Below, piece after piece: positions 1-64,000 of a stretch of 64,000 bases of DNA; within the stretch, counting starts at the first letter, position 1; every line of letters begins with the position of its first letter. The position numbers and the translations under genes are program-made. This DNA is from Azolla caroliniana (taxonomy: Eukaryota > Plantae > Polypodiophyta): positions 12,958,001 through 13,022,000 of the forward strand of contig JBHGNT010000010.1 in the NCBI GenBank assembly GCA_043228905.1. The letters are read 5' to 3'. Below the pieces are notes generated by a model. That model made no database searches. It had not been told where the DNA came from and was given only the letters and a program-made list of their open reading frames with translations.

Positions 1-2780
1 ATTTATCGAGGCCACGTTAACTCATGATCTATGATGTATCTAGTGTTTCCAATGCCTGTACTTGTACCTGGGCGTCTCATGTAAAAAGCAAGGATCTGAA
101 CCAACTTGATTATTAGGGAATTCATTTAGTAAATGAATTAGTTAATGTAATATTCTAGTTCTTTGCTACAAATAAAGAAACATGGTGCAATGTTTATCGA
201 CTGTTGAACATTATTCTGCAATTTATGCATATTGTTTGAAATTGTATCAAGTTATCCAAAATATAATTGATGGTATACTAATTTGTCATAACAATGTTTA
301 GGAATAACCACGACTAAATATACTACTTCCTCTTGTCCCGAACAACATAAGGTTTTGTCAAATTTCATTTGAAACCTCTACCATTAATCGAATAATGGGA
401 TTAAGTTTCGACATTGATGTGAGGAGAAAAAAATCAAAGAAAAGTTTGTCATCAATCCTACAAACATCATATTGATGATTTTGTTAATTGTACATTATTG
501 CAATAGCTACTTTAGGTCATGAGTTAATGAGTTAGCAATCAATTAACACATAACATGAGTCGGAAATTTGATATTTGATATTGTCTTTTACATTACTCGG
601 AGTTGAACTCGGGTCTCTCGAGTGAGAGCAAAGTATCGTAACTAACTAGACTACAATGGATCACATATTGTGCACCTTTTAATATTGCAATTAATTGATT
701 AGTAATAAATAATATTTATATATGCCCAAGAATCAACGAAAAAACTCAGGAATATTCTAACACACTCTCGTTTTTAGGATTTATCGAGGTCACGTTAACT
801 CATGATCTATGATGTATCTAGTGTTTCCAATGCCTGTACTTGTACCCTGGCGTCTCATGTAAAAAGCAAGGATCTGAACCAACTTGATTATTAGGGAATT
901 CATTTAGTAATTGAATTAGTTAATGTAATATTCTAGTTCTTTGCTATAAATAAAGAAACATGGTGCAATGTTTATCGATTGTTGACCATTATTCTGCAAT
1001 TTATGCGTATTGTTTGAAATTGTATCAAGTTATCCAAAATATAATTGATGGTATACTAATTTGTCGTAACAATGTTTAGGAATAACCACGACTAAATATA
1101 CTACAGCCTCTTGTCCCGAACAACATAAGGTTTTGTCAAATTTCATTTGAAACCTCTACCATTAATCGAATAATGGGATTAAGTTTCGACATTGATGTGA
1201 GGAGAAAAAAATCAAAGAAAAGTTTGTCATCAATCCTACAAACATCATATTGATTATTTTGTTAATTGTACATTATTGTAATAGCTACTTTAGGTGAGTT
1301 TTTGAGTTAACAATCAATTAACACATAACATGAGTCGGAAATTTGATATTTGATATTGTCTTTTACATTACCGGGAGTTGAACTCGGGTCTCTCGGGTGA
1401 GAGCCGAGTATCGTAACTAACTAGACTACAATGGACCACATATTGTGTATGCACCTTTTAATATTGCAATTAATTGATTAGAAATATATAATATTTGTAT
1501 ATTGCCCAAGAATCAACGAAAAAACTCAGGAATATTCTAACACACTCTCGTTTTTAGGATTTATCGAGGCCACGTTAACTCATGATCTATGATGTATCTA
1601 GTGTTTCCAATGCCTGTACTTGTACCTGGGCGTCTCATGTAAAAAGCAAGGATCTGAACCAACTTGATTATTAGGGAATTCATTTAGTAAATGAATTAGT
1701 TAATGTAATATTCTAGTTCTTTGCTACAAATAAAGAAACATGGTGCAATGTTTATCGACTGTTGAACATTATTCTGCAATTTATGCATATTGGTTGAAAT
1801 TGTATCAAGTTATCCAAAATATAATTGATGGTATACTAATTTGTCATAACAATGTTTAGGAATAACCACGACTAAATATACTACTTCCTCTTGTCCCGAA
1901 CAACATAAGGTTTTGTCAAATTTCATTTGAAACCTCTACCATTAATCGAATAATGGGATTAAGTTTCGACATTGATGTGAGGAGAAAAAAATCAAAGAAA
2001 AGTTTGTCATCAATCCTACAAACATCATATTGATTATTTTGTTAATTGTACATTATTGTAATAGCTACTTTAGATCATGAGTTTTTGAGTTAGCAATCAA
2101 TTAACACATAACATGAGTCGGAAATTTGATATTTGATATTGTCTTTTACATTACTCGGAGTTGAACTCGGGTCTCTCGAGTGAGAGCCGAGTATCGTAAC
2201 TAACTAGACTACAATGGATCACATATTGTGCACCTTTTAATATTGCAATTAATTGATTAGTAATAAATAATATTTATATATGCCCAAGAATTAACGAAAA
2301 AACTCAGGAATATTCTAACACACTCTCGTTTTTAGGATTTATCGAGGTCACGTTAACTCATGATCTATGATGTATCTAGTGTTTCCAATGCCTGTACTTG
2401 TACCCTGGCGTCTCATGTAAAAAGCAAGGATCTGAACCAACTTGATTATTAGGGAATTCATTTAGTAATTGAATTAGTTAATGTAATATTCTAGTTCTTT
2501 GCTATAAATAAAGAAACATGGTGCAATGTTTATCGATTGTTGACCATTATTCTGCAATATATGCGTATTGTTTGAAATTGTATCAAGTTATCCAAAATAT
2601 AATTGATGGTATACTAATTTGTCGTAACAATGTTTAGGAATAACCACGACTAAATATACTACATCCTCTTGTCCCGAACAACATAAGGTTTTGTCAAATT
2701 TCATTTGAAACCTCTACCATTAATCGAATAATGGAATTAAGTTTCGAAATTGATGTGAGACGAAAAAAATCAAAGAAAAG
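1..2780 (-). repeat. tRNA-Glu-derived satellite, block 1 (~778-780 bp monomers, dimeric higher-order repeat)
   Basis: ATTTATCGAGG recurs at 1, 779, 1559 and 2337. Each monomer carries the reverse complement of a tRNA-Glu(CTC)-like sequence. Confidence 0.95.
1363..1435 (-). pseudogene. tRNA-Glu(CTC)-like copy in satellite monomer
   Basis: Reverse complement reads TCCATTGTAGTCTAGTTAGTTACGATACTCGGCTCTCACCCGAGAGACCCGAGTTCAACTCCCGGTAATGTAA. The anticodon arm is intact, but the D-loop GG, T-stem and acceptor stem are mutated. Confidence 0.8.
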
Positions 2781-4911
2781 ACGAAGTTTCAAATGAAATT
2801 TTACAATACATTCTGTTGTTCAGGACAAGAAGAAGCACTATATTTAGTCGTGGTTATTCCTCAACATTGTTACGACAAATTAGTACACCAACAATTATAG
2901 TTTGGATAACTTGATACAATTTCAAAAAATAGGCATAGATTGCAAAATAATGGTCAATTGTCGATGAGCATTGCACCATGTTTGTTTATTTGTAGCAAAG
3001 GACTAGAATATTATATTAACTAATTTATTTAATACATGAATTCCATTGTACTCTAGTTGGTTTGGATCCTTGCTTTTTACACGAGACGTCCGGGTACAAC
3101 AACAGGCATTAGAAACACTAGATACATCATAGATCATAAGTTCATGTGCCATCGATAAAAACCCTTCAAATTATTAAATCTTAAAATCGAGAGTGTGTTA
3201 GAATAATCCTCCGTTTCTCGTTAATGCTTGTGCAATATATAAATATTATTTATTTCTAATCAATGATTGCAATATTAAAAAGTGCACAAGATGTGATACA
3301 TTGTAGTCTAGTTGGTTAGGATACTCGGCTCTCACCCAAGAGACCCGGGTTCAACTACCAACAATGGAAACGACAATATTATATATTAAATTTCCGACGC
3401 ATGTCATGTGGTAACTGTTTGATAACTCAAAAAATCTACAATAATGTACAATTAACTAAATAATCAATATTATGTTTGAAGCATTGATGACGAACTTTAC
3501 TTTCATTTTTTTCTCCTAACATCAATTTCTAAACTTAATCTCATTATTTGATTAATGGTAGAGGTTTCAAATGAAATTTGACAAAACATTATGTTGTTCG
3601 GGACAAGAAGAAGCAATATATTTAGTCGTGGTTATTCCTCAACATTGTTACGACAAATTAGTACACCAACAATTATAGTTTGGATAACTTGATACAATTT
3701 CAAAAAATACGCATAGATTGTAGAATAATGGTCAACTTTCGAGAAGCATTTCTTAACTAATCAATATTATGTTTGTAGGATTGATGACGAACATTCCTTT
3801 GTTTTTTCTCTCCCAACATTAATTTCTAAAGTTAATCCCATTATTTGATTAATGGTAGAGGTTTTAAATATAATTGGACAAAATATTATGTTGTTCGGCA
3901 CAACAAGAAGTAGTATATATAGTCGTGGTTATTCCTCAAGATTGTTACCACAAATTAGTACACCGACAATTATAGTTTGGATAACTTGATGCAATATCAA
4001 AAAATACGCATGGATTGTAAAATAATGGTCAACTCTCGATGAGCATTGCAGCATGTTTTTCTATTTGTAGGAAAGCACTAGAATATTACATTAACTAATT
4101 CATTTACTAAATGAATTCCATTGTAGTCTAGTTGGTTCGGATCCTTGCTTTTTACCCGAGACGCCTAGGTACTAGTACAAGCATTGGAAACACTAGATAC
4201 ATCATAGATCATGAGTTAATGTCGCATCGATAAAAAGCGTTGAAATTATTAAATCTTATAAACGAGACTGTGATAGAATAATCTTGCGTTCGCCGTTGAT
4301 GCTTGCACAATATATAAATATTTTTATTTCTAATCAATGATTGCAATATTAAAAAGCGCACAAGATGTGATCCATTGTAGTCTAGTTGGTTAGGATATTC
4401 GTCTCTCACTGAAGAGACCCGAGTTGAATTCATGTGAATGGAAAAGACAATATCATATATCAAATTTCCGATGCATGTCATGTGTGAATTGTTTGATAAC
4501 TCAAAAACTCAAGACCTAAAGTAGTTGTTACTATAATGTACAGTTAACAAAATAATCAATATTATGCCCGTAGGATTGATTACGAACATTACTTTGATTT
4601 TTTTCTCCTAATATCAATTTCTAAACTTAATCCCATTATTCATTTAATGGTAGAGGTTTCAAATGAAATTTGACAAAACATTACGTACTTCGGGACAAGA
4701 AGAAGCACTATATTTAGTTGTGGTTATTCTTGAACATTGTTACGAAAAATTAGTACACCAACAATTATTATCTGGGTAACTTGATACAATTTCAAAAAAT
4801 ACGCATAGATCGTAGAATAATGGTCAACTGTCCATGAGCATTGCACCATGTTTCTATATTTGTAGAAAAGGACTAGAATATTACATTAACTAATTCATTT
4901 GCTAAATGAAT

Positions 4912-4984
4912 TCCATTGTAGTCTAGTTGGTTTGGATCCTTGATTTTTACCCGAGACGCCCGAGTACATCTACAGGCATTGGAA
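4912..4984 (+). pseudogene. second, decayed tRNA-Glu paralogue present in the satellite monomers (example copy)
   Basis: TCCATTGTAGTCTAGTTGGTTTGGATCCTTGATTTTTACCCGAGACGCCCGAGTACATCTACAGGCATTGGAA is 73 nt and colinear with the intact copy. The B box TTC is changed to TAC and the anticodon loop CTCTCAC to TTTTTAC. Confidence 0.8.
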
Positions 4985-5303
4985 ACACTAGATACCTCAT
5001 AGATCATGAGTTAATGTGGCATCGATAAAAACCCTTGAAATTGTTAAATCTTAAAAATCAGAGTGTGTTAGAATAATCCTCAATTTTTTGTTGATGCTTT
5101 CGTAATATATAAATATTATTTATTACTAATCAATGATTGGAATATTAAAAAGTGCACAAGATGTGATTCACTGTAGTCTAGTTGGTGAGGATACTCGTCT
5201 CTCACCCGAGAGACCCGGGTTCAATTCTCGGCAATGGAAAAGACAATATCAAATATCAAATTTTCGACTCATGTCATTTGTTAACTAATTGATAACTCAA
5301 AAA

Positions 5304-5743
5304 TTGATGGAAGTGTACAATACATTAATGGGGTGATTCATTCATTAGGAATTGCTATTGACACTTATACATAGGAAGTAGAATTCCATGTAATGAATCT
5401 TTGTACCACTGATGTAATATTGGGTTCTCCCTGCTTTTTTAATAAAAACTCTTCTTTATCTATTGATTGGGTTCATCATTCAATTACAATTGTACTGAAC
5501 GATTGTACTCATTTTATTCAATGTGTTAAAAAACAATATCTTTCGATTGTTTCCTCTCCATTAATATCCGAGTTGTCTTGTTCGACTTTATTTTATTGGA
5601 TACTTGATCCGGACATTCACATTTACAATATTGACAATGTCTCGGCTCAATTAACATAATTTGAACAACAACTTGATGAAATCTTAAATGATTTTCATGA
5701 TGTTTTTCCAAATGAAGTACCAGATGGGTTACCTCCTAAACGT
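5304..5743 (+). pseudogene. Ty3/gypsy (chromovirus-like) pol fragment: protease C-terminus and pre-RT linker
   Basis: Translates to DVILGSP...SIDW... and ...LDEILNDFHDVFPNEVPDGLPPKR, which are typical protease-end and pre-RT motifs. Contains stops. Confidence 0.65.
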
Positions 5744-6221
5744 CGTCGTGAAGATTTCAAGCTATAGTGTGAAACCGGGGTGGAATAGGGCAAGTTGGTG
5801 GTGGGCAACATGTGCACATGTATAGTAGGAAAACGGTGTATAGAATAAGGGGGAGTATTGATCCCACATTGTAACGTTCCTCCCTCCTTGCTCTATAAAA
5901 GGAAGGGAGGGGTCTCTTGTATGGGGTTGACCATTTTGACTTAGGAAGGTATACCGTTAAATTTAGGGTTAGGCAATTTCCCTTTTTCTTACTTCGTTCT
6001 AGGGTTTCATCTAGTTAGTTTTCTTCTTCTTTGTCGTCGTGTGGGTTGAGAGTTCGTGTCTGTTTAGGGTTTGCTTCTGCTCGGTCTCCTATGCAGGACT
6101 CTGCTCGTCGCGACGAGCCCGAGAGCTCCCCGATCGGCAGCTTGGCAGCAAACTGCTCTTAACCTAACCTACCTTGGTCCGGCTCGAAGCCAGGATTGTA
6201 TCTTCCCTTGTAATATATATA
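5744..6221 (+). mobile_element. 3'-truncated LTR of the Trp-primed gypsy group
   Basis: Starts (C/T)GTCGTGAAGATTTCAAGCTATAGTGTGAAA, similar to the LTR starts at 57978 and 61216. Has a TATA box (CTATAAAA) and is preceded by ACGT. Satellite resumes at ~6222. Confidence 0.6.
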
Positions 6222-7355
6222 CAACTCCCGGAAATTGTGTAGAAAATATCAAATATCAAATATCCAACGCATGTCATGTGTTTGATAACTCAAAAACTCA
6301 AGACCTAAAGTAGCATTTACAATAATGTACAATGAACAAAATAATTAATATTATGTTTCAAGGATTGATCACGAAGTTTACTTTGATGTATTTCTGCTAA
6401 CATCAATTTCTAAACTTAATTCCATTATTCGATTAATGGTAAAGGTTTTCATTGAAATTGGACAAAACACTATGTTGTTCGGGACAAGAAGAAGCACTAT
6501 ATTTAATCGTGGTTATTCCTCAAGATTGTTACGAAAAATTAGTACACCAACAATTATAGTTTGGATAACTTGATACAATTTCAAAAAATACACATAGATT
6601 GTAGAATAATGGTCAACTATCGATGAGCATTGCACTATGTTTCTTTATTTATAGCAAAGCACTAGAATATTCCATTAACTAATTCATTTACTATATGAAT
6701 TCCATTATAGTCTAGTTTGTTCGGATCCTTGGCTTTGACCCAAGACACCCGGGTACAAGTACGGGCATTGGAAACACAAGATACATCATAGATCATAAGT
6801 TAATGTGGCATCGATAAAAACCCTTGAAATTATCAAATCTTAAAAACAAGAGTGTGTTAGAATAATCTTGCGTTTTTCGGTGATGCTTGCACAATATATA
6901 AATATTATTTATTTCTAATCAATGATTGCAATATTAAAAAGCGCACAAGATGTGATCCATTGTAGTCTAGTTGGTTAGGATACTCGGCTCTTACTCGACA
7001 GAACTGGGTTCAACCTCTAGCAATGGAAAAGAAAATATCTAATATCAAATTTCCAACGCATGTCATGTGTTTGATAATTCGAAAACTCAAAACCTAAAGT
7101 AGTAGTTATAATAATGTGCAATTAAAAAAAAATTGAATATTATGTTTGTAGGTTTGATGACCAACTTTACTTTGATTTTACTGTCATTACATCAATTTTT
7201 AAACTTAAAAACATTATTCGATTAATGGTAGAGGTTTCAAATGAAATTTGACAAAACATTCTGTTGTTCGGGACAAGAAGAAGCAGTATATGTACTCGTG
7301 GTTATTCCTCGATTGTTACGAAAAATTTGTACACAAGCAATTATAGTTTGGATAA

Positions 7356-7817
7356 TGTTACTCTTTAGGGCTAGACAATGGCCTAACATAGGGTGTCTAC
7401 AGAAGACACTTCACAAAAGGGTGTTATGGTGAAACAAAGTTAGACCGACGATTAATCAGTCCTTAATCGGTTACCTTAGCAACAACTCCTTAATTTTAAT
7501 ACACGCATAAGATCAAAAGTAATTAGCACGGAACAGTAATTAATACACAAAGATAAGGAAATAGAGCTTTATTAATTATCCGTCGTCAATTAATATGTAA
7601 CCGGGCCTTTTTATAGATCACCGGCTCTGCCTCCAAAACGGTGCCAACTGGCACACTAATATGAACCGGTCCGGATCCGGATCGGCATACCGATTCCGGT
7701 CTGTCCGTTCACTTCTCTAAAATCTACTTAATTACTTAATATCCTAATAACAGCCTCTGATTATTTCTACCCTTTCATATTCTGGACTGTCCTCCACTCC
7801 TTGCCGGCTCGCTAACA
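7356..7817. mobile_element. solo LTR (probably Ty1/copia)
   Basis: TGTTA...TAACA termini and a 5-bp TSD GATAA/AATAA (1 mismatch). It interrupts the satellite sequence TTTGGATAACTTGATAC. Shares TCCGGATCCGG and a TTGCCG...AACA end with the copia LTR at 31952-32350. Confidence 0.8.
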
Positions 7818-8297
7818 AATAAATTGATACAATTTCAAAAAATCTGCACAGATTATAGAAAAATGGTCAACTTTCGATGAGCATTGCACCATTTTCTTTT
7901 TTTGTAGCAATGGACTAGAATATTACATTAACTAATTCATTTTCTAAATGAATTCAATTGTAGTCCGGTTGGTTAGGATACTCGGCTCTCACCCAAGAGA
8001 TCCGGGTTCAACTCCTGGCAAACACTAGATACACCATAGATCATCAGTTAATGTGGCATTGATAAAAACCTTTGAACTTATTAAATCTTAAAAACGAGAG
8101 TGTGTTAGAATAATCATGCGTGATACACCATAGATCATGAGTTAATGTGGCATCGATAAAAACCCTTGAACTTATTAAATCTTAAAAATGAGAGTGTGAT
8201 ACAATAATCCTACGTTTTTCGTTGATGCTTGCGTAATATATAAATATTATTTATTCCTAATCAATGATTGCAATATTAAAAAGCGCACAAGATGTGA

Positions 8298-8370
8298 TCC
8301 ATTGTAGTCTAGTTGGTTAGGATACTCGGCTCTCACCCGAGAGATCCGAGTTCAACACCCGGCAATGGAA
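8298..8370 (+). tRNA. tRNA-Glu(CTC), best-preserved satellite copy (possibly a pseudogene)
   Basis: TCCATTG TA GTCT AGTTGGTT AGGAT A CTCGG CTCTCAC CCGAG AGAT CCGAG TTCAACA CCCGG CAATGGA A. Acceptor, D and anticodon arms are intact, with one T-stem mismatch. An AT-rich box and a CAA motif lie upstream. Confidence 0.6.
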
Positions 8371-8954
8371 ACACTAGATACACCATAGATCATCCGTTAA
8401 TGTGGCATTGATAAAAACCCTTTAACTTATTAAATCTTAAAAACGAGAGTGTGTTAGAATAATCCTACGTTTTTTGTTGATGCTTGCGCAATTTATAAAT
8501 ATGATTTATTTCTAATCAATGATCCCGTGTAGTCTAGTTGGTTAGGATAATATACAATTAACAAAATAATCAATATTATGTTTGTAGAATTTATGAAGAA
8601 CTTTATTACAATTAGGTTTTTTTCTCCTAACATCAATTTCTAAACTTAATTCCATTATTCAGTTAATGGTAGATGTTTCAAATGAAATTTGACAAAACCA
8701 GGACAAGAAGAAGTAATATATTTAGTCATGGTTATTCCTCAAGATTGTTACGACAAGTTAGTCCACCAACAATTATAGTTTGGATAACTTGATACAATTT
8801 CAAAAAATACACATAGATTGTAGAATAATGGTCAAATGTCAATGAGTATTGCACCACGTTTCTTTATTTGTAGCACAGGACTAGAATATTACATTAACTA
8901 ATTCATTTACTAAATGAATTCCATTATAGTCTAGTTGGTTAGGATACTCAGCAA

Positions 8955-11900
8955 ACAGAATATTTATTATTTTGTTAATTGTACATTATTGTAACAATTA
9001 CTTTTGTTCATCATCAATATTACGAACTTAATATTTATTATTTTGTTAATTGTACATTATTGTAACAATTACTTTTGAGGTTTTGAGTTATCAAACAATT
9101 TACATATGCCAGGAGTTGAACTCGGGTCTCTCGGGTGAGAGGCGAATATCCTAACCAACTAGTCTACAATGGAACAAATATTGTGCGCTTTTTAATATTG
9201 CAATCATTGATTAGAAATCTTGTGGATTTTTTAATATTACAATCATTGATTAGCATCAACGAACAATTGAGGATTATTTTAACACACTCTCATTTTTAAG
9301 ATTTAGTAATTTCAAGGGTTTTTATCGATGACACATTTAGTCATGATCTATTATGTATGTAGTGTTTCTAATGCCTGGTGTTGTACCAAGGTGTCTCAGT
9401 TAAAAACCAAGGATCCAAATCAAGTAGACTACAATGGAATTTATTTAGCACATGAATTAGTTAATGTAATTTTGTACTCCTTTGTTACAAATAAAGAAAC
9501 ATGGTACAATGCTCATCGACAATTGATCATTATTCTACAATCTATGCGTATTTTCTGAAATGTATCAAGTTATCCAAACTATAATTGTTGGTGTTCTAAT
9601 TTGTCATAACAATGTTGAGGAATAACCACGACTAAATATATTGCCACTTCCTTCTTTTTGTCCCGAACTACATAATGTTTTGTCAAATTTCATTTGAAAC
9701 CTCGACCATTAATTGAATAATGTTATTAAGTTTAAAAATTGATGTTACGACAATAAAATGAAAGTAATTTTCTTCATCAATCCTACAAACATAATATTGA
9801 TTATTTTGTTAATGGTATATTATTGTAACAACTACTTTAGGTCCTTACTTTTTGAGTTATCAAACAGTTAACACATGACATGCGTCGGAAATTTGGTATT
9901 TGATATTGTGTTTTCCATTGCCGAGAATTGAACCTGGGTCTCTCAGGTGAGAGCAGAGTATCCTAACCAACTAAACTATAATTGAGCACATCCTTTGTGC
10001 TTTTTAATATTGTAATCATTGATTAGAAATAAATAATATTTATATATTGCGCAAGCATCAATGAAAAACTAAGGATTATTCTAACCCACTCTCATTTTTA
10101 AGATTCAATAATTTCAAGAGTTTTTATCGATGCCACATTAACTCATGATCTATCATGTATTTGGTGTTTCCCATGCCTGTAGTTGTACACGGGCATGTAG
10201 GGCAAAAAGCATAGATCTAAACTAATTAGAGTACAATGGAATTCATTTAGTTAATGTAATATTCAAGTCCTTCACTCCAAATTAAGATACATGGTGCAAT
10301 GCTCATCGACATTTGACCATTATTCTACAATCTATGCGTAGTTTTCGAAATTGCATCAAGTTATCCAAACTATAATTGTTGGTGTACTATTTTGTCAAAA
10401 CAATCTTGAGGAATAGCCACGACTAAATATATTGTTTCTTCTTGTCCCGAATAACATAATGTTTGGTCAAATTTCATTTGAAGCCTCTATCATTGATCGA
10501 ATAATGGGATTAAGTTTACAAATTGATGTTAAGAGAAAAAAATCAAAGTCAAGTTCGTCATCAATCCTACAAACATGATATTGATTACTTTGTTAATTGT
10601 ACATTATTGTCATGTAAAGTTCGCCTTGAGTTTTTGAGTTATCGATCATTTAAAAGATGACATGCGTCGGAAATTTGATATTTGATATTCCTGACAAACT
10701 AGACTACAATGGATCACATCTTGTGTGCTTTTTAATATTGCAATACTTGATTAGAAATAAATAACATTTATATATTGCGTAAGCATCATTGAAAAAACTG
10801 CAGATTATTCTAACACACTCTTGTTTTTAAGATTTAATAATTTCAAGAGTTTTTATCAATTCCACATTAACTCATGATCTATGATCTATCTAGTGTTTCC
10901 AATGCCTGGAGTTGTGCCCGAGCGTCTTGGGTAAAAACCAAGGTTCCAAACAAAGTAGACTACAATGGAATTCATTAACGAAATAAATTTTACTCCTTTG
11001 CTCCAAATAAAGAAACATGTTTGAAAATATATTAGGTTATGCAAACTATAATTTATGATGTACTATTTTGGCGTAACAATACTTGTCCTTCTTGTCCCGA
11101 ACTACATAATGTTTTGTCAAATTTCATTTTAGACATGCACCATTAATGGAATAATGGGATTACGTTTACAAATTGATGTTAGGAGAAAAAAATCAAAGTA
11201 AAGTTCCTCATCATCAATCCTACAAACATAAGATTGATTATTTTGTTCATTGTAAATTATTGTAACAACTACTTTAGGTCTTGTGTTTTTGAGGTATCAA
11301 ACACTTTACACATGACATGCGTTGGAAGTTTGATATTTGATATTGTCTCTTCCTAGCCGAGATTATCCAACTATAGTTTGGATAACCTAATACATTTTCA
11401 TTGAGCAGTGTACTAATTTGTTGTAACAATGTTGAGGAATAACCACGACTAAATATAGTGCCACTTCCTTCTTTTTGTCCTGAACTAGATAATGTTTTGT
11501 CAATTTTGATTTGAAACCTATACCATTAATTGAATAATGGGATTAAGTTTAGAACTTGATGTTAGGAGAATAAAATAAACGCAATGTTAGTAGAATAAAC
11601 ATCATATTGATTATGGGCTAACTAGACATTATTGTAACACGTAATTTAGCTCTTCAGTTTTTGAGATATCAAACACTTTAGACATGACATGCATTGGAAA
11701 TTTAATATTTGATATTGTCTTTTCCATTACTGGGTTCAACCCGGGTTTCTTGGGTAAGAGCCGAGTATCCTAACCAACTAGACTACAATGGATAACATCT
11801 AGTGCGCTCTCTAATATTGCTATCATTTACTAAAAATAAATAAAATTTATATATTGCGCAAGTATTAACGAACAACCGAGGATGATTCAAACACACTGTC

Positions 11901-14460
11901 ATTTCATAATTTCATAATTTCAAGATATTTTATCGATTTCCAATTTCTGGAGTTATCGTCGGGCGTCTCGGGTAGAAACCAAGAATCTGAACCAAGTAGA
12001 CTACAATGGAATTTATTTTGGAAATGAATTAGTTAATGTAATATTCTACTCCTTTACTACAAATAAAGAAACATGGTGCAATGCTCATCCACATATAACC
12101 ATTATTCTACAATATATGCATATTTTTTGTCAATGCACCAAGTTATCCTAAATATAATTGTTGGTGTACGAATTTGTCGTAACAATCTTGAGGAATAACA
12201 ACGACTAAATATACTGCTTCTTCTTGTCCCGAACTACATAATGTTTTGTGAAATTTCATTTGAAACCCGTACCATTAATCCAATAATTGGATTAAGTTTA
12301 GAAATTGATGTTAGGAGAAAAAAATCAAAGCAAAGTTCTTCATCAATCCTTCAAACATAATATTGATTATTTTGTTAATTGTATATTATTGTAACATCTA
12401 CTTTAGGTCTGGAGTTTTTGATATATGAAATAGTTAACAAATTATATGCGTCAGAAATTTGATGTTTGATATTTTCTTCTCTGTTACCGCTAGTTAAATC
12501 CAAGTCTCTTGGGTGCGAACCGAGTATCCTTACCAACTAGACTACAATGGATCACATCTTGTGCGCTTTTTAATATTACACTAATTGATTAGAAATAAAT
12601 AATATTTATATATTACGTAAGCATCAGTGCACAATAGATGATTATTCTAACACACTCTCGTTTTTAAGATTTAATAATTTCAAGGATTTTTATCGATGAT
12701 ACATTTACTCATGATCTATGATGTATCTAGTGTTTCCAATACATGTAGTTGTACCCGAGAGTCTCGGGTAAAAACCAGGGATCCGAACCAAGTAGACTAC
12801 AATGGAATTCATTTAGCAAATCAATTAGTTAATGTAATATACTACTACTTTGCTACAAATAAATAAACATGGTGCAATACTCATTGACATATGACCATTA
12901 TTGTACAATCTAGGCGTATTTTTTGAAAATGTATCAAGTAATTGAAACTATAATTGTTGGTGTACTAAGTTGTCGTAATAACCATGACTAAATATACTCG
13001 TTGTCCCCAACTACATAATGTTTTGTCAAATTTTCTTGGAAACGTGTACCATTAATCGAATAATGGGGTTAAGTTTACAAATTGATGTTAGGTGAATAAA
13101 ATCGAAGTAAACTTCCTCATCAATCCTACAAACATCATATTGATTATTTTGTTAATTGTAAATTATTGTAATTGAGGATTAGTCTAACACACTCTCGTTT
13201 TTAAAATTTAATAATTTTAAGGGCTTTTATCAATACCACATTAAGTCATGATCTATGATGTATCCATACATTGACCCATAGGTGAAATTCATAATATTCG
13301 ACATCCATAATTTTCGTAAAATTCTAGACTACAAAATGATCCCAAGAATATTACAGAACCATTCATTTATTTCTTTATTATTTAAAAAATAATTTTATAT
13401 ATTATATATAAAAATATTATTAGTCTAAGGTCCCCTTTTTAATGTCCAGATAGTAAAAAGTGGCGAAATTAATGAACCTTTTTTTTATTTATTAAAAATA
13501 AAACAATTACTTTAAAGTTTTTCATCTATTATAAGAATATTATTAGTGTGAGGTCCTTTTTTTAATGTGAGATAAAAATATAAAATTTTGTGAGAATCTT
13601 TTATTTATTCTATTTATTTACATATATTTTATTTATTTTTTATTTTATTGAAAATTAAAACATATACATCTAAGTTTGATAAATATTATAAAAATATTAT
13701 TTGTGTGAGTTCCCCTTTTTTAATGTGAAATAAAAATATAAAATTTATGGGAACCTTTATTTAGTCAATTTGTTTACATTTATTGATTTAATTTTCGTTT
13801 TATTGAAAAATAAAACAAACACATTTAAGTTTTATATATATTATAAAAATATTATTAGTATGAGGTTCCCTTTTAATAACAGATAAAAATATCAATTTTT
13901 GTGGGAGAGTAAAGTGGGAAATTAATGAACCTTTATTTATTATTTATTATCTTTTTATATTCATTAAAAATAAAACAAATAGTTTTAACTTTTAACTTTT
14001 AACTTTTCCATTTATAAAAATATTATTTAGTGTAAGCCTCCTTTTTAATGTCAAGTTAAATATCCCATATTTAATGTGAAAGTCTCTTTCTTATGTGATA
14101 TATATATTAGAAACTAAAAAGTAGGAACTCTTTTTTATTAATGAATATTTTTTCATGTATTCTTATGTGTATTCGTATTTATTCATATGGTAACCCCCAT
14201 GAATGCGAATATGTCAATCTATGGATGTATCTAGAGTTTCCAATGCCTATAGTTGTACCCGGGAGTCTCAGGTAAAAAGCAAGGATCCGAACCAACTAGA
14301 CTACAATGGAATTCATTTAGTAAATGAATTCGTTAATGTAATATTCTAGTCCTTTACTACAAATAAGGAAACATCGTGCAATCCTAATCGACATTAGACC
14401 ATTATTCTACAATCTATGCATTTTTTTTGAAATTGTATCAAGTTATGCAAACTATAATTG
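8955..14460 (-). repeat. tRNA-Glu-derived satellite, block 3
   Basis: Minus-orientation monomers with many internal deletions. Interrupted by a MITE at 13265-14223. Flips back to plus at ~14460. Confidence 0.9.
13265..14223. mobile_element. non-autonomous hAT-type DNA transposon (MITE-like), 959 bp
   Basis: Perfect 8-bp TSD GATGTATC (13257-13264 and 14224-14231). 11-bp TIRs CATACATTGAC / GTCAATCTATG (1 mismatch). Very AT-rich interior with five internal repeats. Confidence 0.85.
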
Positions 14461-16876
14461 TTTGATAACTCAGAAAGACAAGACCTAAAGTAGTTGTTAC
14501 AATAATTTACAATTAACAAAACAATCAATCTTATATTTGTAGAATTGATCAGGAACTTTACTTTGATTTTATTCTCCTAACATCAATTTTCTAAACGTAA
14601 TCCTATTATTTGATTAATGGTACATGTCTCAAAGGAAATTTGACAAAACATTATGTAGTTCGGGACAAGAAGAAGGAGTATATTTAGTCGTGGTTATTGC
14701 TCAAGATTGTTACAACAAATTAGTATACCAACAATTATAGTTTGCCTAACTTGATACATTTTCAAATAATACACATAGATTGTAGAATAATGGTCCTATG
14801 TCAATGACCATTGAAACATGTTTCTTTATTTGGAGAAAATGGGTAGAATTTATTTGCATAATGAATTCCATTGTAGTCTACTTGGTTTGGATCCTTGGTT
14901 TTTACTCGGGTACAATTCCGGGCATTGGAAACACTAGCTAGATCATAGATCATGAGTTAATGTGGCATCGATAAAAACTCTTGAAATTATTAAATCTTAA
15001 AAATGAGGGTGTGTTAGAATAATCTGCAGCTTTTCGTTGATGCTTATGTAATATATAAAGGTTATTTATTTCTAATCAAGTATTGCAGTATTAAAAAGCA
15101 CACAAGATGTGATCCATTGTAGTCTATTTGGTTAGAATACTCGGGGCTAACTCGAGAGACCCGGCTTCAAATATCAAATTTCCGACGCATGTCATGTGTT
15201 AATTGATTGATAACTCAAAAACTCAAGGCCTACTTTACATTACAACAATGTACAATTAACGAAATTATCAATATTGTGTTTGTAGGATTGATGACGAACA
15301 TGACTTTGCAATATTATTCAATGATTGCAATATTAAAAAGTGCAGAAGATTTCTAATCAATGATTGCAATATCAAAAAGCGCAAAGATTTGTTCCATTGT
15401 AGTCTAGTTGGTTAGGATATTCCGCTCTCACTCGAGAGACCCGGTTTCAACTCCCGGCAATGGAAAAGTCAATAACAAATTTCCGACCCATCGCATATGT
15501 AAATTGTTTGATAACTCAAAAACTCAAAAGTAACTATTACAATAATGTACAATTAACAAAATAATAAGTATTATGTTTGTAATAACTTTACTTTGATTTT
15601 ATTCTTCTAACATCAATTTCTAAACGTAATCCCATTATTTGATTAATGGTACACGTTTCAAATGAAAAATTGACAAAACGTTATGTAGTTTGGGATAAGA
15701 AGAAGGATTATATTTAGTCGTGGTTATTGCTCAAGATTGTTACCACAAATTAATACACCAACAATTATAGTTTTCATAACTTGATACATTTTCAAAAAAT
15801 ACGCATAGATTGTAGAATAATGGTCCTATGTGGATGAGCATTGCACCATGTTTCTTTATTTGTAGTAAAGGAATAGAATATTTCAAAATAAATTCCATTC
15901 TAGTCTACTTGGTTCGGATCCTTGGTTTTTACCCGAGACGCCCGACGATAACTCTAGGATTTGCAAACACTACATACATTCATCATCAGTAAATGTGTAA
16001 TCGATAAAAAATCTTAAAATTATGGAATTATGAAAACGAGAGTGTGTTTGAGTCATCCTCAGTTGTTCGTTGATGCTTGCACAATATATATATATTATTT
16101 ATTTATAGTAAGTGAGAGAAATATTAGAGAGCACACTAGATGTGATCCATTGTAGTCTAGTTGGTGAGGATACTCGGCTCTAACCCCAGAGACTCGTGTT
16201 GAGCTCCCAGGAATGGAAAAGACAATTTCAAATATCAAATTTCGAATGCACGTTGTCGTGCCTTTCGGCTCCGGATCGTTGCGTGAGTCGGGTGGGAACC
16301 GCCGAGGTTTTGGACTAGGAGAAAGAAGAATATGAGATGAGGCTAGTAATGAATAGATTATTAGAAAGAGAGATAGAAATTTCGTGAATCCCACGAGTGT
16401 ATTGTATTCGATTAATCAATATTTAGATAAGAATATGTATTTAGATTGAAAGAAAGATATAAGAAACTTGTGAATCCCACAAGTATAGATTATATTATTT
16501 TCGTGAATCCCACGATTATATTAATCGGTTGGTGTTTTCAGAAATATATCCAATTTCCAAATATTTCACACGCCTATTACATTGTGCTCCCCATCCTTAT
16601 GTAGTGATGGGAGAGACTAAGCATAGCTACATGCTTTTTTTTCTAATATGTTCATGCACACTAAATGTGCATGTGATGCTTTTCTAATCCTTGCTTTTAT
16701 TTGCTAAATATAGTGCTCATGCACGCTAGATGTGCATGAGTCACTTTTTAGTTGCTTGCGTTTTTCTATAAAATATTCACGCACTCTAAAAATGCATGAT
16801 TTACCTTTTAATAAAGGTAGGCGCAAATAAAGCACTTATAGTTATTAAATCTATTTATAAAACACTAAAGATAAGG

Positions 16877-16930
16877 TAGCATAATGGTAAAGTTGAGGTT
16901 TGGCTACATGGAGGTACAAGGTTCAAATCT
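16877..16930 (+). promoter_or_regulatory. tRNA-like Pol III A/B-box cassette in LTR of element B (second copy 19754-19807)
   Basis: A box TAGCATAATGG and B box GGTTCAAATCT at tRNA-like spacing. Antisense to the element. Confidence 0.6.
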
Positions 16931-17031
16931 TGCCCTATGCATGTGATAAATATCTTGATATTCTTATTTTATTTATTGGTGATAAATATCTTGATATCCT
17001 TATTTTATTTATTTATATGTAATTAAATCGG

Positions 17032-19113
17032 CTATATTATTTTTACTTTTTCACGTAGTGTACGAAATACACTATGACACTCGCCCCCTTCGAACCCGCA
17101 CATCCTCCGGTATGTGCCGAAGTTGCCGATGCTCGTTGTCTCCCCTTCATCCTCCGTTTGTCCCGCTATGTCAACTTTGTCTCTCCATTTTGAGTAGACC
17201 CATTCTTTCCACCCGAACCATTGTCGCCATCCGATCCACCATATTCTTTGTTCTCTCTCGTCATATTCTTGGCCCTTGTCATTCGTGGTAGTGTCTTTTA
17301 CTGGCCTCTTTCTTGTCTTCATCAACCTTGACTTTTTTCCGGATCGCTCTCGTCCGATCAACTTTCGGTTTGATCGGCTTCCGATCGGATTCGTATTCGG
17401 CCGAATCGGAATCGGTTGTTCGGTTTTGATTGAGTCGGTCTCCTTCCGGCCCGGTTTCGATCTATCGGTTTTGGTTTCGGTTGGCTTTCTTTTCCTCGTT
17501 TTCACCAGCCTCGACCGGTCCAACCTTCGGTTGAGTCGGATTAGCTTCTTTCCGGATCGGTCTCGTCCGATCGGCTTTCGGCTAGGTCGGCTTCCATCCA
17601 TATTCGCGTTCGGCCAAGTCAGACTCGGTCGATCGGTTTTGACCGATTCGACCCCTTTTCGGGTCGGCTTTCTTTCGGGTCGTCTTTCGGCCGAATCCTC
17701 ATTCGCCCGGTTCGGCTTTCGTTTGTGTCGTCTTTCGGCCGAATTCTCTTCCTTTCGGTTCGGCTTTCTTTCGGGTCGACTTTCGGTCGAATCCTCTTTT
17801 ACCCGATTAGGCTTTCTTTCGGATCGGAATCCCGTCCGGATCACCTTCCATCCTAACTGGCTTCCGACTTTACCTTTCTTGCTGCCACCTCCCGTCTCTC
17901 CGGTCTCACGTTGGTTCTCGGACACAACTGCCGAAGTCTCTAGAATTAGTGGGTAGGAATCCTTGGTATTATCATCCTCTGTCATTTCAACCATAGCCTC
18001 CTTCTCGGCTATCTCTCCGTCGTATGAATCGGCTTCGACCTTTGTTTTCTCTCCACCACCTTCCGTCTCTTCGGTCTCACGTTGCCTTTCGAACGCAACC
18101 GCCGGAGTCTCTGGAATCAGTGGTGGGGAAGTCTCGATATGGCCATCCGTCGTTGATTCGTCCATAGCCACCTTTGATTCGATGTCATCTTTCGTGGCGA
18201 CCTCCTCAATCAAGTCCTCTTTGCTCTCTTTCACTGCATCAATTATGCTTACCCCTTTTTCACCCGATGTTTCAATCACTTGTATTCTGAAATCTTCTTC
18301 TACACTTGGGTTATCGGCCTTATCCTTCACCGTCGTTCTTTCGCAAGACAAGAGGGTAGCTTGTTTTACACCCTCTTCCGTCACACCATCATGTTGTATT
18401 TCGGCCTTCATATCGGCTCCATCGTTTGTCTTCAATCGACCATCCTTCATCGGCCATGTCGTTGACAAGATTCTCATCTTCCTCTCATCATGTCTCCGGC
18501 ATACCCTTTGGACTTCGGCCCAATCTTCAGTAAGACCATTCGTACCGTCATCGTCTTCGAGTTCAATCCCGATGTCCTTCCTTTCTTTTCGATCGATCGA
18601 TTTTACGAACATTAGGACTTTATCCTCCCCCACCAACCGTTGTTCCCGCTCCGAGAGTCGAGCAAGACGATGCTCGAACTCTAGGAATGCTTGTGTTGCA
18701 CTTCGGTGGGTCTTCTCCGATGCCACCCATTCGTCGAATTTTCGCCGATCTTGTCCCTTTGATCTCTTGTAATCATATGCCTCTCGTAAAGCTTCTTCGA
18801 ATGACCCCCATGTCGAGTTTTGTTGTCGTATCTTGTGGATTCTCTCTTGTAGCTCATCCGTGGCCACCCGATTGAAGGATGTCACTTGCAATCCTTCCGG
18901 TATCCCACATCGTATCATCTCCGCCTTGTAGTCACGTAGATAGCGTGACACATCGTTTCCGTTGAATTGTCCGTTTCGTTGTACGAGCCGCTTTACTACC
19001 GCCGTGATCTCCGACATCGCTCGTTGTTCTTGTAGCATCCGTTCGAACATCATCATCATCGTTATGCTCATTGCCTCTTGTTGATTCTCCATCTCCTTGC
19101 CACCCGCCTTCAC
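17032..19113 (-). CDS. Gag-derived protein with acidic and Arg/Lys-rich low-complexity extension (693 aa; first ATG at ~19092)
   Basis: The N-terminus (GQFNGNDVSRYL..., KVLMFVKSID..., GLTEDWAEVQRVC) aligns by eye with the Gag of elements D, E and F. The ORF is uninterrupted and spans the whole internal region. Confidence 0.85.
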   Translation of the reverse strand: MKAGGKEMENQQEAMSITMMMMFERMLQEQRAMSEITAVVKRLVQRNGQFNGNDVSRYLRDYKAEMIRCGIPEGLQVTSFNRVATDELQERIHKIRQQNSTWGSFEEALREAYDYKRSKGQDRRKFDEWVASEKTHRSATQAFLEFEHRLARLSEREQRLVGEDKVLMFVKSIDRKERKDIGIELEDDDGTNGLTEDWAEVQRVCRRHDERKMRILSTTWPMKDGRLKTNDGADMKAEIQHDGVTEEGVKQATLLSCERTTVKDKADNPSVEEDFRIQVIETSGEKGVSIIDAVKESKEDLIEEVATKDDIESKVAMDESTTDGHIETSPPLIPETPAVAFERQRETEETEGGGEKTKVEADSYDGEIAEKEAMVEMTEDDNTKDSYPLILETSAVVSENQRETGETGGGSKKGKVGSQLGWKVIRTGFRSERKPNRVKEDSTESRPERKPNRKEENSAERRHKRKPNRANEDSAERRPERKPTRKGVESVKTDRPSLTWPNANMDGSRPSRKPIGRDRSGKKLIRLNRRLDRSRLVKTRKRKPTETKTDRSKPGRKETDSIKTEQPIPIRPNTNPIGSRSNRKLIGRERSGKKSRLMKTRKRPVKDTTTNDKGQEYDEREQRIWWIGWRQWFGWKEWVYSKWRDKVDIAGQTEDEGETTSIGNFGTYRRMCGFEGGECHSVFRTLREKVKII

Positions 19114-21098
19114 GTCGGGTTCACCAACTGTGTCGTGCCTTTCGGCTCCGGATCGTTGCGTGAGTCGGGTGGGAACCGCCGAGGTTTTGGACTAGGAGAA
19201 AGAAGAATATGAGATGAGGCTAGTAATGAATAGATTATTAGAAAGAGAGATAGAAATTTCGTGAATCCCACGAGTGTATTGTATTCGATTAATCAATATT
19301 TAGATAAGAATATGTATTTAGATTGAAAGAAAGATATAATAAACTTGTGAATCCCACAAGTATAGATTATATTATTTTCGTGAATCCCACGATTATATTA
19401 ATCGGTTGGTGTTTTCAGAAATATATCCAATTTCCAAATATTTCACACGCCTATTACATTGTGCTCCCCATCCTTATGTAGTGATGGGAGAGACTAAGCA
19501 TAGCTACATGCTTTTTTTTCTAATATGTTCATGCACACTAAATGTGCATGTGATGCTTTTCTAATCCTTGCTTTTATTTGCTAAATATAGTGCTCATGCA
19601 CGCTAGATGTGCATGAGTCACTTTTTAGTTGCTTGCGTTTTTCTATAAAATATTCACGCACTCTAAAAATGCATGATTTACCTTTTAATAAAGGTAGGCG
19701 CAAATAAAGCACTTATAGTTATTAAATCTATTTATAAAACACTAAAGATAAGGTAGCATAATGGTAAAGTTGAGGTTTGGCTACATGGAGGTACAAGGTT
19801 CAAATCTTGCCCTATGCATGTGATAAATATCTTGATATTCTTATTTTATTTATTGGTGATAAATATCTTGATATCCTTATTTTATTTATTTATATGTAAT
19901 TAAATCGGTTATATTATTTTTACTTTTTCACGTAGTGTACGAAATACACTATGACAACGTCATGTGTAAAGTGTTTGATATCTCAAAAATTGAAGAGCTA
20001 AATTACGTGTTACAATAATGTCTAGTTAACATATAGTCAATACGATGTTTGTAGGATTGATGAGAAATTTTACTTTTATTTTATTCTGCTAACATAAAGT
20101 TCAAAACTTAATCCCATTATTCAATTAATGGTATAGGTTTCAAATGAAATTTGACAAAACATTATGTAGTTCGGGACAAGAAGAAACACTATATTTAGTC
20201 GCGGTTATTCCTAACACATTGATGTTAAAAACTGCACAAGATTTGATGCATTGTAATCTAGTTGGTTAGGATATTCACCTCTCACTCGAGAGACCCGGGT
20301 TCAACTCCCGGCAATGGAAAAGACAATATCAAATATCAAATTTCCGACCCATGTCATGTGTAAAGTGCTTGATAACTCAAAAACACAAGCCCTAAAGTAG
20401 TTGTTACAATAATGTACAATTAAGAAAATAATCAATATTATGTTTGTAGGATTGATGATGAAATTTACTTTGAGTTTATTGTCCGAACATCAATTTTTAA
20501 CCTTAATAACATTATTCGATTAATGGTAGAGCTGTCACATGAAATTTGACAAAACATTACGTAGTTCGGGACAAATAGAAGGAAGTGGAATTATATTTAG
20601 TCGTGGTTATTATTAAACATTGTTACGACAAATTAGTACACCGCTCATCGAAAATGTATCAAGTTATCGAAACTATAATTGGATAATCCCGACAATGGAA
20701 GAGACAATATCAAATATCAAATTTCCAACACATGTCATGTGTAAAGTGTTTGATAACATTATGTAGTTTGGGACAAGAAGAAGGAGTATATTTAGTCGTG
20801 GTTATTGCTGAAGATTGTTACGAAAAATTAGTACACCAACAATTATAGTTTGGATAACTTGGTACATTTTCAAAAATATACATATAGATTGTAGAGTAAT
20901 GGTCATATGTCAATGAGCATCGCAACATGTTTCTTCTTTGGAGAAAAGGAGTAGAATATTACATTAACTAATTTATTTTCTCAATGAATTCCATTGTAGT
21001 CTACTTGGTTCGGATCCTTGGTTTTCACCCAAAATGGTATTGTACAACTGCGGGCATTGGAAACACTAGAGACATCATAGATCATGAAGAAATGTGTC

Positions 21099-24000
21099 TG
21101 TTACCAACTAGGAACACGGTCTACGGTCAGTCCTTCGACCTAGACCTCCAAATGACTGTGTGACAACGAATGGTAGCGTCTGTGCGTAATACTTAGTGGG
21201 ATATTCCCCATAAGCTAGTAGCGTATAAGGGAGACGGCTACAACCGAGCTCCTTTGACAGTGGGCTAACACACACACACCGTTACTTGCTCCTACGCTCT
21301 CAGGTGTTAGAGACACACAGTAGATTAGCCGTAGCTACACATAGATATAAGAGAAGAGAGAACTTTATTACGATACACCTCTTACATTCAAAATTACACG
21401 ATCCCTCTATCAGAGGTTTTCTGCCCTTTATATACGCAGGTTCTTTTAGCCGTTCACGCTTCCCGCGTGAACCGTTACATGCGTTACAATATTATACTAT
21501 TCCATATTCCTACGCTCTTGTCCATCGATTACTATTTCGGCGGACAACACCTGGCATGCCTGTGGGACAATGCCATGGCACGTCGGACCCATCCCTTTAA
21601 TCTTCTTCCAAAATGCCCCTCATGTTTGGCTCTGCTACGGTGTCTGCGTCTGGGGACGGCGTAGGGCCCGTATGTGCATCGTTGTGTGGTTCCCCTGTTT
21701 GGTCGGGAGGGCTTCTCATGGTGTCGCGATCATCCTGTGTGGGTGCCCCGAGTTCTATGGGCTCTCCGTGAGCTAGGGGGTTGGGCTCAACCGTCGGCGG
21801 GCTTGCGATCGGTCGCGGCTCCGTCTCATCCGTGGTGTCTCACTTCCTCCGTGGTGTCGGCCGTCGTTCTACACTCTAGGGAGTGGGGTTGCGGTTCCGC
21901 TTGGTCCGCAACGTTCTCCGTGTGGTAGGCCGATAGTGTATGCTCGTGGGGAGAAGATTGGTGGTTGCAGTAGACTTGAGCTCTGTGATAGGATGGAGGA
22001 GAAGGTGAGGGAGGGGAGCGATGAGAGCGTTGAGAGTTAGGAGGTGGATTTCTGTTTTGTGCAGAAGACCTTCTTTTTCCTTCTTTTTGTGGCCTAGGGT
22101 TCATTGGGCGGTGAGCCATCATGGTGCCGTGTGTTCTTGGTCTAGAAGTTTGTGCATGCATTCAGTCCTTTTTTAATAGCGTCACTATCTTCGCTTTTCT
22201 TTTCTTTTATTTATTTATTTATTTATTCTTATTTATTTATTTCATAACGGTTACATACAGCCTATTTTTACATGATACAAGTGGGGCCGTCCACTTACGC
22301 CACGGGCTCTCCAGCTTTGTCCTGTCCGGCATTGAATGGGTTATGTGGCGTAGGGCCCTTTTGTCGTAAGACTTCCCCGGCCAGCGTGCCTAGTTGGAAC
22401 GTGCCTTGTTCTGCTCCTATTATCCAGTACAGGCCTATCCAACGGAATCGTAACTTCCCTAGCATATGGCCCATGCGGGTTTGGAAAACCAGTACAACTC
22501 GACCGACTGCGAAATCCTTTCCCCGTGCGTTACGATGTCGATCCACAAACACATTACGTCGTCGTTGTTCCTGCTCCAACACAACCATGTTGTGTACGCA
22601 TTTTTCGCCGAGTTCGAGTAGCTGGTGGAGCCGTACCTCCTCCGACTTGGCTTTCGATAGTTGGTCTGGTACCTAAATCCGTAAACTGGGTATCTGAAAC
22701 TCTACCGGCATCATGGCCTCCAGCCCAAACGCTAGTCGAAACGGTGTTGACTATATGCTTTTTCTGCAGCTGGTTCTGTACACCCATAATGCACTCTGTA
22801 ATTTGGTATCCCAGATTGTTCTATTTTCATTGACGATTTTCTTTAAGATGGTCTGCAACGTCTTGTTGGTGGATTCTGCTAACCCATTCGCCTGTGGATA
22901 ATATGGCGTACTTTTCTTGTGGACTACGGCGTAATGATGTGTTAGTTCTCGAACAACCGTATTGAGAAAGTGGCTCCCCTGGTCACTGATAAGCTCAATC
23001 GGACAACCGAACCGGCACTAGATGTGTTCGTAAAGGAATATCGTTGTAACAACCGCCGTATTCTCTCGTAGTGCCTTTGCTTCTACCCACTTGGTGCAAT
23101 AATCCATGGCTACCAATATGTATTTATTGCTCGTACGGGCCGACGTTGGTGTGAAGGGGCCCACAAAATCTAATCCCCACTTTTGGAAGGGATCTAACGG
23201 TCATACGGGCTGGTGAGGCATCCTTGCGCCCTCCGTGGGCTGGCCCATCCGTTGACACAAATCACACTTTCTGCAATACTCGTATGCGTCCTTCTATGTA
23301 GTCGGCCACCATAGGCCTGCTTGCCATATTTTCCGGGCCATAACATCGCCCGCGTAATGGCCGCCTGCCATGCCATAGTGAGCCTCCCATAAGACTGTTT
23401 CTTTCTCATCCTGGTGTACACCGCGTCGCCAAATGCCATCACTACCTTTGTGATATAAAATTCCTTCTACCAAGCAGAAGTTACGACTCCAGACGGCTAA
23501 TCGTTTCTTCTCGTCCGTGCGTAATTGTGGTGGAGGTAGTCCCGTAGTAAAAAAGTATGTCATTTCCATAAGCCACTGGTCTGGAAAGGTCGTTTCCATT
23601 CTTTTTGCTAGTGCTGCTACCCGCAGAATGTCTGTGTCTGGAAAGTCGTCGTCGTCCTTCTGTACTGTTTCTCCATTATCGAGTCTGCTCAAAAAATCTG
23701 CCACTGCGTGTTGCGTACCCGGGCAGTGCTGAATTACAAAATCGAATTCTAGAAGCACCAGCATCCATTGCGCCAATTTCCCCGTCAGTGCTTGTTTCTC
23801 CACCAAATACAATAGTGTCAAATGATCCACGTGGAACGTGAATTTCCTCGCCAACAGATAATGCCATAATTTATTGATACTATAGATCATCCTTAACGCC
23901 TCACGCTCTGTTGTGGAATAGTTACGCTCCGTTGTTGATAATTTGCGACTAGCATAGTAGACTGGCCGGTAACAATTCGGTTCGGTGAGCTGCATTAGCG

Positions 24001-24821
24001 CACTTCCTATTGCTATGTCTGAGGCGTCCACGAACACGTGGAATGGCTTCGCCCAAACTGGTGGTTGTACGACGGGTGCTTGTGTGAGCATTATCTTGAG
24101 CGCCTCATAGGCCTTGTCCTCTGTTGCAGTCCATTGGAAGGGAGTCCGATGCACGACGACATGTAACGGCGTGGCGAAATCCGCCAAGTATTGTATCATC
24201 CAACTATGCCATCGTATTTGTCCTAAAAACCGGCTGAGTGATTTCGCGTTTGTCGAAGTTTTGGCTTGAGTAATCACGGAGATCTTGTTCGGATCAACTG
24301 CTATTCCATCCTTGCTAACTATATGGCCTAGGAGAGTCCCGCTGGTCACGCCGAAGGCACATTTCGCGAGATTCAGGCTTAAGCGTGCGGTGCGGCAATG
24401 TTCCAAGCACAGTTGCAGATGCGTAAAATGGTCGGTTTTTTTCCCATATACCGGAAAATCGTCTAAAACAAATTTGCATGAACGCTGGAATATATTCCCC
24501 AAAGATCTCCGTGATTGTCCGTTGAAATGTTGCCGACACCGTTTTTAGCCTGAACATCATGACCATTGCCACATAGACTCCCCAGTCCGTCACAAATGCC
24601 ATCTTCTCTTGGTCATTGGGATGCATGTGTACCTAGTTATAGCCACTGAAGCCATCTAAAAAACTATACATGTCATGTCCTACGACGGCGTCCAATATGC
24701 TATCGGTGAATGGTAACGGGAATGCATCCGTAATGGTTACGACGTTTAATTTTCGGTAATCCACGCATACTCGTATTTTTCCGTTTTTCTTTGGAACGAC
24801 TACTATCGGACTTAACCATGT
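21099..24821 (-). mobile_element. Element A: 5'-truncated, degenerate non-chromovirus (Athila/Tat-like) Ty3/gypsy; probable 3' LTR ~21099-21549
   Basis: RT (WLSPIVVVPKKNGKIRVCVDYRKLN, SFLDGFSGYN), RNase H (VDASDIAIG, YSTTERE, ADFLSR) and integrase ([19 protein letters not shown]) fragments with frameshifts. TGTT...AACA LTR-like segment. The LTR boundary is not confirmed by a second copy. Confidence 0.85.
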
Positions 24822-27776
24822 GCCTAGGGTCTGATGACATTCAAGTGCATATAGAAGGGTGCAAGCAAGATTTGAACCTTGCACTTCTAAGATAGGAAAC
24901 AATTATCTTACCACTAAAGCTCCTACTAAGTGCTTTAGATTTTGTATATTTCCTTCTCATATTTAGTATTCCATAGGAAACAAACATACAAAACCATGGT
25001 TTTATAGCCTATGGTTTTGTGCATGCCACAAGGAAAACCGTGTGCCTGAAAACCATGGGTTCAAGCCCATGGTTTTGTGCATGTTAGAAGGATAGATAAA
25101 CCTATAAAAACCCTCGTATGGCTTGTGTAATGGGGGGGGATGAATCAAACAATTTATGAATCAATCTATGTATCAAATCAAAAATTAATAAGAAGAAAAC
25201 TTAGTTATCTTATTGGTGCTATGCATTTATCTATCTATCTATCTTAAAAACTTCCTCAATTTATTATTATTTTTTCTCTCTCTCTCACTCTAACGACATT
25301 AGTGCATCACTTTAGCCACCCATCATCAATCCTCCATAACCACTAGCGGATAGAGGCTCGATGCTTGTCCGCGCTTGTGATGCGCACATCCCGACGTTTG
25401 GCACGTGTGTCACGCGCCACACGACATCTATTTGGTGAACCCGACGTGAACAACACAAGGTGGTTATGGGGGCATTACGAATGGATGGTGCGATCTTGGT
25501 AGCGTATGACTTAGAGTCGATAAAAATACAAGGTGGTCTGAGGCTCGAGATGCTTCCATTGGTAAGGAAGGCCATCGAAATGATGTTGCATGATGAGATG
25601 GGTAGAGCGTTCGAGTATCTCAAGTTGGCAAATCAAGTTCAAAGACTATATCAAGAAGTTCAGGATTTGTACAAAGCAGTTCTGACATCAAGTTTCGGGC
25701 CTCAACCTTTTCATGGTTTGCGTGACGGTGACAACGATGAAGATGATCAAGATCGGCGTAGTTGCGGTCGTGAAGAGACATGTGATGAAGAACATGGGCT
25801 CAAGAGGGAAGATCTAGAAGGATGCAATCATAAAGAGACAAAGCAATGAAGAACATCAATTTGAGGGGAATGACCAAGATACTCAAGGATGCGGTCATGA
25901 AGAGACTTTCAGCAAAGAAAGTGGGCTCGTAAGGAAAGATGAAGATACTCAAGGATGCAATGGTGGTGAAGAAACATCTGACAAAGAACGTGGGCTTGAG
26001 GAGACCGATCAAGATCTACACTTGAGGAGACCGATCAAGATCTACACGGTCATGACAAAAACAAAGATCATTACAAACTCACAAAGAGTGCTCGAAATCT
26101 ACAAGGTTATGATCATGACAAAGATTACTGTGAACACAAGAGGAGGAATCAATGTCGAGCTCTTCATGGTTGTGCTAATGAAAAAGCACTCAACGGAAGT
26201 CGTGACGGTGAGAGTAGTTGGGATCAAGACTTTTATGGTTTAAAATCTTATGACAAGTATGATAGGTTTAATGAGAACCACGAACAAGAGAAGAAGTTAG
26301 GAAGGGATAAAAACGTTACATTTAAACGTAATGATGATGATGATTTAGGGCTTGATGATAGTAAGGGAGAGTGTATTATTGATGGTAAGAGTGAGAGCCA
26401 TAAGAAGAATGTGGGTTATGATGGTAAAATGTTATGCACTTTTTGTGGATATGGTTATGATAAGGGTAATGATGAGGGTGAGAGTGACGAAGAGGAATTG
26501 TGTGTTTTAGGTTGCCTTGGTTTTCTTTGGGATAGATTTTATAAGAGTTTCACTAGATCAAATGGTGACATTCATGAGGACATCCATTATAAAAATAGAA
26601 TAGGGATTTGTGATGATGAGGACATTCTACAAAAATATGTCCATGATGACGTGGGGTTACATGATGATTACAAGGGTATAAGTATGGAAAATCTAGAAAA
26701 TGTTATTTGGGATGAGTATCATGATGATGTTGATGTTGTGAGTATGTGTGGGAAGGACAGGATTAAAGTTGATAGTATGTGTGTCTAATGATAATGTTGA
26801 TGTTGTGAGCATGAGGAAAAGCAATCATAAGATGAGAAAAGACGATCTGAGGAATTTTGATGACCAAGCACATGGTCGAGATGAAGGTGGCACATGTACA
26901 ATGCATGAAGAGTTACGCTAAGGAGGAGCAAAAGGGGCTACGACAAGTGGTCATGGAAATGCGAAAGGAGATCGAATGATATGGTTGATCGGTTGGAAGG
27001 AATGCATGTACTCAAAATGGAGGACAAAGGATGACACGTAAGGAAGGAGGAAATCAAAGACAAACCAGCTTTTGACTCCGCCACATCACTCTTCTCTTCT
27101 TGGCACATGCCGGAGGATGTGCGGTTTGGTGGGGATGGATGTCGTGATGTTTTGTGTCCAATGGGAGAAATTGTGTGGTTCCACACACATTATACATATA
27201 ATTATAAATATGAAAATTAGCCTAGGGTCTGATGACATTTAAGTGCATATAGAAGGGTACAAGCAAGATTTGAACCTTGCACTTCTAAGATAGGAAACAG
27301 TTATCTTACCACTAAAGCTACTACTAAGTGCTTTAGATTTTGTGTATTTCCTTCTCATATTTAGTATTCCATAGGAAACAAACATACAAAACCATGGTTT
27401 TAGCCTATGGTTTTGTGCATGTTAGAAGGATAGATAAACCTATAAAAACCCTCGTAAGGCTTCTGTAATAGGGGGGGATCAATCAATGGATGAATCAAAC
27501 AATTTATGAATCAATCTATGTATTAAATCGAAAATTAATAATAAGAAAACTTAGTTATCTTATTGGTGCTATGCATTTATCTATCTATCTATCTTAAACA
27601 TTTCCTCAATTTATTATTATTATTTCTCTCTCTCTCACTCTAACGACATTAGTGCATCACTTTAGCCACCCATCATCAATCCTCCATAACCACTAGCGGA
27701 TAGAGGCTCGGTGCTTGTCCGCGCTTGTGACGCGTACATCCTGACGTTTGGCACGTGTGTCACGCGCCACGCGACA
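24822..27776 (+). mobile_element. Element C: non-autonomous Trp-primed LTR element (no pol), 5' LTR truncated
   Basis: LTR copies at 24822-25426 (missing ~80 bp) and 27140-27776. PBS TGGTGAACCCGACGTGAA at 25433-25450 and PPT before 27140. The ~1.7 kb interior holds decayed acidic ORFs and internal repeats. Right flank is ACGT, inside copia RNase H. Confidence 0.85.
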
Positions 27777-30700
27777 ACGTCGAGATGCTGAACACCAAGC
27801 ATTTCGGTGAAGTGCTGCAACTTATCCGATCCGAGCGGTTTGGTGAAGATGTCGGCAACTTGCCGATCTGTATGAACATATCGAAGTTCGACTTCACCGC
27901 TCAGGACACGCTCACGCACGAAGTGGTATTACTCTTCGATCTGCTTTGTGCGAGCATGGAATATGGGGTTCTTGGCGAGCTGCATGCTGCTTATGTTGTC
28001 GCAATAGATCAGGATCGGGGTCGGCACCTCGATCCGCAAGTCTTGTAGCAGTCGCCGAAGCCAAATGGCTTCACAGGTGGCAACGATAGCGCCCCAGTAT
28101 TTAGCCTCAATGCTCGACAGAGCCACTGTTGGCTGCTTTTTGCTGCTCCACACAATAGCCGCACTACCAAGGGAAAACATATAGCCGGAAGTGGAATGGT
28201 GATTTGATGCATCGCCGGCTCAGTCGGCATCCGTGTAGTCGACTAGCTCTTCAGTCATACCTCGCCAGTATAACAGTCCCCGGTCCTTCGTGCCGCTCAC
28301 ATACCGCAGTATTCGGTGCGCGCACTGAAGATGCTCGACGATGAGCTTCTACCTGAATTGACTAATCATACCGACCGGATAGCTGATGTCGGGTCGAGTG
28401 ATGGTCAAATATATAAGGCTTCCGACAATTTGTCGGAACCGTTTCTCATCGCAGGCCGGTCTAGAGTTGGGACAGAGCTTCTATTTCCGGTCCAAGGATG
28501 TAGAAATAGGGCAGCATTTCGTCATGCCGAACTTGTACTGCATATTCAACACATAGTGTCTTTGTGAGAGCAATATGTCGTCGGGGGTTCGGATCACCTC
28601 GATCCCAAGGAAATAGTGAAGGTCCCCTAGGTCCTTCATTTGCAAACTGGACCGCCCGGACCTTGCCGGATGAACAACAAAGAGACGGACTTGGAGGCCG
28701 CAAACCCCAACTTACGCAATCGGTGCGTAATCGTTGCATTCCAAGCTCGGGGGGCTTGCTTCAAGCCATAAAGTGACTTCTTCAGCCGGCATACAGCTGA
28801 CTTGTTCATCTCCAACAAAACCGGGAGGTTGGGTCATAAAGACCTCTATTTCTAGATCGCCACTCCCTTGCCGTAGCAACCGCCAGCACCACACGAACTG
28901 CCGTCATCTTCGCTACCGGAGCGAAGGTCTCGTTGTAGTCGATTCCGTGGGTCTGCGCATATCCCTTTGCCACTAACCGGGCCTTGTACCGGTTAACTGA
29001 ACCGTCGGCGTTGTACTTTACCTTGTACACTCACTTGCATCCTATCGGTTTACTATGACGGGGGGGGGTTAACCAGGTTCCATGTATCGTTGGCATCAAG
29101 TGCCCGCATCTCTTCCTTCATAGCGGCACGCTAATTTGCATCCCTTGCCGCTTCTGCGTAGCCTCCGGCTCATGCACTTCCGCCACCTGGGTCATGTACG
29201 CATAGTGATGCGCCATGTACTCATTGTACCTGTACCGCTTAACAGGTTCCTTCTGGTGGGTTGACCGGCGTAACCCACCGTTACCCGGTTTGAGGCCCTT
29301 CTTGGCCGGTTCGGTGTTCGGTGCTGAAGAGCCTTCATTTTCCTTTCCGGAGTCGGATCCGCTCTGATCCGACTCATCATTACCGGTTTCATAATCCAGC
29401 ATCTTCTTCTTCCCCTTCTCTTTGAGCGTGAACCGTCTTCTCGGTTCCTTGCGCGGGGAGAGCACACAAAGTCTTCACTATTCGCCGGTTTAGGGTCTGA
29501 CTGGTCGGATTGACCCAGTCTCTCGTTCGGCCCACTCAACCGAAACGATTCAGGACTCTCTTCTTGAGTCTCGGATTCATCATCTTCTATCTGGACCGGT
29601 TCAGGCTCACTAGCCTCATCCTCCGATATCGGGTCGGGGTCGGAAGTCGGTAAGGCATACCATGATGTCGTCTCATCCAACTCAACATCTCGGCTAACAC
29701 TTATACCCCTTTTGCTCATGTGAGTAGCCGACGAGGATGCACTTCTCCGATTTCGCATCCAGCTTCCTCCGCTTCTCATCCGGCACATGCACATATGTTA
29801 TGCTGCCCAAAATCCGAAGGTGTCTCAAATTCGGCTTGCGCCTGAAATACAGCTCATGTGCGGACACCTTGTCACCGATCCGGTTTTGGATGTAGACGAC
29901 CATGCAAACTACCTCCGCCTAGTAGAAATGGGGCATGGTCTTCTCTTCCAGCATTGCCCTTGTTGCGTCGACAGGCGACCGGTTCTTCCTTTCGGCCACA
30001 CCGTTTTGCTCCGGTGTATATCAACAGCTGAACTCTCTCTGAATTCCTGTTTGCTGCAGATAACTGTTGAATTGGCTGGAAAAATATTCTTTTCCGCCAT
30101 CTGACCGTAGGCACTTGATTTTCCTCTCCGATTGTCATTCCACCATGCTTTGGAGGTTCCGCTCAATGAGGTAGATCCATGTGTGCCGGCTATAGTCGTC
30201 GATGAAGGAGATGAAGTATCGACTCCCACCAAGACTCACGTTCTATGCCAGTTCCCATACATTCGAATCAATAAGGTTGAGCTTGTTACGGTTACGGTTT
30301 CGTTCGGTGGGGGATGGAAGCCGGTGTTGCTTCCCGAGTTGGCAAGCTTCACATACTTGGGCCTTCTGGCCACTAAACTTAAGCAAACCAAAAACAACTT
30401 GTTTCGTTTGCAGGTCTTGAAGCCTCCGGTAATTGACGTGGGTGATCCTCTTGTGCCAGAGATCGATGTCCGATTCAATCTTTTGTCCTTTGGCAAACAA
30501 AGTGGTGCCGACATCATTGGTGTCGAGGATGAACATCCTCCCGTCTCTGCGCCCTTGCACAATAATCTGGCCCTCCTCCTCGATGAACCACCCGAGGTGC
30601 GTAAAACACACCTACATTCCCTGGTCGACGATCTGTCCAACCGACACAAGGTTCTTCGTGATAGTCGGAACGTGTAATACGTTCATCAGCTTCCACCTTT

Positions 30701-32350
30701 GTCAGACGTGGCTCAAAGGGACTTCACTGATATGCACGATTGGGTGAGGAGTGTCGTCTCCGGTTTCGACAACTCCCGGTTGTTCCGATTTCTCCAGGAA
30801 GGAGAAGCACTCTTTGAGGTTCGTCATGTGATTTGATGCATTGGAATCAACGTACCACACTTCCTCCGATTTGGAAGTGGTCTTCTTCATCGAATTTGCC
30901 TCGTGCTTCATCATCAAGGCTGGCCCCTTACCGGTCTTCTCGGTTCCGGATTCTTTCGATCCTTGCACGTAGTGTGAGCTTCGTCGATTCTCCCGCCTGG
31001 TTTTGCCGGATTCAGATCTGTCCGAATCGGCGCGCTTCTTCCAACACTCGCTTTCTCTATGGCCCTTTTAACCATAGTACCAGCATTCCGTGGTGGATTT
31101 GTCTTGCCGGCCTCCGGCGCCACCTTGACTCCCCTTGGTTGTGGAGGTCTCGGAACTGTTGTCGGCATAGTCTCTGTGCCGTCGGTCTTGCCCTTGTCGG
31201 CCGCCTCCATTGCGTACCGACCCGCCTCGTCCACCACGCCCACGGGGCCGATCCGCCTCCGTGTACAGCATCTGCCTGTCGGTGGGTGCAGTTGTTGACG
31301 TACCGGCGTGGTTCTCCACTGTAAGTCTAAAAATGACGGTGTATTCTCCCTCGTACATATTGTTGTCCGGAAAGCGCGGAACTTAGACGCCAAGCCCCCA
31401 AGAAAGACCTGTACCATCTCGTCCTCCTCTATTGTGAAGTTAATAGAGGCAAGCGAGTCACATATCTCTTTTATTCGGGCCGTGTAATCAGCCACCGACA
31501 TGTCCTTCTGCCAAATATTGCTCAACTCCTATCGGAGTTGTAGCTTCCGGGCTGTAGTGCTTGCGGCGAACACCTTCTTCAGGTTTCGCCAAGCCTCTTT
31601 CGGCGTCTTGGCATCTCAGATGTGGCTTAGCAGCTGGTCTCCGACACTGGACGCAAACCAGTACATCACTCTGCTTGCCGATTGTTCCCACACCGGGAAG
31701 TCCTTGTGTGCCGCATCAAGTGCTGTGTCGTTAGCTCCGTCGACATAGCTCCAATAACCATGCCCAAGTAGGTACTGGTGCATCTTGTATGACCAAGATG
31801 CGTAGTTGGATCTGTCGAGCTTCTCCACCGGGAGCAAGCTAGCCATTCCTCTATCCATTTGTTGTTTTTTTTTCTTTACAAAGGTTAGGTTTTCTTCTTC
31901 CGAAAGCGAACGTCGGCTGTAGAGGTTCTCAACCCTCGCGCTCTGATACCATGTAGAAACAAATAGTGTGCGGAAGCAATAGAAAACAGAAAGCAGAAAA
32001 CAGGTTTAATGGAGAGCTTAATAGTACGCGAGAGAGACAGAGACAGAGAGAGAGCACACAGAAACTCAATTCAAAAAATACTACTCACTTTGTACATCGT
32101 ATATGTTCAGTGAACACTTTTATACAAGTCCATCCGGACTGATAGAAGTATGGTGTACTTCAATGCTCACACGAGCGTCTGACACTAACTACGAGATATT
32201 AACTCCCTAGTAGACTAGGTGCTACTTGGCTTCCGTTTACTGCTTGATCCAGCTAACCGGCTCCCCAGCTCACCGACTCACACTTCTGGATGTTGATCCG
32301 GCTCAAGCTTATTCAGCCGATCCGGATCCGGTTGAGCTTGCCGCTCAACA
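27777..32350 (-). mobile_element. Degenerate Ty1/copia retrotransposon (possibly bryophyte Bryco/RLC5-like); 5' LTR 31952-32350, 3' end lost
   Basis: iMet PBS TGGTATCAGAGC (31940-31951). Gag (EKLDRSNYASW), protease (WYVDSNASNHMT), pre-integrase (LWHKR..CEACQLGK), RT ([24 protein letters not shown]) and RNase H (WSSKKQ, YCDN, ADIFTKPL) in copia order. Many frameshifts, and the YVDD region appears deleted. Confidence 0.92.
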
Positions 32351-35300
32351 CTAATTCATTTGCTAAATGAATTCCATTGTAGTTTACTTGGTTCGGATCC
32401 TTGGTTTTTACTCGTGACGCCCGGGTACAACTACAGGCACTGGAAACACTAGATACATCATATCATGAGTTAATGTCACATCGTTAAAAAACCTTGAAAT
32501 TATTAAATCTTAAAAACATGAGTGTACTAGAATAATCCTCAGTTGGTCAGTGATGCTTAGGCAATATATAAATATTATTTATTTCTAATCAATGATTACA
32601 ATATTAAAAAGTGCACCAAATGTGATCCATTGTACTCTAGTTGGTTATGATACTCGGCTCTCACCCGAGAGACCCAAGTTCAACTCCCGGCAATAGAAAA
32701 GACAATATCACCTATCAAATTTCCGACACAGGTGATGTGTTACCTGTTTGATAACTCTAAAAATCAATACCTAAAGTAGTTGTTACAATAATTTACTATT
32801 AACAAAATATTCAATATTATGTTTGTAGGATTCATGACGAACTTTAGTTTGATTTTATTCTCCTAACATCAATTTCTAAAGTTAATCCAATTATTCGATT
32901 AATGGTACAGGTTTCAAATGAAATTTGACAAAACATTATGTAGTTCGGGACAAGAAGAAGCAGTATATTTAGTCATGGTTATTCCTGAAGATTGTTATGA
33001 TAAATTAGAACAGTAACAATTATAGTTCGGATAACTTGATACATTTTCAAAAAATACGCAAAGATTGTAGAATAATGGTCAAATGTCGATGAGAATTACA
33101 CCATGTTTCTTTGTTTGTAGGAAAGGAGTAGAAAATTACATTAACTAATTCATTTGCTAAATGAATTCCATTGTAGTCTACTTGGTTCGGATCCTTTGTT
33201 TTTACCTGAGACACCTTGGTACAACTACAGGCATTCGAAACACAAGATACATCCTAGATCATGAGTTAATGTCGCATCGTTAAAAAACCTTGAAATTATT
33301 AAATCTTAAAAACATGAGTGTACTAGAATAATCCTCAGTTGGTCAGTGATGCTTAGGCAATATATAAATATTATTTATTTCTAATCAAGGATTACAATAT
33401 TAAAAAGTGCACCAAATGTGATCCATTGTACTCTAGTTGGTTATGATACTCGGCTCTCACCCTAGAGACCCGAGTTCAACTCCCAGCAATAGAAAAGACA
33501 ATATCAGCTATCAATTTCCGACGCATGTGATGTGTTAACTGTTCGATAACTCTAAAAATCAATACCTAAAGTAGTTGTTACAATAATTTACTACTAACAA
33601 AATAATCAATATTATGTTTGTAGGATTCATGACGAACTTTAGTTTGATTTTATTGTCCTAACATCAATTTCTAAAGTTAATCCAATTATTCGATTAATGG
33701 TACAGGTTTCAAATGAAATTTGACAAAACATTATGTAGTTCGGGACAAGAAGAAGCAGTATATTTAGTCGTGGTTATTCTTGAAGATTGTTACGACAAAT
33801 TAGAACACCAACAATTATAGTTCGGATAACTTGGTACATTTTCAAAAAATACGCAAAGATTGTAGAATAATGGTCAAATGTCGATGAGCATTACACCATG
33901 TTTCTTTGTTTGTAGCAAAGGAGTAGAAAATTACATTAACTAATTCATTTGCTAAATGAATTCCATTGTAGTCTACTTGGTTTGGATCCTTTGTTTTTAC
34001 CTGAGACACCTTGGTACAACTACATGCATTCGAAACACAAGATACATCCTAGATCATGAGTTAATATGGCATCGATAAAAAACTTTGAAATTATTAAATG
34101 TTAAAAATGAGAGTGTGTTAGAATAATCCTTAGTTGTTCGGTGATGCTTGCGCAATATATAAATATTATTTATTTCTAATCAAGGATTATAATATTAAAA
34201 AGTGCACAAAATGTGATCCATTGTAGTCTAGTTGGTTATGATACTCGGCTCTCACCCTAGAGACCCGAGTTCAACTCCCAGCAATAGAAAAGACAATATC
34301 AGCTATCAATTTCCGACGCATGTGATGTGTTAACTGTTCGATAACTCTAAAAATCAATACCTAAAGTAGTTGTTACAATAATTTACTACTAACAAAATAA
34401 TCAATATTATGTTTGTAGGATTCATGACGAACTTTAGTTTGATTTTATTGTCCTAACATCAATTTCTAAAGTTAATCCAATTATTCGATTAATGGTACAG
34501 GTTTCAAATGAAATTTGACAAAACATTATGTAGTTCGGGACAAGAAGAAGCAGTATATTTAGTCGTGGTTATTCCTGAAGATTGTTACGACAAATTAGAA
34601 CACCAACAATTATAGTTCGGATAACTTGGTACATTTTCAAAAAATACGCAAAGATTGTAGAATAATGGTCAAATGTCGATGAGCATTACACCATGTTTCT
34701 TTGTTTGTAGCAAAGGAGTAGAAAATTACATTAACTAATTCATTTGCGAAATGAATTCCATTGTAGTCTACTTGGTTTGGATCCTTTGTTTTTACCTGAG
34801 ACACCTTGGTACAACTACATGCATTCGAAACACTAGATACATCCTAGATCATGAGTTAATATGGCATCGATAAAAAACATTGAAATTATTAAATGTTAAA
34901 AATGAGAGTGTGTTAGAATAATCCTTAGTTGTTCGGTGATGCTTGCGCAATATATAAATATTATTGATTTCTAATCAATGATTGCAATATTAAAAAGCGC
35001 ACAAGATGTGATCCATTATAGGTTAGTTCGTTAGGATACTCCGCTCTCACCCGAGAAACCCGGGTTCAACTACCGGCAATGGAAAAGCAATATCAAATAT
35101 CAAATTTTTGGCGCATGTCATGTGCTAACTGTTTGATAACTCCAAAACTCAAGACCTAAAGTATCTATTACAATAATGTACAATTAACAAAATAATCAAT
35201 ATTATGTTTGTAGGATTGATGACGAACTTTACTTTGAGGTTATTCTCCTAACATCAATTTCTAAACTTAATCCCATTATTGGATTAATGGTACAACTTTC

Positions 35301-35384
35301 AAATGAAATTTGACAAAACATTATGTAGCTCGGGATAAGAAGAAGTATTATATTTTTTCGTGGTTATTCCTCAATATTGTTACG
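32351..35384 (+). repeat. tRNA-Glu-derived satellite, block 5 (~795 bp monomers, recently homogenised)
   Basis: GAATTCCATTGTAG at 32369, 33163, 33958 and 34753. tRNA-like copies at e.g. 32626-32698 and 35012-35084. Confidence 0.95.
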
Positions 35385-35782
35385 TCGTATGGCTAAAGGA
35401 CCTATGAAGAGGGAATGGCAAGAGGAAAGAGGGCTAAGAGACATCCATGTGTGAAAGGTCAATACCCTAAATGTAAATGTTATAAAACCACATGGTGGTG
35501 GCTTTGTTAGGGTTCTTCCATTTGTAAAGATTTTCCTATTGATTAAGAGCTAGAGCTTCCTCTCCTCCTTCTTGTAACCTTTAAGCTTAAGTGAGATTAG
35601 GGAAGTGTTTAGTTAGAGAACACTAATCTCTCTTCCGTGTTGGTGCTAGACCTCTTAGCAAAGAGGGTTAATAACATATTCATTACTCCTATTGTCTATA
35701 TTCATTACCCTATTGTCTATGAGAGTGACCTTGAGAGAGTGGGGGATATATCATGCTTAATCATCTTCGAAGGTGTCTGACA
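35384..35782. mobile_element. LTR-like fragment terminating the satellite
   Basis: Begins GTCGTATGG at a satellite CG and ends TCTGACA. Contains a TATA-like motif and a short internal duplication. No matching TSD. Confidence 0.4.
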
Positions 35783-35861
35783 ACCATCTTCGCCCGATTC
35801 GCCATCAAAAGGGTATACGCCGGTCCGAACTCTGTAAACGACATTAACGAGTTAACTCCAT

Positions 35862-36238
35862 CGATACAGAGATCCTACACAGCCGAATTTCAAAACTTAA
35901 ATTTTTTTAGGTTACCTCATGGCCTACTTCCTTGGCTTTGATTCAACTATTTGAGATATCATATGAGGACGCTATGAGCCAATACATAGATCCTACACAT
36001 CTATTTGGGAGCGCTATCGGGGATATGACTGATGCTCGAAGCCGATACAGAGATCCTACACAACCCGAATTTAAAAACTTAATTTTTTTTAGATTACCTC
36101 ATGGCCTAATTCTTTGGCCTTGATTCAGTTATTTGAACTCTGAAATTTAATATCATATGAGGACGCTATGAGCTGATACATAGATCTTACACATCTTTTT
36201 GGCACCGCTGTCGAGGATATGACAGATGCTTGAAGCCG
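35862..36238 (+). repeat. two tandem copies of a ~180-195 bp unit
   Basis: GATACAGAGATCCTACAC...CATATGAGGACGCTATGAGC...GATGCT(C/T)GAAGCC occurs twice. Confidence 0.8.
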
Positions 36239-36827
36239 ATTTCGAGTGGTCAAACACTCATAGGAAACTCACTTAGCGAGGGAAGAAATCAAAAGGAAAC
36301 TACTATTTCACATTTTAATTAAGTTAATTTTCTATTTTTTAGTTTTGATTTACTACATCAGAAACGAACATCTTAGTGTCAACTTATGTGGGTATAAAGT
36401 TTTGCAAAAGAAAGAAAAGAAAAATGTGAAATATCCCACATAGATAGGAAAGTTAAGGCCCTGGCTATATAAGCACATAGAGATCCCTTATTTCTCATTT
36501 TGTGCTAAGAGCACTTTGGCCACTTTGTCAAGATGGATGAATGTGGCCAAATTCCCAAAACCGACTAGCAATAAAATGGAACCGGTCGGTAATGAAACCG
36601 GAATCGGCCAGAAATAAATTCAGAATCGGCCGATAAATTGGAAATCAAACCGGAACCGGCTGGAAAGCAAACCGGGACCGGTCGGTAAGCAATCCGGAAC
36701 CGGCCGGTCGGCGGCGGATCCAGCGACAGAGCCGACGAACCCGCGTCATCCGACGACCGAATAGATATATAAATAAATATATAGATGTATACATATATAT
36801 ATATATATACACAAGGAGTGCAAGTGT

Positions 36828-36881
36828 GGATTTGAACCTTGCACCTCCAAGTTGAGAGTCTATAGGCTTACCACTAAGCCA
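36828..36881 (-). promoter_or_regulatory. tRNA-like Pol III cassette in LTR of D (copies 58573-58626 and ~61843-61896)
   Basis: Minus strand reads TGGCTTAGTGGTAAGCC...GAGGTGCAAGGTTCAAATCC: consensus A and B boxes, and a paired D-arm-like stem GGCTT/AAGCC. Confidence 0.65.
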
Positions 36882-39489
36882 AGACATTTTCATGAAATAA
36901 TATTTTTGTCTTTATAGTTTTACATGTAAATTCTCATACATGAGACCTTAAATGAGTGACGTGGTTATCATGCACCACATGCAATACATGAGCGGCAAAT
37001 GGCAAACATGCATTTTATGCATGTCTTGTACCCTCAAATGCATGAGGGCATCTATAAAAGACGGGAGGTAAAAGATGAAAGACTAATGTAATTTTTTTGG
37101 AAGCTTTGTACTTGATATCAAAACTAAAATTAAAAGTAAGAAATTCGTTATCCAATTGATGATATATCTGGTCTCTCAAAATATCTCTCTCAATCTAAAA
37201 TCAAGTGTTCTATCTTATCTCAATCTCTCTCTTTCAATCTATCTTAAATCCTTTCTCACTAAAGCTAGCGCCAACTTCGAGTCCTTCCGGTCCAGAACCT
37301 CGGCGGTTCCGCCTCACGATCCGTGCGTAGTGACGGATCTTCATGACATAATTAAGTGGTGAACCCGACGTGAAAGAGGCGGCAGGAAGGATCAACCGAT
37401 ACCTGGAGATGGCATCCTCATGCAACAAGTAGGAGAGTTAGAAAGCATGATGATAATCGTTGAACAAATGATGAGATCTCGAGACCACGATGTGAGCGTG
37501 GAGAAGGCCGTCGACCGTGTCGTAGAGCTTGAGGGTCAATTTGATGGAAGGAATGTTACAAAGTTCCTTAACGCATACAAAAGGGAGATGAATCAAAGAG
37601 ACGTGTCTGAAGCACGACAAATCACGAGTTTCAAGAGGGTTGTTGCCAACAACATCCAAAGACGCATCATCGAGCTTCAAGAAACTAAGACAACATGGTC
37701 CGAGTTTGAGAAAGCGATATTAGTGGAGTTCGTGACTGAAGACTCAACGAGGATGACTCAACATGCCCTGATGAAGTGGATAGAGAAGAAGACTAAGAAG
37801 ATGAGTGCCTCGAGGGTGTACGACGAATTCGACCAGATGTTTAGTCGTCTCCCCAACATGGACCAAGTGCTGCTTGAAGAGGACAAGACTTTGTACTTCT
37901 TGAAAGTTGTGGACATGAAGGATAGACGAGAATTGGGGACTCTCCTTGAAGATGATACCCAAGCGAACGGCCTTGTGGCGGACTGGGTTGCGGTAAAGCG
38001 AGCATGCAATAGGCTCAACAAGCGTCGTTAGTGAGTTGATGACACTGACTTGGCGGGATCGAATGTTGCGGAGAAAACAAGACAGCCGAAAGTAGCTGAG
38101 CCGCCCAAACAAAGTAGCCCGGAAGAAAAGAAGATAATTGATGATGACATCATCGAAGAGCTAGCGAAGAAGTTCGAGAAGGTCACGCTAGCTAACATGA
38201 ATTGTCGGGGCCCCAAAGGAAAAGAACCCTTTAGATGCGTGTGGTGCGATAGCATGGACCACATGAGACAGGATTGTGCGAGCCTTCGAGAGGCGATCCG
38301 ACAAAATATCATATATATAGAGGACAACATTATCTGCTCGACTAAAACTTGCAGACCCCTACGGGTGAATTTCAGAAGAGGGGGAATGAAGAAATCTATG
38401 GAAGATGTTGAGGCGACTCATGTGGATGCGATGCACTATGCTGCAACGGCTGGAATAAGAGTCGGGAAAGACAAAAATGAAGCTGCGAAAGTGGGAGCAA
38501 AGTTTTGGTCTTCCGTTCTCGAGTATGAGAAGATGGGGAAGGTCACATCGAATGAGGTGGAGCTTGCGGACCGAAGCGTGCAAAGTATAACCGGGTGGTC
38601 AGATCCGGTAGATGACAAAACTATACTCGCGGAAGTGATATGCGACAACCACGAGGTGTTCGTCGAAGAAAAGAGGAAAAGAATAGAAGAGCAAAAGGCC
38701 CATCAAAAAGACATGAAACAAGGAACGCGAAAATGAAAGAAGATGCAGAGATGAGTCGACCCTTGCAAATGGAGGAACGAGACGCAAGCTGAAAAGCGGA
38801 GTCGAAGAAACTGTTCGTCCCGTGAAGATTGGTGTTGAAGACCCCGCTCAAAAGACAAGGACTATGCCTACCTATAAGCTAAGGTCGGACATAGAGCAAA
38901 CGACAGACCTAAAGAAGATTCTCGAGGAACACGTTCTTGACAGCCACGTGACTTTGTCCTTGAGGGAATTACTGGGCATTACGAAGAAGGAGTTCCATGA
39001 CACGATCGTGGACCTTGTTAAGAGAAAAAGACAACAATAGGACGAGGAAGAAGAGAAGCCGCAAAAAGCAAAAACGAATGCCATAATGATGGCAAGAGAC
39101 GAAGTCGATGAAGATATGGTGGACAACCACTATACTCGACCTCATTGGGCACGAGCAACAACGGAGATGCCGATGAAGATCGGGGAGAAGAAAGAGACCA
39201 TGGTAGCCTTGATCGACCACGGCTCGGAGATCAACCTCATGTCAACCGACTTCTACGAAAAAGGAAGATGGCCAATCAATACAAATCACGGATGGAAGAT
39301 TCGCGTGGCAACAAAGACTATGGAGGATTTGTACGGAGCTTGTCCCAATGTTAAAGTCACGATCGGGGATGTGGAGATGGATCAACACTTCTTTGTGCAA
39401 GAATCGGCATCGCATCCGGTCATCCTAGGACAACCGTATATCACATCATCTCGGATGGAGACCAAAGTGTTCGATAATGGAGCAGCGTT

Positions 39490-40092
39490 TGTTAGGATCT
39501 CGGTCCCTCCGAATGGGATAGGAAGGCCCGACATCGGAAGACCCGGTGAGAACCGGATGACGAGTACCCGACAAGGAAGACCCAGTGAGAACCGGATGTT
39601 GCAGGCCCGGTGAGAACCTCTCACCAGATGAAGGGACATATATGTAGATATATTTCTGAGAGCCCATTGGGGCTATATCTGTAAATAGTCCTAATGTCAT
39701 ATTAGTATAAATGTGACCTAAGGCAAACAGTGTGCATCAGGATTATAGTTGCTGTTGTTATCTTTGTATAGTGTTATTGGTGTAATCACTGTACTGAGAG
39801 AGAGAGAGAGAGAGAGCGATATAGAGCATGCCTCTGTTGTAACCGCCAACAGGAGAAGATTGTGAGCAAAAGGTTGCCTCTGTGCTCCCTGTTGTACTCT
39901 TTGACATAGTGATAGTTTGGAGTCTGTGGACTCCCGTGGTTTTTTCCCTCTCAGGGTTTTCCACGTTAACATCCTGTGTATTCTCTTTTTGTTTGTGTAC
40001 TTACCTCCATTCCCATTTCTTCTGTGTTTGATTTTCATCAAGTGATCTACGCTTTGGTTGTGGCCGGAGATTATTCCACGTATTTCTCGTCA
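39490..40092 (+). mobile_element. solo LTR (copia-like) inserted in the protease of D
   Basis: TG...CA termini and 5-bp TSD GCGTT/GCCTT (1 mismatch). The host frame GAA|FARIKS rejoins across it. Has a TATA box and a GGGTTTTCCACGT U5-type motif. Confidence 0.8.
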
Positions 40093-40415
40093 GCCTTCGC
40101 ACGAATAAAGAGTCTTGACAACCAAAGATGGGTCCAATTCCTACCGGTGTCAGCCAATCATGAAAGGAATCGAGATAGTCTTGGAGGCGAATCCTCGGAT
40201 TTTTAGAGTGGACTATTGAAGCATGGGGCACAGATAGTCCGAGCAATCACAACTCCCCACAAGAAAGTAGAGTGCGTGGATTGCGAGGAGAAGCAACATG
40301 TGTCACACCTAGTGGCGCATGTAAACTAGTACAAACCGACAAGAAGGACAAGCATCGAATACAAAACTTCGAGAAGATGTTGAAAGAATAAAACATAATA
40401 GAAGAAGAAGAGTTT

Positions 40416-42374
40416 GTGACTCATATTATGGAAGAAGCCTCATTTAACGACACCATCGGCGAAATCGAGGACGTCGTGGACTTGAGCTATCTTCACGATC
40501 ATCACGTGATTTCGGTTAGCTCCATCAACATGTACGTTATCATCGATGAATATCACGGAAGCATCTTGATGAAGGAAGCCGACGTCAACACAAAATATAA
40601 AACGGTGGATAAGAAGGTCAAGCTAGTTGCAGTTCCGCTACCGGAAGATAGCTGGCAAAAGATGAAGGAAGTCGCTAACGATCCAAGCTTAAGAGATCCG
40701 AAGACAATAGGTCATGTCTTCACCAAAGAGACGAAGGGAAAGCTACGAGTTGGAAGGGAGGATTTCCTACTCCCTGAAGAGGAGCGAAAGTTTCGCGACA
40801 TGCTTGAGAGACATGGGAAGGCTTTCGTATTTTTCCCACAAGAAATCGGATGTGCTAATCCAAGGGCGATAGAGCCGATGGTGATCTTCACGGTGCCGCA
40901 CGTACCTTGGAATTTGAAACCGATACCGGTTCCAAGAGCACACCTACCGAAGCTGATCGAGCTCTTAAATGAGAAGGTGAATATGGGAATTCTGGAACCG
41001 TCGAATGCTCCTTATTCCAATAGGTGGTTCACGGTGCCGAAGAAGAATGGATCATTGCGATTCATCCAAGGTCTTCAACCCATCAACAAGGAGAAAATTC
41101 GAAATGCTGGAATCAGTCCGAGCGTGGACGAATTAACTGAGGCGTTTGCGGGCCGGTCCATCTACTCCATTGGCGATCTCTACTCCGGATATGACCAATT
41201 CCAATTGGCGATCGACAGTCGTGACATTACAACCATGAGTATTCCGATCGGGCTTGTGCGGATGTGTAACTTACCTCAAGGCACAACGAACTCGGTGGCT
41301 CATATGGTGAATGCCATGAACAAAGTCTTGAAGGATTGTATCCCGGACATCACGATGCCATTCTTGGATGATATTCCGATAAATGGATGTTCGGATGAGG
41401 AGAAAGATGAATCGAAAGATAAGGAAGGGTGTAGAAAGTTCGTCGCGGATCATATGAAAGACTGCGAGAAGGTGTTTCAAAGACTCGAAGATGTGAATTT
41501 GACATTTTCGGGAGAAAAATCCGCATTCGGGCAACTAGAGATCTTGGTGGTAGGTCACTTGGGTGGAGCATACGGCCGGAAGCCTTCGCCATCCAAAGTG
41601 AACGCAATCCAAGACATGAAAGAAGAATGCGAAAACCAAATGGAGGTTCGAAGGTTCCTTGGAGCATGCGCATTTTATCATATATGGATTCCTCACTACG
41701 CTCATGTCACCGAACCGTTATATGGATTCCTCGGAATGATCTCTGGATGTGCGACCCCAGATATAGCTATGCTAAGGTGGATCACCTATATCAAGTCTTT
41801 AAACCTAGAGATCCGTCACATTGCAGGGAAGAAGAACGCCATGGCTGATATGCTGTCAAGGGCAAGATTTGAAAGTGAAAGTGACATGGTTTCGAAAGAT
41901 GAAGACGTCACCCTCGACTTCTTCAAGATGGCTCGATTATCGGCGGAAGACAAGGAGACACTAACCCTCCACGCCTTCAACGAGGACAAGTACGAAGGAG
42001 AGTGGTTACTGATCGGCAAATTTTTAAGAACAATGACGACGGATGCTTCGTTGACAAAGGAGGAGGCTCTACGAATCCGGAAGAAAGCTTATCGATACGT
42101 CTTGGATGGAGGCTTCCTTTGGCGACACCCAAAAAGAAGGACGGGAATACCACGCCGAGTGGTGGTGAAGAAAGAAGAGCAAGTGACGCTGATGACCAAA
42201 TTCCACGAGAGTGCTTGGGCAGGTCATAGAGGAACATGGGCGACGTTCGAAAAGTTGAAGGAAAAGTACTGGTGGCCAAGCATGTACAAAGATGAACTCC
42301 ATTTCGTGTCCACATGCGAAACTTGCCAAGTACATTCCAACATACATCATCGTGATGAGCTACGACCAACATAG
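40416..42374 (+). pseudogene. RT / partial RNase H / integrase N-terminus of element D
   Basis: MPFLDDIP RT motif, NAMADMLSR, and HHCC (H..WAGH...CETC). The RNase H N-terminal part is deleted. Confidence 0.85.
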
Positions 42375-45300
42375 TCGCTCCCCATACACTTCAAATGGAT
42401 GGTTGATCTGGACTCGATGCCAATGGGCGGGTTTACTTAGTGCTGGCAAGAGAAGACTTGACAAATCAAGTGGAAGGGCGGGCCTTGATAAATAAGATGA
42501 CGTCAGATGTTTGCAAATTTCTACTTGAAGAGGTTGTCAGCTAATACGGATGTGTGGGGAAGATAGTCACCGACCGAGGGGAGTTGGACGCACATGAAGC
42601 AATGGAGCTTTTTGAACTACTAGGCGTGAAGCTCTCCCTCACGACTGCCTACAGTCCAGAAGCGAATGAGAAGAACGAGCGAGGGCATGGACCCATCGTC
42701 AAAGCCATCGTACAAGCATGCAACGGTCGAGTCGAGAATTGGCCACGACTATTGCCCTATGCCTTGTGGGCCGACAGAACGACACACAGCTCGGTGACAG
42801 GGAATATGCCAACGGAGCTTATGTATGGACAAAAGCCGGTGATGCCCATCGAAAGGACGATCGCCTCATGGGTAGCGATACCATGGGAGAACGAGATTAG
42901 CCAAGAAGAATTATTAGCGACACGAATAAGGCAACTTGAAAGGAGACCTGAAGATCTAGAATATGCACGAAAAATGATGGAGGCAGCCCTAGTGAAGAAC
43001 CAAATTCGGTCCGACAAGATGCATCGACTACGTCCTAAGAGGATTGAAGAAGGAGATTGGGTATTGGTCTACGACAACATCCTTGACAATCAACACAGTA
43101 CAACAAGAAAGTTCGCAAGAAGATGGTTCGGACCGTATGTGGTGATAAGTGCCAATGACAATGCCACATACCACCTTGCGGAGCTAGATGGATCAAGGTT
43201 GGCCATACCCATTGCGGGAAAAAGGGTAAAGGTTTTCAAGAAAAGACAAGACAAGTTTCCAAACCTCGATCACCTTGACGATGAAGATAGTACTACGGAT
43301 GTGAATGAAGACGTGGAGGAATCTGATTGATCACCGTAGCCGAAATCTCACACTCTCTCTTCTTGGCACATACCAGAGGACGTTGCCGCGTTGTTACGCG
43401 CGTGCGTGGAGAACAAGGCGGGACCACTGGGGTCTTGGACCGAGGAATAGGTGAGAAGAGGGAGAGAGAGAGAGAGAGAGAGCAATTGAGAGAGAGCGAG
43501 AGAGAGAGAGACGCTCACACACGTATAGATAGAGAAGTGCACGGGGACGCGACCCAACAACACAGGAGACACGAGTTGAGAACACTAGCGTATGTATATA
43601 AATGTGTGCAGATGACTAGAACGGTTACAGCCGACCAGGTCGGCGAGGTGGATGCCGACACATGATCACCCACGCACACAGGAGAGCAAGATGGAGATCC
43701 TGCCGGAAGCACACGGGCGTTCCACGGAGCAGGATCAGCCTCCTGAGAACCTACGTCAAAGAAACCTATGGAGACCGACAGAGAAGAAGAGCTCCCCCAG
43801 TCTGACAGCACTTCGTTCCTTTTAGCGCGCGCCCCCGTTCTCTCCCACCGTCTCCCTCTCCTTTATAGCTCAAGGAGGGAGGCCGTTTCACCCGTTTACA
43901 TCACATTAATTCTCTGTCCTTTCGGAGAGAGATACTCCTCGATTTCCCTTATAGAATATTGCTACCTAGGATCTAACCTTTGTGCCTACCTATCTACCAT
44001 ACGACAAGGGACGTGCCCACGTGTAAGGGCTGGTTCACACACATTATACACGGTTTGCACCTGGGGACGGTTTTCTCCACGACATCCGGCCCCACCTAAC
44101 CGCGCATCCACCGGTATGCGCCAAAATTGGGTTCCTACGAGAGAAAACCGATCCTTGCTTTTATTCCTTGTTTACCGGTTCATCCTCCGCCTCGGGCTGC
44201 TCGTCGTCACTGTCCATGCCTCCTAGCCCCGGCTCCCCGTCGTGCCGTTTCTTGAACGCTTTGATCCTTTTCCCCGCGACCGGTATCGCCATTCTCGTAC
44301 CGTCGAGCTCCGCGAGATGGTACGTCCCATTGTCGTTGGCGCCTGTTACTACGTAAGGCCCTAACCACCTCCTCGCAAACTTCCGCATGGCCCTGTGCTG
44401 ATTGTCGAGACTGTTGTCGTAGACTAGCACCCAGTCGCCTTCCTCGATCTTCCTTGGCCAGAGCCGGTGTGTTCGGTCGAACCGGGCTTTGTTCCTTATC
44501 CTCGCTACTCGAAGTTTCTCCGCGGCTTGCTCTACGTCCTCTGGCCTCCGCTCGAGCTGTCGAATCCGCGCCGCCAACAGTTCCTCTCGGCTCATCTCAT
44601 CCCTCCAGTCCACCGTGGCCCACGAGGAGATCGTTCGCTCTGTTGGCATGATCGGCTTCTGTCCGAAAATCAGCTCGATCGGCATGAACCCGGTTACCGA
44701 ACTGTGCGTAGTCCTGTCCGCCCACGAGGCATAAGGTAGCAGCCGTGGCCAGTCCCCGACTCGGCCTCCGCACGCCCGTACTAGCGCTTTGACAATTGGC
44801 CCGTGTCTGCGCTCCACCTTCCTGTTCGCCTCCGGATTATATGCTGTGGTGAGCGAAAGTTTGACTCCTAGCCGGTCGAACAGCTCTTCGGCTTCTTCTG
44901 CGTCCAACTCGCCACCGTCAGCCACGATCTTCCCTACGCACCCGTATCGGCATACTACGTCCTCAATAAAAAACCAGCACACGGCTGCCGTCGTCTTGTT
45001 CTGCAGGGCTCGGCCTTCAACCTGGTTCGTTAGATCTTCCCGAGCCAGCACTAGATACCGCATCTGTCCTACCCCCATTGGCATCGTCACCAAATCCACC
45101 ATCCACTTGAAGTGGATGGTCAGAGGGTAGGTCGGGTGAAGCTCGTCCCGATGTCAGATCATGGAGTGCACCTGACAGCTTTCGCAAGTCGTCACGAACC
45201 GATGCATGTCCCGGTATAGTCCCGGCCACCAGTACTTCCCCTTTAGCTTTTCGAACGTGGCCCACGTTCCACGGTGCCCAGCCCACGGGCTATCGTCGTA

Positions 45301-48300
45301 CGCCGCCAGCAAATCGTCTTGTTCCTCCTTCTTCGCCACCACTCGGAGCGGGATGTCGTTCCTCTTCTTCGGGTGCTTCTAGATGTATCCGTCCCGGAGA
45401 AAGAATCGGTAGGCTTTCTTCCGAATCCGGTTGGCCTCGTCCGTTGTCCATGCCGCGTCCGATGTCATTGTTTTCAGGAACCCGCCGATCTGCAGCCACT
45501 CCCTGTCGTACTTGCTCTCGTCGAAGTCGTTAAGCGTTGGAGAGCATTCCTCGTTGGTTGTCACGTAAGCCGCCTCGAAGAAGTCCACGCCGACTTCCTC
45601 GTCCTCTGAAACCATGCCGCCGTCATTTTCGAACCTCGCCCTTAAAACCATGCCGCCGTCGTTTTCGAACCTCGCCCTTGAAAGCATGTCGGCCATGACG
45701 TTGTCTTTCCCGGAGATGTGTCGTATTTCCGAATTCAGGGACTTGATGTACGCTATCCACCTGAGCATTGCCATGTCCGGTGTCGCGCATCCGGAAACCA
45801 TGCCAAGAATTGGCAGGCAGTCCGTCTCAATAATTACCTCTGCCCCGATCACGTAGTCTTTGTCGGCCTTTACCGCCGAAACAATACCCCAGAGCTCGCG
45901 TTTAACCTAGGCGTATCCTCGATGAGGACCTTCGCGCCGAACCGGATCGGGGAACCCATGCCGTCCTCGTCCTCCTGGTTGACGACCCATCCGATCCCGG
46001 TCAGACTCGTGTCTACCGTTACGTAAATTGGAGTGTCCTTTCCGGAGACAGCCTTCCGGAGCGCCGGAGCCACGGCAAGTGCTTCCTTCATCTTCCGGAC
46101 AGACTCCGTATGCTCGTCTCTCCATTCGAATCTTTGCCCCTTTTTCAGCAACCTGTATAACGGCTCCGCGACGTGAGCGTAATGCGAGATCCATATGTGG
46201 TAGAACGCGCACGCTCCCAAGAACCTCCGAACCTCCGTGACCGAGCTGCAGTCGTTCTTCATCGCGGTGATGGCTTCCACCTTAGCCGGAGACGGTTTCC
46301 AGCCGTATGGCCCGCATAGGTGTCCGACGACCATGATCTCTGATTGCCCGAAGGCCGACTTTCCCTCGGAGAAGGTGAGCCTCGCTCCCTCCAACCTCTG
46401 CAGCACCTTCTCGCAGTCATCGATGTGCATCGCCACGAATTTCCGGCATCCGTCCGGTCCGATCGTCTCGTCCCTTTCCTCCACCAGGCATCCCTTGATC
46501 GGGACGTCGTCCAAAAACGGCATGGTGATGTCCGGGATACAATCCCTCAACACTTTGTTCATTGCGTTCACCATGTGAGCCACCGAGTTTGTCCCTCCTT
46601 GCGGCAGGGTACACATCCGTACTAGGCCGAGAGGAGTTCGCATTGTCGGGATGTCTCTGCTCTCTACGGCAAGCTTGAACTGATCGTACCCCGAGTAGAG
46701 ATCACCGACCGAGTAAATCGACCTTCCGGCGAAGGCCTCCGCGAACTCATCTATTGTCGGTCCGATTCCTGCGTTTCGAATGGTCACCTTGTTGACCGGC
46801 TGCAGGTCTTGAATAAAGCGTAGCGTGCCGTCCTTCCTCGGCACGGTAAACCACCGATTCGAGTATGGGGCACTCGAAGGTTCGAGGATTCCCATCTCGA
46901 CCTTCTGCTTTAACAGCTCCATCAGCTTCGGGATGTGAGCTCTGGGTACTGGAATCGGTTTGAGACTCCACGGCACATGCGGTACCGTGAATATCACCAT
47001 TGGTTCCACGACTGTCGGGTCTACGCACCCGATCTCCTCCGGTGAGAATGCAAAAGCCTTCCCATGCCTTCCGAGCATTCCCCGAAACCGGTCCTCCTCC
47101 GCCGGCAGTAGGAAGCCGCCCCCACGGACCTTGAGCTCCCGTAGCGTTATGTCGGTGAACGTGTGTCCTATGCGGGCCAAATTTCGTAAACTCGGGTCCG
47201 ACGCAACCCCCTTTTTTCGCAACTCGCTGCCCTCCGGCAAGGGAGCCGCGACTGGCCTCACCTTCCGGTCCACAGTCTTGTACCTCGTGTCGACTCGGGC
47301 CGTTCGAACCGACTCGAGCCCTCTTCCAAAGTCCGCGATGACTTCGTACATCTTTTCCGAACATACCGGAATCGTCCGGTCCTCTTTAAGGACTCCTCTG
47401 ACTACCTCTCGCAGCTTCCCCAAGGTATCGTCGAAAGAGACCGCCTCCATGGCTCCGTTGATTTCCTCTCCAAGGCCGAGGACGCCACATGCCCGAAGTC
47501 GCTCCTCCGCCCTCTTCTTGTTCCGCCCAACAACGTCAACTATCGTACACCCTCTGTTGTCGGAGAACCAAAATTTCCTACTTATAGTACAGGTCTTCTC
47601 CGCTATCGTACATTTGTGGGGTTTTCCTGGAGTGTCCAGACTATCGCGGCCCCACGCCTTAATAGCCCTCTCTAAAAATCCCCTTGTCTTTCGCCCCCGA
47701 GGGTCTCGCGGTTCCGCTCATGGTTCGGTCTCACCGTCAGGAACTGGACCGAGTGACGCCCATCCTGGCTCTTGACCCTTGCATAGGCCAAGCCGTTGTC
47801 CAGCACCTTGGTCTCCATCCGTGCTGCCGTGATGTACGGTTCTCCTAGTATAACCGGATGTGAGGACGTCTCCTGCACGAAGAAGTGTTGGTTAATCTCG
47901 ACATCGCCGATCTTTACTCGTACGTTCGGGCAGGCTCCATGCAGTTCTTCGGTGGCACGCGTCGCCGCCCATATTTTCCACCCGTTGTCGTGAAGAAAAC
48001 CGTCCAAAGGTGGAATTGGGGCACCAAGGCGTGGAACCGGCTCTTCACGCACGTGCGCGCCAAGTTGTACATAAAGGCGAATTAGGTACCTAGGGGGAGC
48101 GTCGAAGCGGTTAGATACGGTAGGTAGAAATTTAATGCGGAACGGCTCCTTCTGGACCTATAAAAGGAGGAGGACGAGGAAGAAGAAAGGATCGCGCGCA
48201 GAGAGGACGAAGTGCTGTCGGGCTGATTCTGGACGCTTCTCTCTCTGTTCTCCCTCCCCTTTGGTTCCATAGCTTTTCCTCTACAGGGTTTCGAGGAGGC

Positions 48301-48715
48301 TCGCGCTGTTTCGAGGAACGCCCGAGAGCTTCCTGCAGCACCTCCGACCTGCTCCCTTTTGTGCTTCGCAGCGAACAGGCACCGGCATCTGTTCGCCGGC
48401 CTGTTCGATTGTAACCGTCCCGTGCCCCATCGCGGGTTGTAGCCTCTTGATTAGATATTTGCTTATATATATATATATTTACATATTCATTTGATCGCGT
48501 CTACCTGTGTCGACGTCTATTTGTGTTCTCTGTGTTGAAGGGCCGTGTCCCTGTGTATCCCCGGTCCTGCGTAACCGGTCCTCTTCTCTTTCTCCACCCT
48601 CGCTTGCTCTTCGGTTCAAGACCCCCGCGGTCCCGTCTCGTTTCTATACGCACTTGCGAAATAATCCCGACATCTTGGTGAACCCGACGTGAAAGAGGCG
48701 GCAGAAGAGCAGGAA

Positions 48716-50842
48716 ATGAGGGGATCGGAACTTTCAGAGGCCATGGCTTCGGCCGTGGACCGGATAGTAAACGCACGCGAGGGCTCCGGCGCCCTCGACA
48801 GAGCCATTGAGGCGGTCGTCGGTACAATCGGCCGATTCAGCGGAAAGGATGCCACGAAGTACTTGGCGTCCTACGGTGCAGAGATGCTGATGCGGGACAT
48901 TCCGGAAGAAAGGCGTCTTGCCGAATTTCCCCGAGTGGCGATGCCGAGCATCCATGTGGAGGTGCTCGAGGTGCGAGTGGAGAGCCGTACCTGGGAGGAG
49001 TTCGAAGGTCGGCTCCTAGAGAAATACGGGCTGGACGACACGCTCCGGCTTTCGAAACGAAGCTTCATGGAATGGGTGGAGTCCCCCGGGAAGGGAAGAA
49101 ACGCGTCGGCACTCCTTTGGGAGTTTGAGGAAAACTTTGCGCGCCTTTCGACGCTTGACCAAACGATCCTGGATACAAGCCGGGTCCTACTGTTCGTCAA
49201 GTCGGTGGACGAGCGGGATCGGGATCACGTGGGCGCCCTGTTGGAAACTGAAGACGGGCTGACGACCGACTGGGCGGCGGTTAAGAGAGCCTGCGGCCGT
49301 TTCGACAAACGGCGAGAATGGGCGGATAACGGGGCGACCGGGTCGGGCTCGGTCGCAGCAAGGAAGCTTGAACCGGCGCAGCCGGTGCGAAAGGGAGAGA
49401 CCCGGGAGTGGCTGGAAACCGGTTCAGCTTCGACCGGCGTGATCAGAGGCTCGACCGGAGGAGCTGCGTTGGAGGAATTGACGAGGGCGATAAAGGACCT
49501 CCAAATTGCACAAGCCCGCAGGGACGGCGGCGAGCCGGCTCGCGACCGACGGCCGACAGCGGGAAACAGATGCATGTGGTGCGACGAGGTCGGCCACATT
49601 CGGAAGGACTGCGGCGATTTCGCAGATGCGCTGAAGAACCGGGTGGTGTACCTGTGGGAAGGCCGGGTGCACGCCAGCAACACCAGAAGGGCCCTAAACC
49701 GAAACGACGGGCGAGGAGGGATGAAGAGACTGATGGAAGAGGCGGCGGCCCGACATGCGGAAACCGTCCACTACTCGGCGTCAGCCGGCATTCGGGTCGG
49801 GGGCAGCGAGGCCCGAAAGGAAAGCCAAGCCGGATTCTGGCCGACGGTGCTGGAAGTCCTTGCCGGTGCGCGGCTGAAAAAGGAGGAATCGGACCGTGCG
49901 GAGAAACGGGTCCGGGAGATAACCGGGTGGAGCGACCCGGTCGAGGAGAGGACGGGCTTCGTGGAAGCCGCCTGCCAGAACTACGAGGCTCTGGTAGAAG
50001 AGAAGCGGGTGGGGAAAACCGGAATGACCGAGCCCTCACAACGATACGAGACCCAGTTCGGGCCACGACGGAGCGAAGCCGTCGGGTCCGGAACGCAAGA
50101 TAACCCCAAGAAGGGCGGGTAGATTCTGGGGACGGAGATAGAAAGAATTACGGACTTACGAAAGGTCCTGGAGGAACTGATCCTCGACAGCAAGGTGGAG
50201 CTGTCGTTACGAGAGGTGCTGGGAATCGCCAAGAAGGAGTTCCACGACTCCATCGTGGACTTGGTGAAACGGAAGAGGCTGTCAACGGAGACAAAACCGG
50301 AAAGACCGGTAGAAGTGCGGACGACGCACCTGGACGACATGGCGCTGGAAGACGAGTGGGCGGAGAGCCACTATTCGAGGCCACACTGGGCCCGAGCGAC
50401 CACGGAAACCCCGGTGAAGATCGGCAATGTCCAGGAACCGGCGGTAGCTTTGGTGGACCACGGATCGGAGATCAATCTAATGTCCATGGACTTCTACAAG
50501 AAGGGCAAATGGCCGATCAACACCAAGCACGGGTGGAAAATAAGGGCGGCAACACGCGCCACCGAGGAACTGCATGGGGCCTGTCCGAACGTGCGGGTCA
50601 AGATCGGCGACGTCGAGATAGACCAGCACTTCTTCGTGCAGGAGACGTCTTCGCATCCGGTCATATTGGGAGAGCCGTACATCACGGCGGCGCGAATGGA
50701 GACCAAGGTGCTGGACAACGGTTCGGCCTACGCGAGGGTCAAAAGCCAGGACGGGCGCCATTCGGTCCAGTTTTTGACGGTTCGGCCGAACCACGAGCGT
50801 AACCGCGACTCCCTCGGTGGTGAGAACCGAGAGGATTTTTAG
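48716..50842 (+). CDS. ORF1 of F: Gag (CCHC knuckle) + aspartic protease; in-frame TAG at 50120-50122
   Basis: CMWCDEVGHIRKDC knuckle, ALVDHGSEINLM protease motif and VILGEPY. ORFs 48689-50122 and 50195-50842 are in the same frame. E and D have Tyr at the stop position. Confidence 0.88.
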
Positions 50843-50898
50843 AGAGGGCTACCAAGGCGTGGGGCCGCGACAGTCCGGACACTCCGGGAAAACCCCAC
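50833..50898 (+). promoter_or_regulatory. -1 ribosomal frameshift signal (G_GAU_UUU + pseudoknot); homologues at 40197-40260 (+) and 47616-47681 (-)
   Basis: Heptamer sits just before the ORF1 stop, followed by a 6-nt spacer, stem 1 GGGCT/AGTCC and stem 2 GTGGGG/CCCCAC. Confidence 0.75.
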
Positions 50899-53800
50899 AC
50901 CTGTATGATAGAACCGAAGGAACCGTGTACCATAGGTAGGAAATTTTGCTTCTCCGACAGCGGACCGTGTACGATAGTCGGCATCACCGGCCGGGAGAAG
51001 ACGAAGGCGGGGGGGAGACTTCGAGCGTGCGGAGTTCTCGGCCCTGACGAGGAAATCAACGGAGCCGTGGAGGCGGTCTCCTTCGACGACACCCTGGGAA
51101 TGCTGGGGAAGGTAGTCGAAGAGGACCCTAACGAAGACCGGACGATACCGGTATGTTCCGAGGAGATGTACGAAGTCATCGCGGACTTTGGTCGGGGGCT
51201 CGAGTCGGATCGGACGGGCCGAGTGAGCACCAAGTACAAGACTGTGGACCGGAAGGTGAGGCCAGTTGCGGCACCCTTACCGGAGGGCAGCGAATCCCGA
51301 ATCAAAGGGGTTGCATCGGACCCCAGCTTACGAGAACTGGCCTGCATAGGACATACCTTCACCAACGAGACGCTCCGGGAGCTGAAGATAGGTGGGGGCG
51401 GGTTCCTACTGCCGGCGGAGGAAGACCGGTTTCGGAGGATGCTCGGAAGGCACGGGAAAGCCTTCGCATTCTCACCGGAAGAAATCGGGTGCGTAGACCG
51501 GACGATCGTGGAGCCGATGGTGATCTTCACGGTACCGCATGTACCGTGGAACCTCAAGCCGATTCCGGTTCCGAGAGCTCACATCCCGAAGTTGATGGAG
51601 CTGTTGAAGCAGAAGGTTGATATGGGCGTACTCGAGCCGTCGAGCGCCCCATATTCAAACCAATGGTTTACCGTACCAAAGAAAAACGGATCGTTGCGCT
51701 TCATTCAGGACCTGCAGCCGGTCAATAGAGTGACTATTCGGAACGCAGGGATCGGACCGACCATAGACGAGTTCGCGGAGGACTTCGCCGGAAGGTCGAT
51801 TTACTCGGTCGGTGATCTATACTCAGGGTACGACCAGTTCCAACTAGCCGTGGAGAGCAGAGACATTACGACGATGCGAACTCCCCTCGGCCTAGTGCGG
51901 ATGTGTACGCTGCCGCAAGGAGGGACCAACTCGGTGGCCCACATGGTGAATGCCATGAACAAGGTTCTGAGGGACTGCATCCCGGACATCACCATGTCGT
52001 TTCTGGATGACATCCCGATCAAGGGATGCCCGGTGGAAGAGAAGGATGAAACGCTCGGGCCGGACGGATGCCGGCGATTCGTGGCGACGCACGTCGACGA
52101 CTGCGAGAAGGTGCTGCAAAGGCTAGAGGATGCAAGGCTCACCTTCTCGGGGGAGAAATCAGCCTTCGGGCAGTCAGAAATCATGGTGGTCGGACACTTA
52201 TGTGGACCCTTTGGCCGGAAACCGTCTCCGGCAAAGGTAGAAGCCATCTCTGCGATGAAGCCCGACTGCAGCTCGGTCACGGAAGTACGAAGATTCTTGG
52301 GAGCATGCGCGTTCTACCACATATGGATCCCACATTACGCACACGTCGCGGAGCCGCTATACGGGTTGCTGAAGAAGGGGCGAAGGTTCGAATGGCTAGA
52401 CGAGCACACGGAGTCGGTCCGGAAGCTGAAGGAGGCTCTTTCGGCAGCACCGGCGCTCCGGAAGGCCGTCTACAAGAAGGGCACCTCAGTGTACATAACG
52501 GTTGACACGAGTCCGACCGGAATCGGGTGGGTCGTCAACCAACAAGGCGAGGACGGCAATCGGTTTCCGATCCGATTCGGCGCGAAAGTCCTCAGCGAGC
52601 GGTAGCGAGGATACGCCCAGGTTAAACGCGAACTCTGGGGTATCGTTTCGGCGGTAAAGGCCGACAAAGATTATCTGATCGGGACAGAAGTGATTATCGA
52701 GACGGATTGCCTGCCAATTCTCGGCATGGTTTCCGGATGCGCGACGCCGGACCTGGCGATGCTCAGGTGGATAGCGTACATCAAGTCCCTGGACCCGGAA
52801 ATACGACACATTTCCGGGAAAGACAACGCCATGGCCGACATGCTTTCGAGGGCGAGGTTCGATGACGAGGGCGGCATGGTTTCGGAGGACGAAGAGGTCG
52901 GCGTGGACTTCTTCGAGGCGGCATACGTAACGACCGACGGGACGAGCACTCCGGCGCTTAACGACTTCGACGCAAGCAAGTACGACGGGGATTGGCTGAA
53001 GATCGGCGGGTTCTTGAGGACAATGGCGCCGGATGCGTCATGGACGAAAGATGAGGCCAACCGGATCCGGAAGAAAGCGTACCGGTTCTTTCTCCGGGAT
53101 GGATATTTGTGGAAGCACCCGAAGAAGAGGAACGGCGTCCCGCTCCGGGTGGTGGCGATGAAGGAAGAACAGGAGGAGCTGCTGGCGGCTTACCACGACA
53201 GCCCTTGGGCTGGACACCGTGGGACGTGGGCCACGTTCGAGAAACTAAAGGGGAAGTACTGGTGGCCGGGATTGTACCGGGACGTGCATCGGTTCGTGAC
53301 GACTTGCGAAAACTGTCAGATGCACTCCGTAGTCCGACACCGGGACGAGCTTCACCCTACGTACCCTCCGACCATCCACTTCAAATGGATGGTAGATCTG
53401 GTGACGATGCCAATGGGGGTAGGACAGATGCGGTATCTGGTCCTAGCACGGGAGGATCTGACGAACCAGGTGGAAGGCCGAGCCCTTCAGAATAAAACGA
53501 CCGCGGCCGTATGTCGGTTCCTAATCGAGGACGTGATATGCCGGTACGGGTGCATCGGGAAGATCGTGGCTGACCGAGGGGAGTTGGATGCCGAAGAAGC
53601 CGCGGAGCTGTTCGACCGGCTGGGAGTCAAGCTCTCGCTCACCTCTGCGTACAATCCGGAGGCAAATGGGAAGGTGGAGCGCGGACACGGGCCGATCGTC
53701 AAGGCGCTGGTTCAGGCATGCGGAGGCCAAGTCGGTAACTGGCCGCGGCTACTACCTTATGCTTTGTGGGCAGACCGGACCACGCACAGTTCGGTAACCG

Positions 53801-54330
53801 GGTACATGCCGACGGAGCTCATGTTCGGCCAGAAGCCGATCATGCCGATGGAACGGACGATATCCTCATGGGCAACGGTCGACTGGAGGGACGAGATGAG
53901 CCGGGAGGAGTTGTTGGCCGCGCGTATACGACAACTCGAGCGGAGACCGGAGGACGTGGAGCTGGCTGCGGAGAAGCTCCGGATGGCGAGGACGAAGAAC
54001 AAAGCCAGGTTCAACCGAACGCACCGGCTCCGACCGAAGAAGGTCGAGGAAGGTGACTGGGTGCTCGTCTACGACAGCAGCCTCGACAACCAGCACCGGG
54101 CTACACGGAAGTTCGTGCGGAGATGGTTTGGGCCGTACGCGGTACAAAGCGCCAACGACAACGGGACGTATCACCTGGCGGAACTTGACGGCACGAGAAT
54201 GGCGATACCCGTGGCTGGAAAGAGGATCAAAGCCTTCAAGAAGCGGCACGACGACGAGCCAGACCCGGTTCTCCTAGACAGCAGCGACGACCGATCCGAG
54301 ACCGAGGAAGAACCGATGGGCGAAGAGTGA
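50833..54330 (+). CDS. ORF2 of F: RT-RNase H-integrase (GPY/F, no chromodomain), -1 frame relative to ORF1; in-frame TAG at 52603-52605
   Basis: Motifs FLDDIP, VDTSPTGIG, ETDCLP, ADMLSR, HHCC, DLV...ADRGE...VERGH and WFGPY. The frame is open from the slippery site at 50833. Confidence 0.9.
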
Positions 54331-54808
54331 AGGCGGGCCGGTTTTCTCCGTCCCAACTTAATTTGGCGCATGCGGGTGGATGCGCGGTTAGGTGGGGGCG
54401 GATGTCGTGAAGAAAACCGTCCAAAGGTGGAATTGGGGCACCAAGGCGTGGAACCGGCTCTTCACGCACATGCGCTGCAAAGCGCCAACGACAACGGGAC
54501 GTATCACCTGGCGGAACTTGACGGCACGAGAATGGCGATACCCATGGCTGGAAAGAGGATCAAAGCCTTCAAGAAGCGGCACGACGACGAGCCAGACCCG
54601 GTTCTCCTAGACAGCAGCGACGACCGATCCGAGACCGAGGAAGAACCGATGGGCGAAGAGTGAAGGCGGGCCGGTTTTCTACGTCCCAACTTAATTTGGC
54701 GCATGCGGGTGGATGCGCGGTTAGGTGGGGGCGGATGTCGTGAAGAAAACCGTCCAAAGGTGGAATTGGGGCACCAAGGCGTGGAACCGGCTCTTCACGC
54801 ACGTGCGC
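54145..54808 (+). repeat. 333-bp tandem duplication of integrase end + PPT + first ~73 bp of LTR in F
   Basis: CAAAGCGCCAACGAC at 54145 and 54478. LTR start TGTCGTGAAG at 54403 and 54736. Confidence 0.95.
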
Positions 54809-57326
54809 GCCAAGTTGTACATAAAGGCGAATTAGGTACCTAGGGGGAGCGTCGAAGCGGTTAGATACGGTAGGTAGAAATTTAATGCGGAACGGCTCCT
54901 TCTGGACCTATAAAAGGAGGAGGACGAGGAAGAAGAAAGGATCGCGCGCAGAGAGGACGAAGTGCTGTCGGGCTGATTCTGGACGCTTCTCTCTCTGTTC
55001 TCCCTCCCCTTTGGTTCCATAGCTTTTCCTCTGCAGGGTTTCGAGGAGGCTCGCGCTGTTTCGAGGAACGCCCGAGAGCTTCCGGCAGCACCTCCGACCT
55101 GCTCCCTTTTGTGCTTCGCAGCGAACAGGCACCGGCATCTGTTCGCCGGCCTGTTCGATTGTAACCGTCCCGTGCCCCATCGCGGGTTGTAGCCTCTTGA
55201 TTAGATATTTTCTTATATATATATATATTTACATATTCATTTGATCGCGTCTACCTGTGTCGGCGTCTATTTGCGTTCTCTGTGTTGAAGGGCCGTGTCC
55301 CTGTGTATCCCCGGTCCTGCGTAACCGGTCCTCTTCTCTTTCTCCACCCTCGCTTGCTCTTCGGTTCAAGACCCCCGCGGTCCCGTCTCGTTTCTATACG
55401 CACTTGCGAAATAATCCCGACACCGTGCTTGGTGTTGATCGGCCATTTTCCCTTCTTATAGAAGTCCATGGACATCAAATTGATTTCTGAACGGTGGTCC
55501 ACCAATGCCACCACTGGTTCATGAACATCTCTGATCTTCACGGGGGTCTCCGTAGTCGCTCTGGCCCAATGCGGCCTCGAATAGTGGCTCTCCGCCAACT
55601 CGTCTTCCAGCGCCATGTCCTCTATGTGTGTCGTCCCGCACCTCCACCGGGTTCTCCGGTTCTGTGTCCGTCGACAACCTCTTCCTCTTCACCAAGTCTA
55701 CGATGGAGTCATGGAACTCCTTCTTGGCAATCCCAAGCACTTCCCTCAGCGACAATTCCATCTTCCAGGACCTTTCGCAGGTCCGTGGATCTTTCGATTT
55801 CTGCGCCCAACCGGTACCCGCCCTTCTTGGGATTATCCTGGGCGCCGAGTACACCGGCCTCATTCCGCCTTTGCCCGAATTGAGTTTCATATCGCTGCGA
55901 GGGCCCGGCCCCTCCGGTTTTCCCTACCCGCTTGTCCTCTACCAGAGCCTCTTAGTTTTGACAAGCGGCTTCGACGAAGCCCGTCTTTTCTTCCACCGGG
56001 TCACTCCACCCGGTTACCTCCCGGACCCATTTTTCCGCGCGGTCCACCTCTTCTTTCCTCAGCCGCGCGCCGTCGAGGCCTTCCAGCATCGTCGGCCAGA
56101 ACCCGGCATTGTTTGTCTTCGGGGCCTCGCCACCTCCGACCCGAATACCAGCTGACGCCGAGTAGTGACCGGTCTCCGCGTGACGAGCCGCCGCCTCCTC
56201 CATCAGCCTTTTCATGTCCCCTCGCCCGACGATCAGGTTCAGGGCCCTTCAGGTCTCGCTGGCGTGCACCCGACCGTTCCACAGGTACACCACATTGCTT
56301 CTCATCGCCTCGGCAAAGTCCCCGCAGTCCTTTCGGATGCGCCCAACCGCGTCACACCACATGCACTTGTTTTCCGCCGGAGGTCGTCGGTCACGGGCCT
56401 GTTCGCCACCATCCCTCCGTGCCTGGGCGATCTGGAGATCCTTTACCATCCGCGTCAGCTCCTCCAGAGATGCTCCCCCAGACGATCCCTTGACCATGCC
56501 GGTTGAGGCCGACCCGGTCTCGAGCCAATCTCGGGTCTCTTCTCTTCGCGTTGGTGGTGTTGGCTCGAGCTTCTTTGCTGCGATAGAGCCCGCCCTTGTC
56601 CATCCTTTGTCAACCCATTCCCGCCGTTTGTCGAAACGGCCACAAACCCTTTTCACCACGACCCAGTCGGCTGTCAGCCCGTCATCAGTCTCCAATAGGA
56701 GGCCTACCTGCTCCCGATCCCGCTTGTCAACCGACTTAACAAACAATAGGAGACGACTTGTGTCCAGAACGGTCCGGTCAAGCACCGAGAGGCGCGCGAA
56801 GCGCTCCTCAAACTCCCGAGGGAGCACTGACGCGTTCCTTCCTTTGTCGGGGGTCTCCACCCACTCCATGAAGTCTCGCTTCGAAAGTCGAAGCGCATCT
56901 TCGAGCCCGTATCTTTCGAGGAGCCGACCTTCGAACTCCTCCCAGGTCCGGCTCTCGGCCCGTACCTCGAGCACCTCCGTATGGATACCTGGCATCGCCA
57001 CTCGAGGGAACCCGGCTAGACGCCTCTCTTCTGGAATGTTCCTCATTACCATCTCAGCCCGGTAGGACGCCAAGTAGCTCGTGGCATCCTTTCCACTAAA
57101 CCGGTCGATCGTACCGACAACCGCCTCGATAGCCCTATCAAGGGCGCCAGTGCCTTCGCGCGCACTCACTATACGGTCTACAGCCGAAGCCATGGCTTCT
57201 GCAAGGTCCGACCCCCTCATCTTCTACTCCTCTACCGCTTGTTCACCAAATATGTCGCGTTGTTACGCACGTGCGTGGAGAACAAGGCGGGACCACTGGG
57301 GTCTTGGACCGAGGAATAGGTGAGAA

Positions 57327-57380
<54 letters not shown>

Positions 57381-59219
57381 GACGCTCACACACGTATAGA
57401 TAGAGAAGTGCACGGGGACGCGGCCCAACAACACAGGAGACACGAGTTGAGAACACTAGCGTATGTATATAAATATGTGCAGATGACTCGAACGGTTACA
57501 GCCGACCAGGTCGGCGAGGTGGATGTCGACGCCTGATCACCCACGCACACAGGAGAGCAAGATGGAGATCCTGCCGGAGGCACACGGGTGTTCCACGGAG
57601 CAAGATCAGCCTCCTGAGAACCTGCGTCAAAGAAACCTATGGAGACCGATAGAGAAGAAGAGCTCCCCCAGTCCGACAACACTTCGTTCCTTTTAGCGCG
57701 CACCCCCTTTCTCTCGCCCCGTCTCCCTCTCCTTTATAGCTCAAGGAGGGAAGCCGTTTCACCCGTTTACATCACATTAATTCTCTGTCCTTTCAGACAG
57801 AGATACTCCTCGATTTCCCTTATAGAATATTGCTACCTAGGATCTAACCTTTGTGCCTACCTATCTACCATACGACAAGGGACGTGCCCACGTGTAAGGG
57901 CTGGTTCACACACATTATACACGGTTTGCACCTGGGGACGGTTTCTCCACAACAACGTGCGGTTTGGTGGGGTTGGATGTCGTGACGATTTTCGGCAATG
58001 GTGTGAAAATCACATAAAACTATAAAAGGATGGAGGTCTTGAAGAGCTTTCAGATGCACTTTACTACATAAGAAACAGACATCTAAGTGTCAACTTATGT
58101 CGGTATGAAGTTTTGCAAAAGAAAAAAAAAGAAAAATGTGAAATATCCCACATAGATAGGAAGGTTAAGGCCCTGGCTATATAAGCACATTGAGATCCCT
58201 TATTTCTCATTTTGCGCTAAGAGCACTTTGGCCACTTTGTCTAGATGGATGAATGTGGCTAAATTCCCAAAAACCGACTGGCAATAAAATGGAATCGGTC
58301 AGTAATGAAACGGGAATCGGCTGGAAATCAATTCGGAATCGGCTGATAAAATGGAAATCAAACCGGAACTGGCCGGTAAACAAACCAGAAACGGGACTAG
58401 TCGGTAAACAATCTTGAACCGGCCAGTAAGCAAACCAGAACCGGCTGAAAAGCAAACTAGAACCGGTCGGTCGACGGCGGATCCGGCGAACCGGCGTCAT
58501 CCGGCGACCGGATAGATATATATAAATAAATAAATGTATACATATATATATATACACAAGGTGTGCAAGTGTGGATTGGAACCTTGCACCTCCAAGTTGA
58601 GAGTCTATAGGCTTACCACTAAGCCAAAAAAATTTCATGAAATAATATTTTTGTCTTTATAGTTTTACATGTAAATTCTCATACATGAGACCTTAAATGA
58701 GTGACATGGTTATCATGCACCACATGTAATACATGAGCGCCAAATGGCAAACATACATTTTATGCATGTCTTGTACCCTCAAATGCATGAGGGCATCTAT
58801 AAAAGAGGGGAGGAAAAAGATGAAAGACTAATGTAAATTTTTGGGAAGCTTTGTACTTGATATCAGAACTAAAATTAAAAGTAAGAAATTCGTTATCCAA
58901 TTGATGATATATCTAGTCTCTCAAAATCTCTCTCTCAATCTAAAATAAAGTGTTCTATCTTATCTTAATCTCTCTCTTTCAATCTATCTTAAATCCTTTC
59001 TCGCTAAAGCTAGCACCAACTTTGAGTCCTTCCGGTCTAGAACCTCGATGGTTCTGCCTCACGATCCGTGCGTAGTGACAGATCTTCACGACAACGCTAA
59101 GTATTGTTGAGATTTAGTCGTTGCAAGGCAAAAGTGAGCACCGCGATTCTCGCTGATTACGATCATCCTACGGACCACGAAACAACTGTTGCCACACAAA
59201 AAAAACAAATTTCCCTCTC

Positions 59220-60552
59220 AAAGTTCGTTGAAAGATCAAGCTCAACAAGAGAACATCCTTCGATGAAAGAACAAAGTTTGCCAAACCCTCACCTTTCGAC
59301 GAACCCACATCCTTTGACGAAAGATCAAAGTTCGACGAAACCATATCTTTCAACGAAAGGTGAAAGTTTGCCAAACCCTCAACTTTCGGCTAACCCACAT
59401 CCTTCGACGAAAGATCAAAATTCAACCCACATCTTTCGACAAAAAGGTCAAAGTTTGCCAAACCCACAAAGTTCGACGAAAGGTCAAAGTTTGTCAAACC
59501 CTCATCTTTTGACGAACCCACATCTTTCGACAAAAGATCATCTGTCATGGAACCCACATCCTTCGATGAGAGATCAAAGTTCGATGAACCCAAAACATTC
59601 GACGAAATAGCAAAGGTTGCCAAAGCCTCATGTTTCGGCAAACCCACATCCTTCGATGAAAGATCAAAGTTCAATGAACACATGTCTTTCGACGAAAGGT
59701 CAAAGTTTTCCAAACCTTCATCTTTCAATGAACTCACATCCTTTGACGAAAGATCAAAGTTCAACGAACCCACATCCTTCAACGAAAGATCAAAGTTCGA
59801 CGAAACCACATCTTTCGACGAAAGATCAAAATTCGATGAACCCATATTTTTTGACGAATGGTAAAGTTTGTCAAACCCACTAAGTTCGACAAAAGGTCAA
59901 AGTTTGTCGAACCCACATCTTTCGACAAACCCACATCTTTCGATGAACCCACATCCTTCGACGAAAGATCAAAGTTCGATGAACCCACATCTTTCGACGA
60001 AAGATCATCTTTCGACGAACCCACATCCTTCGATGAAAGATCAAAGTTCGACGTACCCACATCTTTCGATGAAATGTCAAATTTGCCAAAACCTCATCTT
60101 TTGACAAACCCACATCCTTCGACGAACCCATGTCTTTCGACGAAAGGTCAAAGTTTGCCAAACCCTCAGCTTTCAACAAACTCACATCCTTCGACGAAAG
60201 ATCAATGTTCGACGAACCCGCATCCTTCGACGAAAGATCAAAGTTCGACGAAACCACATCTTTCGAAGAAAGGTCAGAGTTTGCCAAACCCTCATCTTTC
60301 GATGAACCCACATCCTTTGAGGAAAGAAAGTTCGACGAACCCACATCCTTCAATGAAAGATTAAAGTTCGACGAAACCAAATCTTTCAACAAAAGGTCAG
60401 AGTTTGCCAAACCCTCAGCGTTCGACGAACCCACATCGTTCAACAAAAGATCAAAGTTCGACCAACCCACATCTTTCGACGAAACGTCAAAGTTTGCCAA
60501 ACCCACAAAGTTCGATGAAAGATCATCTTTCGATGAACCCACAAAGCTTGAC
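59220..60552 (+). repeat. 18-bp-unit compound minisatellite (encodes FDEPTS/FDERSK/FAKPSS hexapeptides)
   Basis: Interspersed units TTCGACGAACCCACATCC, TTCGACGAAAGATCAAAG and TTTGCCAAACCCTCATCT. Confidence 0.92.
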
Positions 60553-60707
60553 AAGAGTACATGGCCGGATCCTCATGGACGGAGATGTTCTAAACCCGAC
60601 CCACAGACCAGGAGGACTCCACACAAACCAAACAAACACACAATGCTGACCAATCTAACCCAGCTCGATACCACGAAGGCTGGTTAACCCCGGGGACGTT
60701 ACCAAAC

Positions 60708-63700
60708 ATGAACCTCCCATCGAGCCTGACAATTAAAGCACCTCTCAACACACCTCCACTACAGGGGAGCCCAATGGCTGACCCACTCGTCGTAGAGCGA
60801 CACATACGGGATGCCACGCAAGAGTTACATATGATAGAACAAGAAATCAATATATGTACAACGCAACTCGCGAAAGGGAGACAACCGAAAATCATCACCC
60901 GAGATATTGAAGCCACTTTGGCAGAAAGGAAAGACAGGTTTGCGCGATTGCAACAAAAAATTCACCTCCTAGAAGCATCGCTACATACACTGCACCGCAT
61001 TCGAACACAACGGGCGACAACCCAAACGAAGCACACACACAACGACACCCGACGCCACGACATATGGACATGACCCCTACACCCGACCGAACTACCTCAG
61101 CACCGCCGAACACCGAACTGACACTAGCATTACAATCCATCCAAACCCTCGTGGCATTGATGGAAAAAGAGCGAGCGTCCACAGACAATGCGAGAAACCC
61201 CAGAAACGGCAACGGTGTCATGAAGATTCTCGGTGATAGTGTGAAACTTGTGAGCAACATACGAAATCAACTGTGGTTCTTCTCACAAAATATAAAACAA
61301 TAATAGTGAAGAGACTATTTTAAATAAGTTTAATATCTTGGTACAAAAAGATGGAGGTCTTAAAGAGCTTTTGAATGCACTTTGCTACATAACAAACGGT
61401 CAACTAAGTGTGAAGTTATGTGGGTATGAAGTTGCGAAAAAAGAAAAGAAAAGAAAAGAAAAACAAACCTGTGAGATGTCCCACATAGATAGGACAAACA
61501 AGGATCCTACAATATATAAAGCAAAGCCAAGAGCTATTATTTTTTGTCTATGTGTGGAGCATAGAGAGTTCAAGGTGACTTGAACTAAGTTAATCAAATG
61601 AATGGGTGTGGCATAGCTACTTGCAAAGGTTTTGGCCAACCAAAACCGGACCGGCAATAGCGGCGGCGGCTGGCATGCGGCGACCAGCAACGACGACCAG
61701 TGACCGGCCGGTGACGGAACCGGCTAGGGATGCGAACCAAATGGATCGGTCAATTGTGGTGCACGGTGTCTTAAAAATATTTGGTGTAATTACAAGACCA
61801 AAAGCCTAATAGTATTTTGTGCTTTAAAAAGGGATGTATACAAGCCTTGAACATTGCACCTCCAAGTTGAGAGTCTATAAGCTTACGATTAAGCCAAATC
61901 ATTTCTTTAGGAATATATTTTTTATCACGATACTTTTACATGTAATTCTCATACATAAGAGCTTAGATGATGACATGGCAAGCATGCATTTCATGCATTC
62001 CGTGCATGTCTTGCACCCTCACCTACACCATATGCATGGGGGCATCTATAAAAGAGTGGATGAATCAAGCAACTGGGGGAGCTCTGTATTAAACAAGAAA
62101 TTAAGAGGAAGAAAATTCGTTATCCCATTTTTGTGATGTATTAATCTTGTCTCTCAATCTAAAGTCAAGCATTCTATCTTATCTTAATCTCTCTCTTTCA
62201 ATCTATCTTAAATACTTTCTTGCTAAAGCTAGACCAAACTTCGAATCATTCTGGTCCAAAACCCCGACGGTTCCGCCTCAAGATCCGCACGTAGTGACGG
62301 ATCTTCACGACAACGGGAAAAGTGATTCCATTTCTAAACTAGTACCCCATTTTCTCGGTTTCGGTTATGCCTATGATCACGTAGAAAGGTTCAAGTAGAT
62401 ATGTCGAGCTTATGAGCCCGTCACAGAGACCACCAAAGTAGCGGCGTTTGGACTTACATTCGATGACCAAGCTGGAATTTGGTTTAGGACCTTGAATGAG
62501 GACATCGTCACAGACTTCGAGTATGTCATCGAAGATTTCCTAATGAACTTTGCTCGTCGAGGGAATAAATGGAACCCGATCGACCAACTTTTCGCCCTCA
62601 AGCAACAAGCGAACGAAATTGTCCGGGACCACATATGTCGCATGAAAAGCCTTCACCATCGTTGTAGCCCGAGAGACAAGATGTCAGACAACAAATTGAT
62701 GAGCCGATTCATCAATGGGTTGTTTGACCCGACACTCTAAAATTTCCTGATTGCTAGGATGTGTCAGTCATTCACAGAAGCTTGTAAGGTAGTGATGACT
62801 TTCGAAGATTCAATGAGCAGGTTATGGATACCCACTCAAGTGCCTACGAACAACTGTGAGAAGCCCTCGGATCCCACTCTAGCCATGCCGTCGAGACCAC
62901 CCTGTATAGAAAGACCCCAAGAATATGCCCAAAAAGAAAATGTAAGGTGTACGGTGTGCCATGGCCATCACACGGGGCATGAGTGCCCCCTCCTCCACCA
63001 ATGACGACCTCAATACTATAAGTGGTGCAAATCCTTCGTGATGCATTCTCAAGAGAACTGTTGGCAAGCCCCAAATGGAAGGTATAACCAAGCACCAATG
63101 GTCGAGCACCCACGATCACCTCCACCGCTTAGCCGCTCACAACTACCAGCAATACTTCCCCAACAACCCCCGCTACCACGCATGGGAGCTCGCCTCACCG
63201 AACTAGAATATGCCACTGATAACCAAACTCAGGTTGGGGGGGACACCCCCGAATATGAAGACTCATACTGGGAGTACGGAGTTGAAGAAGAGGTGCTTCG
63301 TGGACTTCGAAGGCGACCAAATACCAGTGTAGGTCTTGAGAGGAGAACAGAGTGGCCTGTCGATTGGATATCGCAACAATAATGGTCTAGGAAGGTCCGA
63401 ATTGAAATGTTTCAATTGCCAAGGCGCACACGTGGATAGCGAGTGCCCAACCAAACATGAGTACTACAACCAGATGGCACAACGACTACGACATCCCCCA
63501 CTCGAAACACCCCCACAACCACTGGTACAAAGTCTCACCCAACAGTCACGGGACCTTATCGAGTGGCTCCAAAGAGAAGCATCATGCCCAAGGTGTGGTA
63601 AAGAACACTTAGTACCTGATTGCCCAACAAAAAAGAAACGGATTGGCGCAAATCTGTTTTCTATCGTACCATCAACGGTTGGCGCCAACATCATCACAGG

Positions 63701-64000
63701 AGCTCAAAGAGTAGCTCATAACTTAAAGTATCACGATCAAGGCCTGCCCACGACTACGCGTAAGAGACGAAAATTCAAAAAATGTGCATCCACGGAGGCC
63801 TCAAAGCACGATCGAGAACCGGAGGGAGATGTAGAAACAATACCCGTCGACCCTAACTAAGAGCTGCCGGCACACCTAGTAGTGTACCCAAACCCAATGG
63901 CTGAAAAACAAAAGGTCGAAGAGTACATCAAACTTATACGACACGAATAGTTTGAAAGACCACTTAGTCTCCCGAGCCTAAATTTCGACCAACTCGACCA
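60708..64000 (+). pseudogene. degenerate Ty3/gypsy gag (coiled coil, capsid domain, several zinc-knuckle-like motifs), split by a solo LTR, continuing beyond the window
   Basis: Capsid-like AGIWFRTL...FLMNF...LKQQANEIVRDH...FINGL. Knuckles CTVCHGHHTGHEC, CFNCQGAHVDSEC and CPRCGKEHLVPDC. Contains stops and frameshifts. Confidence 0.7.
61216..62312 (+). mobile_element. solo LTR related to D
   Basis: TGTCATGAAGA...TCTTCACGACA termini with perfect TSD ACGG (61212-61215 and 62313-62316). Homologous to 57978-59093. Confidence 0.92.

Follow-up and report, generated by a model that had tools for sequence, protein, structure and literature searches.

Results

A satellite array interrupted by retrotransposons

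The window, that is, the whole stretch of 64,000 nucleotides that was analyzed, contains a tandem satellite within positions 1–35391, where it amounts to 17.9 kb (~22.6 monomer equivalents). The initial annotation had drawn the satellite across 1–35384; it does occur throughout that region, but only 17.9 kb of 1–35391 is satellite. The left end of the array is cut by the edge of the window and the right end lies at 35391. Between them are four blocks of alternating orientation (minus 1–2780, plus 2786–8950, minus 9006–14464 and plus 14455–35391), broken by retrotransposons at 16254–19956 and 21099–32349 and split by unrelated inserts at 5311–6220, 7359–7818 and 13266–14216. The satellite segments, all identified with nhmmer, and the transposon-derived features are as follows:

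1–2780, minus: satellite block 1, three monomers 97–99% identical plus partial monomers, cut by the window edge
2786–5310, plus: satellite block 2a, following the inversion junction 2780/2786
3457–4047: two repeats of a 297-bp deletion-variant unit in block 2a, with neither tRNA relic
6221–7358, plus: satellite block 2b
7819–8950, plus: satellite block 2c, rearranged partial monomers
9006–13265, minus: satellite block 3a, inverted relative to block 2
14217–14464, minus: satellite block 3b, a fragment
14455–16253, plus: satellite block 4a, stopping at the LTR-element insertion
16254–19956, minus: non-autonomous LTR element, 3.7 kb, with 826-bp LTRs that are 99.76% identical and only a gag-like ORF
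19957–21098, plus: satellite block 4b, restarting past the LTR element at the same monomer position (consensus 615–619)
21099–32349, no strand assigned: degraded retrotransposon DNA that interrupts the array
23294–24502, minus: Ty3/gypsy RNase H ORF within the degraded DNA
30914–31525, minus: copia-type gag fragment within the degraded DNA
32350–35391, plus: satellite block 4c, 793-bp monomers 91–96% identical, array end

The LTR element at 16254–19956 has TG..CA ends, and the sequence ACGT is duplicated at its insertion site. A three-level Ty3/gypsy nest directly adjoins the array, and nested Ty3/gypsy elements occur inside the array as well as beside it; the integrase ORF showed no chromodomain.

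The monomer and its consensus

With a single monomer as the seed, nhmmer returned 41 matches, and 44 after one profile iteration. Fifteen of the 44 span at least 700 of the 795 model columns and measure 648–793 bp; complete monomers are 776–778 bp long in the left block and 793 bp long in the right block. Neighboring monomer alignments lie 0–3 nt apart, head to tail and in register, with periods of 776–795 bp, which bears out the tandem monomer of ~780–795 bp described initially (the array escaped TRF solely because periods above 500 lay outside its range). The monomers are 67% A+T, share a mean pairwise identity of ~85% and contain no ORF longer than 55 aa, the longest running antisense over the upstream tRNA relic.

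A 795-column majority consensus was taken from the 44 nhmmer matches. The 73-nt tRNA-Glu(CTC) string of the initial annotation is found exactly at columns 512–584 (hereafter tRNA2), and its complete folding is confirmed: each of the 21 cloverleaf pairs is standard, and ARAGORN identifies the string as tRNA-Glu(ctc), with a slim majority at T-stem column 52 (G 9, A 8, T 1). This perfect cloverleaf is an ancestral reconstruction, not a sign of present function.

All copies of the downstream relic are mutated

The window contains 18 full-length copies of tRNA2:

588–660, minus: 10 substitutions, 6 broken pairs
1363–1435, minus: 5 substitutions, 3 broken pairs; Rfam 44.6 bits
2146–2218, minus: 8 substitutions, 5 broken pairs
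3297–3369, plus: 5 substitutions, 5 broken pairs; Rfam 31.3 bits
4371–4443, plus: 12 substitutions, 6 broken pairs
5167–5239, plus: 6 substitutions, 2 broken pairs; Rfam 48.8 bits; private T4 at +22
6956–7028, plus: 9 substitutions; anticodon now CTT, called Lys by ARAGORN
8298–8370, plus: best copy in the window; 3 substitutions, 1 broken T-stem pair; Rfam 57.6 bits
9913–9985, minus: 8 substitutions, 4 broken pairs
11722–11792, minus: 2-nt deletion in the T arm; anticodon CTT
12479–12551, minus: 14 substitutions; anticodon CGC
15393–15465, plus: 4 substitutions, 2 broken pairs
16146–16218, plus: 9 substitutions; anticodon CTA
20247–20319, plus: 6 substitutions, 3 broken pairs; sole copy with the consensus B box
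32626–32698, plus: 5 substitutions, 5 broken pairs
33422–33494, plus: 6 substitutions, 6 broken pairs
34217–34289, plus: 5 substitutions, 5 broken pairs
35012–35084, plus: 7 substitutions, 4 broken pairs; private T4 at +21

None of the 18 is intact. Seventeen carry 3–14 substitutions and 1–6 broken pairs, the remaining copy has the 2-nt deletion, and the anticodon is changed in four. The claim that each copy has private mutations holds to the extent that all 18 are mutated, but several of the changes are common within recently amplified blocks. When single copies were scored with tRNA finders, as had been proposed, ARAGORN recognized 10 of the 18 as tRNA, none of them intact, and the Rfam RF00005 threshold was passed by 12 of the 18 together with one copy of the upstream paralogue, at 31–58 bits. 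The full cloverleaf and Glu anticodon of a working nuclear tRNA-Glu gene are present in the consensus and in none of the copies, and judging from their sequences a normal tRNA would not be expected from any copy seen.

An upstream paralogue with a dead B box

A second tRNA-derived segment (tRNA1) occupies consensus columns 257–329, 255 bp upstream of tRNA2 and in the same orientation. Both the existence of this paralogue and its dead B box (GGTACAACTAC) had been noted at the outset and are borne out here. The two consensus sequences are identical at 60 of 73 positions, and tRNA1 retains 18 of the 21 pairs. The likeness does not extend past the 73 nt, and the flanks of tRNA1 and tRNA2 show no similarity. 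Among the 21 copies of tRNA1, which are given below, the Rfam threshold was passed only at 7958–8021.

3042–3114, plus: tRNA1 relic, example copy
47–119, 825–897, 1605–1677, 2383–2455 and 9366–9438, minus: tRNA1 copies
10168–10240, 10897–10969, 11938–12010, 12734–12806 and 14238–14310, minus: further tRNA1 copies
4117–4189, 4912–4984, 6701–6773, 7954–8021 and 15894–15966, recorded with no minus sign: tRNA1 copies
20990–21062, 32373–32445, 33167–33239, 33962–34034 and 34757–34829, recorded with no minus sign: further tRNA1 copies

The relics diverge at the rate of the spacer

It had been suggested that the array would be only a fossil if its tRNA segment diverged as fast as the spacer and neither transcripts nor TFIIIC binding appeared; on the sequence side, the segment does diverge that fast: divergence from the consensus is 14.1% for tRNA2 and 13.3% for tRNA1, against 11.2% for the spacer. 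Adjusted for composition, the observed/expected divergence of the two relics is 0.96 and 0.93 (0.96 for the whole tRNA segment), and the rates for each class of base are equal between relic and spacer (A/T, 0.070 versus 0.084; non-CpG G/C, 0.19 versus 0.17; CpG, 0.24 versus 0.22). Stems break at random, with a standard pair in 81.7% of cells observed versus 82.7% in shuffles, and no covariation was detected in them (1 double-sided change observed versus 3.4 expected). The relics thus show neither the compensatory changes nor the slower divergence than the flanks that mark a structure kept by selection. In the two youngest blocks (97–99% and 91–96% identical), 6.8% and 17.8% of tRNA2 columns are variable, versus 4.0% and 9.2% elsewhere; tRNA2 gains variable sites there at or above the rate of the spacer.

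Of all changes, 30% are C>T or G>A. The mutation rate at G/C sites is about twice that at A/T sites, with the CHG and CG classes the fastest (0.33 and 0.22). This excess of C>T and G>A fits cytosine methylation, a state that we infer from the substitutions.

Loss of the B box and of a nearby terminator

The B box is the main determinant of TFIIIC binding. The consensus B box is retained in only 1 of 17 tRNA2 copies, with an observed/expected divergence of 1.3–1.5, above expectation, and the consensus A box in 11 of 18. Upstream, the CAA motif and AT-rich tract highlighted initially are present in the consensus, with CAA at −10 to −8 (−7 to −3 in clustered tRNA genes of Arabidopsis, PMC7544208); they carry little weight in a monomer of 67% A+T, and the 12 nt upstream of tRNA2 agree with the consensus in 9 of the 18 copies. 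No T4 stands directly downstream of the consensus tRNA2, as had been reported, but the first lies at +155, not at ~+190. Within 25 nt downstream, T4 is found in only two of the 18 copies, in both by private changes (+21 and +22). Measured against a plant Pol III tRNA unit, the copies as a set lack both the pair of intact A and B boxes and the nearby poly(T) terminator. The proposal that the array yields Pol III read-through RNAs or acts as an array of TFIIIC sites finds no support in the sequence, since the B box is lost, constraint is not evident and dead copies were amplified; nothing in it suggests that the array is kept up as a Pol III or TFIIIC platform.

Re-amplification of dead monomers and relatives in a metagenome

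Disabling substitutions are common to copies within the 97–99% and 91–96% identical blocks; their sharing within such young blocks indicates that copies already dead were amplified. The same satellite family was found on two short contigs, L003 and L004, of ENA metagenome assembly ERZ1034427, both of them tandem. Assembly coverage is 63x for L003 versus 3x for L004, a junction contig on which a tRNA2 copy at 335–407 has 2 substitutions. Deletion variants lacking tRNA2 have themselves been amplified, both at 3457–4047 in the window and on L003. The sample comprises ~23 monomer equivalents at one locus and these two short contigs; other parts of the genome could still contain copies that are intact or expressed.

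The 5′ halves of the relics

In the 5′ halves of both relics, variation at A/T positions is unusually low. Over its first 30 nt, tRNA2 has an observed/expected divergence of 0.56–0.58, which puts this stretch among the 0.4% least divergent windows, also when the model is rotated. Invariant A/T columns number 11 of 18 and 10 of 17 in the two 5′ halves, versus ~21–27% in the spacer. Pooled over the first 30 nt of both relics, they number 21 of 35 versus 50 of 238 in matched spacer (Fisher p = 5e-6), an excess not explained by local G+C, in counts that disregard shared ancestry. Strictly neutral decay does not predict these invariant columns.

Discussion

On the sequence evidence, the locus is quite likely a non-coding satellite that arose from a pair of tRNA-Glu genes and is now a decayed fossil, in plant DNA that is rich in transposons and probably heterochromatic. 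The two colinear tRNA-Glu-derived segments, together with one complete consensus cloverleaf, point to tandem amplification of a two-gene segment. Of the original idea that a duplicated tRNA locus became a satellite, we retain the tandem amplification of a segment with two adjacent tRNA-Glu genes; "duplicated locus" exceeds the data, because the relics share nothing outside the 73 nt. The founding monomer would have been ~790 bp long and would have contained two tRNA-Glu genes of nuclear type, 255 bp apart and pointing the same way. At the start of amplification the downstream tRNA-Glu(CTC) would have been intact and the upstream gene already crippled, with its B box and anticodon mutated. Head-to-tail multiplication, presumably through unequal exchange or some comparable tandem-amplification process, would then have given way to ordinary satellite evolution: neutral decay to ~85% mean pairwise identity, local re-amplification of already mutated monomers, internal deletions (some of which would have removed the tRNA), inversions and invasion by LTR retrotransposons.

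Tandem tRNA units of one orientation near heterochromatin are the pattern of Arabidopsis, where they are methylated and silent (PMC7544208) and can be reactivated in root tips (PMC12308677), and the window might accordingly show the worn part of a silenced yet functional cluster of extra tRNA-Glu genes in heterochromatin, some copies of which can be reactivated. The consensus does have an upstream CAA and AT-rich tract, and the best copies are only 2–3 substitutions away from it. However, nearly all Arabidopsis copies keep their cis elements, whereas here 0 of 18 are intact, the B box remains in 1 of 17 and 16 of 18 have no T4 within 25 nt; with a mean identity of 85%, no overall constraint and tRNA-less variants amplified, we consider a functional cluster unlikely. 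It is highly improbable that the monomer is instead a tRNA-derived SINE or other mobile element clustered by chance, an alternative that the initial annotation had also raised. Many SINEs begin with a tRNA-derived head, and satellites can arise from SINE parts (PMC10702118), but these monomers abut head to tail with gaps of 0–3 nt and in register, those on L003 and L004 are tandem too, and the monomer borders lack target-site duplications and any tail that is A-rich or made of simple repeats. Moreover, a complete 73-nt tRNA with its 3′ acceptor strand stands in the middle of the unit, with a second relic upstream.

The constant 5′ halves bear on a further alternative, in which the satellite is partly constrained, with the 5′ halves (the A-box region) and columns 751–795 kept by selection or repeated gene conversion. 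The constrained parts might be protein-binding sites, or matches to abundant 5′ tRNA-Glu fragments that aid silencing. The low divergence of the first 30 nt of tRNA2 (0.56–0.58) and the excess of invariant A/T columns (p = 5e-6) speak for it, as do small RNAs of 20–21 nt that match the 5′ end of the angiosperm counterpart exactly and are abundant enough in several plants to have been catalogued as "novel miRNAs"; that these are tRNA-Glu fragments is our own reading. Against it, G/C columns in these 5′ halves show no such sparing (1 of 12 invariant), the unrelated patch at 751–795 is even colder, so that rate heterogeneity is not specific to tRNA, 6 of 30 columns in the 5′ half are variable in the youngest block, and tRNA1 in block 1 has six shared changes in its 5′ half. 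Nor is the B box, the chief TFIIIC-binding determinant, spared. Partial constraint of this kind is therefore improbable in our view, and we doubt strongly that the array is not entirely inert, with the ~30-nt 5′ parts of both relics and columns 751–795 held constant by selection or biased gene conversion such that they might nucleate or maintain silencing. Were the 5′ halves constrained, maintenance of the satellite would be tied to tRNA-fragment biology, for which the evidence is thin.

Read as a decayed satellite, the locus is best compared with the tandem tRNA clusters of Arabidopsis thaliana, which comprise Pro homoclusters, a Ser-Tyr-Tyr unit repeated 27 times and a Cys cluster (Hummel et al. 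2020, PMC7544208; PMC12308677; PMC10701932). Both have one or a few tRNA genes per unit of 0.4–1.5 kb, tandem and in one orientation, near or within heterochromatin (probably so for the present locus), and both have copies surplus to the needs of translation. Arabidopsis clusters are methylated and silent (PMC7544208), with reactivation possible in the root tip (PMC12308677), and almost all of their copies still have their core cis elements, short poly(T) tails among them, and could be transcribed (PMC7544208). Here, in contrast, all copies are mutated, both the B box and the terminator have been lost, copies are ~85% identical, the array is inverted, truncated and filled with retrotransposons, tRNA-less variants have been amplified, and the host is apparently a non-seed plant. 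Glu(CTC) is absent from the clustered isotypes listed in recent plant surveys.

Other systems match in part. In 5S rRNA-derived satellites, as far as described where the 2011 work is cited (PMC12191414), a small Pol III gene and its flank likewise became the monomer of a non-coding heterochromatic satellite, but those are animal and 5S rRNA, whereas this one is plant and a tRNA-Glu pair. SINE-derived satellites, such as those of scaled reptiles, also hold tRNA-related sequence inside a tandem repeat; their monomers come from parts of mobile SINEs (PMC10702118), unlike the complete consensus tRNA gene with acceptor stem and the two relics per unit found here, where SINE hallmarks are absent. 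The tRNA arrays of Entamoeba are tandem units of one to several tRNA genes that take up a sizeable share of the genome and hold almost all of its tRNA genes (Tawari et al. 2008, PMC2652664); they are presumably the working set of that organism, whereas the copies here are pseudogenes.

The locus may thus exemplify an end state of tandem tRNA clusters, whose Arabidopsis counterpart is silent but intact: after permanent silencing the genes would rot, and the repeat would persist as an ordinary satellite, inverted, trimmed and colonized by retrotransposons. It also calls for caution in annotation: the 10 to 13 "tRNA genes" called by ARAGORN or Rfam in this array are pseudogenes and would inflate counts of tRNA-Glu genes.

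Extent and organization of the satellite array

Run with periods of up to 500, TRF left the array unreported, and the monomer was defined instead with nhmmer and by aligning a single unit to the window with BLAST, which together give a tandem unit of 776-795 bp. The earlier description of a satellite of tRNA-bearing monomers is thereby confirmed, with its span corrected: satellite DNA accounts for only 17.9 kb of window positions 1-35391 (~22.6 monomer equivalents, nhmmer). The left window edge cuts the array, which continues beyond it. At least 700 of the 795 model columns are spanned by only 15 of the 44 nhmmer hits, the remaining hits being truncated or rearranged units, and the satellite lies in four blocks of alternating orientation. 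The array has a G+C content of 30-35%, and the interruptions and the right-hand 28 kb of the window have 40-59%.

Orientation blocks and deletion unit of the satellite
1-2780, minus strand, satellite block (nhmmer)
2786-8950, plus strand, satellite block (nhmmer)
9006-14464, minus strand, satellite block (nhmmer)
14455-35391, plus strand, satellite block (nhmmer)
3457-4047, 297-bp deletion unit, repeated twice, with neither of the tRNA segments (nhmmer, TRF)

Two tRNA-Glu relics in the consensus monomer

The majority consensus of the aligned hits reproduces at columns 512-584 exactly the 73-nt sequence that had been derived by eye. This downstream relic is called tRNA-Glu(ctc) by ARAGORN and has 21 of 21 cloverleaf pairs standard, so the full cloverleaf proposed in the initial annotation holds for the consensus; one T-stem position (column 52 of the relic) is a bare majority (G 9, A 8, T 1). 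The colinear paralogue with a dead B box is likewise borne out: an upstream relic at columns 257-329, 255 bp 5′ of the downstream relic and on the same strand, is identical to it at 60 of 73 positions, keeps 18 of 21 pairs, and has GGTACAACTAC as its B box and a mutated anticodon loop. Likeness between the two relics stops exactly at the 73-nt borders, indicating a founder segment with a pair of tRNA-Glu genes whose flanks were unrelated. The arrangement does not resemble a recent segmental duplication. With two same-strand relics per monomer, the consensus of one of them complete, origin from a pair of tRNA-Glu genes is supported.

If the 20-21-nt small RNAs listed in papers on poplar and strawberry represent, as we assume, the 5′ end of angiosperm nuclear tRNA-Glu, then the downstream relic, whose 5′ 21 nt differ from them at two positions, is of plant nuclear type. 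Novel-miRNA lists for poplar, strawberry, olive, soybean and Astragalus (PMC4189724, PMC6053406 and three others) include 20-21-nt small RNAs starting with UCCGUUGUAGUCUAGUUGG; in our reading, which is not that of the source papers, these resemble fragments from the 5′ end of nuclear tRNA-Glu.

Condition of the individual relic copies

The downstream relic is present in 18 full-length copies, and none is identical to the consensus. Seventeen carry 3-14 substitutions and one a 2-nt deletion; 1-6 pairs are broken in each gap-free copy, and the anticodon is altered in four. The consensus A box is kept in 11 of 18 copies; for the consensus B box the figure is 1 of 17. ARAGORN recognizes 10 of 18, and 12 downstream copies plus one paralogue copy pass the Rfam RF00005 threshold (31-58 bits). 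As had been described, the downstream relic is preceded in the consensus by an AT-rich tract and a CAA motif (-10 to -8), a match to which the 67% A+T composition of the monomer gives little weight. The reported lack of a T4 directly downstream also stands, the distance being shortened from ~190 nt to +155 in the consensus; a T4 within 25 nt occurs in only 2 of 18 copies, each by a private change.

Divergence of the tRNA segments

The downstream relic has diverged from the consensus by 14.1%, the paralogue by 13.3% and the spacer by 11.2%, with equal rates within base classes. When expected values were set from spacer rates for each class (A/T, CG, CHG and other G/C sites), the observed/expected divergence was 0.96 for the downstream relic and 0.93 for the paralogue. 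Pairing is retained in 81.7% of cloverleaf cells, against 82.7% in column-preserving shuffles, and a single double-sided pair change was observed where 3.4 were expected. The B box and the 3′ half exceed the expected divergence (observed/expected 1.2-1.5). Taken as a whole, the tRNA segment is not protected.

The young monomer groups agree with this picture. Three monomers at 378-2711 (97-99% identical) have five relic substitutions in common and those at 32.6-34.3 kb (91-96% identical) have three; since these substitutions are disabling, the monomers must have been copied after the relic was damaged. In the two groups, 6.8% and 17.8% of downstream-relic columns are variable, compared with 4.0% and 9.2% elsewhere. 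G>A and C>T together make up 30% of changes from 33% of sites, and CHG and CG are the fastest classes, a spectrum as expected of methylated repeats, from which we infer that the array is probably methylated.

These results bear directly on the suggestion that the monomers yield Pol III read-through RNAs or act as an array of TFIIIC sites, which is left unsupported by 0 of 18 intact copies, a consensus B box in 1 of 17, and divergence at the spacer rate. The initial annotation had held that a tRNA segment diverging as fast as its spacer, with neither transcripts nor TFIIIC binding, would be only a fossil; with 14.1% against 11.2%, and observed/expected at 0.96, a fossil is what the segment appears to be from its substitutions. 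The array behaves as a satellite and qualifies neither as a unit of working tRNA genes nor as a SINE.

Unusually constant columns

Within this overall pattern, the first 30 nt of both relics stand out: 11 of 18 and 10 of 17 A/T columns are invariant there, versus about a quarter elsewhere. Pooled, this amounts to 21 of 35 invariant A/T columns against 50 of 238 in matched spacer (Fisher p = 5e-6, from counts that ignore shared ancestry). Over its first 30 nt the downstream relic shows an observed/expected divergence of 0.56-0.58, a value that holds after model rotation. An alignment-end artefact does not explain the cold patches, which persist after a 400-column rotation of the model, and local G+C does not account for the cold A/T columns. 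G/C columns in the 5′ halves of both relics are not spared, and in the youngest block 6 of 30 columns of the 5′ half are variable. The most constant patch of the monomer is not tRNA at all: at columns 751-795 (e.g. window 33661-33705) ~70% of A/T columns are invariant. The three coldest patches lie ~265 bp apart, and the monomer edge (columns 751-795 plus 1-45) was considered as a third, older relic and rejected; local alignment of both relics to the third of the monomer that holds this edge falls within the shuffled null (p ~0.75), and Rfam at E <= 10 gives no match there. We leave the cold patches as rate heterogeneity, and give partial constraint a small probability. Columns 751-795 may be a mutational cold spot or a site of importance to the repeat.

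The satellite outside the window

A satellite 24-mer matches two contigs, L003 and L004, of the ENA metagenome assembly ERZ1034427, and on both the family is tandemly repeated, 75-96% identical to the consensus. L003 (63x assembly coverage) is made up of deletion variants without all or most of the downstream relic, from which it follows that the repeat propagates without the tRNA. L004 (3x coverage) holds a relic copy that has anticodon TTC and differs from the consensus by only two substitutions, after which the satellite ends. This contig leaves the satellite after ~1.09 kb, and its positions 1088-2066, which have no significant match to the satellite consensus, could be another array border from the same or a related host. 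Scans of viral contigs with the tRNA consensus and a satellite 22-mer gave no match.

Comparison with known systems

The locus is best regarded as a satellite derived from genes, or as a tRNA gene cluster in decay. The closest described system is that of the tandem tRNA gene clusters of Arabidopsis, which are methylated and silent and keep their cis elements (PMC7544208), whereas the relics here have lost the consensus B box in all but 1 of 17 copies. Recent plant tRNA-gene surveys report clusters of Pro, Ser/Tyr, Gln, Ala and Ile genes, and the main text of these surveys makes no mention of a Glu(CTC) cluster or a tRNA-derived satellite (PMC13437025, PMC13578239); our literature search turned up no published account of a plant satellite derived from tRNA-Glu. 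Satellites of comparable descent include PcP190, born from 5S rDNA, another Pol III gene (as cited in PMC12191414), and those built from parts of SINEs (PMC10702118). The tRNA gene arrays of Entamoeba contain almost all tRNA genes of that organism (PMC2652664).

Inserts and neighboring retrotransposons

The satellite is interrupted by retrotransposon DNA and, from 35392 to the window end, adjoins a three-level Ty3/gypsy nest with 57-59% G+C (36349-59093), beside its own 31%. Together, the LTR insertions and the nest are the usual picture of repeat-rich heterochromatin.

Retrotransposons in and beside the satellite
16254-19956, non-autonomous LTR element of 3.7 kb inside a monomer; 826-bp LTRs 99.76% identical; TG..CA ends
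21099-32349, degraded retrotransposon DNA with gypsy RNase H and a copia-type gag fragment
47986-55422, innermost (young) Ty3/gypsy element; LTRs 99.3% identical; open gag, RT-RNase H and integrase ORFs
43384-57954, middle Ty3/gypsy element, enclosing the innermost; LTRs 95.7% identical
36349-37348 and 58060-59093, LTRs (88.6% identical) of the outermost gypsy element, enclosing the middle one

The element at 16254-19956 seems to have entered an old satellite very recently. ACGT is duplicated at its junction, and the satellite continues from the same monomer position. It has a single ORF (693 aa, minus strand) with a gag-like N-terminus and no Pfam match, and holds a 48-bp tandem repeat at 17660-17826. 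Other inserts in the satellite are a 950-bp segment at 13266-14216 (20% G+C), in which a 155-bp AT-rich repeat recurs about three times (13481-13958) and which matches no other part of the window, and two unique segments of ~40% G+C at 5311-6220 (920 bp) and 7359-7818 (460 bp), which lack terminal inverted repeats and a clear target-site duplication.

No chromodomain was detected in the innermost gypsy element. Its RT ORF has relatives at 47-87% identity among the 120 protein matches listed; the best named ones are from the liverworts Riccia sorocarpa, R. fluitans and Calypogeia fissa and the fern Adiantum nelumboides, with no seed plant among those named, so that a land plant outside the seed plants is the likely host. 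No record holds exactly the product of this ORF. The window as a whole is plant-like, not human. tRNA-Glu was also considered as the primer of the neighboring retrotransposons and rejected: of the 15 sites that match the complemented 3′ end of the tRNA, 14 fall within the satellite relics themselves, the sole other match (47234-47248) has three mismatches and lies inside a Ty3/gypsy element without adjoining an LTR, and the position following the young element's 5′ LTR does not match. The young element also carries a 333-bp direct duplication (99% identical, 54139-54808), which begins at the integrase ORF's 3′ end (ORF at 52690-54330) and extends into the beginning of the 3′ LTR (54736). Just past the 3′ LTR of the outermost element lies a degenerate 18/36/90-bp tandem array (59169-60555), its unit being approximately TTCGACGAACCCACATC plus a variant half, in unassigned DNA that has LTR-like stretches in common with that element.

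Follow-up and report, generated by a model that had tools for sequence, protein, structure and literature searches.

Modules derived from small-RNA genes are already known in the LTRs of TRIMs. Helenus (TRIMp3; Kojima 2024) comprises non-coding TRIMs of 311-1263 bp with tRNA-derived sequence in their LTRs (PMC10886601), and within the Helenus-1_SMo LTR, from Selaginella, the module lies in sense orientation (PMC10886601 supplement). According to the accessible parts of the same report, autonomous partners are expected not to share such LTR sequence, moss families are absent from the Helenus list, and 'not a few' Repbase LTRs contain tRNA-like parts, the analysis there being confined to TRIMs (PMC10886601). 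A preliminary description of the DNA studied here had drawn an analogy with Cassandra, which is sound as regards a small-RNA-gene promoter in the LTR; however, Helenus, which it did not name, is tRNA-derived and constitutes the nearer precedent (PMC10886601). Phygy is a non-chromovirus Ty3/gypsy clade with a 4-bp NCGN TSD and a tRNA-Trp PBS (Neumann et al. 2019, PMC6317226). Related to the possible role of such sequences, tRNA genes insulate in a TFIIIC-dependent manner (PMC4370569, PMC8136502), and in yeast nearby TFIIIC sites halt or repress transcription by Pol II (PMC4228148).

The window analysed here is a stretch of 64,000 nucleotides from Azolla caroliniana containing elements B to F and a solo LTR (Table 1). 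TSDs of 4 bp with the form NCGN were found at B, the solo LTR, E and F, and the sequences that flank C and D on the right, ACGT and ACGC respectively, fit the same form. B, C, D and F have an identical PBS of 17-18 nt, that of E being changed, and we take this site to be that of tRNA-Trp. The NCGN duplication, this primer, the size of D (near 8 kb) and a polyprotein that fills the internal part are all shared with Phygy as described (PMC6317226). The gag-like frame of B has 719 codons, the named relatives of the D pol come from Riccia and Adiantum, and F is a young element, with LTRs identical at 682 of 687 positions. Judged by these sequence features, the LTRs of the window belong to a single Ty3/gypsy clade, Phygy.

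Table 1. Phygy elements, tRNA-like modules and decayed sense copies in the window
Feature	Position	Strand	Remarks
Element B (gag-only Phygy, 3.7 kb)	16254-19956	-	TSD ACGT
LTRs of B	16254-17079; 19131-19956		824/826 identical
PBS of B	19109-19126
gag-like ORF of B	17035-19191
Element C (pol-less, about 3 kb)	24822-27776	+	5' LTR truncated
LTRs of C	24822-25426; 27140-27776
PBS of C	25433-25450
TATA of C	27440
Element D (decayed gag-pol Phygy)	36349-59093	+	5' LTR truncated; E and F nested inside
LTRs of D	36349-37348; 57978-59093
PBS of D	37357-37374
TATA of D	37052; 58797
RT and integrase domains of D	40392-42371
Element E (Phygy)	43384-57954	-	GC-rich LTRs 43384-44084 and 57253-57954; TSD ACGT; no module
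Element F (Phygy)	47986-55422	+	GC-rich LTRs 47986-48672 and 54736-55422; TSD CCGT; no module
Solo LTR (D type)	61216-62312	+	TSD ACGG; TATA 62046
Module, 3' LTR U3 of B	16877-16930	+	Antisense to B; tRNA positions 8-62
Module, 5' LTR of B	19754-19807	+
Module, truncated 5' LTR of C	24868-24922	-	T8 changed
Module, 3' LTR of C	27266-27320	-
Module, truncated 5' LTR of D	36828-36881	-
Module, 3' LTR of D	58573-58626	-	Position 57 changed
Module, solo LTR	61843-61896	-	G18 and G52 changed
Decayed sense copy, 3' LTR of D, past TATA	58894-58962	+	Local alignment to L051 sense copy, z 13.5
Counterpart of decayed sense copy, 5' LTR of D	near 37149-37217
Decayed sense copy, solo LTR, past TATA	62121-62181	+	z 14.8

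The LTRs of B, C and D and the solo LTR contain a module of 54-55 nt with the A and B boxes of tRNA genes. All seven copies were found where the preliminary description had placed them and on the same strands, and its A-to-B-box spacing of 44-45 nt was reproduced when measured from T8 to G53 (the T8-G52 distance is 43 nt in B, D and the solo LTR and 44 nt in C). Box lesions occur in three of the seven (5' LTR of C, 3' LTR of D and solo LTR). A box pattern built from the cassettes gave six matches in the window and none across 200 local shuffles, and a generic scan for A plus B boxes over 99,318 bases of LTR-side sequence gave 21 matches, among those listed; dinucleotide shuffles gave 0.8 each (5 rounds), and 91,242 internal bases gave one. 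The LTRs of E and F, from which the module was said to be missing, have no A plus B box match. Other statements hold in part. In B and C the module is near the U3 end, as claimed, 126-149 nt separating it from the LTR 5' end; in D and the solo LTR this interval is about 600 nt. Its distance from the TATA box, which lies 119-271 nt downstream, is the steadier measure. The LTRs, called otherwise dissimilar, are related to one another: they belong to one clade, with the D-type pair (D and solo) 72% alike across 529 nt. The orientation, said to be always antisense, is so for the intact module, whereas the D and solo LTRs also have a decayed sense copy past the TATA box; A-box G10 is mostly lost from sense copies. 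Neither the sense copy nor the patchy distribution of the module described below appears in the preliminary description.

The tRNA origin proposed for the cassette is supported by the spacing, the box pattern and the conservation of the box positions, and the module is almost certainly tRNA-derived. Among the matches listed, the spacer between G19 and G53 measures 33 nt in all 13 modules, which is the value of the tRNA-Glu of the window, and none of the 13 has an indel between the boxes, though the host LTRs are full of indels. When a pattern derived from the modules was run against viral contigs, 38 matches were obtained and ARAGORN identified all 38 as tRNA genes. The modules themselves do not have the properties of functional tRNA genes: no cloverleaf and no match to RF00005 was found on any of them, the Rfam model, whose use had been suggested, giving no match on the LTR cassettes at E<=10, and consensus folding of 16 copies gave no structure. 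When a cloverleaf was fitted manually to an alignment, some gaps of which are misplaced, 62.5% of the cells were paired (75% in the T arm, 50% in the anticodon stem), and the anticodon stem has 1-4 of 5 pairs in the modules compared with 4.6 in real tRNAs. The first T4 run lies at +59 to +305 or is missing, the terminator thus not being fixed. The lack of a consensus fold, the poor anticodon stem and the variable T4 run argue against a conserved RNA product.

The anticodon-equivalent differs between modules, and no single source isotype is indicated. An origin from the surrounding tRNA-Glu array was ruled out by the low identity at positions 22-52 (0.23-0.35), and targeting of insertion to tRNA genes was also rejected, a tRNA gene being present within the retrieved DNA at just 2 of 119 loci (among the matches listed). 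The array is likely just a landing site that offers ACGN targets. Inter-box identity is close to background (0.26-0.48) when modules of the L059 and L063 types are compared with the others, and these modules may be separate captures.

Conservation was evaluated at 11 box positions picked from tRNA numbering and compared with that of inter-box positions 22-43. For the six subfamilies that are homologous, among the matches listed, identity is 0.92 in the boxes and 0.51 between them; variable sites account for 2 of 11 box positions vs 32 of 43 others (permutation p 0.0003). For all 13 modules among the matches listed, the values are 0.93 in the boxes, 0.48 between them and 0.37 and 0.36 in the flanks. 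Since it was by the boxes that most modules were first located, box conservation is overestimated. Grouping the LTRs by promoter block alone gave 0.91 vs 0.78 (p 0.053) and 0.94 vs 0.72 (p 0.055), and p 0.0004 when L059 was added. The statement that the boxes are kept better than the U3 around them thus stands across subfamilies, but the excess is marginal when one promoter type is taken at a time (p about 0.05). Positions 44-52 are likewise conserved (0.70-0.93), beyond what a box-only model requires. By sensitive blastn, the module is the sole inner U3 segment that aligns in B-L002, C-L053, D-L002, D-L073 and C-L067, and in six D-type LTRs its identity (0.72) equals that of the TATA-proximal promoter block (0.72), neighbouring stretches reaching 0.41-0.58. 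On these comparisons, the boxes have probably been kept by selection.

Within the B family, G at 16925, which gives the canonical CpG-containing B box, is found in 71-80% of the depth in four runs, and variants affect 2 of 11 box positions vs 11 of 31 between the boxes. One run lacks G10 in 43% of its depth, C56 is lost in 18-38%, and the inter-box CpG is retained as well as the B-box CpG. The one RNA-labelled run examined gave three short contigs on B and none on the module. No RNA run is among the sequencing runs listed as carrying this sequence, a result with no bearing on expression. B-family contig depth peaks over the boxes; depth is not copy number, and the peak was not counted as evidence.

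Further LTRs were obtained from a metagenome scan by primer site, which gave at least 122 loci; three (L028, L071 and L086) were removed as chance matches, and 42 of the metagenome loci have only about 300 bases per side. In viral contigs no Phygy PBS was found except for one chance match, and searches of viral and prokaryote collections yielded no host tRNA-Trp gene. In about 204 kb of loci, chosen by their PBS, plus the window, all the A plus B box matches above the null are inside LTRs. Among the matches listed, the antisense module is present in 10 of 39 complete LTRs, and its absence from the remaining 29, including the young F, means that Phygy elements replicate without it. It is deleted in L066, a D-type LTR, has decayed boxes in L010, occurs as a tandem double in L055 and L059, and is retained in 6 of 7 D-type loci with enough upstream DNA (matches listed). 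It is found beside three different promoter blocks, in carriers with Gag proteins 33-48% identical. On a gag tree of 37 of the 41 gag pieces (four of <95 residues being excluded; module state known for 21), its presence is patchy, with at least three changes and clustering no greater than that of shuffled labels. Sister subfamilies differ in this respect: D has the module vs L016 and L033 without it, and B vs L003 and L061.

The fact that boxes and spacing are kept while the tRNA fold is lost suggests that the module acts as DNA, and because it points away from the genomic RNA of the element it cannot make that RNA. An even chance is given to the explanation that this reversed tRNA-gene relic, found in U3 of several Phygy subfamilies, is a DNA-level TFIIIC site beside a Pol II promoter. 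The head of a tRNA-derived SINE, or a tRNA pseudogene, would have been captured by an LTR; ordinary reverse transcription would have placed it in the LTRs at both ends, recombination between LTRs would have carried it from one gag lineage to another, and purifying selection would have kept boxes and spacing while the fold was lost. TFIIIC would bind the module 119-271 bases upstream of the LTR TATA and influence the chromatin at the Pol II promoter, its likeliest role being that of a boundary on the upstream side. As module and promoter are arranged head-to-head, the interval from module to TATA is where TFIIIB would assemble. Binding of TFIIIC on young copies is rather probable. The barrier against flanking heterochromatin put forward in the preliminary description would be one role of such a site, but the effect could be of either sign, because Pol II must traverse the copy in the 3' LTR and yeast TFIIIC sites stop or repress Pol II; a net boundary or activating effect, rather than damping, is somewhat less likely than not. 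The widest form of the proposal is speculative: coding LTR retrotransposons of this kind would use an outward tRNA-gene promoter and TFIIIC as a portable boundary, each new copy shielding its own Pol II promoter from silent chromatin at the landing site, and in the ancestral LTR the TATA would have been bracketed by two diverging tRNA-type modules.

It has to be considered whether the module could be an active Pol III promoter that damps the element, either by a short antisense RNA or by transcription itself. The element would limit itself by way of double-stranded RNA formed at U3, or the adjoining Pol II promoter would undergo repression of the tRNA-gene type. Full Pol III initiation needs both boxes and the exact spacing, which are kept, more than TFIIIC binding alone does; the anatomy predicts complementarity between such an antisense transcript and the U3 carried at the genomic RNA's 3' end, and yeast TFIIIC depletion de-represses genes adjoining TFIIIC sites (PMC4228148). 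However, the product would be without conserved terminator, length or fold, and nothing found here accounts for a selfish element keeping a damper; this reading is unlikely. Box conservation might also reflect discovery bias, the module being a neutral passenger that comes from one or a few insertions of a SINE or tRNA pseudogene in a master LTR, shuffled by LTR recombination. Its patchy, unclustered distribution on the gag tree, its absence from most Phygy LTRs (29/39, matches listed) and deletion in L066, the marginal box excess within types, the lack of a clear box effect among the B-family variants (2/11 in the boxes, 11/31 between them) and the usual loss of A-box G10 from sense copies are all in line with this. 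Such a passenger is nevertheless improbable in view of the D-type loci, 6 of 7 of which keep the module at promoter-block level while the adjacent U3 turned over, of the 13 modules (matches listed) free of inter-box indels in indel-rich LTRs, and of boxes still at 0.92 in the homologous group where inter-box identity is down to 0.51.

The tRNA-Lys3-like sequence in U3-R of HIV-1 and the split (bipartite) PBS of Ty3 are primer-tRNA matches that aid minus-strand transfer. The module is like them in being tRNA-related sequence antisense in U3, and unlike them in having no match to the 3' half of the primer. It is very improbable that the module, as a tRNA complement in the genomic RNA, pairs with the primer tRNA and aids this transfer. 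The antisense U3 orientation is the one such pairing needs, and the conserved positions correspond to tRNA loops; but the 3' half of the primer, as deduced from the PBS (positions 59-76) and from stem pairing (49-53), agrees with the modules at just 1-3 of 5 positions and 1-3 of 7, the full 18-nt PBS is present in 116 of 119 loci (matches listed), and sense copies, which are unable to pair, exist. The tRNA dimer described at the PBS of a mosquito gypsy element is a different arrangement (PMC3286476).

A literature search, with Repbase, subscription journals and bioRxiv supplements outside its coverage, found no such module described for Phygy or coding plant LTR elements, and the accessible parts of PMC7466625, PMC6911290, PMC11251516, PMC12786077 and bioRxiv 10.64898/2026.03.01.708851 contain no relevant statement. 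In the available text of the Phygy description a tRNA-like LTR module is unmentioned (PMC6317226), whereas a minority of the subfamilies analysed here carry one. Like Cassandra and Ajax TRIMs, these elements have in the LTR a Pol III promoter from a small-RNA gene; in contrast, the sequences of Cassandra and Ajax are 5S-derived (boxes A and C), their elements are non-coding and Pol III makes the element RNA (PMC7215508, PMC10886601). A/B-box DNA beside a Pol II promoter is also found at boundaries formed by tRNA genes, ETC sites and B2 SINEs, which act via TFIIIC, as is predicted here (PMC4370569, PMC8136502, PMC4228148); those are host loci and free SINEs, whereas this site is built into the LTR and copied with the element. 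If the module is TFIIIC-bound, it would provide a natural multi-copy test of Pol III factors insulating plant Pol II promoters, and a retrotransposon could withstand silencing without encoding a protein for the purpose. Sister subfamilies of which one carries the module and the other lacks it are built-in controls, and Phygy elements are present in the transformable moss Physcomitrium.

As in Helenus, so far as that report is accessible, tRNA-derived sequence is present in both LTRs with conserved A and B boxes (TRGCY...YGG and GGTTC in Helenus), there is neither a functional tRNA nor PBS complementarity, and an origin via SINE insertion into the LTR is proposed (PMC10886601). Unlike the short, non-coding Helenus, the Phygy carriers are gag-only and gag-pol elements of 3-8 kb (B 3.7 kb, C about 3 kb, D gag-pol), with LTRs of 600-1150 bp that retain a TATA box; the Helenus module is proposed to make template RNA, whereas the intact module is antisense in all seven window copies. 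The modules of Cassandra, Helenus and Ajax have been explained as promoters making element RNA, and conservation of an outward-pointing module needs another reason, because it cannot drive that RNA and the TATA is kept. Small-RNA-derived LTR modules in TRIMs being already known, what is apparently new is an antisense module in coding, TATA-bearing elements.

The antisense tRNA-like cassette that the preliminary description had placed in the LTRs of B, C, D and the solo LTR was found at all seven places, always antisense to the element, and its lack in the LTRs of E and F was borne out by a box scan, which gave none there. A generic A+B box scan produced 21 matches in 99 kb of LTR-side DNA versus 0.8 per shuffle, and one match in the internal DNA (91 kb). 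The position "near the U3 end" has to be restated: the distance to the LTR end varies from 126 to 626 nt, and the steady measure is that to a TATA-like box (a weak match in B), with which the module stands head-to-head, 119-271 nt upstream.

The termini TGTCRT...CGACA and 4-bp target duplications of the NCGN type are common to B, C, D, E, F and the solo LTR, and a single type of primer binding site (PBS) is found across B, C, D and F, being changed in E. Neumann et al. (PMC6317226) define Phygy by a 4-bp TSD of the NCGN type together with a PBS that in most cases is of the tRNA-Trp type. B is a young gag-only element (LTR identity 824/826), C lacks pol, and D, inside which E and F are nested, is a decayed gag-pol element whose pol has named relatives in Riccia and Adiantum. 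These LTR retrotransposons are nested into tandemly repeated tRNA-Glu(CTC) genes and pseudogenes. Each repeat unit has two tRNA copies 255 nt apart, one better kept and one more decayed. The insertion point of C is the end region of a decayed Ty1/copia element. The duplication in F looks like a template-switch error. E lies a few bases before the PPT of D; the conserved 3' end of Phygy contains its own NCGN target, by which self-nesting may be favoured.

Features of the window around the module-bearing LTRs
Feature	Window positions	Orientation	Remarks
tRNA-Glu(CTC) tandem array	1-16250, 19957-21100, 32350-35350	both	units of ~780-795 bp
Decayed Ty1/copia element	27777-32350	minus	tRNA-iMet-type PBS at 31951
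D-type TATA-proximal block	36960-37050, 58680-58800, 61960-62045		rich in CATG(CA) repeats
Target of E	43380-43383, 57955-57958		ACGT
Duplication in F	54139-54814		344 nt; pol end, PPT and first 80 nt of LTR
Degenerate tandem repeat between D and solo LTR	59150-60570		18/36-nt repeat, ~1.4 kb

Metagenome contigs were scanned for an LTR end with PBS, a query independent of the module, which yielded at least 122 loci (L numbers), three being discarded as chance; their hosts may be close relatives of the organism of the window. With a profile trained on 16 antisense copies, 8 loci gave 10 antisense matches scoring 41-71 bits (reversed-sequence maximum 8.0), most of these high-scoring copies being in the training set. 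A further antisense copy, in the 3' LTR of L063, reached only 8.9 bits, yet its boxes and spacing are clear. L063, where this copy lies 60-140 nt from the LTR start, forms a small non-autonomous family with L121, whose related LTR of 278 bp has the module in sense and may be nearer to a true Helenus-like LTR. Of the 39 LTRs whose start could be recognised (33 metagenome loci among those listed and six of the window), 10 have the antisense module, and these are AT-richer (GC 0.39 vs 0.48 in the others). The distribution on the gag tree is patchy, with at least three changes, and promoter and tail blocks are combined in mosaic fashion in the LTRs, so that recombination between subfamilies is likely to have moved or removed the module. 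A different sense A/B-box-like unit (36-38-nt spacer) lies 250-400 nt before the LTR end in L037, which has two, L027 and L102. In L022, a hairpin resembling a T arm, in sense orientation and containing a B-box motif, lies ~375-450 nt before the LTR end, at the site of the antisense module in C-type LTRs; it has no Rfam match.

The profile, although built from antisense copies only, also detected sense copies in L122, L067, L051 and L121 (11.5-17.7 bits), and L055 and L059 have one sense copy each plus two antisense copies in tandem. In five of the sense copies in these loci the spacer measures 34 nt and the B box is preserved, and three lack G10; those of L055, L059 and L067 lie 73-75 nt downstream of the TATA. 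At the corresponding LTR position, D, the solo LTR, L035, L053 and L024 have decayed sense remnants (z 9-21). Since sense copies and remnants are downstream of the TATA box, the D-type LTR is likely to have once had two diverging tRNA-type modules bracketing it, of which the outward one lasted.

The module corresponds to tRNA positions 8-62 (tRNA numbering), and its spacer from G19 to G53 measures 33 nt in 13 of 13 copies, equal to that of the window tRNA-Glu. A pattern written from the modules and run on viral contigs gave 38 matches, all 38 being tRNA genes. The module is tRNA-derived. It is not a working tRNA, because the suggested RF00005 search matched none of the modules, they have no consensus fold and no evident acceptor stem, only 1-4 of 5 anticodon-stem pairs are formed and the anticodon equivalent is variable. 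The surrounding tRNA-Glu array was ruled out as the source by sequence comparison. Inter-box ancestry is common to B, C, D, L002, L024, L053, L067 and L073 (identity 0.39-0.94); the L059- and L063-type modules may be separate captures.

Excess conservation of the A and B boxes, as had been anticipated, was found in six homologous subfamilies (0.92 at the 11 box positions vs 0.51 at positions 22-43, p 0.0003). Over all 13 module types, identity is 0.93 at box positions vs 0.48, with flanks at 0.36-0.37. Many copies were discovered via their boxes and the test was therefore repeated in LTRs grouped by promoter block, where the excess has the same direction and is marginal (p 0.053 and 0.055). 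In six D-type LTRs the whole module (0.72) is at the level of the TATA-proximal block, neighbouring stretches having 0.41-0.58; it is kept in 6 of 7 D-type loci with sufficient upstream DNA and deleted in L066. That block, conserved at 79-94% across six loci, has repeats that resemble RY elements. For B, 71-80% of depth in contigs of four runs has the B box in its canonical, CpG-containing form, C56 is decayed in 18-38% and, in one run, G10 is lost in 43% of depth; variable sites fall at 2 of 11 box and 11 of 31 inter-box positions, a difference that by itself would not establish constraint. Loose contig ends on B in three runs belong to a further subfamily, in which an undamaged A box and a different 5' spacer are joined to a B-like 3' half; L010 is a decayed member of it. 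The module is probably under selection.

Among the copies, an antisense product would have neither a conserved terminator nor a conserved length or fold; the conserved part of the module is the one that TFIIIC recognises. The sequence is best read as a candidate TFIIIC site shaping chromatin at the LTR promoter: the module would act as a DNA site for TFIIIC and set the chromatin there, and TFIIIB could assemble from it towards the TATA box. tRNA genes and TFIIIC sites are boundaries in yeast, and the same is proposed in mouse (PMC4370569, PMC8136502).

TFIIIC sites are also able to repress or stop neighbouring Pol II transcription, according to PMC4228148, and Pol II is obliged to pass the module copy in the 3' LTR, so that the module may instead damp the element. 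It may also be carried neutrally, as most Phygy LTRs are without it. Pairing with the primer tRNA, as element sequences do in HIV-1 and Ty3, is disfavoured because the T arm of the PBS-implied primer agrees with the modules at only 1-3 of 5 and 1-3 of 7 positions.

The antisense module across coding plant gypsy subfamilies is real, tRNA-derived and probably under selection, with a function that is putative only. In the literature searched, no account was found of such a module kept across these subfamilies with an intact Pol II promoter next to it, and tRNA-like parts in other Repbase LTRs are mentioned, without description, by Kojima (PMC10886601). According to the same paper, tRNA-derived LTR modules are already known in Helenus, and the role proposed for the modules of Helenus, Cassandra and Ajax, short non-coding TRIMs, is making genomic RNA, of which the module described here is incapable because it points away from the element.
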